64,000 nt of DNA, taken from contig CAWDYC010000004.1 in NCBI GenBank assembly GCA_963806535.1, positions 448,001 to 512,000 of the forward strand, written 5' to 3'. The translations under genes were made by a program, and so were the position numbers. Shown here in pieces: positions 1 through 64,000 of this stretch. The first letter of the stretch is position 1, and each line of letters opens with the position of its first letter. Origin of the DNA: Candidatus Bathyarchaeota archaeon (lineage in GTDB: Archaea; Thermoproteota; Bathyarchaeia; Bathyarchaeales; Bathycorpusculaceae). Below the pieces are notes generated by a model. The model was given only the letters and a program-made list of their open reading frames with translations. It was not told the DNA's origin and made no database searches.

Positions 1-52
1 TATTATTGAGCGAAAAATTTGTTAGGCTTCCCTTTTCGACCATTGATAACAT
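1..52 (-). CDS. 5' end of an ORF running off the window (MLSMVEKGSLTNFSLNN...)
   Basis: ATG at 52 preceded by GAGGT RBS-like motif; frame open to the edge. Confidence 0.3.
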   Translation of the reverse strand, partial: MLSMVEKGSLTNFSLNN

Positions 53-150
53 ATTACCTCTTTTGTTCGCAATTGCAACAGCAAAGAGAAATTCTGTTAA
101 CAAAATTATTATAATCCACCCTTCAAATAACAGTCACTAAGGCGTCAACT

Positions 151-927
151 ATGAAACAATTCTTAATCACTCCAGCGGCAGGAAAACGATTAATTGCCAA
201 AACCATAGCAAACCACCCAGCAATTAAAAGAGCCCTGAAAAACGGAACGCTTGTGATTGTTGCTGGAACAACTAATGGCTATGTGGCTGAAGAAATTTTC
301 AGAACTAACAATATCTCAAACGATTTCTCTAGGCGCAGATTCTTTAGGGGTATAACTTTGCCGCCGACTCATTCAGTTACCGTTGAGGGGAGGCTTGCTG
401 ACGAAAGCAAGTTTCCGGGTGATGTTGTGATAACTGAGGGTGTTTGGCAGAAAGGCAAAACGATTGCTGACGTTGTTGACACGCTCAAAGAGGGTGATGT
501 TATCTTGAAGGGTGCAAACGCTTTAGATCTAACCCGTAAGCAGGCGGCAATTCTGATTGGTCACCCGAAAGCCGGAACCATAGGTTTAGCCTTACCCGCC
601 ATAGTAGGGCGCCGAGTAAAACTCATAATACCCGTAGGCATTGAGAAACGAATAAACGGCGATTTAACTTCTTTAGCGGAAAAGCTCAACGAACCTGGCT
701 TAAGCGGGTACCGTTTGCTGCCTGTTGTTGGAGAAGTATTTACCGAATTAGACGCGTTAACCGCTTTAACCGGCGCTGAAGTAGATTTGATTGCTGCTGG
801 CGGTGTTTGTGGCGCCGAAGGCTCCTGCTGGATAGCTGTAACTGGGACTGAAGAACAGGAAGAGTTTGCCGCCGAAATTATTGCATCAATAAACTGCGAA
901 CCACCATTTAGTCTTGATAACGAATAA
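151..927 (+). CDS. Conserved hypothetical protein (alpha/beta fold, possibly sugar-phosphate isomerase/CoA-transferase-like)
   Basis: 258-aa ORF with [10 protein letters not shown] and KGANALD motifs; function not assignable. Confidence 0.6.
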
Positions 928-1047
928 TAAAAAAATGATTTGGCTTTTAGCTATTGGCGGTAGAAGAAGCCTTTCCTCCATAAAGTTAAAGAGGTCAAAC
1001 AGTTAAGAGAATTGTTAAAGCGCTCGTATTACAGAGCTTTTCAAAAT

Positions 1048-1241
1048 TTGCAAAAGCCACTAGAAGAAGTGAAAGAACAGCTTCAATCGCTAAAACCTAC
1101 TTTAAATAAACGGTTCAAAGTGGAAACTGTAGCGATATTTGGATCATATGCTCGTGGCGAACAAAATGAAACTCATGACTAGATATTTTGGTTGCGTATT
1201 CAGAAATGGTTGATTTGCTTTTAATCGACTCGTTTACGTAG
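1048..1241 (+). pseudogene. Truncated, frameshifted minimal nucleotidyltransferase (MNT)
   Basis: Manual translation LQKPLEEVKEQLQSLKPTLNKRFKVETVAIFGSYARGEQ..., frameshift, then LDILVAYSE; not in ORF track. Confidence 0.65.
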
Positions 1242-1449
1242 AAACCTCAAACGCAAATTGCATATGAAAGTCGATGTTATTTCTAAAGAGTTCCTTAACA
1301 AATACATCAAAAATATCGATATCGCTCTTTTGGTTTTGTTCTGCTCTAGCGTAGGAGCCAAAAAAACCTATAGTTTTCACTTGGTATCGCTCTTTTAGTA
1401 TTGGTTTAAGCTTTTCTAATTTACTTTTTATATCTTGGTCTATTTTCAT
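1234..1449 (-). pseudogene. Truncated minimal nucleotidyltransferase (MNT)
   Basis: FGSYARAEQNQKSDIDI motif (GS...DxD); C-terminus diverges; no HEPN partner. Confidence 0.7.
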
Positions 1450-1624
1450 TTGTGTTCTCTATTAATTGCAGTTCGCAAGTTTTAGGGGAACAATGCTATC
1501 GCAAAAGTTAGCAGATTTTCATTTGAAAAAGAAGTTGCCATTATTAATTTGCTTTTAAAAAACTTTAACCTCTCATTCCATAGCCTGTTACGGTAAGGTT
1601 TTTCTGTAGAGCGGTTGATTAGAT

Positions 1625-2474
1625 TTGAGCAGATTGTCGCTTCCCCTATATCACATCTACGTAGAGTACGCCGAGCCAGAAAAGTCAGGGGTCCGCTTCA
1701 ACGTTTCCCAAGAGGAACTTACCCGCACCTTCGCCACACCTTTCGCTGCCGGGCAGCCTTTCTGGTTTATGGGCAGACTCCTCAACCCTATCAAAGTCAC
1801 CAAAGTCGTACTCTTCTGGTCGCACGTAACAGCAGACAAACTAGTGCTGCCTAACCATGAAAACCTTGTATCTGCCAAAGACAAAAAATATCTCATCGAA
1901 AGCATCGTCAAAGGCAAAGTCAAAGGCGTTTACCTCTGCACAGAAAAATTTTTACCCTCAACAGAAAACAAGCCTTCCCCCAACCAATCGACAACCTCAG
2001 CTTCAGGGAATTTGAGTCGCAGAATTATCGTTGTTTCCGGCACAGATGAAGAAATGAATCAGGCTCTTAATGAGGCTTTAACTAAACTTTCGCTTATACC
2101 CCTGGTTTTGTGTGAAGAGCCAAGCCAAGGCAAGAAAATAGTAGAGAACTTTAGCAGAGACTACGCCGATGTTGCTTTTGCGGTGGTTTTGTTGTCACCG
2201 GACGATTTTGGGTATGCTAAAAATGATGCCGCTACAAAACGCAAGTTAAGACCTCGGCAAGATGTGGTTTTTGAACTTGGTTTCCTTTTGGGAAAGTCTT
2301 GGCAAGGGCAACGTACTTGTCTTTTTTAGAGAATGCGCAAACTTTGAAATCCCCACAGATTTTGAAGGCATAAAATTCACCGCGTTCGATGATCGTGATA
2401 GCTGGAAACTTGCTCTCATACGTGAACTTTCCAACTGCGGGTTGGCTGTTGACGGTGACAGAATCCTAAAATAA
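1625..2474 (+). CDS. TIR-like nucleotide-binding domain protein (CAP12/Pycsar-type TIR) with unknown N-terminal domain; frameshift near 2297
   Basis: AFAVVLLSPDD, RPRQDVVFELGFLLG, then LGKGNV..FEIPTDFEGI..WKLALIREL in the second frame. Confidence 0.8.
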
Positions 2475-2530
2475 CCACTTAGGTTTGACAGTGAAGTTTC
2501 CATATCAAAATGAACTATCCCTATGCATAG

Positions 2531-3142
2531 TTAATATGCGCTAATATTACGCTTACTTAAGATGTGAACTGCAACTATTAATAGAGAAAGAGGAAGAAGC
2601 ATTAATGGGAAAATTGGAGTGCTGTTTGTATAATGACCGTAAAATGCATACCATAATACGTTATGGAAAGTAAGAAAAATAGCGATAATACCTGAAGCGA
2701 ATGCAAAAATCATGCCAACAATCGAAAAAGTCATGTATTTGACCTTAATAAGAAAAACTCCACTTGCAAGCGTAAAAAAAGATGCGCTCAGAAGCCAAAC
2801 AGCATACCAGAATCCGAAGCCTACTGCTATAGTTGTACCAACGTAGTTAGAGTTTGACGAGAAGTAAATAATCAAACCAGAGCAGAGCATTACTAGAGAC
2901 TCAAGTATCACTAGGGTTGTCATTATTTGCTTCAATTCTGAGACTTTAGATGAATTATTTATTGCTCCCCAGAGAACTAAACTTATGCCACAAAACGCAG
3001 AAAGACTACTAACAGTTGCTGTTGCCTCAGCAAGAGAATATAGTTTGTTATATTGACTTAATTCTGGGTTTGAAGCGAGTAGGCTAATAGACAAATAGCA
3101 AAATGCTGAAGCCACCGCAAGAAGGCTTAACCCACAAATCAA
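2531..3142 (-). CDS. Multi-pass membrane protein
   Basis: 203 aa with about 6 hydrophobic segments. Confidence 0.6.
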   Translation of the reverse strand: MICGLSLLAVASAFCYLSISLLASNPELSQYNKLYSLAEATATVSSLSAFCGISLVLWGAINNSSKVSELKQIMTTLVILESLVMLCSGLIIYFSSNSNYVGTTIAVGFGFWYAVWLLSASFFTLASGVFLIKVKYMTFSIVGMIFAFASGIIAIFLTFHNVLWYAFYGHYTNSTPIFPLMLLPLSLLIVAVHILSKRNISAY

Positions 3143-3494
3143 TGTTTTCTTGCTTATACCAACCCAACCATCTTTGGTTTTATTATTTCTAAACTAAAAA
3201 GAGTTTGCAAACAAAAATAAAATTTGAAAAAATAGGGCTTTCAATAAAATGTGACATAGCATATCCAATAGGCGGCAAAATTCCTCAAGAAGTATGAACT
3301 CACGATTTATCTCTGTTTTTATTTTTTCCTTCTATAGTTATTCCACATGCTAGCGTAAACGCCATTTTTCGGAAAACCAATCATTATCAAACTCTTTCCA
3401 TCCGTGGGGCAGTGTTTTGTGTCTTTTGTTTTCAAAATTTAAGTTTTGGATAAATAAGAACAAGCTATGGCAAAAAAGTGCATAAGAGCAAAAA

Positions 3495-3911
3495 CTAAGG
3501 TATCGTGAATGTTGGAGACGCAAAACAGCCGTCCTCAGTTGTGTCCAGAGTTACAAAATAGTTACCAGTTGGCAAAGTGCAGTTAACTCTTAAAGTTGCG
3601 GATTTACCTTGTAATATTAAAATTGATAGATTCGAGGTTGCTGCAACTGTACCATTATTTTCTTCAATGTATGCTTGAGTAAAATTGATGTCATTCCTAT
3701 TGATGTCACACTTAATTACCTTTACATCAACAAAGACGGCATTAGAAGTACCATTAGTAAAAACATTTGTTATAGCAACTTCTTCTTGAAATGTCCCACC
3801 AGGTTCATGGGTTATTACTCCTTTTGTTGACTCATCAATGCCATATACAATTACAGCAGCAATTACCGCAATCAAAACTACGCTGACAACCACCAAGATA
3901 TCTTTTTTCAT
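3495..3911 (-). CDS. Small N-terminally anchored, pilin-like surface protein
   Basis: N-terminal TM helix followed by a beta-rich domain with N-glycosylation sequons. Confidence 0.55.
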   Translation of the reverse strand: MKKDILVVVSVVLIAVIAAVIVYGIDESTKGVITHEPGGTFQEEVAITNVFTNGTSNAVFVDVKVIKCDINRNDINFTQAYIEENNGTVAATSNLSILILQGKSATLRVNCTLPTGNYFVTLDTTEDGCFASPTFTIP

Positions 3912-4179
3912 TTCATTAACCTAAGTTCAAGCAACCTGTAAACACTATCTCAAAGGATTTAGGATATAACACTTATTTACGCTTGATTCATAAAATCGAT
4001 CTCAACAATCAACCAAAAAAGCGCAAAGAGCAAAAAAATAAATCGAATAACAAATTAATTAAGATAAACAAGAGAAATATGCCAGAAAACCAGCCAAAAA
4101 AACACAATGGATGGCTAACTTTATGGATTTTATTGATTGCGGGTGCAAACGTTTTAGGTAAAGCTAAACAGCATTTACA

Positions 4180-5289
4180 TTAAGAAGGTGGATTGCTTTT
4201 TGCCTTGTGACTGCTTCTTAGGACCAATAACACTACAACTATTATAACTACCGCGACGGCAATTAGGAAGGATAGTCCTGTAAGTATTGCAGAATACAGG
4301 GGATAGAACGGAAAAGCATCAATGAATGGATTAATATTCTGCTTAACATAAGGATAAACATATGAGACTGCGCCATTGTTTGCCCAAATTTGAACTCCCA
4401 AGCCCTGTAACCCTGAAGCAGGCATATTGCTAATGTTTAACATTATGTTCCAATAAGGGTAAAGTGTTGATTTTTCCTTAACGATAGTTTGTAACGTAAC
4501 TGCATAAACTCCAGTAACGTTAAGGTTAGAGACTTTGACTTGAGTCCCATTTCCAAGTGTTGTGTAATAAGAATAAGTCTTGATGTAGTTCTCAGCTATG
4601 TTTATTGCTTGTTCTTTAGAGACACTTATGCTTGTATCACCGATTTTTTGGTAAACCCTGCTGTCAGCAAAGTCCAAGTCAATTGAACTTAGAAAGATAG
4701 TTAAACCAGTGTATTCTGCTCCATTAATTGTAATATAAAAGGAAAATTGACTGTGATTAGGGTATGATGAAATTCTGAGCGTTAAGTTGCCAGATACTTC
4801 AGTGGTATTTCTTTCGGAACCAACAATCTCTAACATGTTTGCCATCTGCTGTACTTGAGGATCCTTCGTTAATGCCTGATATCGCTCAACAATGCCCAAT
4901 GTCCTATTGAAATTATCCTGCTTTGATGGCAAATATTGCAAGCCACCATCGCCTGAATTCAAGCTGCAGTGACCTAAGGTGCCATTATAGAAATTAAAGA
5001 TCGCATTTCCATCAAGTGTTGGAAAAAGATATGAGTCAGCTAAATCCATCGTGTAGAAAAGATGTTCGTTTTCAGTATATTTGGGGTTTAGCGTTAATGT
5101 ATACTTTGAAAGGTCAAGTTGGATAACATCACGAAGAAAGGACAGTGACTTATCCTGCAGATCCTGGCTAGTTGTTGTCGCTTGAACCTTTGGCATTTGT
5201 GGCAAGAGTAGAACAACGATTAACGGAATAAGTACAAAAACAGCTAGTTTCTTACGATCGAATGAGCGACTGACATGATTAGATGTCAA
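4180..5289 (-). CDS. Secreted, C-terminally anchored protein with PepSY/YcdB-like segment
   Basis: Signal peptide (VQA), ISVSKEQAINIAENY..LYPYW..IWANNG, C-terminal TM; paralogous to the middle of 42286..44643. Confidence 0.7.
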   Translation of the reverse strand: MTSNHVSRSFDRKKLAVFVLIPLIVVLLLPQMPKVQATTTSQDLQDKSLSFLRDVIQLDLSKYTLTLNPKYTENEHLFYTMDLADSYLFPTLDGNAIFNFYNGTLGHCSLNSGDGGLQYLPSKQDNFNRTLGIVERYQALTKDPQVQQMANMLEIVGSERNTTEVSGNLTLRISSYPNHSQFSFYITINGAEYTGLTIFLSSIDLDFADSRVYQKIGDTSISVSKEQAINIAENYIKTYSYYTTLGNGTQVKVSNLNVTGVYAVTLQTIVKEKSTLYPYWNIMLNISNMPASGLQGLGVQIWANNGAVSYVYPYVKQNINPFIDAFPFYPLYSAILTGLSFLIAVAVVIIVVVLLVLRSSHKAKSNPPS

Positions 5290-5373
5290 GTAGTCAGATC
5301 CCAGTTCTGTTATGCTCGTTTAATGATTTAAGTTTTTGAAAGAGTAAAGCGGGCGAATCTTGATCAATTTTTT

Positions 5374-5388
5374 TGCATTACTAATGCA
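5374..5388. promoter_or_regulatory. Perfect palindrome TGCATTA-C-TAATGCA just upstream of the ATPase TATA box
   Basis: Seen directly; TTTATA follows at about 5393. Confidence 0.4.
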
Positions 5389-5424
5389 TAAATTTATATT
5401 TTATAAATGCACAGTTTATGGTTG

Positions 5425-6645
5425 ATGATACTCAAAGAAACCCTAAAAAGCATAGTCGAAATTCAACAAAAAGACCTCAAGTTCCTAAACTATGGTATAC
5501 CTCGAACATTAACCAGTGACATTGACCTTACATTGCCATTTGCAATTATCTTGTCTGGCATTAGGCGCTGCGGAAAAAGCACACTGTTACGCCAAGTAAT
5601 GAAAGAAACAAACGGCAAATATTACTTCAATTTTGAAGACCCCAAAGCAATCAATTTTGACCTTAACGATTTCCAGAAGCTGGATGAGCTGTTCCAAGAA
5701 GAATTCGGACATGGAGAATGTTATTATTTTGATGAAATTCAAAATGTGGAAAAATGGGAAATCTTTGTAAGAACTATGCTGGATAAAGGCAAACATTTCC
5801 TAATAACTGGTTCAAACGCTTCACTTTTAAGCAAGGAGCTTGGAACAAAGCTTACAGGCAGGCACTTAAGACAAGAGCTATTTCCATTCTCTTACCGCGA
5901 ATTTCTAGCTTTCACCTCGGGCGAAGAAGGCTCAGAAACTTTCGGAGAATATTTAAAGAAAGGTGGTTTCCCTGAATACCTTCAATTCGGCAGAAGCGAA
6001 ATTCTTCAAGAATTGCTAAATGACATAGTTATGCGAGATATTGTCGTTCGGCATAAACTTAGAAGCCCGAAGGCGATAAAAGAAATGGCGCTATTTCTAA
6101 TTTCAAACGTAGGCGTTGAATTTTCCTATAATAGTCTTGCAAAGACCTTTAGCCTCGGTTCAACTAATACCGCTATTTCGTTTATTTCATATTTAGAAGA
6201 CAGTTACCTTTTGTTTACCGTTCCTAAATTCAGTTATTCTCTAAAAAAACAGTTGGTGAACCCCAAGAAAATATATGTAATAGATAATGGATTAGCTGAC
6301 GTAAATTCAGTGTCTTTTTCATCAAACAAAGGCAGAATACTTGAAAACGCAGTATTTTTGGATCTGCGTAGAAGGGGAAAGGAAATATTTTATTTTAAGG
6401 ACAAAAAGGAATGTGACTTTGTGGTAAAGGAAGAAAGCAGGATCACGCAAGCCATCCAAGTCTGTTACACCTTGAACGAAGACAACAAAACTAGGGAGAT
6501 TGATGGCGTCATGGAAGCTTTAGAGGCATTTGATTTATCTGAAGGATTGATTTTAACCTTTGATCAACAAGATATGCTTAAAATCGACGGAAAAACTATA
6601 AGGGTAGTTCCTGCTTGGCGCTGGTTTGAAGGATTGTTTTCCTAA
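5425..6645 (+). CDS. AAA+ ATPase (AAA_14 + DUF4143, COG1373 type)
   Basis: Walker A GIRRCGKST, FDEIQ, ITGSNA, GGFPE, KIYVIDNG, ECDFVV; alternative start at 5407. Confidence 0.9.
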   Translation: MILKETLKSIVEIQQKDLKFLNYGIPRTLTSDIDLTLPFAIILSGIRRCGKSTLLRQVMKETNGKYYFNFEDPKAINFDLNDFQKLDELFQEEFGHGECYYFDEIQNVEKWEIFVRTMLDKGKHFLITGSNASLLSKELGTKLTGRHLRQELFPFSYREFLAFTSGEEGSETFGEYLKKGGFPEYLQFGRSEILQELLNDIVMRDIVVRHKLRSPKAIKEMALFLISNVGVEFSYNSLAKTFSLGSTNTAISFISYLEDSYLLFTVPKFSYSLKKQLVNPKKIYVIDNGLADVNSVSFSSNKGRILENAVFLDLRRRGKEIFYFKDKKECDFVVKEESRITQAIQVCYTLNEDNKTREIDGVMEALEAFDLSEGLILTFDQQDMLKIDGKTIRVVPAWRWFEGLFS

Positions 6646-6827
6646 GGAATTCTCATCTTGTTGTGCTTGTTATGGCTCGGTAGAACATCAATTTTCCAAG
6701 CTGAACATTTGGGCTAAAATCCCGATAGCCGTTTGTTTTAATCTAAATTTAAGTTTTCGTCAACAGTTAAAGAAACAAGATCCAGAAACCCACCAAAAAT
6801 TTAGGCGATGATCCAAAAAAAGCAAAG

Positions 6828-7310
6828 ATGGGAAAGATTAATTTGGTAAACGTAAAATGTATTGTTATGAGCGACAAAGATAGAGTTGCTCGGTTGCATG
6901 AACTCTTAAAAGACCCTACTCGACAAAAGATACTGCTAAAGCTGGGTGAGCATAATAAACTGAGTTTTGATGAATTAATGAAAGACGTAAAAATTGATGA
7001 CCAAATGCAACTCTACAATGAATTAAAGATTTTGCGTGACTTAGTTACAAAAGCGAAAGGTGAGAATTATCAATTTCAACAAGACGTTGGTTCGAAAGAC
7101 ATTAGCGAGAGGTACGTACTTACTGAAGAAGGACATGATGTTGTTGATTGGATGATAGCTTTTCCAGTGCTCGCTGATGGTAAACTCAAACATCGGGGCG
7201 GTTTGTTCGACGTTTTGTTAATCATGTTTGTTATGATTGTCATGACAATAGTAATTTACTTTATTTTGGTAGCGTTAGGCTTTCATTTGGACACTAGTTG
7301 GGGTGGATAG
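6828..7310 (+). CDS. ArsR-like winged-helix protein with C-terminal transmembrane anchor
   Basis: LHELLKDPTRQKILLKL..LSFDELM..YVLTEEG followed by a hydrophobic helix. Confidence 0.75.
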   Translation: MGKINLVNVKCIVMSDKDRVARLHELLKDPTRQKILLKLGEHNKLSFDELMKDVKIDDQMQLYNELKILRDLVTKAKGENYQFQQDVGSKDISERYVLTEEGHDVVDWMIAFPVLADGKLKHRGGLFDVLLIMFVMIVMTIVIYFILVALGFHLDTSWGG

Positions 7311-7394
7311 TTACTACTCATAACTACTATTTTTTAGAATTGACTGGTTTAATTTCGTAAATCCTATTCGTAAAAGTCTCTTGACTGAGGCTCG

Positions 7395-8837
7395 TTAAAG
7401 TTTGTTTACTGAACTTGTTTTTTGTTTCTTGAAGAAAACCAACAACCCAGCAACCACAACCGCTGTAACTACTGAAACAGCGGCAACAGTTACAATCGGA
7501 AAAAACTCTGACTTGGCTATGATAAAATGGATTGTTTCTGAGGCGCCCATGTTTCCATAAGTGTCATTCGCATAAACTGTGATACTGTGAGACCCGCTTG
7601 GAAGCCCAGTCAAAAATGTGTTGCCAGTTAAGGTCACGTTTTGTTGCCCATCCAGACTATAACCAGTCCAGTTAACAGCTTTGTCAGCAATGAAAAACAG
7701 CTGCACACTAGAATTATCATATGTTTGGTTTGCAGGCGATTGAATTGATATTATTGGCGGAGTATGTTCTAGAACATATGAAGGATCAGGAGTGCCATAT
7801 CCAATAGGGAAATATTGATCATTTCTTGCGCTTGGATAATATGTATCAAAAAAGCGTTGAGGATCTATTCCTCCACCGATAGCGTAGAAAGTGTCGTTGA
7901 CAACAGCCACGCCATAGCCAGCTCGATTTGAAAGCTGGGTAGTAGCAGCATACGTCCAACTGTCATTTGCTGGATTATAAACGCCAGTTTGGTTTTCACT
8001 AAATACATAGATTCGTCTTGGTGTGGAAATACCTGTTGTGGCGTCTCCTGACACTTCAAAAGTTGCATAACCTTGAAGACCCGTGGCATGATAAGGTATG
8101 GTTGAATTAAGAATACTCCATGAATCTTTCAGGGGATCGTAAACTTGGTTCAGTAGGCTCAAGCCTTCGACGTAAATTTTGCCATCAAGCACTGCCGTGA
8201 CAAGGGTATCATAGTTTTTATTTACAGAAGGTGCCTTGCTTTTTGTTACCCATGAATCATTTGCTGGGTTGTATGCATATGTTTCGCCAGAATGACTGAT
8301 TACATAGATTAATCCATTAACAACGCTTGCTTTAATGGGCCACTCTTTCGAAGGCAGAGATGCTTTAGTTTGCCATGTGTTATTTGCAGTGTTGTAAACT
8401 TCATTAATAACACTGACCACTTGAGTATTGAGTCCATAAAATGGTACGCTTGTAAGTCCTCCTATGCAGTAAATTTTGCTTTGATAAACTGCTACTGCAA
8501 AACTCTCTCTTGCCGTTGACATCGGAGCTTTGTAAATCCAACTGTCTGTAATAGGGTTGTATTCTTCGTTGGTATTTACTGTTCCACCATTAAGACCCGC
8601 GTAAAAACCTTGATCTTGATTATACAAGCCAAAAACGTCGTCTCCTCCAATTGCGTAAATCTCACCATTTACTGCAACAACCCCAAGATTGGCTCTTGCA
8701 GTATTCATTGAGGCTTTGGAAACCCATGTGTTCTCAACAGATACAATTGATGAAGCTCCAGAAACAGGCTTATCCGCAATTACCAAAGATGAAGTCAGGC
8801 ATACGAGAATAAGCATTACGGCTAATCCTTTACCCAT
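7395..8837 (-). CDS. Kelch-repeat surface protein with C-terminal Ig-like stalk and membrane anchor
   Basis: Signal peptide, Kelch GG/W repeats (IYAIGG, IYCIGG, FYAIGG), GYSLDGQ..HSITVYAND module, FFP-TM-KKQK. Confidence 0.85.
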   Translation of the reverse strand: MGKGLAVMLILVCLTSSLVIADKPVSGASSIVSVENTWVSKASMNTARANLGVVAVNGEIYAIGGDDVFGLYNQDQGFYAGLNGGTVNTNEEYNPITDSWIYKAPMSTARESFAVAVYQSKIYCIGGLTSVPFYGLNTQVVSVINEVYNTANNTWQTKASLPSKEWPIKASVVNGLIYVISHSGETYAYNPANDSWVTKSKAPSVNKNYDTLVTAVLDGKIYVEGLSLLNQVYDPLKDSWSILNSTIPYHATGLQGYATFEVSGDATTGISTPRRIYVFSENQTGVYNPANDSWTYAATTQLSNRAGYGVAVVNDTFYAIGGGIDPQRFFDTYYPSARNDQYFPIGYGTPDPSYVLEHTPPIISIQSPANQTYDNSSVQLFFIADKAVNWTGYSLDGQQNVTLTGNTFLTGLPSGSHSITVYANDTYGNMGASETIHFIIAKSEFFPIVTVAAVSVVTAVVVAGLLVFFKKQKTSSVNKL

Positions 8838-8863
8838 TTCTAATCAAGTTCTATTTTGGATTC

Positions 8864-8933
8864 GTTTGGCATAAAAGGGTTCTTGTCAAGGTTTCTGGAC
8901 TAAGCAGTGATTTTTTAGTCAAGGTTTGTTGAC
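8864..8933 (-). repeat. Promoter cassette copy A (two 16-bp palindromic boxes + BRE/TATA)
   Basis: Reverse complement matches 38198-38267 at 69/70 nt; boxes at 8885-8900 and 8918-8933. Confidence 0.9.
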
Positions 8934-9170
8934 TTAATGGAGCTTTTTTTGAGTACCACAATTTTACTCAAGTTTGCGACGTTTTGTTTTTCTTGTGTTT
9001 GTCGTTTTATGTGTTTACCCGATTTCGATACTACATTAAACTGTATTCTATAGTATACCTTCCTTATCCATTACCAACATGATATGTATCCTAAACCGAG
9101 TAAACACCAATTGCCTTTTTCTAGAAAATCAATATCCATCTTAGCTTTTCTCCAACATACCGTAAGGTCG

Positions 9171-9207
9171 TTGGTTGGTTGGATTAAAATTTAATCCCAC
9201 CAATCAA
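9171..9207. other. Near-perfect 18-bp-arm inverted repeat
   Basis: TTGGTTGGTTGGATTAAA-A-TTTAATCCCACCAATCAA, 16/18 complementary. Confidence 0.6.
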
Positions 9208-9463
9208 AACAAATCAATGAAAGTGAGTAAGTCTTAAATTTGAATAGCTGAGAATTGAAGGGTTGATGGACTTTTATGTGTAAAAATACAGGCACGGAGA
9301 TTGTAAAACAAAATGGGAAGTAACTCAAAGAGAAATATGGTGCCGAAGTCTATCGTTTTCGGAATAATATCGAGGTTTCACAGGCGCTTAGCGAGTATTA
9401 GTGACTTAGAAACAAAAACATAAAATCGTCAATGTCTATAGTGTAAGGATGTTGTGAGAAAAC

Positions 9464-9691
9464 ATGAAACTCCATTGTGTGAAATGTGGTCGTTTGCTTC
9501 CAAAAGATGAGGGCGCAAAATCTTTGCTACCGTTTGAAGTTTACCGCTGTCAGAATTGCGGGGATGGTTTGCTTTTTAATGTGGCTACAAAAGAAGCTTA
9601 TTTGATTCCTAAAAATCTGGGACTGTTTGAGATGACGCTTGAAAAAGTTAAAGAAGCAATCAACCAAATTCCTTATGATGAAGATTACTAA
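9464..9691 (+). CDS. Small zinc-ribbon protein
   Basis: CVKCG...CQNCG. Confidence 0.65.
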   Translation: MKLHCVKCGRLLPKDEGAKSLLPFEVYRCQNCGDGLLFNVATKEAYLIPKNLGLFEMTLEKVKEAINQIPYDEDY

Positions 9692-9767
9692 CTTATATTG
9701 CAAAGTAGAAACGGGTAAGTATCAGCTCAGAGAGTATTTGGTGGGGGAAGTTTTATTTCTCGAAGTT

Positions 9768-9889
9768 ATGAGCGGGATGAAGATTGGTTAATAACGTGTC
9801 CTGAATGTCATGGTCAAGGTACAATAGGTACAGGGGACAATAGAGTGCGATGTTCAAAATGCGGTGGCTCTGGAAGAATAAAACGATAA
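9768..9889 (+). CDS. About 40-aa DnaJ-type zinc-finger microprotein (needs one extra G in the GGG run after ATG AGC)
   Basis: Manual translation ..DEDWLITCPECHGQGTIGTGDNRVRCSKCGGSGRIKR*. Confidence 0.6.
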
Positions 9890-10080
9890 TACGTTTAAAC
9901 AACTGAAGACACCCACACAGATGTTCTAACTAACTATTTCTTCTTCTTTCAAAACTTACTTTAATTCTCTCTTTATCACACTATCGCCACGTATATCGCC
10001 CAAAAAAGTACAATTGCAATTCAAAACCTTTAAAGAAATAGCTATTGTTGAAACCGTATTCTTTGCTGTTTTTTCTTCGC

Positions 10081-10341
10081 TTATGGATAATGTGGAAGCT
10101 CGGTTTTTAAGGCGTCCCTTTTGAATAAAAATAGCAGCAGGAAAATTACCGCACACGCTATAGCGATTGATACAAATATGGTTCCATAAGTTATTTCAGC
10201 GCTTGTTGTTGCACCAAAATGAATAACTGCATTGTTGATTACGGTTCCGTTTGTTCCAAGCCAAATACCTATCACTCCTGGAATCATAAGGATCACCGCC
10301 GTTATTATCAGAAGAATACCTAATGGACCACCTCTGGACAT
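10081..10341 (-). CDS. Small two-TM membrane protein
   Basis: 86 aa, two hydrophobic helices; AAAACTTAAAT TATA-like motif upstream. Confidence 0.6.
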   Translation of the reverse strand: MSRGGPLGILLIITAVILMIPGVIGIWLGTNGTVINNAVIHFGATTSAEITYGTIFVSIAIACAVIFLLLFLFKRDALKTELPHYP

Positions 10342-10476
10342 AATTCAACTTTAGGTTGCTTTCCAGATTTAAGTTTTAAGCAAAAAAGCAAAGGCAAAAC
10401 AAACTCTTAAATCTGTAAAGCTTAGAAACAATTTAATAATGGAAGTCTCTGAGAACTCTCCACCCGGGTTGATAAC

Positions 10477-11223
10477 ATGGTAATGTACACGATTACGAAG
10501 AAAATAGAATCTGCCCTCGGGATTCATGACTTAGACGAACATTATATAATCGATGGTTTTGAAAACTCTCCAGTAGTCGTAGATTTAGGTGCTGGAAAGG
10601 GTGAATTCCCTGAGAGGATATTAGAAAAATATCCTTCTTCGAGAATTATTTTAGTTGAGCCCGATCCTGCTCTGATTCGTGAACTCACGAAGAAATTTGA
10701 AAAGCAAGAAAATGTGGAAATACTTGAGGGAGCCGCCGTAGGAAATGAAGAAAATAATTATCGCAAGTTTTATTTGAACAAAAATTATGGGACGAACTCA
10801 TTACACAAATCATTGTTTCCAGAAAAAGATATTCAAAGCGAAATTTCAGTAAGGATGGTCACTTTGGAAGATATTTTTTCATTGTTCCACCTTGAAAAGA
10901 TTGATTTGTTAAAGATAGACATTGAAGGAGAGGAGTGGAACATTTTGGAAAATTTTTCGAAGCACGATTTTGAAAGAATACAGCAAATATCTGTAGAATT
11001 TCATGATTTTATGGACCCTTCATTGAGACAAAGAAGCGAAAGATGCATAAAATTACTGAAAGATCTTGGGTACAGCTTTATTCACAGGGGAATAAGATAC
11101 ATGCGTGGATCACCCTACTATAACTGCCTTTTTTATGACAGAAAAAGATTGAACTCAAAAGCGATCGTTAAGTGGTTAAGCGTACCAACACAGGTATTCA
11201 TAAGCTTACAGAAACCTTACTGA
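10477..11223 (+). CDS. FkbM-family methyltransferase
   Basis: VVDLGAGKG, LVEP, IDLLKIDIEGEE, QISVEFH. Confidence 0.85.
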   Translation: MVMYTITKKIESALGIHDLDEHYIIDGFENSPVVVDLGAGKGEFPERILEKYPSSRIILVEPDPALIRELTKKFEKQENVEILEGAAVGNEENNYRKFYLNKNYGTNSLHKSLFPEKDIQSEISVRMVTLEDIFSLFHLEKIDLLKIDIEGEEWNILENFSKHDFERIQQISVEFHDFMDPSLRQRSERCIKLLKDLGYSFIHRGIRYMRGSPYYNCLFYDRKRLNSKAIVKWLSVPTQVFISLQKPY

Positions 11224-11382
11224 GATACTGGATTTGTAAGGAGGTTTCGATGACTCCACTAAGAATTACTCTGGAAATCAATTCAAAATATGAAATATCC
11301 TAAAAAATGATTTTATCTCGCTTATCAATAGTTAGAACAGCTTATTGTTTTTTAAATAAAAAAAGGATGGTTTGGTTTTGGT

Positions 11383-11583
11383 TTATTCTTGGCCGTGGTG
11401 CATCATACCCATGCCCATTCCCATGCCTTTTCCTCTTGAAGCCATGCCTTCTCTCCAATTCTGAATAATTCCTGGTAATATTTGATTCATCATTTCCATG
11501 TCTGTTTTGATTAGGTCCATGGCTGCTTGGTTTATTTCAACTTCAAAAGTTAATTTTACTTTTCCGCTTTTTTCTGCTTCCAT
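11383..11583 (-). CDS. Small Met/His-rich protein
   Basis: 66 aa ending GMGMGMGMMHHGQE; strong GGAGGTG RBS; T-rich terminator-like tract downstream. Confidence 0.75.
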   Translation of the reverse strand: MEAEKSGKVKLTFEVEINQAAMDLIKTDMEMMNQILPGIIQNWREGMASRGKGMGMGMGMMHHGQE

Positions 11584-11702
11584 AAATTCACCTCCTAAAT
11601 TATGAGCTGTGATTAGTTTTAGCTACCTAGTTGGTTAATGAACTTGTTTTTTAAAGGTGCGTGACTGTGCCGAAGCAACAACAAAGGGTTTTATGGCAAC
11701 TA

Positions 11703-12531
11703 CTATGTGTTCCAATGATTGGCTAGTGCTGCTAATGCTTTTTCAAACAGGTAGTCTTCTGGCATGACATCAACTTTTACACCCATTTCTTTTAGGGCTT
11801 CAGCTGTTGTGGGACCAATAGCCACAGTCGTAACCTTCCCGTTTATTATGCTTCGAAGTTTATCCATCGGCGCCTTCTCGGTAAGCATTTGGAAAATGTT
11901 TTTTGCGCTCAAGCCGCTTCCAAAAACAATTGCATCGATTTTTCCCGAGGTTAAATCTTGAAAGAACCTGTCTTTCAATTCTGCATCAACTGGCAGTCCT
12001 GATTCGTAAACATAAATTTCCTCAACATCCGCACCCATTTCCTTGAGCTTATCACTCAAAATGGGCGTTGCATTGCTGGTACGCGGAATCCGAATTTTTT
12101 TGCCTGAAAGCTCTCTGTCTTTTAAGCACTCGATTAATCCTTCAGAACTGTATTTCGTTGGGACTAAACTTACCTTAACATGGTATTCTTCTTCCAACGC
12201 TTGAGCTGTCCGTGGACCAACAGCTATAACAAACGTTTTAGACAATCCTTTCTTGAGTGAAGCTGGTTTGTTTTAGGGTTTCAGCGGCGCCAAAAAGATG
12301 TTTGACGCCGTTGGTGCTCATCAAAATAACATAGTCAACTTGCTCTTTTTGCAGTTCTGTGATGAATTTTTTGATTGGCTCGAGATTGCTTAGTCCTTTG
12401 ATTTCGATGGCGGGAATGTAATATGGGATCCCGCCTTTTTCCTTGATAAGTTTGCCTGCTTCTTCTGCTTGACCGGCAGGACGCGTTATGGCGACTGTTT
12501 TGCCTTTTAGGCTAGGGGTTTTTTGAACCAT
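11703..12531 (-). CDS. hemD: Uroporphyrinogen-III synthase (frameshift near 12250)
   Basis: VAITRP, AVGPRTA, VYES, AIGPTTAEAL; split over two ORFs. Confidence 0.9.
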
Positions 12532-13262
12532 GCGAGTTTCCTGCCTAAATTTGCTACTTCACCGATAACGATGACCGCTGGCGGTTTGATTTGTTTTTCT
12601 TCTGCCATTTTAGCTATTGTGCCGATCTTGCCAATGATGGTTCTTTGCTGTTGCATTGTGCCCGATTCAATAATAGCTGCAGGCGTTTGGGGGCTTAATC
12701 CACCGTTTATCAGCTTTTCTGTTATGGCGTGAAGAGATTCTACACCCATCAAAATAACCATCGTGTCTACTGCATCGGCTATTTTTGCCCAGTTAATCGG
12801 TTTTTCTGCGTCGCCGGCTCTGTGCCCAGTTATGATAGCCACCGAAGCCGCATAATCCCTGTGAGTCAAAGGTATGCCAGCATACATTGGCGCTGCAACT
12901 GAGGAACTAATTCCGGGCACAACTTCAAACTCGATGCCTTTTTCTACCAGGGCTTCGGCTTCTTCGCCGCCTCTGCCGAAAACAAATGGGTCGCCGCCCT
13001 TAAGCCTAACCACATTGCCGCCTGTCTGGGCTTTCTCAATTATCAACTCAGTAATCTTGTCCTGTGGAACCTCATGTATGCCCGTTCGCTTCCCCACATA
13101 AATCTTCTCAGCTTTTTCTGGGACTAAGTCTATAATTGATTCACCGACTAATCTGTCGTAAATTACAATGTCCGCTTGTTTCAGCAGTTCGACCGCTCTT
13201 ACTGTGAGCAGTTTGGGGTCGCCGGGTCCAGCGCCTACCAGGTAGACTTTACCATGTGCCAT
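12507..13262 (-). CDS. cobA: Uroporphyrinogen-III C-methyltransferase
   Basis: VYLVGAGPGDPKLLT, RLKGGDPFVFGRGGEE, GIPLTHR. Confidence 0.95.
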   Translation of the reverse strand: MAHGKVYLVGAGPGDPKLLTVRAVELLKQADIVIYDRLVGESIIDLVPEKAEKIYVGKRTGIHEVPQDKITELIIEKAQTGGNVVRLKGGDPFVFGRGGEEAEALVEKGIEFEVVPGISSSVAAPMYAGIPLTHRDYAASVAIITGHRAGDAEKPINWAKIADAVDTMVILMGVESLHAITEKLINGGLSPQTPAAIIESGTMQQQRTIIGKIGTIAKMAEEKQIKPPAVIVIGEVANLGRKLAWFKKPLA

Positions 13263-14185
13263 ATTTTTGTCTCCATTCTTTTTCAAGGTCTTTGGCTCCA
13301 TGTTTGATGAGGTCTTGACCCACTATTTCGCCAAGTTTGTAAGCGTCGGCTAATGTTCCTTGGGCTGAAGCACTGATTTTTTTTCGTTCATTAAGTGAGA
13401 AAATGCATCCGAACAACGAGAGATTGTTGTCAACCACATGTCCGACGGCTCCAATTGGTACTCGGCAGCCGCCTTCCAATTCAAGCACCAAACTCCGTTC
13501 AGCGTTTATCTCAGCCCGAGTTGCGTTGTCTTCAACTGACCTCAAAAGCGAAATTACGTCTTTCGTTTCCTTCTTTGGCAACAATTGCTATAGCTCCCTG
13601 TCCCGCTGCTGAAGGAAACTCGTCGAGAGATAAGCGCTCAGTGATTTCTTTTTCTAAATTCATTCTCTCAAGCCCCGCTTCCGCGATGACGACTCCTGCA
13701 AACTCGCCTCTTCTAACTTTGTTCAATCGCGTGTCCACGTTGCCGCGGATAGGTTGAACGTCCAAGTCTGGGCGTATAAATTTGATTTCTGCCATTCTTC
13801 TGAGGCTGCCTGTACCAACAACTGAGCCTCCGGGTAAAGCGTTAAGGGTCACTTTGCTTTTTGAGATAAAAACGTCATGTTGCGAATCCCGTTTTGGAAT
13901 TGCAGCTAAAACCGTGCCACCTGTCTGTTCAACAATGGGCACATCTTTTAAACTGTGAACGGCAAAGTCGATTTCGCCATTAACGACTTGCTGATCAATT
14001 TCTTTTTCAAAAATGCCTTTGCAATCAATAGAAAACAGTGGTTTGCCATGTTCTTTGTCGCCTACGGTTTTGATGATGTTTAGTTTAAAATCAAGTTCGG
14101 GATGTGCCTGCTTGATTTGTTTGAGGACTCGGTTTGTTTGTGCAAGTGCGAGTACGCTTCCTCTGGTGCCAACGGCTAGTTTCAT
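13249..14185 (-). CDS. hemC: Porphobilinogen deaminase (frameshift near 13580)
   Basis: GTRGSVLALAQ, VHSLKD, GTGSLRR, RGNVDTR, LEGGCRVPIG. Confidence 0.95.
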
Positions 14186-15495
14186 TTGGTTTGTTTCTCC
14201 CTTGCTTTGTTTAGTGCTTTGTCAAAAGCGTTTATTGTATGCTTTATATCTTCGTCAGTGTGAGCGGTTGAAACAAAGCAGGTTTCGAATTGTGACGGAG
14301 GAATAAACACGCCTTGCTTGAGCAATTCATTGAAGTAAGCGGCAAACATTTTGGTGTCAGAATGCTTGGCGCATGCGTAGTCTCTGACTTCTTCGTTTGT
14401 AAAGAATATCTGGTACATGGAAGCGATGTTGTAGACTTGTGCTTGCAAATCGTAGGTTTGGACAATATCCACTAAGGCTTTTGTTAATTCAGCACAGTTT
14501 TTCTCAAGCTTCGGGTAAATCTCTGCTTTCTTTTGGTTAAGCAGCTTAAGGATTGTGTAGCCTGCGGTCGCTGAAATTGGGTTGCCGCTAAAAGTGCCTG
14601 CTTGATAGACTTTACCGACTGGCGAAATGTTCTCCATAATCTCGCGTTTGCCGCCAAACGCCGCCAAAGGAAAGCCGCCACCCAAGACTTTGCCAAGCGT
14701 CGCCATGTCAGGCTTCACACCATAGTATTCCTGTGCGCCGCCCAATGCCAAACGGAAACCCGTGATTATCTCATCAAAAATTAGTACGGTGCCATATTGG
14801 CTTGTTACTTTTCTGAGGTAGCTAAGGTAATCTTCTGTTGGCAAAATTAGCCCAACATTTGCTAAAACTGGCTCAACAATAACCGCGGCTACTTCGTTGC
14901 CTTGCTGCTTCATAACTGCCTCTAAGGCTTCAACGCTGTTGTAGGGCACCACAATGGTGTTCTGGGTTGTTTCCTCAGGGATTCCAAGCGAGTTTGGTGT
15001 GCCAAAAGTTGCAGCTCCCGAGCCTGCCTTTACCAAAACGCTGTCGTGTGATCCGTGGAAGCAGCCTTCGAACTTGATGATTTTTTTTCTTCCCGTGTAG
15101 CCTCGTGCCGCTCGAATAGCATGCATCGTGGCTTCAGTGCCTGAGTTTACGAGGCGAAGCATTTCCATGCAGGGTGACGCTTTGGATATTAGTTCGGCAA
15201 ATTCAACTTCCCGCTCTGTTGGGGCGCCGTAAAGTGAGCCTTTAGGTAACTGATTTTTCACTGCTTCCATTATGTCGGGTTGGACATGTCCCAAAAGTAA
15301 TGCACCGTAAGCCATGCAGTAGTCAACATATTCGGTGCCGTCTGCGCTGGTCATTTTGCTGCCTTTGGCATGGTCTACGAAGAATGGGTATGGTTCAAAG
15401 GCTCGGACTGGACTGTTTACGCCTCCAGGCAGAACTTTTTTGGCTCTTTCAAAAAGCGTCTTTGACTTGTTTCCGCTCAAGGCTGATTCAACCAC
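14182..15495 (-). CDS. hemL: Glutamate-1-semialdehyde 2,1-aminomutase
   Basis: PGGVNSPVRAF, SGTEATM, FDEIITGFR, GKVLGGG, QAGTFSGNP. Confidence 0.97.
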   Translation of the reverse strand: MVESALSGNKSKTLFERAKKVLPGGVNSPVRAFEPYPFFVDHAKGSKMTSADGTEYVDYCMAYGALLLGHVQPDIMEAVKNQLPKGSLYGAPTEREVEFAELISKASPCMEMLRLVNSGTEATMHAIRAARGYTGRKKIIKFEGCFHGSHDSVLVKAGSGAATFGTPNSLGIPEETTQNTIVVPYNSVEALEAVMKQQGNEVAAVIVEPVLANVGLILPTEDYLSYLRKVTSQYGTVLIFDEIITGFRLALGGAQEYYGVKPDMATLGKVLGGGFPLAAFGGKREIMENISPVGKVYQAGTFSGNPISATAGYTILKLLNQKKAEIYPKLEKNCAELTKALVDIVQTYDLQAQVYNIASMYQIFFTNEEVRDYACAKHSDTKMFAAYFNELLKQGVFIPPSQFETCFVSTAHTDEDIKHTINAFDKALNKAREKQTK

Positions 15496-16457
15496 GATTT
15501 GGCATCTTTAGCAAAGTAGGTTATGATTAGGTCGGCGCCTGCACGTTTTATGCCTGTTAATATTTCGCGGATAACGGTTTTTTCGTCTATCCATCCGTTT
15601 TGGGCAGCTGCTTTAACCATGCTGTATTCGCCGCTGACGTTGTAGGCGACTATGGGTACGTTAAAGTTGGCTTTTGCAATGCCGATAATGTCTAGGTAAG
15701 CTAAAGCTGGTTTAACCATGATCATGTCGGCGCCTTCGTTGAGGTCTAATTCCATTTCTCGTATGGCTTCCTCTTGGCTGCCTTGGCTCATTTGGTAGCT
15801 TCTGCGGTTTCCAAATTTCGGCGTGGACTCCGCTGCTTCCCTGAATGGACCGTAAAAGCCCGACGCGTATTTTGCTGAGTAAGCCATAATTGGTATCTGC
15901 TCAAAACCAGCGTCGTCCAGTGCTTCTCGGATGGCGCCAACTTGCCCGTCCATCATTGCTGAAGGAGCAACAATATCCGCGCCTGCTTCTGCTTGGCTAA
16001 CTGCTACTTTGCCAAGTACATCCAGTGTTTGGTCGTTTAGGACTTCGCCGTCTTTGACGAAGCCACAGTGCCCATGACTCATATACTCGCATAGGCAGAC
16101 ATCGCCGATAACGACAAGTTCTTCTCCATAAGTTTTTTTCAACTCATCAATTGCCTTTTGAACAACCCCATTTTTGGCAAAAGCGCTTGTACCCAACTCA
16201 TCTTTTTTTGCTGGAATACCAAAGAGCAGAACACTTTTTACGCCTTGAGCCAATGCCTGTTTTCCTTCATCTGCAACTTGACTAATTGGCAGTCGACTGT
16301 AACCCGGCATTGATTCTATGGCAACGGGTTTTTTGATGGTTTCGTCAACGAAAATTGGGTAAATTAGGTTGCTTGGCTGCAGATTAATTTGGTTTAGTAT
16401 GTCCCGCATCGCTGCAGTTCTGCGTAGTCTTCTCATTCTAACGGTTGGAAAACTCAA
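15477..16457 (-). CDS. hemB: Porphobilinogen synthase (Zn-type)
   Basis: RMRRLR, DVCLCEYMSHGHCG, SAMMDG, MVKPA; TTG start at 16457 with AGGAG RBS. Confidence 0.96.
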   Translation of the reverse strand: MSFPTVRMRRLRRTAAMRDILNQINLQPSNLIYPIFVDETIKKPVAIESMPGYSRLPISQVADEGKQALAQGVKSVLLFGIPAKKDELGTSAFAKNGVVQKAIDELKKTYGEELVVIGDVCLCEYMSHGHCGFVKDGEVLNDQTLDVLGKVAVSQAEAGADIVAPSAMMDGQVGAIREALDDAGFEQIPIMAYSAKYASGFYGPFREAAESTPKFGNRRSYQMSQGSQEEAIREMELDLNEGADMIMVKPALAYLDIIGIAKANFNVPIVAYNVSGEYSMVKAAAQNGWIDEKTVIREILTGIKRAGADLIITYFAKDAKSWLNQP

Positions 16458-16458
16458 T

Positions 16459-17114
16459 TTATTTTGTCTCCTTTTCTTTATGAGTTTCATGGCTAATTCT
16501 TGAGCCTCAAGAAGCTTTCCTTCTTTTAAAACTTGTTTAATGTTATCGTTATTAAGTATCTCGTTTAACATTTTGCTTCTAAGCTTTTGAGTCAGACAAT
16601 TTGTTCTTTGAGAATACTGCGTAAGTGGCTTTGTAACTCAATCTCAAGCAGATCTTCAGGCTGAATCAGCTTCTCAATTCTTTCTCTAAGCGCCTTAGCC
16701 ATGGCAGGGCTTTTTCCCGAAGTGGAAACCGCAATCTTGACATCGCCGATATGTGCAACTGCTGGCAAAATAAAATCGCTCAACGCAGGATTATCAACGG
16801 AGTAAACCATGCATCCAACAGACTTTAGCCGCTTTAACCAGTTCAAAGTTAAGTTTTGAATTATCTGTAACAGCCAAAAACATGTCAGGCTTAGGATTTA
16901 GACTTTCAACAAAAGCTTTGGCATCTTTAATTTCAGTTTTTACCAAAGCAACTTTTTTTTCTTCAGCCAACTTTTGGATGCCGCTTGAAAAATCTTTGCT
17001 TATAACCCAGATTTTTGCGCCAGAATCTACAAAGTTCAGGGTTTTTCGGTAGCCCTCAGAGCCTCCGCCAACTACAATTATTGTTTTTCCGTCGAGTTTA
17101 AGGTCAATTAGCAC
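16459..17114 (-). CDS. sirC: Precorrin-2 dehydrogenase (SirC/CysG N-terminal type), several frameshifts
   Basis: IVVGGG, VDNPALSDF, IAVSTSGKSPAMA; spread over three frames. Confidence 0.85.
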
Positions 17115-18676
17115 TTTTCTTGTTTGCCACCTTCAGAAGCGTTGAGCCTATAATTGGTGACTAAAGTTTTGAATTTTTCCATAAACGCCTCATAATCAAC
17201 TTTTGTTAGTTTTGGGGCGTCGGCAATTTTTGTTAATGCTTCGATGTTTAGGTATTGTTCTGCTACTTGGATGGCTTGGGCTCCGAATTCTTCGTATTTT
17301 ATTTCGATTTCAGGTATCATGCCTCTTCCTTCCACTTCCATTCGCGGCACAATGCCTAGCAATTCGACGCCTGCATTTTCAAAAGCACTTTTAATTGTTT
17401 GTTTGATTTCGTCACTAAGATAGCTTATGCGCGCTTTGTTTAGGATTACTCCTGTTGTGTTTACTCCAAGATTTCGAGCAGATTAACGTAGTTTAGAGTG
17501 TTCACGACTGCGCCCTCTACGCCTTCTTTGTCACAGCCAACAACAAGAACTGTTGATGCGCCAAGTGCTGCTGCAACTTCAGCCGTCGAAGTTGGCCGCA
17601 CAACTTTATCATTTAAAAGTCCAGTGAAAGCGCTCATCGCTCCTTCAACAAGAATAAAATCGTAGTTTTTGCTAGCTTCACTTATTGCTTCGGCAAGTGG
17701 TTTCCAGCCGCTTTCGCCAATTTTAATTGACGAGTAAGGTTTAATCGGCTCTTTAATGAGGTAAAGTGCTGGTACAGCGTCTCGTATGTCTCCGCCAACT
17801 TTTATGATTCCAACTTTGAAGCCTCTTTTCTTTAATGCTGCCAGCAATGCCTGCAACAAGAAAGGTTTTTCCTGAACCGCTTCCTGTCGCCGTGACCAAT
17901 AGTAGGCGTGGCGTTTTTTGTTTGGCGGTGCCTTGCTGTTGGATGTTGGTTGCGATTCCGATTTCGCATTTTATTCGCTTCAAAAGTTTGGCGTTTGCGC
18001 TTCGAATGTCTTCGAGCTCAATTGCATTTATGTTAAGTGATTTTGTGATGCTGTTGATTATGGTTGGGTTCTGGTCAAGCAGTCCGTGAACGAAAATTCC
18101 GACGACGTTGCCTTCTTTGTTGGCTACTCCTGAAACCAAATCTTGCGGGTCCTTATGGTAATTGACGCGTTGCACGTGTGAAACAAGAATTGTTTTTGCA
18201 TCTTTATGCAGCAGGATTTGGCCGTAGGTGTGGCAGTGGAATCCTGAAACTTCTTTGCCAACTTCTTGCGTGATGAAACTCTTGTCAGTTACAGTGGCCA
18301 TTACACGGTCAGTGCAGATTAAGGGCTTGAACTCTGCATCCAGCAAGCCTAAGCCTTCGCGGGTTATGGGCACTGTTGAGAGGCGTCCAACATCGGTTTC
18401 TTTTGCAAGAATTTGGAAACCTGAGCAGATTCCCAGCACAAATTTGCCGCTATCAGCCATTTTCAATATTTCATGACTTACTTTTTTGTTAACGCTTTGT
18501 GATTCAACTAGGCTTCCGCCTGGAATGATTATCATGTCTAAAACTTCAGATGCTGGCTTGCCATCTACAAGGGCATCGGAGCAAACTAGGTCGGTTGGGA
18601 GGTTTCCGAAGTCTTCAAAGCATGGAAGAGCGCCTGGAAGGTACACCAAACCTATTCTGTGATGTAATTCTGTCAC
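17108..18676 (-). CDS. Cobyrinate amidotransferase-like protein, N-terminal GATase + C-terminal CbiA-type ATPase (PRK06278-like); frameshifts near 17830 and 17470
   Basis: GALPCFEDFGNLPT, GICSGFQIL, GFHCH, ATGSGSGKT, LVEGAM, GVILNK. Confidence 0.8.
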
Positions 18677-18738
18677 AAATTTTGCCCTTCGCGTATTTAC
18701 GGTAAAACTTATATTTAAGACGGTCGGTTTATCCAACC

Positions 18739-20026
18739 ATGCATTCCTCGGCGAAGACAGACCATACTATCAATGTTAGGATAACGCATAAAACAGCTCA
18801 TGTGCCATTAATGGAGGCTGTAGCGTTTAAAGAAAAAGAAAAAGCTCTTGCCGAGATCTGTTCTCTTGAAAACGTTGAAGAATGCTTAATTCTTCAGACA
18901 TGCAACCGCATAGAAATCTTTGTTGTATCCGAAGAAGTCGCTAACACAATTAGTTTACTTAAGGATTATTTTTCTAAAAGAGCCAATGAGCATGCTGAGG
19001 AAGCATACAAAGCTATTGAAACTTCAGTAGATAATGATGCTTTTAATCACCTTTTAAGGGTAACTTCAGGTTTAGAATCCATGGTTATAGGCGAAGACCA
19101 AGTTCTAAATCAAGTCTGGGACGCTTATTTGCTGGCGGATAACGCTAAAACAATCGGTCCAATCCTAAAGCACCTGTTTAACCGTTCAATGACTGTTGGC
19201 AGACGTGTAAGAAACGAAACAGGCATCAACAAAGGCGCTGTTTCGGTGGGTTCAGCAGCCGTTGAATTAGCCGTTAAAGTTGCTGGGCAACTTGGAAGAT
19301 AAGAAAATTCTGGTTATGGGCGCTGGAGAAATAGGAACTCTCGTTGCCAAAGCCTTATCACACCGCTGCCTTAGCCCTATTTTTATTGCAAACAGAACTT
19401 ATGAGAGGGCAGTAAAGTTAGCTGAAGATCTGAAAGGAAAAGCGGTAAAGTTTAATCAGTTTGAAGAAGTCCTCGTTGACGCTGACGTGGTAATTTGCTC
19501 AACTGCAGCACCTCACTACTTGTTAACCAAAGAAATACTTTCAAGATTAATGACGCAGCGAACAAACAAAAATGACCTTGTAATCATTGACATTTCAAAC
19601 CCACGAAATGTCGAAAAGGCAGTTCAAGAAGTCAAAGCAACAAAACTCTACAACATCGACGATTTACAATTAATTGCCGACAAGAACAAACAACAACGCG
19701 AAAAAAGCATTGAAAAAGCAGTCAAAATCCTCGACGAAGAACTTGTTGTTCTCAATCAGGACATGAAAAGCCTCTCAGTTCGCCTAATCATTTCATCATT
19801 GCTTTCTCAGGCTGAGCAAGTTCGGCAAAAAGAACTTGCAACCGCTCTAAACATGATTGGCAATGTTGATGATAAAGAGCGGAAGATTCTTGAAGATTTA
19901 ACCTCTATTTTGCTGAAACAAACTTTTGTGCCGATTGTTGAAAACTTGCGTGTAGCCGCGAAAAACGGTGACCAACAAATAATTGATTTTGCAGCGAAGT
20001 TGTTTGAGAAAACGGGGAAAAATTAA
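18739..20026 (+). CDS. hemA: Glutamyl-tRNA reductase (frameshift near 19278)
   Basis: LQTCNRIE, SGLESMVIGEDQVLNQ, GAGEIG, ANRT, DISNPRNV. Confidence 0.95.
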
Positions 20027-20027
20027 C

Positions 20028-21102
20028 GTGGCAAATTCAGAGTTGGATAAAGTTGGTTTAATTCTTATTGGGCATGGAAGCAAACTGCCTCATAACAGAG
20101 AAAACCTCGAAAAATTAGCCGACATTACTTCGCAGCCGCAATAAATTCAAGATTGTAGAAATCGCTTTTATGATTAGAGATACACCAACCATTGCCCAAG
20201 CGATAGATGCGATGTCACAGAAGGGCGTTTCAAAAATTGTTTTGGTTCCTGCTTTTCTAGCGCCTGGTGTTCATACGACGCAAGAGATTCCTGAGTTAAT
20301 CGGGGTTAAAGAAAAAGAGCCCCAGCTAAAGGCACATGGAATCGAATTAGTCTATGGGGAACCTTTAGGTAGCGATGAGCGCATAGCCGACATCCTTGAA
20401 GAAAAAGCCTTCAAAGCCCTGGGAAGAGAGCGCAAGAAGGATACTGAAGTTGTTGACGCTTACTCTGTTGCTGAAGCCGGAAAAATAGTGGATAAAAGCA
20501 TGAAGCTTATCCGAGAAGCAATTGGCCCTGAATTAGCCAAAGCGCCAAAAGATCAAGTTCCAGTAATCGAACGTGTAGTGCACACGACAGCTGACCCAGA
20601 ATTCGCCAAACTCCTCGTAATTAGTAAAGATGCAGTGCAAGCTGGCGTAGCCGCGATTAAGGCTGGCGCAAAAGTAGTCACTGACGTTAAGATGGTGAAA
20701 GCAGGCATTAATGATGCAAGACTCAAAAAATTCGGCAGCAAAGTAACCACATACATGAATGATGAGCGAACTATGGACTTGGCGAAGGCGGAGTCGTTAA
20801 CGCGTTCCGCAGCTGCCATGAGACTCGCAATAAAAGACGGCTTAGACGGCGCTATCGTACTGATTGGTAACGCTCCAACTGCAGCCTTTGAGTTGGCGGA
20901 CCAGATAAAGAAGGGAAAAGTTAAGCCAGCCTTGATTGTTGCGGTACCTGTGGGTTTTGTGGGTGCTGCTGAATCAAAAGAAGTAATCGCAAAACTGCCT
21001 ATACCATTCGTTATTACACGGGGACGCAAAGGCGGCAGCACGATTGCAGTAGCAGTTTTCAATTCATTGCTTTCCATGGCTGAAGGCAAAGCCTACGGTT
21101 AA
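20028..21102 (+). CDS. cbiC: Fused sirohydrochlorin cobaltochelatase (short CbiX) and cobalt-precorrin-8 methylmutase (CbiC); frameshift near 20128
   Basis: GTG 20028 gives [11 protein letters not shown]; then [13 protein letters not shown]; then [37 protein letters not shown]. Confidence 0.9.
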
Positions 21103-21116
21103 CCGAGGCAACTTGT

Positions 21117-22218
21117 ATGGCACGGTTTTTAAAGTATGGCATAACAACTGGCGCAACCGCAGCTGCAGCATCCAAAGCCGCAGTAATAGCCATGCTTGAC
21201 AAGCCCGTTGACCGAGTAGTCATCCCAACGCCAATTGGCTTGCGTTTTGAAGTTCCTGTGAAATCCAGCAGAAAACTTTCCGCTGACACCGGCAGAAGCC
21301 ATTGCTGTTAAAGATGCTGGACAAGACATTGACGTCACAGATAAAATGGAAATAATCGCAACCGTGAAACTAACGGATGATGGCAAAGTCACCATCAAAA
21401 GCGGAGTAGGAGTTGGCAAAGTGACAAAGCTTGGTTTGCAAGTGCCCATTGGAGAAGGAGCAATTAATCCTGTTCCAAGAAGCATGATAACTGAAGCTGT
21501 GAAAGAGGTTTTGCCCGCTGGTAAGGGTGTTGAAGTAACAATTACTGCTCCTGAAGGAGCAAACATCGCCAAAAAAACCATGAATGCAAAACTAGGTATT
21601 CAAGGCGGCGTATCGATTTTGGGCACAACAGGCGTGGTAAAGCCTTTGTCATTGGAAGCATGCCGCCGTTCATTGGTTCCCCAAATTGACGTTGCCTTAG
21701 CCCGAGGCTACAAACGAATATTATTTGTACCAGGAAACATCGGCGAACGAATTGCCAAGCAACAGTTCAATGTACCTGAAGATGCGATCGTTCAAACTGG
21801 CGACTTCGTCGGTTACATGCTTGATAAAGCAGTTGAAAAAGGCGTAAAAGAAATCATTCTTCTTGGGCACTCTGGAAAACTGGTTAAGTTGGCAGCTAAA
21901 ATCTTCAACACTCACCACAAAGTCGGAGATGCACGCAACGAAGTTATCGCCTCTTACGCTGGCGCCGTGGGAGCCGACACAAAAACCATAAACGAGCTGT
22001 TAGCAGCAAACACTACTGATGAAGCCACTGAAATTCTTCGCCAAGCCAACTTGTTAGAGGCAACTTATGAGCGGATTGCCCAACGTGTTAACCAGCAGGT
22101 AAGCGATAGAGTGGAAAACAAAATTAAGATAAGTGTTGTTATTGTTGCGATGGATGGCAAAGTTCTTGGCATGGATGAGAATGCGAGGTGCAATAAACCT
22201 TGGCTAAAATTAACATAG
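21117..22218 (+). CDS. cbiD: Cobalt-precorrin-5B C1-methyltransferase (frameshift near 21291)
   Basis: [48 protein letters not shown]. Confidence 0.95.
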
Positions 22219-22874
22219 TCGGCGTTGGACCAGGTTCACCAGATTACGTTACGCCAGCCGCCAGAAAGACAGTTCAAAAAGCCAAAGTGGTCATAGGAGC
22301 ACAAAGAAGCCTAAATCTTTTCACCCAAGACATCAAAGGCGAAAAAATTGTTTTAACCGCAAAAAACCTTAACGACTCCCTCAAATATGCGGTTGAATCA
22401 GCAGAGAGAGGCCAAGAAGTAGCCTTGCTGTCTACGGGTGATCCAGGCTTTTCAGGGCTTCTCCACACATTTTTGGAAAGCGGCTTGGCCAAAGACCTCG
22501 AAGTCAACGTTATTCCAGGGGTTAGCTCAATTCAAGCTTGCGCCGCCAAACTAAACCTAAGCTGGGATAACGCATTATTACTAACTTATCATGAAGGCGA
22601 AGTTACTGAAGAAGAAAAACAGGTGTTAGATTTAGCCGTTAATGGCGGTGAGGACATTATTATTCTTCCAGACCCGAAAGCTTTCTCGCCCAAAGACATC
22701 GCCAGCTACCTCCTTAACAATGGCGCAGAAAAAGATTTACCTGTTTTTGTATGCGAAAACATAACGTTGCCCGACGAAAAGATTACTTCAACCACTTTAG
22801 AAAAGGTTTCAAAGCTAACTTTTGGGTCTTTATGCGTAATGGTTATCAAAGCAAATAGCGAAGTAAAAGGTTAA
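22200..22874 (+). CDS. cbiE: Cobalt-precorrin-7 C5-methyltransferase
   Basis: VGVGPG, STGDPGFSG, PGVSS, VCENITLPDE. Confidence 0.9.
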   Translation: MAKINIVGVGPGSPDYVTPAARKTVQKAKVVIGAQRSLNLFTQDIKGEKIVLTAKNLNDSLKYAVESAERGQEVALLSTGDPGFSGLLHTFLESGLAKDLEVNVIPGVSSIQACAAKLNLSWDNALLLTYHEGEVTEEEKQVLDLAVNGGEDIIILPDPKAFSPKDIASYLLNNGAEKDLPVFVCENITLPDEKITSTTLEKVSKLTFGSLCVMVIKANSEVKG

Positions 22875-22884
22875 GTTGACTATT

Positions 22885-23490
22885 ATGACAAGAATTTGGT
22901 CTTATAAAACACCAGGTGTACCCGACGAACTTTTTAATCAAAGTGATGCGGTGCCTGGACCGACAAAAGAGGAAATTAGAGTTATCACTATTTCTAAAGC
23001 ACGTTTAAACGAAGGCTCAATAGTAATTGATGTTGGATGTGGCACAGGCGGCTTGACTGTTGAAGCAGCGCTTCAAGTTGGAGTAAAAGGCAAGGTTTAC
23101 GCCATTGACGAGGATGAAGCAGCAATCAAGTTGACAAAGAGTAACGTTGAGAAATTCGGCAACCAAGTGAACGTTTCTGTTACACGCGGTAAAGCGCCAG
23201 AAGCGTTACTGAGCGTTCCAATGGCTGATGCCTTCTTGATTGGTGGTGGCGGCGTGTCATTGAGAGCGATATTGCAAACTGCTTTTTTTAAGTTAAAGCC
23301 GAATGGAAGAGTAGTCATAAACGCTATACTTTTGGAAACCGCAACTGTAGCTATAGCTGAACTAAAAGCGCTGGGCTTCAAAGATATCGATGTAGCACTT
23401 ATTTCTGTTGCGAAGGGAAAACAAATAAACAGCGGAACAATGATGATGGCAAGAAACCCAATAACAATAGTCTCAGCGACAAAACCTTAG
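22885..23490 (+). CDS. cbiT: Cobalt-precorrin-6B C15-methyltransferase (decarboxylating)
   Basis: PGVPDELF, PTKEEIR, DVGCGTGG, RVVINAILLET, ARNPI. Confidence 0.93.
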   Translation: MTRIWSYKTPGVPDELFNQSDAVPGPTKEEIRVITISKARLNEGSIVIDVGCGTGGLTVEAALQVGVKGKVYAIDEDEAAIKLTKSNVEKFGNQVNVSVTRGKAPEALLSVPMADAFLIGGGGVSLRAILQTAFFKLKPNGRVVINAILLETATVAIAELKALGFKDIDVALISVAKGKQINSGTMMMARNPITIVSATKP

Positions 23491-23501
23491 GTGAAAATTA
23501 T

Positions 23502-24272
23502 TTGGCTGGAACATTCATAGGCATCGGCGTGGGCCCTGGCGACCCTGAACTTATCACGGTAAAAGCAGTGAAAGCCCTCAAATCAGTAGACGTTCTCTGC
23601 GTTCCTAAATCTCATGCACGTAAACCAAGCATGGCTTTAAGAATGGTTAAGCAAATCTTGGCTGAACGTGAAAAGCCAGCGGAGATTCTTGAACTAGTTT
23701 TTCCCATGACTAAGAATGAGCTAAATAACAGGAAACTTTGGGTCGAAAACGCAGCGATAGTGGCTGCAAAAGCCAAAAAAGGCAACGTTGCATTCATCAC
23801 ACTTGGCGACCCAATGTTGTATAGCACTTTTCTGTATCTTTACGAATGCGTCAAAGAAACTTACCCAGAAATTGAGCTTGAAATCATACCGGGCGTAACC
23901 TCTGTTACAGCAGCTGCGGCAAGCTCTAAATTGCCTTTGGCAGAAAAAGAGGAAGTAGTTTCAATTATTCCATCCGACCTTACGCCAGAACGCATTGAAG
24001 ATACAGCTAAACACTGTGACAACTTGGTGTTCATGAAGTGTGCCCATCACATTAAGGAATTCGTTCCGATTCTGTTGAAGGCGGGCTTTACCGAAAACTC
24101 CACCGTCGCTTTGGTTAAGCGTTGTACTTTAGACGAAGAAAAAGTTCTCGTAGGCAAACTCAGCGATGTAGAAAGCTGGGATATACATGAAGATTATTTC
24201 TCTGTAGCTATCGTCAAAAAAAGCCAGGTTCCTATTCACTGGAAACAAAATGGAAATGGTGTTAAACCATGA
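23502..24272 (+). CDS. cbiL: Cobalt-factor II C20-methyltransferase
   Basis: GIGVGPGDPELITVKA, FPM, TLGDPMLYSTF, VFMK. Confidence 0.93.
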   Translation: MAGTFIGIGVGPGDPELITVKAVKALKSVDVLCVPKSHARKPSMALRMVKQILAEREKPAEILELVFPMTKNELNNRKLWVENAAIVAAKAKKGNVAFITLGDPMLYSTFLYLYECVKETYPEIELEIIPGVTSVTAAAASSKLPLAEKEEVVSIIPSDLTPERIEDTAKHCDNLVFMKCAHHIKEFVPILLKAGFTENSTVALVKRCTLDEEKVLVGKLSDVESWDIHEDYFSVAIVKKSQVPIHWKQNGNGVKP

Positions 24273-25030
24273 AAAAACTTGTTTTCATAGGCGCTGGACC
24301 CGGAGACCCAGAACTAATTACACTTAAAGGCAAAAGGTATCTCGAGCAAGCTGACGTTGTAATTTACGCCGGATCACTGCTAAATCCAGAGTATCTCAAA
24401 TATGCAAAGTCAAGCGCACAGCTTTATGACAGTGCCAAAATGAGTTTGCCCGAAGTTTTAAAAGTCATGGTTGAAGCCGTCAAGGCAGATAAGCTCGTGG
24501 CAAGAGTGCATGATGGCGACCCAAGTTTTTATGGCGCTATTCAAGAACAAATGGATGCTCTGGACAAAGAAAAAATTGAGTATTTTCGAGTTCCAGGTGT
24601 AAGCTGTTTGCAGGGCGGCGCAGGAGCACTCAACCGAGAATTAACATTGCCTAACATTTCCCAAACCGTTATTATAACTCGACCCGAAGGAAGAACTCCA
24701 GTGCCAGATGCAGAAAGCATCAGTAAGCTTGCTGCTCACCAGGCCACCATGGTAATTTTCCTGGGCACACCACATATTGCCCGTGTTGTTGAGGATCTTG
24801 TGAAGGGAGGTTACCCCAAAGAAACTCCTGCCGCAGTTGTGTATAAGGCAACGTGGCCACAGCAAAAAATCGTCAAAGGCACATTAACCGACATAGTTGC
24901 CAAAGTTAAAGCTGAAGGCATAACCGAAACAGCCCTGATTTTTGTAGGAAAAGTCCTCAACCCCGAAGCCTACGATTTATCCAAGCTGTATGATCCAAAA
25001 TTCACCACTGGATTCCGCAAAGGCGAATAG
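24269..25030 (+). CDS. cbiF: Cobalt-precorrin-4 C11-methyltransferase
   Basis: YAGSL, RVHDGDPSFYGAIQEQM, SQTVIITR, YKATWP, SKLY. Confidence 0.95.
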   Translation: MKKLVFIGAGPGDPELITLKGKRYLEQADVVIYAGSLLNPEYLKYAKSSAQLYDSAKMSLPEVLKVMVEAVKADKLVARVHDGDPSFYGAIQEQMDALDKEKIEYFRVPGVSCLQGGAGALNRELTLPNISQTVIITRPEGRTPVPDAESISKLAAHQATMVIFLGTPHIARVVEDLVKGGYPKETPAAVVYKATWPQQKIVKGTLTDIVAKVKAEGITETALIFVGKVLNPEAYDLSKLYDPKFTTGFRKGE

Positions 25031-25034
25031 CAAA

Positions 25035-26120
25035 ATGTATGAACGTGGAATAGCTGTCGTCGCAATCACAAGACGCGGCGTAGAAACTGGCCTAAAAATT
25101 AAAGAAACATTAGAATGTGCAGGCATAACTTCCACTGTTTATTCACCTAAGAAATACACTCAGCATGGCGTTGTTGCTTTAGACAAAAAATTAGCCGACT
25201 TCATCAAAGACACTTACAGCTTGGTGGACGGCTTAGTTGCAGTTATGGCGACAGGCATAATTATTCGTGCTGTTGCGCCTCATCTTGAAAACAAATTAAC
25301 CGACCCTGCAGTCATTGGCGTTGATGCCACGGGAAAATTTGTTATCAGCTTATTGTCTGGACATTATGGTGGCGCAAATGAATTAGCCAAAATAATTGCG
25401 AAAGGCATAGGTGGAACTGCTGTTATCACTACAGCCTCGGATTCTGTTGGCAAACAGAGCGTTGATGAACTTGCGAGAATTCTGCATTTGACTATTCAAA
25501 ACCCTGAAAGCCTTGTGTCTGTGAACGCAGCCATTGTCAACGGGGACCGATTAGTAGTTGTTCTAATTAGTGACGTTAAAATCCCAATTAACCAAATTGG
25601 CGGTTACGAGATGAAAGAGGCTGCGGATGGTGGACAAGCTTTAGAAATAATCAATAATTACGATGCTGGGGTAATAATTACAAAGGAGCCTTTGTCGATT
25701 GCAAAATTTGTTAAGCCTTTCACCATCTTGAGAGCTAAATCTGTAGTTGTGGGGTTAGGGGCAAGGAAAGATTCAAGCGAAGAGAGCATAATTGAAGCAG
25801 TCGACATTGCCCTAGAACGAGTTCACATTCCATTGGCAAGCGTTAATTGCTTCGCAACAGTTGATATTAAACGAAGTTCTGTAGCAATGGTCAAAGCAGC
25901 CGAGAATATGGGAAAGCCGCTTGAGTTTTTAAGCGTCGATGCACTTCGTTCTTTAAACCATAAGGATCTTTCACCTGATTCAAAGATGGTTCAGCAAAAA
26001 ATTGGTGTTGGAGGAGTATGCGAACGAGCAGCATTACTGGTAGCGGGAGAAAACTCGAAGTTAATACTGAAAAAAACCAAGTTAAACGGGGTAACAGTAG
26101 CCATAGCCGAGGGCGAATAA
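25035..26120 (+). CDS. cbiG: Cobalt-precorrin-5A hydrolase
   Basis: MATGIIIR, DPAV, LLSGHYGGAN, ITTASD, GVCERAA. Confidence 0.93.
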   Translation: MYERGIAVVAITRRGVETGLKIKETLECAGITSTVYSPKKYTQHGVVALDKKLADFIKDTYSLVDGLVAVMATGIIIRAVAPHLENKLTDPAVIGVDATGKFVISLLSGHYGGANELAKIIAKGIGGTAVITTASDSVGKQSVDELARILHLTIQNPESLVSVNAAIVNGDRLVVVLISDVKIPINQIGGYEMKEAADGGQALEIINNYDAGVIITKEPLSIAKFVKPFTILRAKSVVVGLGARKDSSEESIIEAVDIALERVHIPLASVNCFATVDIKRSSVAMVKAAENMGKPLEFLSVDALRSLNHKDLSPDSKMVQQKIGVGGVCERAALLVAGENSKLILKKTKLNGVTVAIAEGE

Positions 26121-26848
26121 GCGTAGTCGGCATTGGACCCGGCAGCCTTGAACATTTGACGCCTAAGGCACGAAGCGAAATCGAAAACGCTGACGTCCTA
26201 GTCGGCTATGGCACGTACGTTAAACTAATTCAATCCATCATCAAACCTGGTGCTGAAGTTGTTTCTGGAACCATGGGCAAAGAAGTTGAACGAGCAAAAA
26301 TCGCCGTTTCAAAAGCCAAAGAAGGACACAACGTTGTTATGGTTAGCAGCGGAGATCCAGGGGTTTATGGTATGGCTGGAATTGTTTTGGAAGTTGCTGC
26401 TCAAGAAAACGCGAATTTGCCGGTTGAAATTGTTCCAGGAGTGACAGCCGCAACGGCTGCCGCATCAAAGCTCGGTGCACCCTTAGTCAGCGATTTTGCT
26501 GTAATCAGCCTAAGTGACTTGTTGACTCCTTGGGAAAAGATAGAGCGCCGACTAGAAGCCGCCTCAGCCGCTGATTTCTCGATTGTGCTATATAATCCTA
26601 AGAGTGAAGGGCGCATTGAGCCTTTAATTAAGGCCTATGAGATAATGATAAAACATATGCGACCCGAAACGCCAGTGGGCATAGTTAGGCAAGCTGGACG
26701 CGCAGGCGAAGAAGTCATCGTTATTACACTCAAGGAATTGCTAAACGCTGAAATCGACATGATTACGACCATCATCGTAGGAAACTCAGCAACTAAAGTT
26801 GTTAAGGGCAAAATGATTACAGCGCGAGGCTACGATCTATTAAGATAA
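26117..26848 (+). CDS. cbiH: Cobalt-precorrin-3B C17-methyltransferase (start uncertain, possibly fused to cbiG)
   Basis: VVGIGPG, SSGDPGVYGMA, DFAVISLSDLLTPW, LYNPKS, TARGY. Confidence 0.93.
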   Translation: MSVVGIGPGSLEHLTPKARSEIENADVLVGYGTYVKLIQSIIKPGAEVVSGTMGKEVERAKIAVSKAKEGHNVVMVSSGDPGVYGMAGIVLEVAAQENANLPVEIVPGVTAATAAASKLGAPLVSDFAVISLSDLLTPWEKIERRLEAASAADFSIVLYNPKSEGRIEPLIKAYEIMIKHMRPETPVGIVRQAGRAGEEVIVITLKELLNAEIDMITTIIVGNSATKVVKGKMITARGYDLLR

Positions 26849-26875
26849 GTTAAACCTTGTTTGAGCTTATCTTAA
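26840..26875. terminator. Hairpin between the convergent cbiH and vapC stops
   Basis: TTAAGATAAG...CTTATCTTAA perfect 10-bp arms plus inner TTAAAC/GTTTGA. Confidence 0.55.
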
Positions 26876-27254
26876 GAGAACAGCTTCTTTCATATTCCTG
26901 AAGTGTTCGTCACCAGTCAGGATTTTTGATTGCAGTTTCCTTAGCTGTAGCTAGTACATAAGCGTCGGCTAGACCAAAATCTTTCAAGATTTTTCGCATT
27001 TCAAAATGTATCCGTCCAGCCTCAAAAGAAAGTTCTTCGTCCGCATGGATTATTCTTGAATTGTTGGTTAAAACTTCATAGGCGACTTTCACATATTTGC
27101 CTTTGCGTGCAGCTTTGCTTACTACTTCAGCGATTGTCAAAGCACAGGTGAATATTTCTTCGTTTCTTTCAATGAAGTCGTTGACTTTTCTTCCGAGTTC
27201 TGTTCCATCTAAATATTCGATCCACGCATAAGAATCAATGACAAGCCTACTCAT
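26867..27254 (-). CDS. vapC: VapC/PIN toxin (frameshift near 26940)
   Basis: VIDSYAWIEY, AEV, GLADAYVLA, then ILTGDEHF in the shifted frame. Confidence 0.88.
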
Positions 27255-27447
27255 GAGCTTTCAGCTCATCTTCAACCGTGAATGGGCCAATGCCTTTTAG
27301 GGCGCCGAAGCCGTCTATTCGGCATTTTTTAACTGTTATTTCGACATATTGGTTTTCTTTTATGTTTTGTGTTTCAACAATTTCTTTTGGCAAAGTTACA
27401 ACCAATGAGCCGCCTACTTTTCTTGTTTTAGTCAAGCATTTTACCAA
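27247..27447 (-). CDS. AbrB/MazE-family antitoxin
   Basis: RKVGGSLVVTLPKEI; overlaps the vapC start. Confidence 0.85.
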   Translation of the reverse strand: MVKCLTKTRKVGGSLVVTLPKEIVETQNIKENQYVEITVKKCRIDGFGALKGIGPFTVEDELKAHE

Positions 27448-27581
27448 GTGTAATCGCCACTAAATTAAATTATACACAAGTTATACTTAACAATTACTTT
27501 ACACATCCCCAAAAAACTTAAATGAAAAAAATAGGATCGGGCTGTTAAATAAAATATTTACTTATTGTTTGCTGTTTACCC

Positions 27582-28001
27582 CTAAATAGGGTATTCTATT
27601 AACCCACGATATTTAGAATTTTCAAGTTTTTTAACTAGCTTAAAGTCAAGAGTTAGTAATCGCATATCCAACTTATCTGCAAGGGAAAGAAAAGCGGCAT
27701 CATAAACAGCGATGTTAAACTCCAAAGCTAAACTCAAAGCATCAAAAATAACTTCTCCAAAACTATGAACACCAAAAAGATTCATTATTCCTGTTGCTTG
27801 CGTGAAAATCTTTTCAGCCTCTTTTTTGGTTAATGTGTTTGGTGTCTTGCATTTGATGGCGTTGGCTACTTCATAGTAGCTAAACTCTAAAATGTGACAA
27901 TATTCATGTTCAGATATTCTTTTTAGAGCCCAATTGGAATTGTCTTCGGGCATTACTAAAGCAACGATGACGGATGAATCTACAACTACTTCAGTGGCCA
28001 T
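27582..28001 (-). CDS. vapC: VapC/PIN toxin
   Basis: VVVDSS, YEVANA, AVYDAAF, LLTLD; ATG at 28001. Confidence 0.88.
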   Translation of the reverse strand: MATEVVVDSSVIVALVMPEDNSNWALKRISEHEYCHILEFSYYEVANAIKCKTPNTLTKKEAEKIFTQATGIMNLFGVHSFGEVIFDALSLALEFNIAVYDAAFLSLADKLDMRLLTLDFKLVKKLENSKYRGLIEYPI

Positions 28002-28224
28002 AATCGCGGTCTTCCCGGATAATATCAGCTGAAGAAGGGGTGTTGCCACTCTTTTTGTAGAGTTCATTTCTAAAACGAGTAGCCTCTGCAAGGGCTTGCT
28101 TAAGTTTTTTCTTTTTTACCATTTGTTCAAGATAAACCCTGACGTCTTCTGCATATTCTGGATTAAGCCGTTGAAGCTCCTTTTTTAGCTCTTTTGGAAC
28201 TCGGATTGCTATTACATCACTCAT
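27991..28224 (-). CDS. VapB/RHH-type antitoxin
   Basis: MSDVIAIRVPKELK...IIREDRD; overlaps the vapC start. Confidence 0.85.
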   Translation of the reverse strand: MSDVIAIRVPKELKKELQRLNPEYAEDVRVYLEQMVKKKKLKQALAEATRFRNELYKKSGNTPSSADIIREDRDYGH

Positions 28225-28236
28225 ACAAAACAATAA

Positions 28237-28277
28237 GTAAACAAATTATAAATATTTTTTGTAAACAAATTGTAAAC
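28237..28277. promoter_or_regulatory. Direct repeats GTAAACAAATT x2 (+GTAAAC) around the TA promoter
   Basis: 28237-28247, 28261-28271, 28272-28277; likely antitoxin operator (inference). Confidence 0.45.
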
Positions 28278-28300
28278 TTTACATTTCTAAACCGTTCAAA

Positions 28301-29149
28301 TCACTGTTTGTTGTTTGCTTCCAGTAGTTCCAGAATATCTTTTCTTGCTTCACCAATTGTCAAAGGAAATTGTTTGTCAGTCATAAGCTGGTTGCGTTTG
28401 CTTAAAATCTCAAACAGATGCGTAATTCTCGGCAGCCGCAAATCCACACTTCTAATCAATTCAGTATTTGCAAATACCTCTTGTGGCGGTGCCTGCATCA
28501 CAATCTGCCCCTTGTTCAGTATGCATATTTCATCGGCAAACAGTGGAACCAAATCGACGTCGTGAGTCGCTATTATCAGAGTTATGCCTAATTCTTGATT
28601 TAGCTGCATGAGTAGTTTGAGGACTTTACTTGACGTTTTAGGGTCAAGGTTGGACATCGGTTCATCCAATATTATTATTTCCGGCTTCATAGCCAATACA
28701 CCCGCGATTGAAGCGCGTCTCTTTTGCCCACCGCTCAAATTCGAAGGAGACTTATTCTCTAAACCCTTAAGCTCCGTTACTTCCAAAGCCCATTTTACCC
28801 GCTGTTCAATTTCAGCTTTAGGCAGTTTAAGATTCGTAGGTCCAAAAGCGACATCTAAGGCGACCGTTCGGGCGAAAAGCTGATCATCTGGATCTTGGAA
28901 AACCAACCCGACTTTTTGTCTTATCTCATCTAAGTTTTTCTTTGTTACTTCTTTGCCTAGAACATTGACTTTCCCGTTTGTCGGCAAGAGTAACCCGTTG
29001 AAGTGATGCAGCAGGGTTGATTTGCCTGCGCCGTTGGGTCCAAGGATAGCTATGTTTTTGCCTTTTTCCAAACTGAAGTTCATGTTTTCGATAGCTTTAG
29101 TGCCGTCTGGGTACGTGTGAGACAGATTGATTGTTTCTATTGCTTTCAT
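28301..29149 (-). CDS. cbiO: ECF cobalt transporter ATPase
   Basis: GPNGAGKST, FQDPDDQLF, LSGGQKRR, LDEP, ATHD. Confidence 0.92.
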   Translation of the reverse strand: MKAIETINLSHTYPDGTKAIENMNFSLEKGKNIAILGPNGAGKSTLLHHFNGLLLPTNGKVNVLGKEVTKKNLDEIRQKVGLVFQDPDDQLFARTVALDVAFGPTNLKLPKAEIEQRVKWALEVTELKGLENKSPSNLSGGQKRRASIAGVLAMKPEIIILDEPMSNLDPKTSSKVLKLLMQLNQELGITLIIATHDVDLVPLFADEICILNKGQIVMQAPPQEVFANTELIRSVDLRLPRITHLFEILSKRNQLMTDKQFPLTIGEARKDILELLEANNKQ

Positions 29150-29162
29150 TCTTTTTTCTCCA

Positions 29163-30092
29163 TTAAATGATATTAAAGTTTAGCAGGACTAGCGCTATCA
29201 TGGCTCCAATTACCAAGATGCATATGGCGATGTCTTTTTTCTTTAGTGGTTTTGTACTATAGCTGAACAAGCTGGATGAGCCAGTGTAGCCTCTGGAAAC
29301 CATAGCACTACCTACTTTTAAGGCTCTGTCAAACGATTTTACAAGGAGCATTCCGCCCACTGTGCCGTAGTTTCCTAGTTTTCTAAAAATGCTAACGGAT
29401 TTCGTGTAGCCACAGCGTGACTCCTGAGCCTTGTATATTCTTGTTCTCTCTTCTGAAACAACAGAGATGTAGCGCCACATAAGCATGGTAGTGTCCAAGA
29501 GAACGGAAGGCACACGGAACCAAGCTAATCCATCAAGCAATGTCTCCATCGGCGTCGCGGTTATGACTACGTTAAGAATAGATGTTGCAGCTAACACTCG
29601 GAAGAAGATGAGTGTGCCTAGAGAAATTCCTTCTTGATAAATGTGCCATGATAGGTAAGGGACTGTTGTGATCGTATGGGTGCCCGTGAAAATCTGGACT
29701 ACAAAGAACATTGCTGCGATGGATAGAGCGGCCAATAATCTTTCTAAGTAGCCTTTCAATGGTGATCTAGAGGTTAAAGCTAGAATTGCACAAAATACTA
29801 TTATTATGCTTAGAAATTCCAAATTCGTAAGCACTATAACAATGAATACAGAAAAGATGGCGCAAATCAACTTGACCCGTGCATCAAACCTTTGAAGAGG
29901 TGACTTACCAAAAGCTTGTTCAGCATATTGGTCTTGAAAGTGAGGCTGTTCTTGGTTGTCTTGAAGTTGTTCTTTTTGCAGTTTTCTACCGATTTGCCAA
30001 AGTTTTAGTTGGCGACCTACTATAAGAAATGTAAAGAATCCAACGGTCATGAGCATGCCGTTGACTGGGTCACCCTGTAGCCACTCAAACAT
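29163..30092 (-). CDS. cbiQ: ECF cobalt transporter T component with N-terminal extension
   Basis: DARVKL, RYI, AQESR, AMVSRGY; ATG at 30092. Confidence 0.9.
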   Translation of the reverse strand: MFEWLQGDPVNGMLMTVGFFTFLIVGRQLKLWQIGRKLQKEQLQDNQEQPHFQDQYAEQAFGKSPLQRFDARVKLICAIFSVFIVIVLTNLEFLSIIIVFCAILALTSRSPLKGYLERLLAALSIAAMFFVVQIFTGTHTITTVPYLSWHIYQEGISLGTLIFFRVLAATSILNVVITATPMETLLDGLAWFRVPSVLLDTTMLMWRYISVVSEERTRIYKAQESRCGYTKSVSIFRKLGNYGTVGGMLLVKSFDRALKVGSAMVSRGYTGSSSLFSYSTKPLKKKDIAICILVIGAMIALVLLNFNII

Positions 30093-31089
30093 CCGGTTTT
30101 GCCTCCTCCTTTCGACCATTGCGACCAAAAACCGTTGGTAACAGGTAGCCTACAAAGAATCCGCCAACACAGCCCCCGATCCCAAAAACGACATATTCGT
30201 CAACCATTGTGTAATGGGTAAGGTAACTGAACCCTCCTTTCGCGACGGCAGAGTCGGTGCCCCCCATTTTGCCGCCAAAAACGTTAACGCCAACATAAGT
30301 GCTGACCAACATTATTGCTAACATAATAATCATCGTTAGGAGCGCGTACTTGGTGAATTTGTCGATTTTATGTCTTCCATGATTTGAGGGTTTAACGTCA
30401 ACAGTTTTCGGTAAGTCGCTAACCATCGGAGAGTTCGTTGGGAAGCCTCTCCACCATTTGAGGATTTCAGGACGATGAACTTGGATATACTGAACGGCGG
30501 CTGCTGTGAATGCAAACTCTAAAATTGCAAGAGGTATTTGCGTGGGCAAGTACCCCAGCATATATATTTCCCAATGTTGAGGCACAGAGGTTGGATTCAG
30601 AGATAAGGCAAGTTGAAAAGCAGTTGTGGCATAGGTTGACAGATCGCCGATGAATCCTGCCAGACCAGCTGCAAGCCATATTGAAGCTCCTAACTTTCTT
30701 AAAAGAGAATAAATTCCAATGCCTACAAAACCTCCAACGACTCCGAGAGAGATGAGGTTGGCGCCAAGCGAGGTAATTCCGCCGTGGCCTAAGAATGCTT
30801 GGAAGAAGAGGACAATGCCGCTTATTGCCGCCGTTGCAAGGGGACCAATTACGATTGCTGCTAAAGCTGTTCCATTTGGGTGTGAACTCGACCCGGTTAC
30901 TGGGACAGGGATGTGCCAAACTGATATCACAAAGACTGCAGCGCCCATTAATGCAAGTATTGACATGTAGGCCGGGTTTTCTTTTCGGGTTTTTGAGATT
31001 TTCCAAGAGCCTATGCCTACGAAGATTATTGCTAAGGCATACCAAACAATGGTCCACTGAAGTGACAATATGCCGTCGCTGATGTGCAT
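30085..31089 (-). CDS. cbiM: ECF cobalt transporter S component fused to a CbiN-like domain
   Basis: MHISDG, PVTGSSSHPNG, HGGITSLGAN, TQIPLAILE; C-terminal GGTD..VGY module. Confidence 0.92.
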   Translation of the reverse strand: MHISDGILSLQWTIVWYALAIIFVGIGSWKISKTRKENPAYMSILALMGAAVFVISVWHIPVPVTGSSSHPNGTALAAIVIGPLATAAISGIVLFFQAFLGHGGITSLGANLISLGVVGGFVGIGIYSLLRKLGASIWLAAGLAGFIGDLSTYATTAFQLALSLNPTSVPQHWEIYMLGYLPTQIPLAILEFAFTAAAVQYIQVHRPEILKWWRGFPTNSPMVSDLPKTVDVKPSNHGRHKIDKFTKYALLTMIIMLAIMLVSTYVGVNVFGGKMGGTDSAVAKGGFSYLTHYTMVDEYVVFGIGGCVGGFFVGYLLPTVFGRNGRKEEAKPDV

Positions 31090-31144
31090 TTATTTCCCTC
31101 TGCCCGTTGGATAATTCATCCATCCATACTCTTATTAATCTATG

Positions 31145-31160
31145 TTTAACTAAAGTTAAA
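31145..31160. promoter_or_regulatory. Palindrome TTTAACT-AA-AGTTAAA between cbiM and the divergent regulator
   Basis: Perfect 7-2-7 inverted repeat. Confidence 0.5.
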
Positions 31161-31176
31161 GTCAGGTTGAATAACT

Positions 31177-32022
31177 TTGCCGAAGAAAACCACCCCCACT
31201 ATACTTTTGCGTGAAAAAGGCGAATTCACAAAGTTCCAAATCCTCCTCGAAATCATGCGAAACCAACCACACATAAAACAAAAAGACATCAGCGACAAAC
31301 TAGGCATAACAATCCAAGCGATATCAAAATATTTCAAAAAACTCACAAAAGAAGGTCTATTAGAAGCAGGTTCAGAACGTGCAGACTACCGCTTAACACC
31401 CAAAGCCGTCATTAAACTGCGTGAAGATATCCGCGGCCTTGAAAGTTACGTCAACGAAATAAAACATGATCTAAAAATTGAGCATGCGTGGCCAGCCATC
31501 GCAACTGAACCTGTTAGGGCAGGACAAGAAGTTGGCTTGATCATGAGAGAAGGCGTCATGTACACAACTGAATCCCATAATGCTTCTGCAGAAGCAAAAG
31601 GGATAGCGCTCTCTGACGCCGAAGCGGGTGAAGATTTAGGATTAAAAGAACTTCGTGGAAAAGTCAAAATGAAACAAGGAAAAATCCTAATCATAAAGCT
31701 ACCTAGCATCCGAAAAGGTGGCTCCAAAGCAGTAGACCTAACAAAACTCAAAGTATTTTATGACGAGTTTAACCCCGATCGGGTGGGTGTTATGGGTGCA
31801 GTTGGAAGAGCGGTCTTAAACAAGATGGGTCTTAAAGCGGATATTGAGTTTGGAATCAGCCGTTCAGCCGCCATCGCTGCTTCAAGAGGCTTAAACGTTT
31901 TCGTTCTTGTTGTCGGCCGGATGGTTAATCGGATGATTCAAGAAATTGACCAAATTAACATGAAAACAAGTGCGGAAATAATTTATGAAGTTAAGGACGC
32001 TCAGAAAACAAATATAATTTAA
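31177..32022 (+). CDS. Archaeal wHTH transcriptional regulator (COG1497-like)
   Basis: KFQILLEI..QKDISDKLGITIQAISKYFKKL; C-terminal AAIAASRGLNV. Confidence 0.8.
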   Translation: MPKKTTPTILLREKGEFTKFQILLEIMRNQPHIKQKDISDKLGITIQAISKYFKKLTKEGLLEAGSERADYRLTPKAVIKLREDIRGLESYVNEIKHDLKIEHAWPAIATEPVRAGQEVGLIMREGVMYTTESHNASAEAKGIALSDAEAGEDLGLKELRGKVKMKQGKILIIKLPSIRKGGSKAVDLTKLKVFYDEFNPDRVGVMGAVGRAVLNKMGLKADIEFGISRSAAIAASRGLNVFVLVVGRMVNRMIQEIDQINMKTSAEIIYEVKDAQKTNII

Positions 32023-32044
32023 CAAAGAAAAGAAAGGAAAGAAT

Positions 32045-32800
32045 TTATTTTTTGTTTTTTCTTACGATTGCGAATGTTCCAAATGCTACAGAAACTAGTA
32101 TTGCGGCTACTATGACGATGCTTACAGTTGAGTATTCTGGAATTGTGGGTACTGTAATGGTGCTGCTTGTTGGAACGAAGAATGCCTGAACGGCAGTTAC
32201 CCCAGTCATGTTTAGTGATAGCGTACTGGTGGTGTAGGTGTTGCCTCCGTCGGCTGTGGCAGTTACCCAGCATAAGAATTTGAAGTCGCTGCTTGGATTT
32301 GCTTGGAAGTCAGAAACTGTGCCGATTGTGTAATTGTTATAGGTTGTTGGAGCCGTTATCGATCCGGTTGGAGAAGTTGTTCCGCCTGCCGATCCGAACA
32401 TGCTGACGCTAGTTGCTCCTGTTGTTGTTGCGGTTGCTGTGTTGTTTGTGCTTGAGGTGAAAATTGCTTGAATAGCGCATGTGCCTGAGGTAATGTTGAG
32501 TGCTATAGGGTTATCAGTTGTGGTATTGGCGCCTGATGCAGTGACGGTTTCCCAAGCTATGAACGTAAAGCCTGTGCCGGCAACTGCGTTGAAGTTTACA
32601 GTTGTGCCGACATTGTAACTTTGGGTTGTTCCGCCATTTACAGTTGTGCTGTCTGCTGTGATGGTTCCTCCATCGGAGCTGTAGACGAACACAGATCCCT
32701 GTGTTTGGGCGTTGACGCCTGCACCTAAAGTAGCTATTAGAAGTGCCGATGCCAGCAAAATTAAAGCTGAGATTTTAATTTTCTTATTTGTGTTACTCAT
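32045..32800 (-). CDS. Thr-rich surface protein with two InlB B-repeat-like domains and PEF-CTERM-like signal
   Basis: Signal peptide, GGT..F.A...F.F..W repeats, TIPEYS-TM-RKNKK. Confidence 0.75.
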   Translation of the reverse strand: MSNTNKKIKISALILLASALLIATLGAGVNAQTQGSVFVYSSDGGTITADSTTVNGGTTQSYNVGTTVNFNAVAGTGFTFIAWETVTASGANTTTDNPIALNITSGTCAIQAIFTSSTNNTATATTTGATSVSMFGSAGGTTSPTGSITAPTTYNNYTIGTVSDFQANPSSDFKFLCWVTATADGGNTYTTSTLSLNMTGVTAVQAFFVPTSSTITVPTIPEYSTVSIVIVAAILVSVAFGTFAIVRKNKK

Positions 32801-32993
32801 TAAATCACCGATTCGTTAGCCCTTGCTTGCTAAGGATCGAGATATAAACTTTTGCCAGAATCCCAAAATAGAAAAATTTGTGAAAATCAAAATAACTGGT
32901 CAGCTGCTTTAAAAGTCTGATATTTTATAGCAAAATGTAAAAGTTTCAATTATTAACAAGAAATGTTTGAGAAACCAAGTTCTTGCGATTACC

Positions 32994-35081
32994 TTACCGT
33001 TCGATCGAAGTTTTGCTTACTCCAGCCTCTTTTTCGAGTGTAATTACATGGTCAGCTTTTCCTGCGAAGGCTTCACTATGGGTTACTGCAATTATTTGTT
33101 CAATGGCTTTGAATCTGCTTATGGCTTCAGCTAACCTCTCAATGCTGCCATCTTCGCTTCCTAAGTTTTCTGTGGGTTCATCAAGCATAAGTATGCTTAA
33201 GCCATGGCCTGTTCGTGACTGCATTATTAGCTGTCCTAAGCCTAAACGGTATGCAAAAGCTAGAAGTGTACGTTCTCCGCCTGAAAGGTTTGAAACTTCG
33301 CGGTCTAAGCCTGAATCGCTTTTAACATAAGGTGTGTAGGTTTCGTCGATGACGATGTTTAGCATGGGTGCTTCTCCACCGACTAAGCTATCGAGAACTT
33401 GCTGGACAAAATTGCGCAGAACTTTCACGAACTCGCTGCGAAGTTTAGGTTGAATGCTGCGATAAGCATCGCGAATGGCACCTAAAACTTCAACTGTTCT
33501 TTTAATTTTCTCCATGCGCTCAAGCTTTTCTTGAGCAAGATTTATTCGCTCTTTGGTTTCGTCTAAACGTTTGAAGAGGTCTTTTTTACGGTTTTCTTTT
33601 GTGCGTAAATCAGAATCTAACCTATAATATTGCTGAAAAGCCTGCTCCCGCTGTGTACGCGCTTGGTCCAGTGCTGATAAATCGAATTTCCCAATTTCAA
33701 ATTGTGTTACCTCAAGCTGTATTCGGAAGTCGGCTTCAAGTTTCTGTCTGTCCTCAAACTCGTTTGTTAGAGTCTTGCAGTTGTTTTCTTCTTCATTTAG
33801 TCGATTTATTAGCTCTTCAGCCCTAGTTATGCAAGTCTGTAGGGTCGAATAAGCTTCAGAAGCCGTGGTTTTAGTCTTCTGTAAATTTTCAATTTCTGCT
33901 ATCAAATGAATGAGTATTTTTTCTCTATCACTATTTTCTTGTTCAATCTTAGAAAGAAGGTTGGTTTTGTACTCTCCATCTAAAGGTTGAACACAAAGCG
34001 GGCACTTGCTCTCTTGTGACAGCGAAACCGCTCTTTTCTTATCCATTTGCAGGTTCCTCGAGGTTGCCTCTTGATCAGCCCTTAAACCGCTGATTTTATC
34101 ATCAAAAGCAGTTAAAGATGAACGCAAAGATTCAACAGGCTGGTTTACTGGCAAGCCTGCTTGCTCAAGCTTACTTAGGCACGTTTTCATTTGAGTATTA
34201 ATTGAGTTTTGCCGTTGACGCAGATTTTCAACAATGGTTTTTTTGCCTTCAATACGTTGGGTCAGTGCAGACAAGGTGTTAGCCATGTTAGCGGCGTCAG
34301 CGTGAAGCCTTGCTTCCTTTCGTTTAAGCTCTTCTATAGTTTGCTTTTTGTCCTCAAGAGTTTTCAGTTTTGAATCTGCATTATCTAACGCTTTTTTTGC
34401 AATCATCAACTTTTGAGTTGCGTTTTCAAGATCCATCTCTACAATAACATATTCTTCGCTTACCCGATTGTACTCGTTACTGAGTTTTTCTAAGCCATGC
34501 ACGTCGGGGTCTTTTTCGTAAATCCGTTTTTCTGTTTCATAATCTCGCTGATATTGAGCTATGTTGCTCCATGCAACCTCATAATCCGATAAACCGAACA
34601 ATTCATCCAATCGTCTTTGCCTGTCACGAGGTGCAGCATCCAGAAGCTCTTTGAGGTGTTCTTGTCTAAACCAAACTATTTCTCTAAAAAGATCCCTGTC
34701 TAAGCCTGTGATTGCTTTAAGTTGTTCCGCTATAGCGTCGGTTTTCATGCTTGCGACAAGTTTATCGTCTTCGTAGAGTTTGAGTTCTTCAAAATTCTGT
34801 AGGATGCTTTTGCCTTTTCTTTTTAATCCCCTCGTAAGCTTGTAGGTACTTCCGTTGTGCTTGAATTGAATCATAACTTTTCCGGAGTCTGCACTTTCAC
34901 GAAGCAAATACTCAAAACTTCTGCCAATCGAATCGCCGAAGAGGGCAAAATCAACCGCGTACAACACACTGGATTTTCCGCAGCCTAAGCCGCCGACAAG
35001 ACAGTTAAAGCCATGGGTGAAGGGCACGGTGGATTTTGTGTGGCTGCGTATGTTTTCGAGCTGGACAATTTCAATTTTCAT
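32994..35081 (-). CDS. rad50: Rad50 DNA repair ATPase
   Basis: LENIRSH, GGLGCGKSS, CPLC zinc hook, LSGGE, LDEPT, VTH; coiled coils. Confidence 0.92.
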   Translation of the reverse strand: MKIEIVQLENIRSHTKSTVPFTHGFNCLVGGLGCGKSSVLYAVDFALFGDSIGRSFEYLLRESADSGKVMIQFKHNGSTYKLTRGLKRKGKSILQNFEELKLYEDDKLVASMKTDAIAEQLKAITGLDRDLFREIVWFRQEHLKELLDAAPRDRQRRLDELFGLSDYEVAWSNIAQYQRDYETEKRIYEKDPDVHGLEKLSNEYNRVSEEYVIVEMDLENATQKLMIAKKALDNADSKLKTLEDKKQTIEELKRKEARLHADAANMANTLSALTQRIEGKKTIVENLRQRQNSINTQMKTCLSKLEQAGLPVNQPVESLRSSLTAFDDKISGLRADQEATSRNLQMDKKRAVSLSQESKCPLCVQPLDGEYKTNLLSKIEQENSDREKILIHLIAEIENLQKTKTTASEAYSTLQTCITRAEELINRLNEEENNCKTLTNEFEDRQKLEADFRIQLEVTQFEIGKFDLSALDQARTQREQAFQQYYRLDSDLRTKENRKKDLFKRLDETKERINLAQEKLERMEKIKRTVEVLGAIRDAYRSIQPKLRSEFVKVLRNFVQQVLDSLVGGEAPMLNIVIDETYTPYVKSDSGLDREVSNLSGGERTLLAFAYRLGLGQLIMQSRTGHGLSILMLDEPTENLGSEDGSIERLAEAISRFKAIEQIIAVTHSEAFAGKADHVITLEKEAGVSKTSIER

Positions 35082-36283
35082 TTTGCCAGCTCCTCAATAG
35101 CTTGCTTTATTTTTTCATCTTGTTTTCGCGTTAATGGCTCAATTAAGCTGAATGCTGATTGGGCAATTTTTTCGGCTTCTTCTCGGCTGTATCGCTCCAA
35201 AAAGATTTGTAGAAAATACTCAAATGCTTTGGTTTTCAAATCCTTAAATTCGCTTTCAAAAATTGAACGAACTATTTCATCTGAAACAGCACTCTCTTTA
35301 AGCAACACGATTGGGTGAACAAGCAAAGCCTTCTCGCCAGCACTTCGAATTTTAGCAATATCAATTTCTCCTCGACTGGCTTCAGCAGGTAGTGTACCCT
35401 TTAAAATAGGTATTATTACTGCGCCTTCAGAATCGTTATCTTTTACCATTTGAGCTGCTGACTCAGTAATTTTTGCAGATGAAATGCATGGGAAATCTTG
35501 TTCTACAACTACGAATCTTCGTGCTGAAGTTAATTCTACAGTCTGAGGATTTACTTCGCCTTTCTCGTTTACCTTGACATACAAAAAGCCTTTTTGGTTC
35601 TTTGCTTCCCTGTAATCGGCTGTTTCAGTGCAGCCGCTATAAGCCAAAGTCCCTGTTTTGAATTTGCACAAGAACCTTTCATGAACGTGGCCAGCAGCGT
35701 AATAGTTAAAGCCGTCTGGCAACTGCTCAGGTAAAAGTTCAGTTTCAATATAGGGTGGCGTAACGTTTGGCAAATCTAAAGCACCATGAAAAACAAAAAT
35801 ATTGCAAACTTTATTTTGCGGTGCTGGAGGTTTTTCCGCCATGAACCTCGGCAGTGCCTCCTGAGTCCTGTGTTTATTATGGTAGTTTGGTATGCCATAA
35901 ACGTAGCAGCTGTCGGGTTTATTCCAGCACGCGCCATCGTGTCTGGGTAGATGATGAATTAATCCAGCACTATCAAGCGGATAAAGGATCGTTCCAGTTA
36001 TCGTGTTTGGGGCAGAATCGTGTGAGCCATCAACCGTTAAAACTGGGATACCTGCGTCTTTAAGCCGTTTGAAACTCCAAATAGCATTTTCTAGAGTTAC
36101 GTTTGAGGGTCTTGGCTGATGGAAAAGGTCGCCCGCAATAATCATAAAGTCCGGCTTTAACTCAATTGTTTTATCAACAAGCTCTTTGAATGCATCATCA
36201 AAGTCTTGCCTTCTAGCTTCTAGTCCATACTGCGAATAGCCTAAATGCAAATCGGCGGCATGGACAAAGCTAAACGGCTTCAA
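35078..36283 (-). CDS. mre11: Mre11 nuclease
   Basis: HAADLHLG, AGDLFH, GSHD, YAAGHVH, YSG; TTG start at 36283. Confidence 0.93.
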   Translation of the reverse strand: MKPFSFVHAADLHLGYSQYGLEARRQDFDDAFKELVDKTIELKPDFMIIAGDLFHQPRPSNVTLENAIWSFKRLKDAGIPVLTVDGSHDSAPNTITGTILYPLDSAGLIHHLPRHDGACWNKPDSCYVYGIPNYHNKHRTQEALPRFMAEKPPAPQNKVCNIFVFHGALDLPNVTPPYIETELLPEQLPDGFNYYAAGHVHERFLCKFKTGTLAYSGCTETADYREAKNQKGFLYVKVNEKGEVNPQTVELTSARRFVVVEQDFPCISSAKITESAAQMVKDNDSEGAVIIPILKGTLPAEASRGEIDIAKIRSAGEKALLVHPIVLLKESAVSDEIVRSIFESEFKDLKTKAFEYFLQIFLERYSREEAEKIAQSAFSLIEPLTRKQDEKIKQAIEELAK

Positions 36284-36644
36284 GCGGTTGACTCCCTTTT
36301 TTTCCACTTATGCTTCAGATTAGCGGTTTGAGTATTTTAAGAGTTCTTGTACTTTTCAAAAACAAGCTCTGAATAAAAGAGTGCAAAGGATCTAACTACT
36401 AGCCCGTCTGGTGCCTTACCGCTCTGACGTCATTAACCCATTCTTTAGGTTTAATCTCCATCAATTCCCCAAGTTCTTTTGCTATTTGCTATGCTCTGGC
36501 TCTTTTTGCAGTAATATCTTTCATTTTTACTGTCACTTGTTAATTGCATTATATTATAGGTTATTTAAGACAATTTGGCAATCTTTAGGGGAAAAATATA
36601 AAGCATCATTCATACGTTACCTTTGAAAAGGCGCTTAAAGTTAG

Positions 36645-37487
36645 ATGAAATGCCAGGTTTGCAGTCAGGAAAGTCTTCTTCCATTCCGTTGTCCATTTTG
36701 TGGTGGTCAATTCTGCAGTGTACACCGTTTGCCTGAGAACCATGCATGCCCAAATATTGTTTCTGCTCGTGCACAAAGACAAGAACAAGTTATGACTCCT
36801 CAATCATACAACTCTTATCAATATACCTATAATTTGGGTCAACCCAAACGCGAGAGACATATTTACTTTAGCCAAAAAGAAGTCAAACACATATCGGTTG
36901 CAGCAGCGCTGGTAATCGGCATCGGTTTCTCCATAGGATTATATGGAAACTATCTCGGAGGTTTCCTCCTCAAAGGTTCTTATTATCAATGGACATTGAC
37001 GGTGATGTCTATTTTTGCAGTCATAATGACAGCATCTTTTTTGGCACATGAAATTGGTCACAAAATTATGGGGCAAAAAAACGGTCTATGGGCAGAATTC
37101 CGTCTAACCACCTGGGGCTCAGTTTTGACTTTGGTTAGCGTTTTTTTGCCTTTTAAAATGATTTCGCCAGGTGCAATGATGCTTGCAGGTCAACCAAACG
37201 GCGATGAGCTAGTCAAAATTTCCATTGCGGGTCCAGCCATCAATCTTATCTTTTCTACAACAATTCTTGGAGTTGCCCTTGCTCTACCAACAAGCCTGTT
37301 TGTCAGCATGCTATTCTTCGCAGCTTACATCAACGCATTCATGGCAGTGTTTAACCTCATTCCATTCGGGATCTTAGACGGATACAAAATTTTTAGCTTC
37401 AACAAGAAACTTTGGGCTATGGCTTTTGTTCCCAGCGCTCTTCTTGCTTTATTTACTTACTTGCTTACTTTTACAACCTTCCTTTGA
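36645..37487 (+). CDS. AN1 zinc finger + site-2 (M50) intramembrane protease
   Basis: CQVC..CPFCGGQFCSVHRLPENHAC; HEIGH; AGP; NLIPFGILDG. Confidence 0.88.
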   Translation: MKCQVCSQESLLPFRCPFCGGQFCSVHRLPENHACPNIVSARAQRQEQVMTPQSYNSYQYTYNLGQPKRERHIYFSQKEVKHISVAAALVIGIGFSIGLYGNYLGGFLLKGSYYQWTLTVMSIFAVIMTASFLAHEIGHKIMGQKNGLWAEFRLTTWGSVLTLVSVFLPFKMISPGAMMLAGQPNGDELVKISIAGPAINLIFSTTILGVALALPTSLFVSMLFFAAYINAFMAVFNLIPFGILDGYKIFSFNKKLWAMAFVPSALLALFTYLLTFTTFL

Positions 37488-37657
37488 AAATCTCAGATTT
37501 CGGGAACAAATTTTTGTATTTGTTTTGACAATTAATTGTCTGGAAAATTGAGAAAAGGTGCATATTTAATGTTAACTGGCTTCGCGAATAAATGAAAACA
37601 ATTATTTAGACTTGGATCTTAAATAATGTCAAAAAAGAAAAATCTAAAAACTTGGTT

Positions 37658-37966
37658 TTAGATGAGTTCAATTGTTACGTGGACTTCTTCTGGTACACGG
37701 ATGCGCATGATTCGTCTCATAACTCGTTCTTCCGAGTCAATGTCAATTAAACGTTTGTGAATGCGCATTTCCCACCTGTCCCATGTAGCTGTTCCTTCAC
37801 CTGACGGCGCTTTAAGAACTGGAACCCGCAGCCGTTTTGTCGGTAGTGGTACTGGACCGTTGATTTTGACACCTGTTTTTTGAGCGATGCTTCTAAGTTC
37901 TCCGCAAACCTCTTCTAATTTCGCGTAATCTGTGCTTGTGAGGCGTATTCTTGCTTTTCTTACCAT
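37658..37966 (-). CDS. rpsJ: 30S ribosomal protein S10
   Basis: [30 protein letters not shown]. Confidence 0.97.
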
Positions 37967-38197
37967 GTTAGTCTATCAATCCATTATTTTTCTATCTAAT
38001 ATATGTTGGTGAGACACCTTAGAGACTTCAGGGGCACATAAAAACCTTACGACTCACAGAACAGAGCTTAATGCGTAAAATTCAAACTGCTAAATCAAGA
38101 ACCATAGTATATTTAACTATCAAAGCATTTCCTGCTCACTTACCTACCCACTCCTTCTCAGTCCGTATTTGGCAAAATGAAAGCAACATTGTTTTTG

Positions 38198-38267
38198 GTC
38201 AAGAAACCTTGACTAAAAAATCACTGCTTAGTCCAGAAACCTTGACAAGAACCCTTTTATGCCAAAC
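38198..38267 (+). repeat. Promoter cassette copy B (two 16-bp palindromic boxes + BRE/TATA)
   Basis: GTCAAGAAACCTTGAC 38198-38213, GTCCAGAAACCTTGAC 38231-38246, CTTTTAT 38254-38260; 69/70 identical to the reverse complement of 8864-8933. Confidence 0.9.
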
Positions 38268-38293
38268 AAATTTCAAAGTAGAACTTGATAAAA

Positions 38294-39241
38294 ATGGGTA
38301 AGAAAGCAACAGCAGTAACGCTCATGATGACGCTCTTATTCTCAGCTTTAGCTGGAACATTGATTACAAACAGTGTTTCTGCACAAATGGGTCCAATTAT
38401 GAATAGCGGTCCAAGATTTGACCCTCTTCTAGTCAAGGTGACTTCTCCTATCGAAAATCAAGTCTACAACAATTCAGCTATTATTCAGCTAAACATTACA
38501 ATAACCAAACCGGAAGTATGGTTTACTTATGGCGGTGAGGGGATTTCATTTTTTGATTGTCAAGGTCAGGTAAATTATATCAAATATAGCATTGATGGAA
38601 AACCAAATGAAACAATTTCTGCAAATGATAAATACACTGGTTTGTCTCGGAACTCAATTCCGCATACCTTAAACTGCATATTAACTTTGCAAGGGCTTTC
38701 TCAAGGATTGCACACAATTTCCGTTACCGCGGAAGGCATATACAATTATTGGATTATTAGCTACAGCGGTACCTACACCAACAATTCTGTTGCGGGTAAT
38801 TCAAACCTGATAGATTTTTACATTAATAATTATATTCGTCCAGAAATCTCGAACCTATCATTGAGTAACGGAAAATATAATGTTTCAAATGTTCCATTAA
38901 ACTTTACAGTGAACGAGCCAACCTCATGGATAGGCTACAGTTTAGACGGAAAATTAAACATCACTACTGCTGGAAACACAACCTTAACAGCATTAACTAA
39001 TGGTGTACATAACCTGACAATCTATGTTAATGATACGTTGGGAAACACAGGCATTTCAGAAACCGTTAGCTTCAGCGTAGCCAAGCTACAGCTTTTCCCA
39101 ATTATGACTTTTGTCGTTGCCTTAGTGATAGTGGTCGTTGCGATGGCCGCTGGTTTGCTAATTTACTTCAGAAAGGGCAGACAAGTAAAATCAGGGGTCT
39201 CATTAAATCTTGAAAAAATCTTTAAGCAAAGAAGGATATGA
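38294..39241 (+). CDS. Surface protein with Ig-like domains and C-terminal anchor
   Basis: Signal peptide, YSIDG and GYSLDGK..HNLTIYVND modules, LFP-TM-RKGR. Confidence 0.75.
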   Translation: MGKKATAVTLMMTLLFSALAGTLITNSVSAQMGPIMNSGPRFDPLLVKVTSPIENQVYNNSAIIQLNITITKPEVWFTYGGEGISFFDCQGQVNYIKYSIDGKPNETISANDKYTGLSRNSIPHTLNCILTLQGLSQGLHTISVTAEGIYNYWIISYSGTYTNNSVAGNSNLIDFYINNYIRPEISNLSLSNGKYNVSNVPLNFTVNEPTSWIGYSLDGKLNITTAGNTTLTALTNGVHNLTIYVNDTLGNTGISETVSFSVAKLQLFPIMTFVVALVIVVVAMAAGLLIYFRKGRQVKSGVSLNLEKIFKQRRI

Positions 39242-39245
39242 GTGA

Positions 39246-42071
39246 ATGAGGGACTTAATCGTGAAAAAGAAGCTATTTGCTATAGCTTTCGTATCCGCTC
39301 TTCTGCTCTCGGCGGTAGCCGGGTCAATACATGTTACTAGCTTTGGTGTTGCGGGTTCAGTTGCTAATGATTGGCCAATGTTTCAATATGATGCGGCACA
39401 CTCTGGTTCACCTGATAATACAGCTCCAACCAGCTATGATTTGCTCTGGAGCTTCAATACACTCACCAATACTGGAAGCGTCCCGCCGAGCATACTTAGT
39501 TCATCTCCTGCTGTAGTCGGCGGCGTAATTTACGTCGGCTCAGACGACGGAAACCTATACGCTGTGAACACCTCAACTGGAAGTCGCCTTTGGAACCGTA
39601 CACTTGGAGATTTTGCGGTAACATCTCCAGCCGTTGTAGGCGGCGTCGTTTATGCTAGTGTTTGGGAGGGGCGTGATTACGCTTTGAATGCTTCCACTGG
39701 CGCCGTAATCTGGAATACCTCAAGGATGTACAGTTATTCGTCACCCGCAGTCTCCAACGGACTGTACTATGTATGTTCAAGCAGTAACGTTACGGCTGTA
39801 AATATTTCAAATGGAAACTTAGTTTGGAATTATACATTGAATAGCAATGGAGATGGATCTCCAGTTGTAGTGGGGAATACCGTTTATGTCACTGATTATG
39901 GCTACGCCTACGCTTTTGATGCGTCAACTGGCACACTTAAGTGGAGTTATTTCATGAGAGCAGGCAATACATTCAATTCTCCTTCAGTTGCTAACGGAAT
40001 TATTTACTCGGGATGCGAGGGAGATTCCTTCTATGCGATAGATGCATCGACTGGACTTCAAATATGGAATTACACGACTGGCGGAACACAAACTTGCACT
40101 CCATCTGTTGTTAACGGTATTGTGTACTACGGCTCAATTACTGGAGGTGTTTATGCTCTCAATGCAGCCACGGGGGCTAAAATTTGGAACTACAAATTAC
40201 CGCAAAATGTCTGGGTTGGTTCCTCTTTTGCTATAGCGGGTGGTGCCGTTTATGTAGGCGGTAATGATGGGAACATTTATGCTTTGAACGCGAATACAGG
40301 CGATAAATTATGGAGTTATGGCACTGGTAATGGCGGTATAACCGCTTCTCCAGCTGTTGTTAACGGCGTTCTTTATGTAAAAAGCAATAATGGATTTCTC
40401 TACGCGTTTGGCAAAGCTGTTAATTCTTCAATTTCTTTATCGCCTATGTTTGGCCCCGCTGACCAAACCGTTACTGTTTCGGGAACTGGCTTTGCTCCAA
40501 GCTCATCAATAACAACCACTTTCGGAGGGGCATCAATCACTTTGACAGGTGGTTCGACCGTTGATTCCTTGGGGCATTTCTCTGCAAGCTTTGCCATCTC
40601 TTCTTTTGGCCCAGGCACTTATCCTGTTTTAGTTAAAGACACATTCGGCAATTCAGCATCTTCCTCGTTCATGGTTATCCCCGCTCCGTCAATGTTTTGG
40701 CCAATGCTTCAGCACGATGTTACCCGTTCTGGTTCACGCGATAATATTGCAGCAGTTGACAATCATTTGCTTTGGGCTTTCCCCGTGGACAAAGGGCCTC
40801 TCATGAATTCAATAGCTTCTTCTCCCGCAATAGTCGATGGCATAGTTTACGATGCTTCACAGAATGGCCTTGTTTATGCCTTAGACGCATATACAGGTGT
40901 ATGTTACTGGAGCTTTAATGCTGGTGCCCCTGGCATGGGTGGAATCCTTTCTTCGCCAGTTGTTAGTGACGGCGTTGTATACATCGGAGGTGGCGACAAT
41001 AACCTTTATTCATTAAATGCATACTCTGGAGCTAAAATATGGAGTGCCCCTCTCAAGGACCCCACATTTTCAAGTCCTGCTGTTTCAGGAGGAATGGTTT
41101 ATGTTGGCACATGGGATGGCAATGTTAGTGCCTTCAAAGCTTCCAATGGTCAATGCTTGTGGAATTTTAAGACAGGCGGTTATGTGCTTTCTTCTCCTGC
41201 CGTTGTTGGCAATGTTGTTTATGCGGGTTCAGTAGATGGTGACGTTTACGCCTTGAATGTAGCGAATGGTGCCTTAATCTGGAAATATAATACTACTTCG
41301 GTGTATCCTTATGGAGGCGTTTCGTCTTCGCCAGCTATTTCAGGCGGAGTAGTTTACATTGGTTCCAATGATGGTAATGTCTTTGCTTTAGATGCCTCAA
41401 ATGGCAATAAAATCTGGAATCATACAATAGGGCGCTTAGGTTCTTTCCAATCACCTACATTTGCCGACGGTGTTGTTTACATGGGTTCAGATGACGGAAA
41501 TGTTTATGCGCTCAATGCTGCAACGGGTGAAAAAATGTGGAACTATAGCACTTCCACTTTTCCAATACAGTCAACCCCAGCTATTGCAGGAGGAGTAGTT
41601 TACGTGGGCTCAAACGATGGTAACGTCTATGCACTAGATGCTGCAAGCGGCGCTAAGTTATGGAATTTCTCTACTGGCAGCTACATTCGTTCGTCTCCAG
41701 CAATTGCTTACGGTGTTATCTACGTTGGCGTAGGCAACGGAGCAATATACGCTATTGGCACGCCTCAATCTTCGATAGAACCCGCCCCAACTCCAACACC
41801 CACCCCAACTCCGACTCCAACTCCAGCAGTAACCCCTGCACCAGCCTCCACGCAAGCCCCAACGTCTTCTCCCGCATCAACATCAAAAACTGAACCTTCA
41901 ACTACGCCTACTCACTCAACAACAACTGGTCCATCCACAATCAATAATGGTAACTCGGCAGGCTCCTCAATTCCCGAGTTTCCAATGTTAACAATTCTTT
42001 CGCTAATCATAATGTTCGCTACTGGTTTGGTCGTCTACTTAAAGAAACGCAAAGCAGATAAAGTCAAATGA
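39246..42071 (+). CDS. PQQ-like (BamB-type) double beta-propeller surface protein with Ig/IPT linker, Pro/Thr stalk and PEF-CTERM
   Basis: Two WPM(F/L)Q(Y/H)D starts, many SSPAV.GGVVY.GS.DG.VYAL.A..G..W repeats, IPEFP-TM-KKRK. Confidence 0.9.
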   Translation: MRDLIVKKKLFAIAFVSALLLSAVAGSIHVTSFGVAGSVANDWPMFQYDAAHSGSPDNTAPTSYDLLWSFNTLTNTGSVPPSILSSSPAVVGGVIYVGSDDGNLYAVNTSTGSRLWNRTLGDFAVTSPAVVGGVVYASVWEGRDYALNASTGAVIWNTSRMYSYSSPAVSNGLYYVCSSSNVTAVNISNGNLVWNYTLNSNGDGSPVVVGNTVYVTDYGYAYAFDASTGTLKWSYFMRAGNTFNSPSVANGIIYSGCEGDSFYAIDASTGLQIWNYTTGGTQTCTPSVVNGIVYYGSITGGVYALNAATGAKIWNYKLPQNVWVGSSFAIAGGAVYVGGNDGNIYALNANTGDKLWSYGTGNGGITASPAVVNGVLYVKSNNGFLYAFGKAVNSSISLSPMFGPADQTVTVSGTGFAPSSSITTTFGGASITLTGGSTVDSLGHFSASFAISSFGPGTYPVLVKDTFGNSASSSFMVIPAPSMFWPMLQHDVTRSGSRDNIAAVDNHLLWAFPVDKGPLMNSIASSPAIVDGIVYDASQNGLVYALDAYTGVCYWSFNAGAPGMGGILSSPVVSDGVVYIGGGDNNLYSLNAYSGAKIWSAPLKDPTFSSPAVSGGMVYVGTWDGNVSAFKASNGQCLWNFKTGGYVLSSPAVVGNVVYAGSVDGDVYALNVANGALIWKYNTTSVYPYGGVSSSPAISGGVVYIGSNDGNVFALDASNGNKIWNHTIGRLGSFQSPTFADGVVYMGSDDGNVYALNAATGEKMWNYSTSTFPIQSTPAIAGGVVYVGSNDGNVYALDAASGAKLWNFSTGSYIRSSPAIAYGVIYVGVGNGAIYAIGTPQSSIEPAPTPTPTPTPTPTPAVTPAPASTQAPTSSPASTSKTEPSTTPTHSTTTGPSTINNGNSAGSSIPEFPMLTILSLIIMFATGLVVYLKKRKADKVK
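41786..41826 (+). repeat. Pro-Thr coding tandem repeat (CCNACN units)
   Basis: Encodes PTPTPTPTPTPTP. Confidence 0.7.
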
Positions 42072-42253
42072 ATAAAGGTTCTGCCTTAGTGCTTGTCATC
42101 CTTAACCAAAGTGTGATGGCTTTATGTACGATGCAGGTTCTTTCAGTTCGGTTTCAGTACCAAGGCAGCATTACCCTTAATGCTGAAGGCACAGTAAATC
42201 CATCTACAGAGCCAATCAGACGAGCATGCCTTACAAATTTTCGCAAGTTATAA
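42068..42253 (+). pseudogene. 5' stub of a NosD/CASH-type surface protein paralog
   Basis: MNK-signal..ITLNAEGTVNPSTEPIRR parallels IFIKPNGGVDPSTAPISK of the next gene. Confidence 0.6.
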
Positions 42254-42285
42254 AAGTTCTACGTACCAACTTTACCTTGACTGCT

Positions 42286-44643
42286 ATGAATAAAACCGTT
42301 GTTATCATTTTTGTGTTTGCTATCGTTCTTGTTTCAATAGATTCCGTGCAACCTGTGCATTCTGCTTCTTTGGGAAAAATTTTTATTAAGCCAAACGGAG
42401 GCGTTGACCCTTCAACTGCTCCTATTAGCAAAAGTGGAGAAACCTACATGTTAACTGGAAATATAGGAATTCAAGTCGTGTTGGAAACCGACGATATTAT
42501 CCTTGAGGGTAACGGCTACTCGCTTCGGGGTAGCGGAAGTGGAGTTGGAATAAACATGACTTGCAGTAACGTTACCGTGCAGAATCTCAACGTAATCGAC
42601 TGGGAAGATGGGGTATTGGGTGTTTTCAATAACAACACCATTAAAAACTGTCTGATAACCCAATGCTACAACACGGCAATCGGAATATATGCTCAATCTT
42701 ATGCCATAATAGATAACAATATTGAATCAAATAATAATGGCATCGTGATCGGGCAAGGCGGACTAAACTTTATTGAAGGCAATAACATTGCCAACAATAA
42801 CAATGGTATTTATTTTTATGATTCAAATAATGAAATAGTCCAGAACAATTTTGAAAACTGTAGTCAAAGCGCAATAACTATTGACGCTTCAGGAGGGCGC
42901 CAAATTGTTTACAATAATAACTTCGTTAATAACCTGAAAGATCTGAGTGACTACACCTATAACAGTTTAGAAGGTCCTTCACAGTTTTCTTTTTGGGATA
43001 ACGGTTCAACCGGCAACTACTGGAGCGACTACACCGGCTTCGATACAAATGGAGGTGGCATTGGTGACACACCGTTCATGATACCGACTTACCTTGAGTA
43101 CAATGAAACAGCTCCAAACGGTTTTGTTGACCGTTACCCACTCATTTCACCCTTTAATTTCATCACCCCAATTCCTCAATTTTCCATCAATTTTTCGCAA
43201 ACAACTTTGCCTCAACCAGTTTCAAACTCAACAGGTCAAGCAATTGCATTGTCCTTTTTGAAAAACGTTATCCAGCTTGATCTTAGCAAATACACTGCGA
43301 CTCTAACTTCCGACGTTTCCCGAACACTTAATCCTGAGACTTCGGCAGAGTATCTAAGTTATTCACTAGTTTACTTCCGAGATGGCTCTGAAAGAACAGC
43401 CGATGCGTACCTGACAATCAGTAATAACTTGGTAACTTCTGTGTCTTTGGAACCAACAGGCGGCTCACTGCTTTTCACTTATACGTTCTCTAACAATTTT
43501 GATACAGCAAGAAAAATTATGCAAAACTATCAAACTTCCAGAAACGATCCAGACTTGAACAAAATGGTGAAAATGCTAAACACAGTAGGCTCAGCAAAAA
43601 ACATGACCGAACTTTTGGACAACTTGGGCCTCAAAGTATTGACATCACCTGCACAAACAACGTTTAATTGGAGCTACATTTACAACGGAGTCGATTATTC
43701 GAGTGTGAGATTAGCACTGCAAAATAATTACGTTTTTTCCATCCTGACTTTCTCTGATAATCGAGGGATTTACAACATAGGCAATACAAACATTAACATC
43801 CCCCAGCAACAAGCCATCCAAATTGCCAAGGACTATGTTAGAGAACTTTCTTACCCTATAAATTATGGGAACGGGACAATCACAACGGTTAATGGCTTAA
43901 ACATTAACGAAACAAACACCATTGCAAACCTATCGGCAACAAGCCTAGACTCAGCGACTCTGTACCCTTTTTGGAGTGTGCAAATGCCCCTTGACCACAT
44001 TTACCCTGGAAAAACCTTTGCCGTTACAGTGGGCGTTTGGGCCGGCAACGGAACAGTTTTCAATGCTCAAAGAGACATTAATCCATTGTCTTCCACAGTG
44101 CCATCTTTAGTTCCATTTTCATTATTGGCATTTATTCCAATACTAGCAATAAGCTTTGTTGCTTTCATTATTGTTGTTGTTTCGCTCCTTTTTCTGATTA
44201 ACGGGAGCATTCGTAAGAACAGGTCAGTTGAAGACTTATTTGTTTCAGGAAGATCCACTCAGGAGGTTAAAGATGAAGTATTGAGATGGTTTAAGAAGAA
44301 TAAAGTTGATGTTGTGGAGACTCATGAAGACCTTGTAAAAGGTCGCTGGGGAACTGGAATAGTGACAGCCTCAAAGTACTTTGAGATTTCTTTTAAGCCG
44401 ATAAGAAGCGGAGTTGCAGTGCACGCAGAAGGTTGGATAAGCATCTTTGGTATTACTGAACATAGTTTTTCACCCGCAGCTTTAATGGGATGGATTCCTC
44501 GAAGAGAAGGTTGGTGCGCAAATGAAAAACTTTTAACAGCAATAAAAGCAATGTCGACGATAACTAAAATCTGTCCCCAATGCGGCAGGGCTGTAAATGA
44601 AGACGTACCATTTTGTCAATACTGCGGCAAACAACTTAGCTAG
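42286..44643 (+). CDS. Chimeric membrane protein: NosD/CASH beta-helix + PepSY/YcdB-like domain + TM + cytoplasmic domain + zinc ribbon
   Basis: Asn-rich beta-helix repeats, WDNG..GNYWSDY..GIGDTP..DRYPL, shared domain with 4180..5289, CPQCG..CQYCG. Confidence 0.8.
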   Translation: MNKTVVIIFVFAIVLVSIDSVQPVHSASLGKIFIKPNGGVDPSTAPISKSGETYMLTGNIGIQVVLETDDIILEGNGYSLRGSGSGVGINMTCSNVTVQNLNVIDWEDGVLGVFNNNTIKNCLITQCYNTAIGIYAQSYAIIDNNIESNNNGIVIGQGGLNFIEGNNIANNNNGIYFYDSNNEIVQNNFENCSQSAITIDASGGRQIVYNNNFVNNLKDLSDYTYNSLEGPSQFSFWDNGSTGNYWSDYTGFDTNGGGIGDTPFMIPTYLEYNETAPNGFVDRYPLISPFNFITPIPQFSINFSQTTLPQPVSNSTGQAIALSFLKNVIQLDLSKYTATLTSDVSRTLNPETSAEYLSYSLVYFRDGSERTADAYLTISNNLVTSVSLEPTGGSLLFTYTFSNNFDTARKIMQNYQTSRNDPDLNKMVKMLNTVGSAKNMTELLDNLGLKVLTSPAQTTFNWSYIYNGVDYSSVRLALQNNYVFSILTFSDNRGIYNIGNTNINIPQQQAIQIAKDYVRELSYPINYGNGTITTVNGLNINETNTIANLSATSLDSATLYPFWSVQMPLDHIYPGKTFAVTVGVWAGNGTVFNAQRDINPLSSTVPSLVPFSLLAFIPILAISFVAFIIVVVSLLFLINGSIRKNRSVEDLFVSGRSTQEVKDEVLRWFKKNKVDVVETHEDLVKGRWGTGIVTASKYFEISFKPIRSGVAVHAEGWISIFGITEHSFSPAALMGWIPRREGWCANEKLLTAIKAMSTITKICPQCGRAVNEDVPFCQYCGKQLS

Positions 44644-44668
44644 AAAATGAATCCTGAACTAAAAAAAA

Positions 44669-44881
44669 TTAAGTGCTTATTCTTTTCCTAATTTCTTCGA
44701 CTTGTTGGGGTGTAAACACTTCTTCTTCACAAACGGGGCATCGAAGCGCCTTTACGTTTGAAGTAATAGTGCCGTCAACTTCAAAGTCAAATTCCACTTC
44801 TACGTATTCCACGCAACAGGTCGGGCAAAGCAACGCACCTGCTTTTGTGATTCTTGCTTTATTCGGTGAATTTTTTTCCAA
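44669..44881 (-). CDS. YgiT-type zinc-finger protein
   Basis: CPTC...NVKALRCPVCEEEVFT. Confidence 0.7.
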   Translation of the reverse strand: MEKNSPNKARITKAGALLCPTCCVEYVEVEFDFEVDGTITSNVKALRCPVCEEEVFTPQQVEEIRKRIST

Positions 44882-45340
44882 GCTCTTCTGCCCAAGCCTC
44901 AACCTTACTCAAATCCGTATTATCCACCATGGTTTTTCTGAAATATCTTTATGCGTCCGCCGAAGGCTTCTGCGCTTACAGCGTTGATTTGTGGGAACTT
45001 CGATAACGTGTTTTCTACAAATTTGGCTTTTGCAGCATCATAGCTTTCCTGCTTAGGAGTGCCTGCCCAAGTAGGAAGAAACAAAAAAAGCAACCTTTTT
45101 CCCAGTGAAGTCGTTTTCAAGAAACTTTATCGCTTTACTGTAAACTCTGCCCATCCTAACGCCTCCACCAACAACAACGTTTTTGTATTGAGTTAGGTCA
45201 AGCACTTTTTGCTCTTTCAGGTCAACCAAATCAACTTCTATCTGGAATTTTGAACGCAAAACTTCAGCGATTTTTCTTGCTGACTCTTCAGTTGCGCCAC
45301 CTTTAGTTTCATACGCTATAAGCGTCTTATTTGCATCCAT
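44859..45340 (-). CDS. Flavodoxin-domain protein (Flavodoxin_5/HemG-like), frameshifted
   Basis: IAYETKGGAT, VVVGGGV, KVAFF, FGGR, then VEAWAEEL. Confidence 0.8.
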
Positions 45341-45342
45341 TT

Positions 45343-45698
45343 CTAAGAGCTACCGTGTGACTCTTCGTTTGGCGCCAAGTTTTGTGCCGCAGCTATGACA
45401 GAAAACTGAGCCGTTTGGATTCTTTGTAGCGCATTTGGAGCAGGTTACAGTTTGTGGTTGTGAGGAGGTTTTTGTTGCCAATTTTCTCTTGCTTTCTGGA
45501 TTGCTGAATGGGTTTCGCGTGCCGCTATGTTGAATGCTTTTTCAAGTTCTATTCCGACTTGGTAGAACAGCATCTCGTAACTCATCAGCTGGATAAACTG
45601 GCTTTTGCAGCTTTGCCCTTCTCAGTTTTTGTGCCGCATTTCGGGCAGAAATAAGCGTCATCAGCTATTTGTGATCCACAGTTTGAACAGTAAACCAA
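45343..45698 (-). CDS. Double zinc-ribbon protein (several frameshifts; absent from ORF track)
   Basis: Manual translation VYCSNCGSQIADDAYFCPKCGT... and CSKCATKNPNGSVFCHSCGTKL. Confidence 0.75.
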
Positions 45699-45794
45699 TT
45701 TTTTCACCGTAAATATGCATGTTTCACTGGTGAATTTAAGCCTTTACTGAACCAAAAAAGAAGAAAATTAAGAAAGAAAATATGGGTTGACTGC

Positions 45795-47158
45795 TTATTC
45801 TACGAGTTTGTGTCTGGCTTCTTCTATGAGTTTTACGGTTTGCAGTCGCCATGGCTCGAAGTTTTGCGGTGATGCTTGGGTATGTGTTGTAGTGTGCGCT
45901 GAGTCCCCGCATCATTGTAACAGTTAAGCGGAGTTTTTTGAGGAATCCTACGCGTCGTATGCCGCGGAACACTCGTTTTGCGGTTTCTGTGATGTTTAGG
46001 TGGAAGTCGTCGCCCATGCCTGCTTTGAGAACGTCATCTTCAGTCATGAGTTTTTCGTACATGCCATAGTTAAGGTCTGCGTCGCTGCAGGATAAGAGGA
46101 ACATCTTGAAAATGTCTAGGGTTCCTTGTTTCTTGCCATAGGTGTCGATGTATTTCTTGTTGTAGCCCCAAAGCGCCTCTTTTGTCGGTTCACCTTTGCT
46201 TAGGGCTTCAACGATTTGTTGTCCTGCAAGATAGCCGCTAAGCATTGAAGGTCCGATGCCGCCGCCGTGAATTGGATTAACTAATGAAGCAGCATCACCA
46301 GTCAATACGACACCATTTGAAACCATGTTGTCTAATGGTCTGCGTACTGGATCAAACCATGAGCCACCAGTTAAGACCGTGGAACCTTCAAAGATTGGTC
46401 TCTTAAATGCTGTTTCGTAGAGTTGCTGTTTGGGGTTAGGATAGTTTTCGCGCATGCAGGTGCCTATGCCCACGTTGACACGGGCGCCGCCTTTGGGGAA
46501 AATCCAGATGTAGCCGCCTGGTGAGGCTTTTTGGTTAAGGTAGATTTCGCAGAAGCGGGTGTTTTCGGTTTCTTGTTTGAGTTGGCGAATTTCTCGGTAG
46601 CATGCTTCGACATCTTCGTTTGCTATGTCGCGATCTATGCCCATTTCGGCAGGTAGTTGTTTGCGTACCATGCCAAAGTAGCCAGTAGCGTCAACCACAA
46701 CCTTACTTCGCATCTCTGCAACTTTGCCAGTTTTCATGTTTTTCGCAGTTATGCCTGCTACTGCGCCTTTCTCAATTATGGGTGAACGGAAATTCATGTT
46801 ATCTTGCAGGAGTGCACCTTTGTCGGTTGCTTTCTTGAGCAGCCACTGCCCGAATAGTCGTCTGTTTAACAGGAAACCGACGAAGTCTTTGTCTGCTATG
46901 GTGAAGACTGGTGTTTTCGTCTGGGGAGTAGATTTTTATGCCGTCAATTTTTGCTTCCAATTCGCCGCCTGTGGGTTTTTCCAACCCCAAAAATTTGAGG
47001 TGATGCTCGCCTAAGGCGTCGCCGCAGATTTTTTCTCCAATTTCTTCACGGTTTTTCTTTTCTATCATGCAGACTTTTAAGCCTGATTCAGACATGGTTT
47101 TTGCTGCTAAGCAGCCTGCTGTTCCTGCGCCAACAACTATGGCGTCGTATTTTTCCAA
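45795..47158 (-). CDS. Geranylgeranyl reductase-family flavoprotein (frameshifted)
   Basis: YDAIVVGAGTAG, KICGD, DATG, GGYIWIFPKG, GDAA..NPIHGGGI. Confidence 0.88.
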
Positions 47159-47227
47159 TGATTTTATCCTCCAAGTTGATGTAATTTGTATACCTTGTTG
47201 TATTAGTAAACCCTTATAAATTATGAA

Positions 47228-47700
47228 GTGAGCCAAACTACACCGAGTGTAAGCCAAATGAGTGCCCCATTAACGTTAAGCGCTGAATTCCGCAAAATCG
47301 TTGAAGCCCGCATGAACCAAGTTTTAAAGGGCGTTGAAGAAACCTTCAACCAAATAATAGAAACCCAAAAAATAACGCCGACCGAACTCAAAAAAGAACT
47401 TGACAGCCTACAAGAAAGCTTCAATCTACTTTTTCAAAAATGGAGCCTTGAAATCCTCTACACACTGCTGCTTAAAGATGCCATCGGCTTTGGCGAAATA
47501 AAAAAAATCTTAACCGTCAATTCCCGTACACTCTCAGACAAGCTTGAAGATGCTTCAGAAACATGGTTACATAACAAGAAATGTAACTGCTGGTCCACCA
47601 TTGCGCGTGGAGTATGCTTTAACTGCTAAAGGAAAAAACACTGTGCTCTTGGCTTTGCCTCTTCTGTACTATTCAAGCTCAGCTGAAGTTAAGATCTTAA
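47228..47700 (+). CDS. HxlR-family transcriptional regulator (frameshift near 47545; end approximate)
   Basis: KWSLEIL, SRTLSDKL, PPLRVEYALTAKG. Confidence 0.85.
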
Positions 47701-48205
47701 TTGGCTTCTTCTCATTTCGTCTAAAAGATTGTCCCAGACTTGTCGTTTCTTTAACGGTTTCGAAAACCATGCATGTCAGCGTCTTCTCTAAGCCCTTAAT
47801 TAACCGCAACTTATCGACCACGAACTTGCCTACGGCATCAACATTTTCAGCGCGAAGCTTAACCAGCAAATCCCAGTCGCCAGTAATTATGTAGACTTCT
47901 TGAACTTCTGGAAAACGTGCAATTTCTTCTGCGACAACTCTTTGGGAAACTGGAGTATCGTCGGATTTTGACCTGTAGGAGACGGATGCTAAGATGAATG
48001 CTGCTGTGCCTAAATTCAATTTTTCCGGGGCGAGAATGGCTCGGTACTGTTTTATTATGCCGAGTTCTTCCATGCGTTTTGTTTTTGCGAAAACGGTGGT
48101 TATTGGTGAACCAATTTTTTTGGCGATTTGGTTGGCTGTGAGTTTGCTGTTTTCCTGTACCAGTTTGAGTATGGCTATGTCTTTTTCATCGAGTTTAATG
48201 CTCAT
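47669..48205 (-). CDS. Lrp/AsnC-family regulator (true stop probably near 47721)
   Basis: LDEKDIAIL, RMEELGII, ITGDWDLLVK. Confidence 0.92.
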   Translation of the reverse strand: MSIKLDEKDIAILKLVQENSKLTANQIAKKIGSPITTVFAKTKRMEELGIIKQYRAILAPEKLNLGTAAFILASVSYRSKSDDTPVSQRVVAEEIARFPEVQEVYIITGDWDLLVKLRAENVDAVGKFVVDKLRLIKGLEKTLTCMVFETVKETTSLGQSFRRNEKKPIKILTSAELE

Positions 48206-48220
48206 ATGTAAATATTACAT
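48206..48220. promoter_or_regulatory. Palindrome ATGTAA-ATA-TTACAT at the Lrp start
   Basis: Perfect 6-3-6 inverted repeat in the divergent intergenic region. Confidence 0.4.
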
Positions 48221-48332
48221 GTTTTAGCTATAAAACCTTGTGTTTTTCGTAATTTATTCATGTTTTATTATAAAAAATTTATTATCTGCTTTGCACAGTG
48301 TATTTTCAACATATCAAGTAAAGTGATCAAAA

Positions 48333-49300
48333 TTGAAACAAGAATTAATTGAAACACCAAAACCGTTAGATCAACTTACTCCAACCGAATTAGAAAGAAA
48401 AGCCTGCATAGGCAAAATTATGACTTACACACTAAAAAGTCTCACAAACACTTTTGTAAATGATGGTTTCCAATGGCTGCTTCCAGTAGCCCTGAGCCAA
48501 AGCACCGACCCGCTCTGGCCAGATCCAGGAGCATCCATCGAGAAAAGAATCGAAGTAGACATCTACGGCAAACCAGTACGAACCACAGCAAGCATGATCA
48601 TCCACAAACTGGTCGCCTCATCCACAGCCTACCCGAAACTGTTCATACTTTCACCCAACATACGCATCGAAAAAGCAGAACGCGCCAAAACAGGCAAGCA
48701 CATCTACGAGTTTACGCAGCTTGATTTTGAAGCAAGAGATGCAACTTCAAAAGACATCATGACTTTGGTCGAAGATGCCCTCTGTACACTTGTGAAAGAT
48801 TTGAAGCGTGAAATGAAAAGCGAATTAACTACACTTTGCCGATGTGACCGACACTGAAAGCTCCAAAGGCTCCTTTCAAAGTCTATGACCGCGTTGAACT
48901 TGAAGCAAAGTACGGTGCAGACGGTTGGGAAGCAGGCATAGCCAAAGACATTACAGAACCGGTTTGGGTAATGAACATTCCCCGAGAATTCTACGATTAT
49001 GAAGACTTCAAATCTGGAAAATGGGATAACTATGACTTGTTCCTGCCACAGTTCGGTGAAGTACTATCAGGCGCCAAACGTGAATGGGAATATAGCAAAA
49101 TCTCAAAGAAAATTGAACGCGACCAAGTCAAAAAAGAAAACTATGCATTAGTGCTGAAGATGGCTAAGGAAGGACGATTGAAACCTACTGCTGGCGGAGG
49201 AATTGGCATGGAACGTTTAGTGGGATGGATTGCAGGTGTTAAACATATTGGTGAATGTCAACCGTTCCCAAGAATTCCGGGCACTGTAAACGAACTTTAG
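48333..49300 (+). CDS. asnA: Archaeal asparagine synthetase A (AspRS-like, no anticodon domain); frameshift near 48845
   Basis: TDPLWPD, SMIIHK, SPNIRIE, YEFTQLDFE, REFYD, GEVLSG, GGGIGMERL. Confidence 0.88.
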
Positions 49301-49476
49301 GGAATGTGTAAAGAAAGCGACTTGGAGAACCATACAATCTCACTTCTTTTCTTTGTCATGCACAAAGTTTTTAATTGACTTATGCACCACTGTGAAAGGA
49401 AAGCAATTATATTGCATAAAACCTCTGGGTTAATCCTGAAAATTGGGTTTCAATCTCAGAGCCAGCAATATTTAAG

Positions 49477-51404
49477 GTGAAAAAAATGGTTACAGTGAAT
49501 CCAATAATAATGAATCCGTATCTTGAGGCGCTTCAACCAAAACTTAGCGCAGCGGACTTCAAAAAACTTAGTGCAATAAACAATCCTAACGTCCACGAGT
49601 TCATTGCTAAAGAAAATGATCTCTGCCACCCAAAAGATATTTTCATTTGCAGTGACTCAGCTGAAGATATTACACATATTCGAAAGCAAGCAATTGCTTC
49701 AGGTGAAGAACAAGCAATCTTAACTCTTCAGGGGCAGACTGTCCATTTCGACGGTGAACATGACCAAGGGACGAGACCGCCAAGCCACCAAGTACCTTGT
49801 ACCAAAAGGAGTTACCTTAAGCAAAGCCCTCAACCAAATGGACCGACAAGAAGGTTTAGCTGAAGTTACAGGTATCCTTAGGGATTCCATGGCAGGGAAA
49901 AACAATGATTGTCCGCTTCGTCTCACTAGGTCCTCAAGATTCTGTCTTTACTATTTTGGGTTTACAATGCACAGATTCATGGTACGTTGCGCATTCTGAA
50001 AACCTACTTGTATCGACCTGGATATGAACAGTTTGTTAAGGCAGGACCAAAAAGCGACTTCTTGCGCGTTCTGCATTCATCTGGAAAAGTAAATGGTGAC
50101 ATGGTAAGTGTAGATTGGAACAAAAAATGCATTTACATCGACCAAATGGACAATACAATTTACAGTGTTAACACTCAGTATGCTGGAAACTCTGTTGGCT
50201 TCAAAAAACTTGCCTTCCGCTTAGCTATTCGAAAAGCAAGCAGCGAAGGATGGCTAGCCGAACACATGCTCCTAATGGGCGTCTTTGGTCCAGGCGGACG
50301 CAAAACCTACTTTGCAGGAGCATTTCCAAGCGCATGTGGAAAAACCTCAACTGCAATGCTTCCAGGCGAGACTATTCTTGGCGATGACATTGCATATCTA
50401 AGAGATGTCGATTCTGCTGCGCGTGCAGTTAACGTAGAATCAGGCATATTCGGAATCATACAAGACGTCAACCCCAAAGATGACGCTTTGATTTACAAGC
50501 TGCTTGACCAGCTCCAGGAGAAATTATATTCTCAAATATTCTGGTTAAAGATGGCAAACCATACTGGCTTGGCATGGGCAAAGAGCTTCCAAAAGACGGC
50601 TGCAACTATACTGGCGCATGGTTTGAAGGCAAAAAAGACGAAGCTGGCAACGATGTTCCACCCGCCAATAAGAATGCCCGCTACACATTGGCGCTTAAAG
50701 AATTGGAAAACTGTGATCCTGAACTTCATAATCCGTTAGGCGTTGAATTAGGCGGCATAATGTATGGCGGACGAGATGCTAAGGCTTACGTGCCTGTTCA
50801 GCAAAGCTTCAGCTGGGAACACGGAATAATCGCTTACGGCGCATCACTTGAAACTGAAACCACTTTCGCTACTGTCGGCAAAGAAGGTATTCCAGAAATT
50901 AACATGATGAGCATCCAAGACTTCATTTCAATTCCGATGGGCAAAAACGTTCACAACAACTTGAACTTTGGTCGGAAACTCAAAAAGCAACCAATCATTT
51001 TCGGAGTAAACTATTTCCTAAAAGAAGTTGGCAACGGAAAATACCTAAACGGTGTACAGGATAAACATGTTTGGATAAAATGGATGGAGCAAAGAGTGCA
51101 TAACGAAGTTGGAGCAATAGCTACTCCAACAGGATACATTCCAAAATATGAGGATTTACGCAGACTATTCAAGCAGGTTCTTGGCAAAAACTACGCTAAA
51201 GAAGACTACATTAAACAATTCACTATTCGTGTTCCCGAAAATCTTGCCAAGATTGAACGGGTGCAAAGATTTTACCAAGAAAACGTTACTGACACGCCAT
51301 TGGAACTTTTCGGCATTTTGTATCTGCAACGTCAACGCTTGATTGAAGCTAAAGAAAAATACGGCGATTACATTTCACCAGAAAGCTTTGAAAAAGGAGA
51401 CTAA
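49477..51404 (+). CDS. pckG: GTP-dependent phosphoenolpyruvate carboxykinase (3-4 frameshifts)
   Basis: YAGNSVGFKK, WLAEHM, AFPSACGKT, GDDIAY, NARY, YGGRD, VNYFLK. Confidence 0.92.
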
Positions 51405-51551
51405 ACAATTCAATGAATAGCAAACATTCAGTTTTACCCTTTTTTTGGGTCAGATTTATAAATGGATTAAATATATTGACTAAAAATTCATAACCGTTAA
51501 TTAACAAAATCGATGAATTGAGAAAACACAAAGAAAAAGATGTGAAGGAAA

Positions 51552-51791
51552 ATGATGATGAAAAAACTGGAAAAACAAGACTCTGCATACACAATAAATC
51601 TTGCCACTATCGAAGATGATGGTTCCTTCCAATGCCCTAAATGCAAAATTTCAATCTCACCGGAAGACGAGAATGAAGAAAACTATAAAATCGAAGATAC
51701 CAAAGTTGTCAACGGCGAGCTATCTGAACTAATTATTACTTGCGGTAAATGCAGAAGTGTCATAAAACTCACTGGATTCCAAGGTTTCTAA
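51552..51791 (+). CDS. Small zinc-finger protein
   Basis: CPKC...CGKC. Confidence 0.7.
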   Translation: MMMKKLEKQDSAYTINLATIEDDGSFQCPKCKISISPEDENEENYKIEDTKVVNGELSELIITCGKCRSVIKLTGFQGF

Positions 51792-51893
51792 TTCAGCGCT
51801 TACGAAACTTTTGCAAACCAAGTTTGAGTTAGCATTAGTTTGGTTTAGCCAAATAGTTTATTTTGTTATGATACATTACTCGGCTGTTGATAT

Positions 51894-52510
51894 TTGATGA
51901 TAATTGAAACCTTCACGGTTGGCATGTTGTCAACAAACTGCTACGTCGTTAATTCAGAAAAAAGCAAAGAAGCAATTGTTATTGACCCAGGCTTAGACAT
52001 GCCTTTTGAAGCCCAGCAAATTTTCGACTACATTGCGAAAGAAAAATTGAAAGTAAAATTAATTCTCAACACTCATGGGCATCAAGACCACATAAGCGGC
52101 GACACCATATTCCAAGAAAAATACAACGTTCCCATCTACATTCACAAATATGATGCGCCTTCACTTGAGGAATTGGAACAAAATAAGTTTCCTGCGCCTA
52201 TATTGCTTAGAAGATGGGAGCTTAATCAAGTTTGGTGATGTGTCTTTTACTGTTATGCTTACGCCTGGACATACCCCTGGTAGCATATGTCTCGTAGGCG
52301 AAAAGCTTGTTTTTACAGGTGACACATTGTTTAATGAAGGGATTGGTAGAACAGATTTTCCAGGAGGCTCAATGAGAGATATGCGATTATCTCTTGCAAA
52401 AGCTTGTGCGTTTGCCTGATTATTTCTTAGTTTATCCTGGGCATGGACCAACATCTATTATCGGTGAAGAAAAAAGGAATAATCCTTTCCTGAGTGGCAA
52501 TGATTTTTGA
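51894..52510 (+). CDS. MBL-fold metallohydrolase (glyoxalase II-like), frameshifted
   Basis: TNCY, IDPG, THGHQDH, TPGHTPGS, FTGDTLF, GRTD, PGHG. Confidence 0.9.
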
Positions 52511-52511
52511 T

Positions 52512-53507
52512 TTAACTGTTGATTGCTTGGTTAGTGCTTAATTCTTGCAGTGCCTTTAGTCGTTTGATAATGTTTGGATGAGTTGACAAGATTTCAACGA
52601 ACATTGTCTACTTTTGTCGGTTGCTTTGCAAGTGTGTCTCGAAGCAAATCCTGTTTGCTTCTAATCTGTGCCGCATGAAGGTCTGCAGAGTCGGCGCTTG
52701 CTCTATTGGTGTCAGTAATGAATAATGCTCTGAAGGAACTTTGGTTTTTCTGATCTTCTTTCTTTTGTTGACCACCACGTTTGCTTTCTTCAACAATTGT
52801 TACTAAGCCAGTTGAGAGTTTTTCTGCGCCGTTTTCAACTACTGAAACGCTATGTCTATCAGCATAGTATTCGCGCAGTCGACTTAGGTACAATGTGAAT
52901 AAGGTTAGTACCCAAGAGAACGCCATGAAAGCTATACCTATGAGTGCATTACTGCCTCCGCTGTTTTTCTTTTGTCCTCCACCGAACATGCCTGAAAGCA
53001 TCATTGAGTAACCGATATAGTAGAATAAGGCTGGTAAGAACGAAGCTACCATCATGACTTGGACGTCATGGTGTTTTATATGGCCAAGTTCATGCCCCAA
53101 GACAGCTTCAACTTCGCCGCTGTCAAGAGAATCTAGAAGCCCCTGAGTAACGGCTACGCGGGTTCCTGATAACGGTGAACCGTAAGCGAATGCATTTGGA
53201 AGAGGAATGTTCGCCAACATTAGCTTGGGAACAGCTATTCCGCTTTTTCTGCTTATGTCATTGACCATTTGGTGTAGTTCTGGCTTTTCGTCTTGCTTAA
53301 GTTCTTTAACTTTGTATATCCAGCCGATGAGGTATGGTGCCAGCAGCCACTGGGCCACGTTAAGGACTACTACCAAAATTCCGATAGTCTACTAAATCTA
53401 AAGCCTATTCCAGCAACAGTCAAAATGACTGCAAATACGAGTGTGGACAAACCAAAGATTATGGCTAATGTTCCAGCCATAGAAATACGAAGTTTCCAAG
53501 CGTTCAT
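52512..53507 (-). CDS. htpX: HtpX zinc metalloprotease (frameshifted)
   Basis: PNAFAYG, VLGHELGH, SRLREYYAD, STHP. Confidence 0.9.
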
Positions 53508-53779
53508 GCATCGGTCACTGTTAATCCTCAATGTCTTTCAAGGGCGCTTATAACTTTTGTGCGCTATCAATGGAAAAAAAGCCTTGAAATCACGTTATCA
53601 AAACAGATTCGCTTCCCGACCACTGAGCGCTTCCTGTTCTGTTCCTTTGCCCATTTCCAAGCTATCGATATGTACCGCACGGCGAAAAGAAAAAATAAGA
53701 ATTTTTGAGACTGAGTTTTCTCCTTTCCATAACAAAAGAGGTATGGCGAATTGCGGTAATTACAGCCTAAAATAGCTTC

Positions 53780-53872
53780 TTAAAAGAAATGTCTAAGAAG
53801 AGCTATTATTGCTGTTACAACAATGATGACAACTATTAGAATTGTTATTCGTTTTTTTGTGTAGAACCTCAT
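53780..53872 (-). CDS. 30-aa single-TM peptide or gene remnant
   Basis: Manual translation MRFYTKKRITILIVVIIVVTAIIALLRHFF*. Confidence 0.35.
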   Translation of the reverse strand: MRFYTKKRITILIVVIIVVTAIIALLRHFF

Positions 53873-53949
53873 TTACCTACTCTCCCTATTCAATTCTTCT
53901 TCCGAATCTAAACATTAAACTGCTTCTACATGTTTTGCCAATGCTTAAC

Positions 53950-54168
53950 CTATTCAGTCACCTTAGGAGTGCTATCTGCTTTCTTTCGAGGTTTATACAA
54001 AACTCCGGCAATGAACAAAACAACCCCAACGATGGGTAATACGAGCACTGCTTCTTGGTGTCTTGCAAAATAGAGGACAAGGCCCACAAGAATTAATATT
54101 CCCCCAATTCCAAGGAGTCGCCCTTTGTTTGTTTGATAATAATCTTTCATGTCCACCACTTTTTCCAC
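53950..54168 (-). CDS. Small two-TM membrane protein
   Basis: 72 aa; downstream of ABC permease; GGAGGTG upstream. Confidence 0.65.
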   Translation of the reverse strand: MEKVVDMKDYYQTNKGRLLGIGGILILVGLVLYFARHQEAVLVLPIVGVVLFIAGVLYKPRKKADSTPKVTE

Positions 54169-54193
54169 CTCCGCCCTCGTGCTTCCATCTTTG

Positions 54194-54937
54194 CTACTTC
54201 CACTTTGTTAGTATTTCCTCCCTACGGAAAGTCTTGGTGCTGACAAAGAAAAGCGTCACATCAACCGCTAAGAGGACCCCTGAGATTATGAGCAGGCTGC
54301 TTACGTTAAGGGTTATTATGCTTGTCTCGCTGAGGAAGAATATGCCAAGGAGTGGAAAGAGAATAAAAACCCCAAAACTGTTAGCGCTGCGCACGTCATT
54401 AACTCTCGCTGAAACAATTACACTGTACAAAACACTCATAACAATGGCAACGGGCATCAGAACCAAGAGCAAAGTGGCGATGTTCCAGTTTGGAAAATAG
54501 TAGTAGCCAAGCGTACTGAAAGTAACCGCATCAATGCCTACCATGAAGACTGCTGCAGCCGAATACATTGCTACTAAAGTTGGGATAATTGCGGAGATGG
54601 CTTTTCCAAGCAGTATTTCTCCATCAGTAAGGGGCGTGGCTAGAAGCGGTTCCAGACTCTTCTCCACTTTCTCGCCCACTATACTGTAGGAGGCAATTCC
54701 TAAGGGAGCATACGCTGCTCCTATAACTAAAAAGAAAGAAAAGGAGGTAAGCAAATTTGGAAGCACACCCGGCGCTGCAAGTCCGTGGTTCCCCCTTATT
54801 GTTAAATACTCCAGTATCAACGGGAACCCGACCGAGAGAATAACTGGGAAGATGATGATTGAAGGCCAGACGTTTTTTACTCGCCTAAATATTTTGAAGT
54901 CCCTAGCTGCTACAATCCACGCTTTGGAGAGTCTCAT
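54194..54937 (-). CDS. ABC-2 type exporter permease
   Basis: SIVGEKVEKSLEPLLATPL, GK; six TM. Confidence 0.9.
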   Translation of the reverse strand: MRLSKAWIVAARDFKIFRRVKNVWPSIIIFPVILSVGFPLILEYLTIRGNHGLAAPGVLPNLLTSFSFFLVIGAAYAPLGIASYSIVGEKVEKSLEPLLATPLTDGEILLGKAISAIIPTLVAMYSAAAVFMVGIDAVTFSTLGYYYFPNWNIATLLLVLMPVAIVMSVLYSVIVSARVNDVRSANSFGVFILFPLLGIFFLSETSIITLNVSSLLIISGVLLAVDVTLFFVSTKTFRREEILTKWK

Positions 54938-55857
54938 ATTTGTTTCCTCACAAGTTTTAGATAGGTATCTTCCAGTGTTGAGCCCACCACATTGATTGAT
55001 CTGACATGGCCGCCCGCCAGCACTATAGCCTCAACTACAGGTGAATTCTCCTTGTCTGGATTTTCCACCTCAAATGTTATCGTGTCGCCGCTGGTGGACA
55101 GATTTTTGAGCGCCAGTTTTTTCAATGCCCCCAAAACGGCATCATTCACTTGCTGTTCCAATCCGACAACTGTCTTCTTACCGCTAACGGACCTTTCAAG
55201 TTCCTGCGGAGTACCAATTGCCCTAAGACTCGCATTCATTATTGCTACCTTATCGCAGATTCTCTGCGCCTCGTCGAGGTTGTGAGTGTTTAAAAAGATT
55301 GTTTTCTTCTCTTTTTTTAGTTGAAGAATAAAATCTCGGACTGTTTTCGAAGCCTCGGGATCTAGATTCGCGGTAGGTTCGTCCATAAAAATGACTTGTG
55401 GTTCATGAATTAGGGCTCGGGCTATGGCAAGTTTTTGTTTCATGCCCTTGGAAAAAGTTCCTGCCAAAACATTCCTCTTCTCCCAAAGCCCCAACATCTC
55501 AAGAAAACGGTGAATGTTCTCTTTTCTTTGGGTTTCCGGGCAATCGTATATCTTTGCAAAAAAGTCTAGGTTGTCGTAGGCTGTCAGATTTTCAGATAAT
55601 CCAACGTTATCAGAGACAAACCCGATGATTTTGCGAATTTTGAGTGAGTCTTCTTTGTTGCCTATTTCATAATTGCCAATTTTGCCGCTTCCACTGGTCT
55701 TTGATATGAGGCAGCAAAGCATTCTAACGGTTGTGGTTTTTCCTGCGCCGTTGGGTCCGAGAAAACCGAAAACTTCGCCGTCGTCAACATGAAGTGTGAG
55801 GTTGTCTACGGCTGTTAGATCTCCAAATTTTTTGGTAAGGTTGTTGATATCTATCAA
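54934..55857 (-). CDS. ABC exporter ATP-binding protein
   Basis: GPNGAGKTT, FSKGMKQK, DEPT, NTH; TTG start at 55857 probable. Confidence 0.92.
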   Translation of the reverse strand: MIDINNLTKKFGDLTAVDNLTLHVDDGEVFGFLGPNGAGKTTTVRMLCCLISKTSGSGKIGNYEIGNKEDSLKIRKIIGFVSDNVGLSENLTAYDNLDFFAKIYDCPETQRKENIHRFLEMLGLWEKRNVLAGTFSKGMKQKLAIARALIHEPQVIFMDEPTANLDPEASKTVRDFILQLKKEKKTIFLNTHNLDEAQRICDKVAIMNASLRAIGTPQELERSVSGKKTVVGLEQQVNDAVLGALKKLALKNLSTSGDTITFEVENPDKENSPVVEAIVLAGGHVRSINVVGSTLEDTYLKLVRKQI

Positions 55858-55923
55858 TGTGATTACCCTTTGGTACCGATTGTCTGCTAGAATAAGCGAA
55901 TGTTTCATAAATAATGTTGCATG

Positions 55924-55940
55924 GGTACAAAATCTGTACC
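55924..55940. promoter_or_regulatory. Palindrome GGTACA-N5-TGTACC in the divergent promoter
   Basis: Seen directly between the ABC operon and the membrane protein/wHTH pair. Confidence 0.45.
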
Positions 55941-55999
55941 AGTGTGGTAAAAGTCAAAAGAGCCATAGCACTTAAATATAGAAATTAAGGAACTAAAGT

Positions 56000-56671
56000 A
56001 TGGTCGAGGATATTTCCCCAGAGCAAATCAAGCAGGTCGCCGAAAGAGCCTTAGTCATAGAACGGTATATACTAGAGCGAGCTTGGGGGCTCTGTTATGC
56101 TGCTGTCGCCGCTGAAATTGTCCTCATACCTTTTCTGCCCTTGATTGTCCTATTCCTTGGGCTTTCAGATGGCTATTTTCTTGTTGTTGCGATCGTGGTT
56201 AACACAGCGGTGAGCATTGTGGGCGCTACAATGGTTGCTTGGATTTTCAAGAAGTCTTATAACTCCATGCTTGTACGCAGAGAAATTGTGGATTCAATAT
56301 GGACTAAATTGCTGAGGCCTTCGTGGATAGCATTAGTTTGGACGGCCTACTATTTGCCGATTCTTGCCGCAATTTTCTTGCTGCGCCACGAGTTTTTGGT
56401 TTTTAGATTCGGACTTTTGGCCACAACAGTGTTTCCTTTATTCTTTGCGTTTAAAGGTTCGTTCCCTGAGCGGCTGCCACGAGAAAGTATAGCAGTTGTG
56501 TCGGCATTAACTATTTACACGTTAGGGGGTTTTGTTGTTTCTCTCCTAAAAGCCAATGCAGGCTTTTACCTGATTCTTTGGGTAATCTTTCTTGTAGTTC
56601 TTATCTTAGCTTCTGCACATGCACGCAGACGGAAACCTCCCAGCTCTCTGGAGGATCCCCCAAATTGGTAA
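56000..56671 (+). CDS. Six-TM membrane protein
   Basis: Hydrophobic; overlaps the wHTH gene start. Confidence 0.7.
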   Translation: MVEDISPEQIKQVAERALVIERYILERAWGLCYAAVAAEIVLIPFLPLIVLFLGLSDGYFLVVAIVVNTAVSIVGATMVAWIFKKSYNSMLVRREIVDSIWTKLLRPSWIALVWTAYYLPILAAIFLLRHEFLVFRFGLLATTVFPLFFAFKGSFPERLPRESIAVVSALTIYTLGGFVVSLLKANAGFYLILWVIFLVVLILASAHARRRKPPSSLEDPPNW

Positions 56672-57006
56672 CTGACAAACAACCCAACTTCAAAATCCCC
56701 AACACAGACACAATTAAATCATTAAACGAGCAGCTAAGCGACCCCAGCCTAAAATCGTCCACCCGCATCTTGATCTTGATTTTGCTTGCCATGAACAAGA
56801 AGTTGAGTGCTTCGGAACTGCGTTCTTTTGTAGGGTTGGGAAAGGGCAGTTTGGAGAATCACTTGGCAAAAATGGAGGGTTCTGGGTTAATCAGGATACG
56901 CTCTGTTAGGTCATGGGGCGGCACATACAAAGTTGTGGAGATAACTGAGAAGGGGCTGGAAGATTGCAGGTCACTTCTTAAAAAAATTCATAGCCTGGAC
57001 GTATGA
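56665..57006 (+). CDS. ArsR/MarR-like wHTH regulator
   Basis: RILIL..SASEL..GKGSLENHLAKME..ITEKG. Confidence 0.82.
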   Translation: MVTDKQPNFKIPNTDTIKSLNEQLSDPSLKSSTRILILILLAMNKKLSASELRSFVGLGKGSLENHLAKMEGSGLIRIRSVRSWGGTYKVVEITEKGLEDCRSLLKKIHSLDV

Positions 57007-57020
57007 TGGACCTTCGGGAG

Positions 57021-58016
57021 CTACTTTTGCGATTGCTTCTTTAGCCAATCAAAAATTGCGTTTGTAGCTTCTCCGTCAAGTTCTGCCTCTGCCGCGTTGT
57101 AATGTAAGGTGACGTATTGCGCGTCAAGCCCTTCGCGTGGCTTTTCTTCATGTTTTAGTATATGATTGGCGTTTTCTGGATAAACAAATGACACATCAGG
57201 CTTCTGAGCTGGTGCTTTCTCCAATATTTCTCCGTCAATTTTCCAATCAACTTGAATGTCTTTTTTGCCAATCACCACCAGCAAAGGTTCGTTAACTTTG
57301 GCGATGTACTCTGAGAGCTTATACATCCACAACTCTCTGGAAAACGGCAAGTTAGCGGGGGTTTCCAAGCTTTGAAGCAGCATTTTTATCCCTACTGGAA
57401 GAGACGTATCTAATCTCATGGGTTTATTAGTCAAGAAATCTGAGATGGCGTCGTCGTACGGTTTCATTAGAATTTGCACATTTGGCAAATGCTTGATTTG
57501 ATTGAAGATTTGGCTACGAGCTAATTCGCCAATTGCTCTGCCAGGTGCTCCAGTTAGAACTAATCCTTTGAACTGATTATTTTTCGCTTGCAATTGGTAG
57601 TTTACAGCGTGGATAGCGCCTTCACTGTTGGTTAGCACAAAAATATTGTCATTATTGACATTCTTTTCAGCGATTACTGTTTCTACGGCGCCTTTTAGTT
57701 CTTCTACGTGGCTTTGCATGCTTATTTTGCCTACAAGTTTGGGTATGTTTTCTTTAACGAGGGGTCCGGATGCAACTTTGTCATATCTCAACGTAACAAA
57801 GCCTTGAGTGGCGAGAGCTTCGGCCAGCAATTTGCCGCTACCATTTGTTCCAGGTAATAGGGGTGAGCACCAGTCTCGGTCAGTTGGACCACTACCTGCT
57901 ACAAAGATAATTGCTGAATGAGCCTCTTTATCAGTTGGCGCTGTGATGGTGCCATAGATGTCGACACCAAAAACCTTCCATGATACTTGCTTGTTTTCTG
58001 TAAGCTCATTTCCCAT
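57021..58016 (-). CDS. Alpha/beta hydrolase
   Basis: GSGPTDRD, LRYDK, TNSEG nucleophile elbow, GKKDIQV, ANH. Confidence 0.85.
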   Translation of the reverse strand: MGNELTENKQVSWKVFGVDIYGTITAPTDKEAHSAIIFVAGSGPTDRDWCSPLLPGTNGSGKLLAEALATQGFVTLRYDKVASGPLVKENIPKLVGKISMQSHVEELKGAVETVIAEKNVNNDNIFVLTNSEGAIHAVNYQLQAKNNQFKGLVLTGAPGRAIGELARSQIFNQIKHLPNVQILMKPYDDAISDFLTNKPMRLDTSLPVGIKMLLQSLETPANLPFSRELWMYKLSEYIAKVNEPLLVVIGKKDIQVDWKIDGEILEKAPAQKPDVSFVYPENANHILKHEEKPREGLDAQYVTLHYNAAEAELDGEATNAIFDWLKKQSQK

Positions 58017-58175
58017 GATTGTATCCTCCAACATTCGCTGGTTAATTGCTAATTCTTCAATATATGCGCCTCAAATATAAGGTAGTAGCAAACGCTTTCA
58101 AATCGTGAAATAGGCAAGTTCTTACGTTTAGTTTGGAAAATTGTGGAGACAGCAAATCGACGGGTAAGTTAATGC

Positions 58176-58203
58176 TGTTCCTGCTTTGGAACAAAGTGTT
58201 CCA
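58176..58203. promoter_or_regulatory. Overlapping palindromes TGTTCC-N6-GGAACA and TGGAACA-N3-TGTTCCA
   Basis: Seen directly upstream of surface protein 58264. Confidence 0.45.
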
Positions 58204-58263
58204 TCGGGAGAGTAATATTCTATTAATGTATGGATTATACTGCAGTGACTTGGAGGAAAAGAA

Positions 58264-59169
58264 TTGAATGGGAAAAAAGCTTTGCTACCTTTTCTAGTTT
58301 TGGTGTTTCTGGTCCCTGTCCCCGCAAGTTTTCTAGTAGTCAAAGCAGATTCGAACAATTCTATGGTTTTACCTGGTGAAGTAACTCTTTACTCGCCCGT
58401 TAACATAACATACCCAAGCAATTTTCTCTGTTTGAATCTTACTTTTGCTTGGGGTGCTGGTATGCAATGCAAATTGAATTATAACATTGATAACCAGTTT
58501 AGCAGTCCAATCCCCCTAACTTATAATGACAGTGCTGATCCAGGATTCCAACTTTTCGCATTGGAAACAGGCTATGTTCAACTGCCAAAATTATCAAACG
58601 GTTCACATCAGTTAATCATTAACATTGAAGCCGATCTTAATGACTATCATGGCGCAAACCCTCCAGGTGCTCCCTTCAAGCAAACCACCCCCGGCAGCGC
58701 TAATTGGATAGCTTCATGGATCGACACAATCGATTTTACCATAAACTCAAATGGAAGTGATCAACCAGTCAGCACCTCAAATTTAACCAAAGCGTCAGTT
58801 CCATCTATTTCGAATCTGTCAATAGAAAACACCATTTACAACACAAACGACATTCCATTGAATTTTACCGTTGATACAAACATCTCTAAAGCCGCTTACA
58901 GCTTAGACGGGCAATCAAACATCACCATAGCTGGAAATACAACTCTAACCGGTTTGGCAGTCGGAGCCCACAATGTTACAGTGTACGCTTGGAACAACGA
59001 AGGAAACGCAAGTAGTCAAACCATCAACTTTGAAGTAGCTGACGTCAGATCTGCAGTGGTTCCGCAGTCACAACCTTTCCCAACTACAACAATTATAGCA
59101 GCTGTCTCAGCGTTTACAGTCGGGTGTGTCCTTACATTTCTGCTTTTCTTCCGGAAAGAAAAACGATAA
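58264..59169 (+). CDS. Surface protein with Ig-like stalk and C-terminal anchor
   Basis: Signal peptide (VKA), YSLDGQSNITIAGNTTLTGL..HNVTVYA module, QPFP-TM-RKEKR. Confidence 0.78.
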   Translation: MNGKKALLPFLVLVFLVPVPASFLVVKADSNNSMVLPGEVTLYSPVNITYPSNFLCLNLTFAWGAGMQCKLNYNIDNQFSSPIPLTYNDSADPGFQLFALETGYVQLPKLSNGSHQLIINIEADLNDYHGANPPGAPFKQTTPGSANWIASWIDTIDFTINSNGSDQPVSTSNLTKASVPSISNLSIENTIYNTNDIPLNFTVDTNISKAAYSLDGQSNITIAGNTTLTGLAVGAHNVTVYAWNNEGNASSQTINFEVADVRSAVVPQSQPFPTTTIIAAVSAFTVGCVLTFLLFFRKEKR

Positions 59170-59872
59170 AGATGAGCCTGCTAGAGTTTGAGCCATAGCT
59201 TTGCTCGTCATAATCGCCATAAACCTGGTTAACTGAAAAGCCAGCCTTTTCCAACAACCCTTTTAACTGATTAAACTCATACAAACGGACACTGTGCTCA
59301 AAAATTATTAATTGTCCACTTGTTTTCTCATGAACTGTCCACAAATCTTTTAGTTTCTCGCCTTTAACATCGACGGTTCGATTTTGTAGCAGGAAAAAGC
59401 TTGGATACTCCTTCCATTTGAGTTGTTCACCGGACTCGTATCGGTTAATTAAATGTTTACGGCTAAACACGTCAATAACCAAAACCCCATTCTTGGTAAG
59501 CGCTTCATGCACTTCCATGAGACTGAGCAGGTCATCTTCCTCAGAGGGTAGGTAGCCGAAACTTGTATCCATGCTTATAGCAGCTGAAAACGCTTCAGCT
59601 TTAAAGGGCAAAAACCGCATATCCGCCTGCACCACCTGTGCCTCTTGCCATCGCCTTTTGGCAATTCGAAGAAGCTTATTCGAAATATCCAAACCGACAA
59701 CATCGAAACCTTCCTTACTCAGCCGGATCAGGTGGCGACCAGTTCCACAGGCAACATCCAGAATCAAACCCTTGACTTTCAATGTCTTTTTTATAAACTG
59801 CAATTGCTTCTCAGTTTGGTTTTGATCCGCCATTTCTGCCCAATAAACGCCCATTTCATTAAAAACATTCAT
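59132..59872 (-). CDS. Class I SAM-dependent methyltransferase
   Basis: ILDVACGTGRH, GLDIS, ADMR, SFGY. Confidence 0.9.
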   Translation of the reverse strand: MNVFNEMGVYWAEMADQNQTEKQLQFIKKTLKVKGLILDVACGTGRHLIRLSKEGFDVVGLDISNKLLRIAKRRWQEAQVVQADMRFLPFKAEAFSAAISMDTSFGYLPSEEDDLLSLMEVHEALTKNGVLVIDVFSRKHLINRYESGEQLKWKEYPSFFLLQNRTVDVKGEKLKDLWTVHEKTSGQLIIFEHSVRLYEFNQLKGLLEKAGFSVNQVYGDYDEQSYGSNSSRLIFIVFLSGRKAEM

Positions 59873-59986
59873 TTCGCTTTTTTCACCCTCATTTCTCTCA
59901 TAATCATTTCAAATTACATTGTAGATAGCTAAAGATTTAGCTGTTGGTTATTAGCTTGCTGAAAATTTTTTCGAGCCGCTTAAATA

Positions 59987-60015
59987 TCCAACAGCTTATT
60001 TTCTAATCTGTTGGA
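59987..60015. promoter_or_regulatory. Palindrome TCCAACAG-N13-CTGTTGGA upstream of HTH-ribK
   Basis: Perfect 8-bp arms; extra half-site AGCTGTTGG at 59939-59947. Confidence 0.5.
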
Positions 60016-60026
60016 GTAATCAAGCT

Positions 60027-60717
60027 TTGAGTGAAAAACACGATTGGCAACACCTCTACATGCTACTTAAACTTGCGGAGATGGGTGCTTATAGACGAAC
60101 CGCGAAAATCTCAACAGAATACTTAGCAGGGAAACTTGGAATTTCGCAGCAGACGGCTTCTCGTTACCTCATAGAGCTTGAGCGAAAAGGCTGGATACAG
60201 AGAAATATTACTCCAGAAGGCAGCTTAATCAAAATTGAAGAAGCTGGAACCAAAGAAACTTCAGAAACTTTACTCTAACCTAAAATTACTGATTGAGAAA
60301 TCTTATCCTCCATCGGTAACGCTTGAAGGAACCGTTTTCACCGGCTTAGGTGAAGGCGCTTACTACATTGCAAAAGAATCTTATCGGAAACAGTTCACTG
60401 AAAAGCTTGGGTTTGAACCTTATCCCGGCACATTAAATTTGAAATTATCAAGCGACTACGACATTAAAACAAGAATGGAAATAGAAGCTTACCCAGCAAT
60501 CGAGATTCCAGGCTTCAAAAATGAAGACCGAACCTTCGGCCTAGTAAAATGTTATCCAGCTACAATTGACAACAAAGTAAAAGGAGCCCTAATAACTGCA
60601 CTCCGTAGCCACTATGACGTTTCAGTGCTGGAAATTATTGCGCCTGTCTGCCTCAGAAAACAATTAAATCTTAAAGACGGCAACAAAGTGAAAGTGGAAA
60701 TTTACATTCAGCCCTAA
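60027..60717 (+). CDS. ribK: CTP-dependent riboflavin kinase with N-terminal HTH (RbkR type); frameshift near 60258
   Basis: LGISQQTASRYL; GLGEGAYY, PYPGTLN, LEIIAP..LR. Confidence 0.92.
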
Positions 60718-61329
60718 TTTTAGAAACGGCATAGCATTAGGTGAGTACTTAACAGAATATTCTTCATGTGGCTTACGTCTTGTAGCTAGCCAATAACCAA
60801 CAAGCAAACCAAAACCTAAACCGCCCAGATGAGCCAAAATGTTAACGCCTTCACCTGTATTGATAAAGAACAGAAAGAACGCATAAACTAACGCTCCAAG
60901 AATAGATTGCCGAACAGAACGCCTAGCATAAATCACGACATGCACCAAATAGCGAGAAGATTGCTCCGGAAGCCCCAACTGAAACAAAGAGTGGTCCGAA
61001 CGAAAGTGATAGAAGATTGCCGACTAAGCCACCGATAAGATAGATTCCTAAAAATTCTGGTAGCGAAAACATTTCTTCTCCTCTTAAACCGAATATTAAA
61101 AGGAATAGCATGTTGCCGACGAGGTGAACTATTGAGGCATGAATAAACATTGAAGTGAAAAGCTGATAGTATGCGCCTTGGAAAACGAAAAGGTTTACTT
61201 GCCCCCATTGATAGACGACGTTATTGCTCGTGGCTAAGTGCATTTCCGCCGACAATTGCTCCATAAATGTAGATGGCAACGTTTAATGCAATTAAGATGT
61301 AAGGTGGGCTTATACTTGGTACAGTTCAT
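60718..61329 (-). CDS. Rhomboid intramembrane serine protease (frameshifted; ends approximate)
   Basis: TSMFIH..HLVGNM, VGASGAIF, AHLGG. Confidence 0.88.
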
Positions 61330-61344
61330 GCGATTATGACCGGT

Positions 61345-61806
61345 TTATTTGGAGAGTTTATCGATTATTTTCTGTTTTATCTTCGAGGAACTATCTAAAG
61401 TATTCTCTCCAAACTTACCTATTCTAACAACCTTAGACATTTGATTGTGCTTGTCCAAGTAACTTCGTACCTGCTTATACATGTCTTCTTGATCATACCC
61501 CAGCGCAATTACGTCTGGCTTAATGTTTTCAATAACTTCACCAATGTCAAGACTCTCATAACCAAGAACTGTTCTGTCAACAACCTTCAAAGATTCAACC
61601 AGTGCACAACGTTGATCCTCAGACATTATAGGTTTTCTGCCTTTAGTTTTCTCAACAGTGCTATCTCTCGCAATAATAACCACGAGCTCCGCGTTTTCTC
61701 CGCCTGCCTTCTTTGCTTCCTCCAAAAACCTGACGTGCCCTAGATGAAGCAGGTCAAAAACGCCTGAAGCTAAGACAACGGTTTTCTTTCCTGATTTGTC
61801 GGCCAT
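61345..61806 (-). CDS. ribL: FAD synthase
   Basis: GVFDLLHLGH, IARD, PDVIALGYDQ, SSSKIK. Confidence 0.88.
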   Translation of the reverse strand: MADKSGKKTVVLASGVFDLLHLGHVRFLEEAKKAGGENAELVVIIARDSTVEKTKGRKPIMSEDQRCALVESLKVVDRTVLGYESLDIGEVIENIKPDVIALGYDQEDMYKQVRSYLDKHNQMSKVVRIGKFGENTLDSSSKIKQKIIDKLSK

Positions 61807-62057
61807 TCGAATTTCACAGCGCCCAATAATCTTAATGCATCCAAGAGCCCTTCACAGTAGGCTACAGAGGTTAAGCTTGTTTCAAGCTTGCCTTGAGCCT
61901 TATAATACTTTGCATCCTCCAAATAATCTGTTGCCCAACGCAAAATGTTGCCTACCGCTTCTTCTGTTAGGTTAATTGGGGTTTTTGTTCGCTCAAGGTC
62001 TTTTAGAACCTTTTCTGCTGAAGAAATGTACTTTGAAGCGAGTGTTTCTAAACTCAT
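61770..62057 (-). CDS. DUF357 family protein
   Basis: YLEDAKYY..AYCEGLLDALRLLG; typical dph5 neighbour. Confidence 0.85.
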   Translation of the reverse strand: MSLETLASKYISSAEKVLKDLERTKTPINLTEEAVGNILRWATDYLEDAKYYKAQGKLETSLTSVAYCEGLLDALRLLGAVKFEWPTNQERKPLS

Positions 62058-62851
62058 TTAGTGAGCCTCCTAAACTCCACGGGTGCACCAGCAAAAGCAA
62101 TTAAGGAATCAACTTCCATAAAATGCATCTCACCAGGAAAAATCAAGCTAAAAGGTGGCTCTCCAAAATCAAAGATGGCTAAATCTTTAAGAAAACCCGC
62201 TTTTAGAGTTGGTTTGTCGCTTCCTGCCCGGGCTATACCAACTGCAGGCGTGTCCGGGGTGATTATTCCTTGCTTCTTCTTCTTTTCCACCTCAAGTAGC
62301 ATTGCAATGGCTTGGTTGATGCCCAAGAACTGTTTTTCGTTAGCTTTCAAATCTAGAAGACAAAGTGTATGCAAACCAAAATTTTTGTTTTGAGCAATAA
62401 CGTTGTAGGGTGTTTCAGAAAAATTTTCTGGGAAAGGTATGGTGACTGTTTTTCCAAATTTGTAATTGTGCAGTCCCGACAAGCTAACTATAGCTGAAAT
62501 TATTGATGTACCATGAACAATTCGGGTTTTTATTCCCTGCTTCTCCGCTTCAACCCGCAAAGTAACATGGGTTGTGGCGATAAAAGGGTCGCCTGGAACA
62601 AGAAACACGGCTTTACCTTTTTTGGCTGCTTCAAGAATTGCTGATCCGTTTTCTTCTTCTAATTCACGTCTAGAAACCAACTTAACTTTTTTGCCGCATA
62701 AAGCCTCAAATCGTTGCATGCTGAAGTCTGGCATGAGACTGGTGTAGAGCTCCATGAAAACGCTGTCTGCGCTTTTTGTTTCTTCTAATCCTTTGATGCT
62801 GATGCCTTTTTCATCGTTTAATCCTAAGCCTACAAAGATAAGTTCATTCAA
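62054..62851 (-). CDS. dph5: Diphthine synthase
   Basis: FVGLGL, ELYTS, GDPFIATTH, YKFGKTVTI, HTLCLLD. Confidence 0.96.
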   Translation of the reverse strand: MNELIFVGLGLNDEKGISIKGLEETKSADSVFMELYTSLMPDFSMQRFEALCGKKVKLVSRRELEEENGSAILEAAKKGKAVFLVPGDPFIATTHVTLRVEAEKQGIKTRIVHGTSIISAIVSLSGLHNYKFGKTVTIPFPENFSETPYNVIAQNKNFGLHTLCLLDLKANEKQFLGINQAIAMLLEVEKKKKQGIITPDTPAVGIARAGSDKPTLKAGFLKDLAIFDFGEPPFSLIFPGEMHFMEVDSLIAFAGAPVEFRRLTK

Positions 62852-62893
62852 TTCTGAAGCCCTACAAGTAATTAGAAAGTTAAAACTTAAACG

Positions 62894-63079
62894 TTATTTC
62901 TCTTTAATTTCGCCTGCTTTAACCAGTTTGTCGTAGTAAACGCGGCAGTCATCTACTGAGATTCCTTGTCGGTGGCAGTATTTTACAAGAACTTCCTCCA
63001 CTGATTCACTTGGCTTTTTATCTTTTATCATGTCCTTCAGCTCTTGGGTTTTATGTTGCTTATCAATTTTTTCACTCAT
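62894..63079 (-). CDS. Small hypothetical protein
   Basis: 61 aa charged ORF with GAAGGA upstream. Confidence 0.6.
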   Translation of the reverse strand: MSEKIDKQHKTQELKDMIKDKKPSESVEEVLVKYCHRQGISVDDCRVYYDKLVKAGEIKEK

Positions 63080-63333
63080 AAAAATAATCCTTCAATTCTC
63101 AATTTTTCAATGAAATGTTCATTTGAATATTCTCAGGCTCTTTTATAAAAGTTGAACCCAAATCCAACTAAATTCACGAGCCTGTCGGTTCAAGAAACAA
63201 GGTGTTGCTTTCTCTTTTAAAAGCAAATTTCATTTCGCTCAAATTGGTAAAACACATTTTGGCAAATTTAGAGATTTGGAATTCACAAATCATAATAGTA
63301 TCCCGTACTCGATCATGATTAAGTGGTTGTCTA

Positions 63334-64000
63334 ATGGGTCAAGTTGCGTTATCCTTTGTGGTCCCAGCTTATAATGAAGAAGACTTCATCGAGGATACTC
63401 TTGGTACAATCGATGCAGTCATAAAAGGCAAGAACTTGACTTATGAAATTGTGGTTGTTGATGATGGTAGCCTTGACGGAACTTTGGCTAAAGTAGTTAA
63501 ATACGCAAAAAATAACGCGCATATAAAAGTGGTAAGTTACACCAAAAACATCGGAAAAGGGTACGCTGTAAAGACAGGGTTCATGCAAACTAGCGGAGAC
63601 CTAGTTGTTTTTACAGATAGTGACATGGAAATTGATTTAGGCATGGTCTCAAAATACCTCAAGGCTTTGGAAGACGGGGATATTGTTATCGCTTCTAAAC
63701 GACATTCAAGTTCACAAATCAAAGCACCCTTATCTCGTAAAATTCTAAGTCTAAGCTTCAACACCTTAGTTCGACTTCTAACTGGCGTTCCTCTTAATGA
63801 TACTCAGTCAGGACTTAAAGCGATGAAGAAGAGTGCTTTCGTTGATATTTTCCCTAGATTAACTGTCAAACGGTACGCTTTTGACGCTGAATTATTGACT
63901 GTAGCGCATCTTTATGGTTTGAAAGTTGTGGAGATGCCCGTGAAGATCAAGTTGGATGCTTCATTTAAGCCAAAAGAAATGTGGAACATGTTTATTGATT
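63334..64000 (+). CDS. GT2 glycosyltransferase (dolichyl-phosphate sugar transferase-like), 3' truncated
   Basis: Manual translation SFVVPAYNEE, VVDDGS, NIGKGYA, FTDSD, DTQSGLK, YAFDAE. Confidence 0.9.
   Translation, partial: MGQVALSFVVPAYNEEDFIEDTLGTIDAVIKGKNLTYEIVVVDDGSLDGTLAKVVKYAKNNAHIKVVSYTKNIGKGYAVKTGFMQTSGDLVVFTDSDMEIDLGMVSKYLKALEDGDIVIASKRHSSSQIKAPLSRKILSLSFNTLVRLLTGVPLNDTQSGLKAMKKSAFVDIFPRLTVKRYAFDAELLTVAHLYGLKVVEMPVKIKLDASFKPKEMWNMFID

Follow-up and report, generated by a model that had tools for sequence, protein, structure and literature searches.

A palindromic box module at cell-surface gene promoters of Bathyarchaeia, with two near-identical inverted copies in one genome

Results

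The window, that is, the whole stretch of 64,000 nucleotides of Bathyarchaeota DNA analysed here, contains two genes for putative surface proteins on opposite strands. Gene A (7395..8837, minus strand) encodes a protein of 480 aa that begins with MGK and combines a signal peptide, a Kelch propeller, an Ig-like stalk and a C-terminal transmembrane (TM) anchor. The product of gene B (38294..39241, plus strand) has 315 aa, likewise begins with MGK and consists of a signal peptide, two stalk-type Ig-like domains and a TM anchor. A Pfam scan detected Kelch domains in gene A and only a weak Big_13 Ig match in gene B. When the two proteins were compared, the C-terminal 121 residues, comprising an Ig-like domain and the TM anchor, showed 45% identity (E 7e-27). 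In a separate comparison of protein and codons the shared C-terminal domains were 47% identical in protein and 39% identical at third codon positions, which is close to saturation. The genes have nothing else in common apart from the MGK start, in agreement with an earlier sequence-only reading of the locus, which had described unrelated heads on the same Ig stalk and anchor. Gene B is followed, 4 nt past its stop codon, by a gene (39246..42071, plus strand) for a protein of 941 aa that combines a signal peptide with PQQ-like beta-propellers, a Pro/Thr-rich linker and a TM anchor; because the gap is so short, this gene is probably co-transcribed from the promoter of gene B. The domain scan further placed a haem/corrinoid cluster, CbiMQO, Rad50/Mre11-like genes and ribosomal protein S10 in the interior of the 29-kb segment, and the corrinoid cluster does lie between the two promoters as had been proposed.

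Both genes are preceded by almost the same promoter DNA. Positions 8864-8933 of the minus strand (copy A) and 38198-38267 of the plus strand (copy B) were identical at 69/70 bases, just as the sequence-only reading had reported for inverted copies 29 kb apart, and the sole difference is the sixth base, C in 8933->8864 (minus) and G in 38198->38267 (plus). An inverted-repeat search of the window extended the match to arms of 74 nt (8860-8933 and 38198-38271), identical at 72/74 positions, 97% complementary and with 29,264 nt between them. These arms were the longest and best inverted pair of the window, the other five pairs measuring 31–42 nt at 71–88%. The similarity detected by blastn spanned 129 columns at 87.6% (8933..8809 versus 38198..38325) and passed through a common TAGAACTTGAT and ATGGGTAA into the first codons of both genes. 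Its 5' edge is sharp and coincides exactly with the first base of the distal box described below; upstream of this edge the flanks could not be aligned, and they are unrelated as originally stated.

Each copy contains two 16-bp boxes. The pattern GTCMASAAACCTTGAC had only four exact matches in the window, at 8885-8900 and 8918-8933 on the minus strand and at 38198-38213 and 38231-38246 on the plus strand, with 33 nt between box starts in copy A and copy B alike, which bears out the palindromes at 33-bp periodicity of the earlier description. With up to three mismatches allowed, 10 matches were found versus 1.86 ± 1.24 in 100 shuffles, none of which reached 10. The distal operator box of copy A, GTCAACAAACCTTGAC (8918..8933, minus strand), is a 6-4-6 palindrome with 5/6 arm pairs and scored 29.8 bits with a position weight matrix (PWM) versus a shuffle maximum of 14.3; it is followed by a 17-nt spacer, TAAAAAATCACTGCTTA (8901..8917), whose TAA and TTA ends prolong the palindromes, and by the gene-proximal operator box GTCCAGAAACCTTGAC (8885..8900; 33.7 bits). 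In copy B the distal box GTCAAGAAACCTTGAC (38198..38213, plus strand) is a perfect 6-4-6 palindrome (35.4 bits), the 17-nt spacer (38214..38230) is the same as that of copy A, and the gene-proximal box (38231..38246), detected with both pattern and PWM, is again GTCCAGAAACCTTGAC. Directly after the proximal box come a purine-rich, BRE-like AAGAACC (8878-8884) and a TATA-like CTTTTAT (8871-8877), which occupy 8871..8884 on the minus strand in copy A and 38247..38260 on the plus strand in copy B. The junction of boxes and BRE/TATA described earlier is borne out: the boxes are real operator-like palindromes, and the element that they adjoin is BRE/TATA-like by sequence and would serve as the core promoter. 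Between the TATA-like element and the ATG, at 8838..8870 (minus) in copy A and at 38261..38293 (plus) in copy B, lies the stretch presumed to hold the start site and a short 5' leader, which includes the shared TAGAACTTGAT; identity between the copies drops here, and the distance from box to ATG is 47 nt in both. Pattern and PWM scans of the 64-kb window detected no copies beyond these two.

Further copies were found outside the window. A single scan with the relaxed two-box pattern CCTTGAC-N15-19-GTCNNNAAACCTTGAC over the contigs of 185,579 species genomes (596 Gb) returned 18 loci in 16 genomes, as compared with about 5 matches expected by chance at equal base frequencies according to our own arithmetic. 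All were Bathyarchaeia MAGs, with loci titled Bathyarchaeota or Bathyarchaeia except for two MFD MAGs titled uncultured archaeon, and the genome of the window was not among them; the pair is not alone, as the earlier reading had allowed it might be, and is joined by 18 further loci in 16 other genomes. Together with the two window copies these loci formed a sample of 20 modules. Positions left free by the pattern were also kept, since GTC-N-A-N-AAAC preceded the required CCTTGAC in 18/18 distal boxes and the base two positions before GTC was T in 36/36 boxes. The consensus of the box is GTCAAG-AAAC-CTTGAC, a 16-bp palindrome that is often lengthened to TTA...TAA; the relative orientation of the two boxes of a pair is uninformative, as the search pattern fixed it to be the same. 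The boxes are conserved deeply across the class while the flanks diverge, as in loci L008 and L013, where the boxes are common to both although the neighbouring ABC ATPases share just 75% identity and the flanks are unalignable.

The geometry of the module was equally constant. In 20/20 gene-oriented modules A(A/G)(A/G)AA stands directly after the proximal box, with TTT(T)W 8–9 nt past that box, so that the boxes lie immediately upstream of an A-run and a TTTWA element that we take from their sequence to be BRE and TATA. The start codon is typically found 41–58 nt past the gene-proximal box. The distance between box centres was 32 bp in one module, 33 in nine, 34 in seven and 35 in three, or about three helical turns, and a third box was present in L003 and L010, 43 bp (about four turns) further on. 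A range of 4 bp (32–35 bp) is loose for strict helical phasing. Four of the 18 scan loci (L005, L006, L007 and L014) carry the module reversed, towards a divergent gene, and use in either orientation is expected for the site of a symmetric dimer. No recurring regulator gene was found beside the modules in the 4-kb loci, where a single NrpR-like gene and a single weak RHH match were all that was detected, and no wHTH protein of the window could be linked to the boxes.

The genes faced by the modules are enriched for surface or secreted proteins, as the sequence-only reading had anticipated. A hydrophobic N-terminal stretch (signal or anchor), our crude stand-in for a signal-peptide predictor, was present in 16 of the 18 callable ORFs, two further modules having no callable ORF; counted over all modules this is 16/20 versus 12/57 for the ORFs of the window (Fisher p 4.7e-6). 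NosD/Beta_helix domains occurred in 8/18 faced genes (for L008, where two ORFs overlap, in the second one), Ig in L016, and BNR_4 and/or DUF7253 in L015 and L018. Only 2/18 faced proteins have the stalk-anchor domain seen in genes A and B. The same motif stands before functionally related genes in several genomes with diverged flanks. Some secreted-protein genes have no module: the PWM scan detected no box at five further window ORFs whose N-termini are hydrophobic (3495-3911, 4180-5289, 32045-32800, 42226-44643 and 58264-59169).

The spacer between the boxes set the window pair apart from the two other pairs of modules that occur in one genome. Its identity was 1.00 in the window pair, versus 0.59 and 0.47 in those two, and the median over 190 pairs was 0.59, in line with the earlier suggestion that the conserved 17-bp spacer reflects recent copying. 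In two of three orthologous pairs (L008/L009 and L004/L013) the spacer was conserved no better than the flanks. One stretch of it, TAAAAAA..TC, is also present in L012, L015, L017 and L018, and some of the identity of the window pair may therefore reflect selection and not recency.

Discussion

The explanation that we consider probable, if far from settled, is a class-wide surface-protein regulon, whose promoter module carries an operator pair for a dimeric regulator acting as an activator, and in which the window pair was recently copied. Each window copy is one instance of a promoter module common to the class Bathyarchaeia, made of two, sometimes three, palindromic boxes, the last of which runs directly into A-rich, BRE-like sequence and then TTTWA. 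A dimeric DNA-binding regulator may occupy the boxes cooperatively on one helix face, and from the box that adjoins the BRE it could help to recruit TFB/TBP, which would make it an activator of a cell-surface regulon with the two window copies as two of its members. The position of the boxes fits the sites at which archaeal activators bind (PMC5512572), as the sequence-only reading had argued. It had also proposed a portable expression cassette. The near-identical copies in the window stand, but the proposal needs amending, as the unit is not chiefly a cassette of this genome: the module is class-wide, with the same box-to-TATA geometry and different spacers in 16 other genomes, and therefore the general explanation is a regulon. 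Copying accounts only for the extra identity of the window pair.

The same operator pair could be bound by a repressor or a dual-function regulator that blocks TFB or, as two or three bound dimers, keeps the promoter in a closed complex, the genes being switched on by its release. We regard this as unlikely, though it merits serious weight. The proximal box meets the BRE-like run without a gap in 20/20 modules, so a steric clash with TFB is conceivable; repressors that bind in the promoter region can hinder TFB/TBP according to the same source (PMC5512572), and the A-run with TTTWA might suffice as a core promoter. However, the usual repressor positions given by that source, at the TATA-like element and at the expected start site, are covered by the boxes in 0/20 modules, whereas its examples of multiple sites just upstream of the BRE are the activators Ptr2, EarA, the ara-box factor and TFB-RF1 (PMC5512572).

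Within the activator regulon, the extra identity of the window copies, which includes the spacer, the BRE/TATA and 9 nt beyond, would be the result of a recent copying or conversion event that was confined to about 74 nt of promoter and involved two anciently diverged paralogues. The identical spacer, set against baseline spacers elsewhere and saturated third codon positions, points to such an event in this pair. Alternatively, genes A and B could be old paralogues from ordinary duplication of a longer locus, with the 74 nt held by purifying selection and no recent copying. The shared MGK start and stalk-anchor domain make a common ancestor gene plausible, the boxes, A-run and TTTWA are under selection throughout the class, and TAAAAAA..TC..TTA of the spacer recurs in the four loci named above. 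We nevertheless judge this account improbable, since the central spacer bases and the bases past the TATA-like element vary freely among other modules, the spacers of the two remaining same-genome pairs do not rise above baseline, and the third codon positions contrast with a promoter that is identical at 72/74 positions and ends at a knife-sharp 5' edge. With recent copying, the window pair illustrates cleanly how old paralogues can be homogenised in their promoters only.

Near-identical promoter DNA before genes with unrelated N-terminal domains, the situation seen in the window, comes close to the definition of 'putative mobile promoters' (PMC3575422), and the cassette might hop between genes. 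The copies are also inverted, so homologous exchange between them would flip the 29-kb segment. A mobile or recombinogenic cassette of either kind is nonetheless very unlikely. Pfam scans of 74 of the 110 window ORFs of at least 80 aa detected no transposase, integrase or invertase family and no nearby site-specific recombinase, no further copies were present in the 64 kb searched, and the species-specific spacers of the 16 other genomes are as expected of vertically inherited regulatory DNA and not of a spreading element. The interior carries housekeeping genes, and 74 bases are a short substrate for homologous recombination; GC skew, weak throughout, has no step at the repeat positions and is uninformative on inversion of the 8.9-38.2 kb segment. 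The variant GTCCAGAAAC bears what we take to be a loose resemblance to archaeal mini-ORB sequences. Archaeal origin recognition boxes are inverted on either side of an AT-rich unwinding element and lie beside orc1/cdc6. That the boxes have no role in transcription and are origin recognition boxes, transposon ends (the two copies being inverted repeats) or chance palindromes is of negligible probability, because 20/20 modules face a gene start at a fixed distance from the TATA-like element, the 74/110 ORFs scanned include neither an Orc1/Cdc6 nor a transposase family, and a chance origin is excluded by the shuffle control.

Bathyarchaeia rank with the most abundant archaea of sediments and soils and have hardly been cultured at all. 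Our search of the literature in print, with subscription journals outside its coverage, found no relevant paper on gene regulation in Bathyarchaeia. As a tentative extension, which we think could hold but would not expect to, the module may be the class-wide master switch of the Bathyarchaeia cell surface: a dimeric activator would read GTCAAG-AAAC-CTTGAC arrays fused to the core promoters of NosD-like, Kelch, Ig, BNR and PQQ genes, and of a conserved 76-nt hairpin RNA in five sampled species, box-seeded short-tract gene conversion would keep the promoters alike, and new 'heads' would be recruited by promoter exchange. The motif is strongly conserved, easily recognised and joined to the core promoter, and offers a handle for listing the cell-surface regulon in any Bathyarchaeia MAG. 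The 74-mer could be used as bait for the regulator in enrichment cultures or DAP-seq, and once genetics becomes possible in Bathyarchaeia the module could be used directly as a strong or regulated promoter.

As a rule, activators in archaea occupy sites upstream of the BRE and act by recruiting TBP or TFB, and weak, A-rich BREs go with activator dependence; the examples given are Ptr2 at the rb2 promoter of Methanocaldococcus jannaschii, EarA at fla promoters, the ara-box factor of Sulfolobus and TFB-RF1 at pf1089 (PMC5512572). The Bathyarchaeia module resembles these systems in having several short sites immediately upstream of BRE/TATA and an A-rich, presumably weak BRE, and by analogy TFB/TBP may be recruited to a weak core promoter here as by those activators (PMC5512572). 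As is proposed for the module, EarA controls a cell-surface structure, but its sites are of 6 bp as opposed to the 16-bp palindrome (PMC5512572). Unlike in these systems, the predicted sites of the module always adjoin the BRE with an offset of zero, both orientations of the module are in use, and many different secreted or anchored targets are involved instead of one operon. To our knowledge, no regulator has been characterised in Bathyarchaeia.

In the TGM/TrmBL1 system of Thermococcales the position of the motif decides between activation and repression. Both there and here, motif position relative to BRE/TATA is informative on the mode of action. In both, a palindromic motif recognisable by comparative genomics is common to many promoters of one lineage (PMC4706686). 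The sequence and the targets differ, with sugar metabolism there (PMC4706686) and surface proteins here, and the boxes of the present module form phased pairs or triplets found only upstream of the core promoter.

The putative mobile promoters of Nijveen, Matus-Garcia and van Passel are highly similar promoter DNA before different genes of one genome (PMC3575422), a description that the window pair would fit in its 72/74 identity and its unrelated upstream flanks and N-terminal domains, within the 64 kb searched. However, the module has no associated mobile element among the ORFs scanned, and the genes behind it are distant paralogues at their 3' ends, where the C-terminal domain is shared at 45% identity. 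Across species, moreover, the module is conserved regulatory DNA with diverging spacers, and the data are accounted for no less well if two promoters already in the regulon underwent gene conversion than if the promoter is mobile.

The paired promoter copies and the genes behind them

Read toward their genes, copy A (8933..8864, minus strand, ahead of gene A) and copy B (38198..38267, plus strand, ahead of gene B) were identical over 70 nt except at base 6, C versus G, and the sequence-only reading had thus described both stretches correctly. A repeat search returned them as the best inverted pair in the window, with arms at 8860-8933 and 38198-38271 (74 nt, 97% complementary, 29,264 nt apart), and blastn followed a looser similarity over 129 columns (87.6%; 8933..8809 versus 38198..38325) past TAGAACTTGAT and ATGGGTAA as far as the first codons. 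The similarity ended abruptly on its 5' side, exactly where the distal box begins, and the flanks upstream could not be aligned. Both copies contained a distal box (AAAC flanked by GTCAAC or GTCAAG on the 5' side and by CTTGAC on the 3' side), a 17-nt spacer (TAAAAAATCACTGCTTA), a proximal, gene-side box (GTCCAGAAACCTTGAC), the element AAGAACC-CTTTTAT abutting the proximal box, and an ATG 47 nt past that box. The degenerate box matched the window exactly at four sites; tolerating as many as three mismatches raised the number to 10, compared with 1.86 ± 1.24 in shuffled sequence, where 0 of 100 shuffles reached 10. A PWM derived from 36 boxes of other genomes scored high in the window only at the four known boxes (next-best scores 11.4 and 10.2 bits; shuffle maximum 14.3) and detected no weaker module ahead of the neighbouring NosD-like gene (42226-44643) or elsewhere in the window. 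Two box-like sites with three mismatches each (GTCAAGAGACTTTTAC and GTAAACAAACTTTAAC), 24 nt apart at 7367-7409 (minus), lie at the 3' end of gene A and adjoin the convergent DUF7347 gene (6828-7310); they are probably a product of chance, since their PWM score of 10.2 bits falls inside the shuffle range.

The 480-aa product of gene A (7395-8837, minus) combines a signal peptide with Kelch repeats, followed by an Ig-like domain and a TM anchor at the C-terminus. Gene B (38294-39241, plus) encodes 315 aa with a signal peptide, two Ig-like domains of gene A's type and an anchor. The last 121 residues of the two are 45% identical (E 7e-27). The stalk-anchor domain, the C-terminal Ig-like domain with TM anchor common to both (7395-7750 in gene A, 38819-39241 in gene B), is widespread: 279 proteins, from 565 candidates, matched at E <= 0.001, and the heads joined to it were Kelch, NosD/beta-helix, Big_13 (repeated), cohesin, dockerin and CARDB. 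By name, the matches included one from Kariarchaeaceae and two from Bathyarchaeota. A 941-aa PQQ-propeller protein with signal peptide and TM anchor begins 4 nt after gene B, and the two genes therefore probably form one operon.

The segment between the copies carries haem/corrinoid biosynthesis genes, CbiMQO, two PIN-domain genes, Rad50/Mre11-like genes and ribosomal protein S10. The PIN-domain genes (26910-27254 and 27582-28091), between the cbi cluster and the CbiMQO cobalt transporter, are likely toxin-antitoxin remnants. The roughly 1.1 kb upstream of copy A (8934-10080) has no ORF of at least 80 aa and no RNA family or tRNA match; its only plausible small gene encodes a 75-aa protein with two CxxC pairs (9464-9691, plus). 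A tRNA scan of the whole window returned 0 genes. Housekeeping genes at 11703-12531, 13249-14185, 16592-17114, 17461-18736, 18739-20026, 45736-47257, 48333-49300 and 49477-51404 are each broken up into two or three ORFs that overlap or adjoin one another, with Pfam matches continuing from piece to piece. They are HemD, HemC, sirohaem synthase, a CobB/CobQ-like amidotransferase, glutamyl-tRNA reductase, geranylgeranyl reductase, a class II aminoacyl-tRNA synthetase and PEPCK (three pieces); either the assembly is rich in frameshift errors or the genome has many pseudogenes. A possible defence gene at 1625-2329 encodes 234 aa with a CAP12/Pycsar-type TIR effector domain (E 3e-19); the ORFs beside it, 151-927 and 2531-3142, belong to no family.

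The module recurs in other Bathyarchaeia genomes

The search of related Bathyarchaeia that had been proposed was carried out as a pattern scan of genome contigs from 185,579 species (596 Gb) with CCTTGAC-N15-19-GTCNNNAAACCTTGAC, which fixed all but three bases of the proximal box and, of the distal box, just the final seven. It yielded 18 further loci (L001-L018) in 16 genomes, the window's own genome not among them, and all 18 belonged to Bathyarchaeia/Bathyarchaeota MAGs or to 'uncultured archaeon' MAGs of the same series. By our own arithmetic (equal base frequencies, 596 Gb, both strands, five gap lengths) about 5 hits would be expected by chance, and these would be scattered among all 185,579 species. 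The free part of the distal box read GTC-N-A-N-AAAC at 18/18 loci; a T stood two positions before GTC in 36/36 boxes, and TAA or AAA followed most of them. Since positions left free in the pattern were conserved at every locus, the box is a conserved element of the class and not a repeat private to the window locus.

Taking the two window copies together with the 18 loci, the centre-to-centre distance of the paired boxes was 32 nt in one module, 33 in nine (both window copies among them), 34 in seven and 35 in three. At two loci a third box followed 43 nt past the second, centre to centre (L003:2067-2082 and L010:917-932), and there the BRE/TATA-like element was placed after the third box. These spacings correspond to roughly three and four helical turns. 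In all 20 gene-oriented modules the proximal box was followed without a gap by A(A/G)(A/G)AA and then, 8-9 nt past the box, by TTT(T)W, giving the consensus GTCaAGAAACCTTGAC-AAAAAcc-CtTTTaac. Modules reversed toward a divergent gene (L005, L006, L007 and L014) had GTTT as the central four bases, as expected if a symmetric dimer reads the box arms. The start codon lay 41-58 nt past the box in 9 of 18 callable cases; of the remaining nine, three have a hairpin leader, two had the distance taken from the middle box of a triplet and four (L001, L002, L015 and L018) have an uncertain start. At L006 an A-run and TTTT element stands on both sides of the 460-509 pair, with genes encoding hydrophobic N-termini both ways, and this module may therefore drive divergent transcription.

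We regard it as shown that the element is conserved cis-regulatory DNA directly joined to a core promoter. The proposal that its boxes are operators finds support. According to PMC5512572, the usual site of archaeal activators (Ptr2, EarA, the ara-box factor and TFB-RF1 are examples) lies upstream of the BRE, that of repressors overlaps the promoter or start site, and A-rich weak BREs accompany activator dependence. The activator layout outlined there was matched by all 20 modules. A dimeric DNA-binding protein would occupy the boxes cooperatively and, from the box touching the BRE, would aid TFB/TBP binding. Because the proximal box leaves no gap to the BRE, a repressor or dual regulator may instead read the same boxes, which we hold less likely. 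No regulator gene recurred beside the modules among the 18 loci, and no tie to the boxes could be made for the wHTH genes of the window (6828-7310, DUF7347; 31177-32022, MarR-like with DUF7839; 47669-48205, Lrp/AsnC; 56578-57006, ArsR/MarR-like). A sigma-70/terminator scan around copy A gave promoter-like sites below the shuffle mean, such a bacterial scan being irrelevant to an archaeon.

The module faces genes for secreted and surface proteins

NosD/Beta_helix proteins (Pfam) were faced at 8 of the 18 loci (L002, L005, L006, L007, L010, L012, L014 and L008, in the last within the second of two overlapping ORFs). The L016 gene encodes an Ig-like protein that shares 44% identity with gene B across 167 residues, L015 (BNR_4 and DUF7253) and L018 (DUF7253 only) encode related proteins, and L001 a 4Fe-4S membrane protein; the proteins at L003, L009 and L017 had no family match, L004 had a short open ORF at the end of the contig, and L011 and L013 had no callable ORF. 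In a crude hydropathy test (best 15-residue window in the first 70 residues, threshold 2.0) a hydrophobic N-terminus was found in 16 of 18 callable targets, window genes counted, compared with 12 of 57 window ORFs taken as background (Fisher's exact p 4.7e-6 with the two ORF-less modules scored as failures), which bears out the suggestion that the module serves surface proteins. The two failures, L015 and L018, both contain RR in their N-termini, which could be a Tat-type signal. A phmmer comparison of gene A's stalk-anchor domain with every ORF at the loci gave matches at L010 and L016 alone, and the regulon is therefore not defined by this domain. Five other window ORFs with signal-peptide-like or hydrophobic N-termini (3495-3911, 4180-5289, 32045-32800, 42226-44643 and 58264-59169) were box-free upstream; the module thus marks a mere subset of the secretome. 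The product of ORF 42226-44643, directly after the gene B operon, is a NosD/beta-helix protein of 805 aa that carries a zinc ribbon at its C-terminus.

A conserved element of about 76 nt, starting about 38 nt past the proximal box and near the expected start site, was present in five Bathyarchaeia species (L004:195-300, L008:1880-1985, L009:1880-1985, L011:1880-1985 and L013:1880-1985, all minus) and absent from the window. It has a perfect 14-bp stem, GGTTAAGCATGAAC...GTTCATGCTTAACC, and a loop containing the nearly invariant TTAACTGCCATGCCGCTGTT(T/C)CTCCT, with CCTCC and a T-run after it. Because all five stems are the same, they provide no covariation evidence, although a single inner pair shows a compensatory change. 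A secreted-protein gene follows at L004, L008 and L009 and none at L011 and L013. The hairpin had no Rfam match even at E <= 1, and Rfam gave 0 matches on the window and 0 on the 18 loci, so that cassette and hairpin are not known RNAs. The hairpin might act as a small RNA or as a structured leader.

Probable recent copying behind the identity of the window pair

The spacer middle and the bases past the TATA-like element vary among modules. Median spacer identity over 190 module pairs was 0.59, a value inflated by gapped alignment. Within single genomes it was 1.00 for the window pair, compared with 0.59 for L001/L012 and 0.47 for L002/L014, and the sole equal of the window pair was L015/L018, orthologous loci in two related MAGs. 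Spacer conservation did not exceed that of the flanks in the orthologous pairs L008/L009 and L004/L013. Across the shared domain, genes A and B are 47% identical in protein and 39% at third codon positions; judged by their sequences, these genes are old. Set against their age, the 72/74 promoter identity and the sharp 5' edge point to recent copying or short-tract gene conversion between two promoters already sharing the boxes. The recent copying suggested in the sequence-only reading is thereby supported.

Selection alone, acting on both promoters, could draw on the recurrence of TAAAAAA..TC..TTA, part of the spacer, and of AGAAC-N-CTTTTA at L012, L015, L017 and L018, which means that fewer positions are neutral than a simple count implies; the spacer comparison speaks against it, and we disfavour this explanation relative to copying. 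A mobile promoter, or programmed inversion of the 29-kb segment, would suit the geometry of the copies and has no other support. No recombinase or transposase family was found among the 74 of 110 ORFs (at least 80 aa) scanned, the rest being mostly overlapping shadow frames; the 64-kb window holds no further copies, and spacers elsewhere are species-specific. The GC-skew profile had no step at 8.9 or 38.2 kb, and it is weak throughout and hence silent on inversion. The portability and inversion first proposed for the pair go too far. A reading of the boxes as replication-origin elements or as the ends of a transposon was rejected, since it conflicts with their fixed relation to gene starts.

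Relation to known systems

In the literature covered, which leaves out most subscription journals, we found no description of the motif or of any Bathyarchaeia promoter motif; by title and abstract, none linked a GTCAAG/CTTGAC motif with an archaeal transcription factor, and among the matches listed for the 10-mer AAACCTTGAC none looked related to archaeal regulation. The module is a real and well-conserved feature of this uncultured class: a regulon motif that is new in itself and belongs to a kind already known. The window pair may be placed among the 'putative mobile promoters', a descriptive class set out in PMC3575422, although nothing about it points to a mobile element. In function the module appears to resemble the upstream activating sites of archaeal activators and lineage-wide regulon motifs such as the TGM (PMC4706686).
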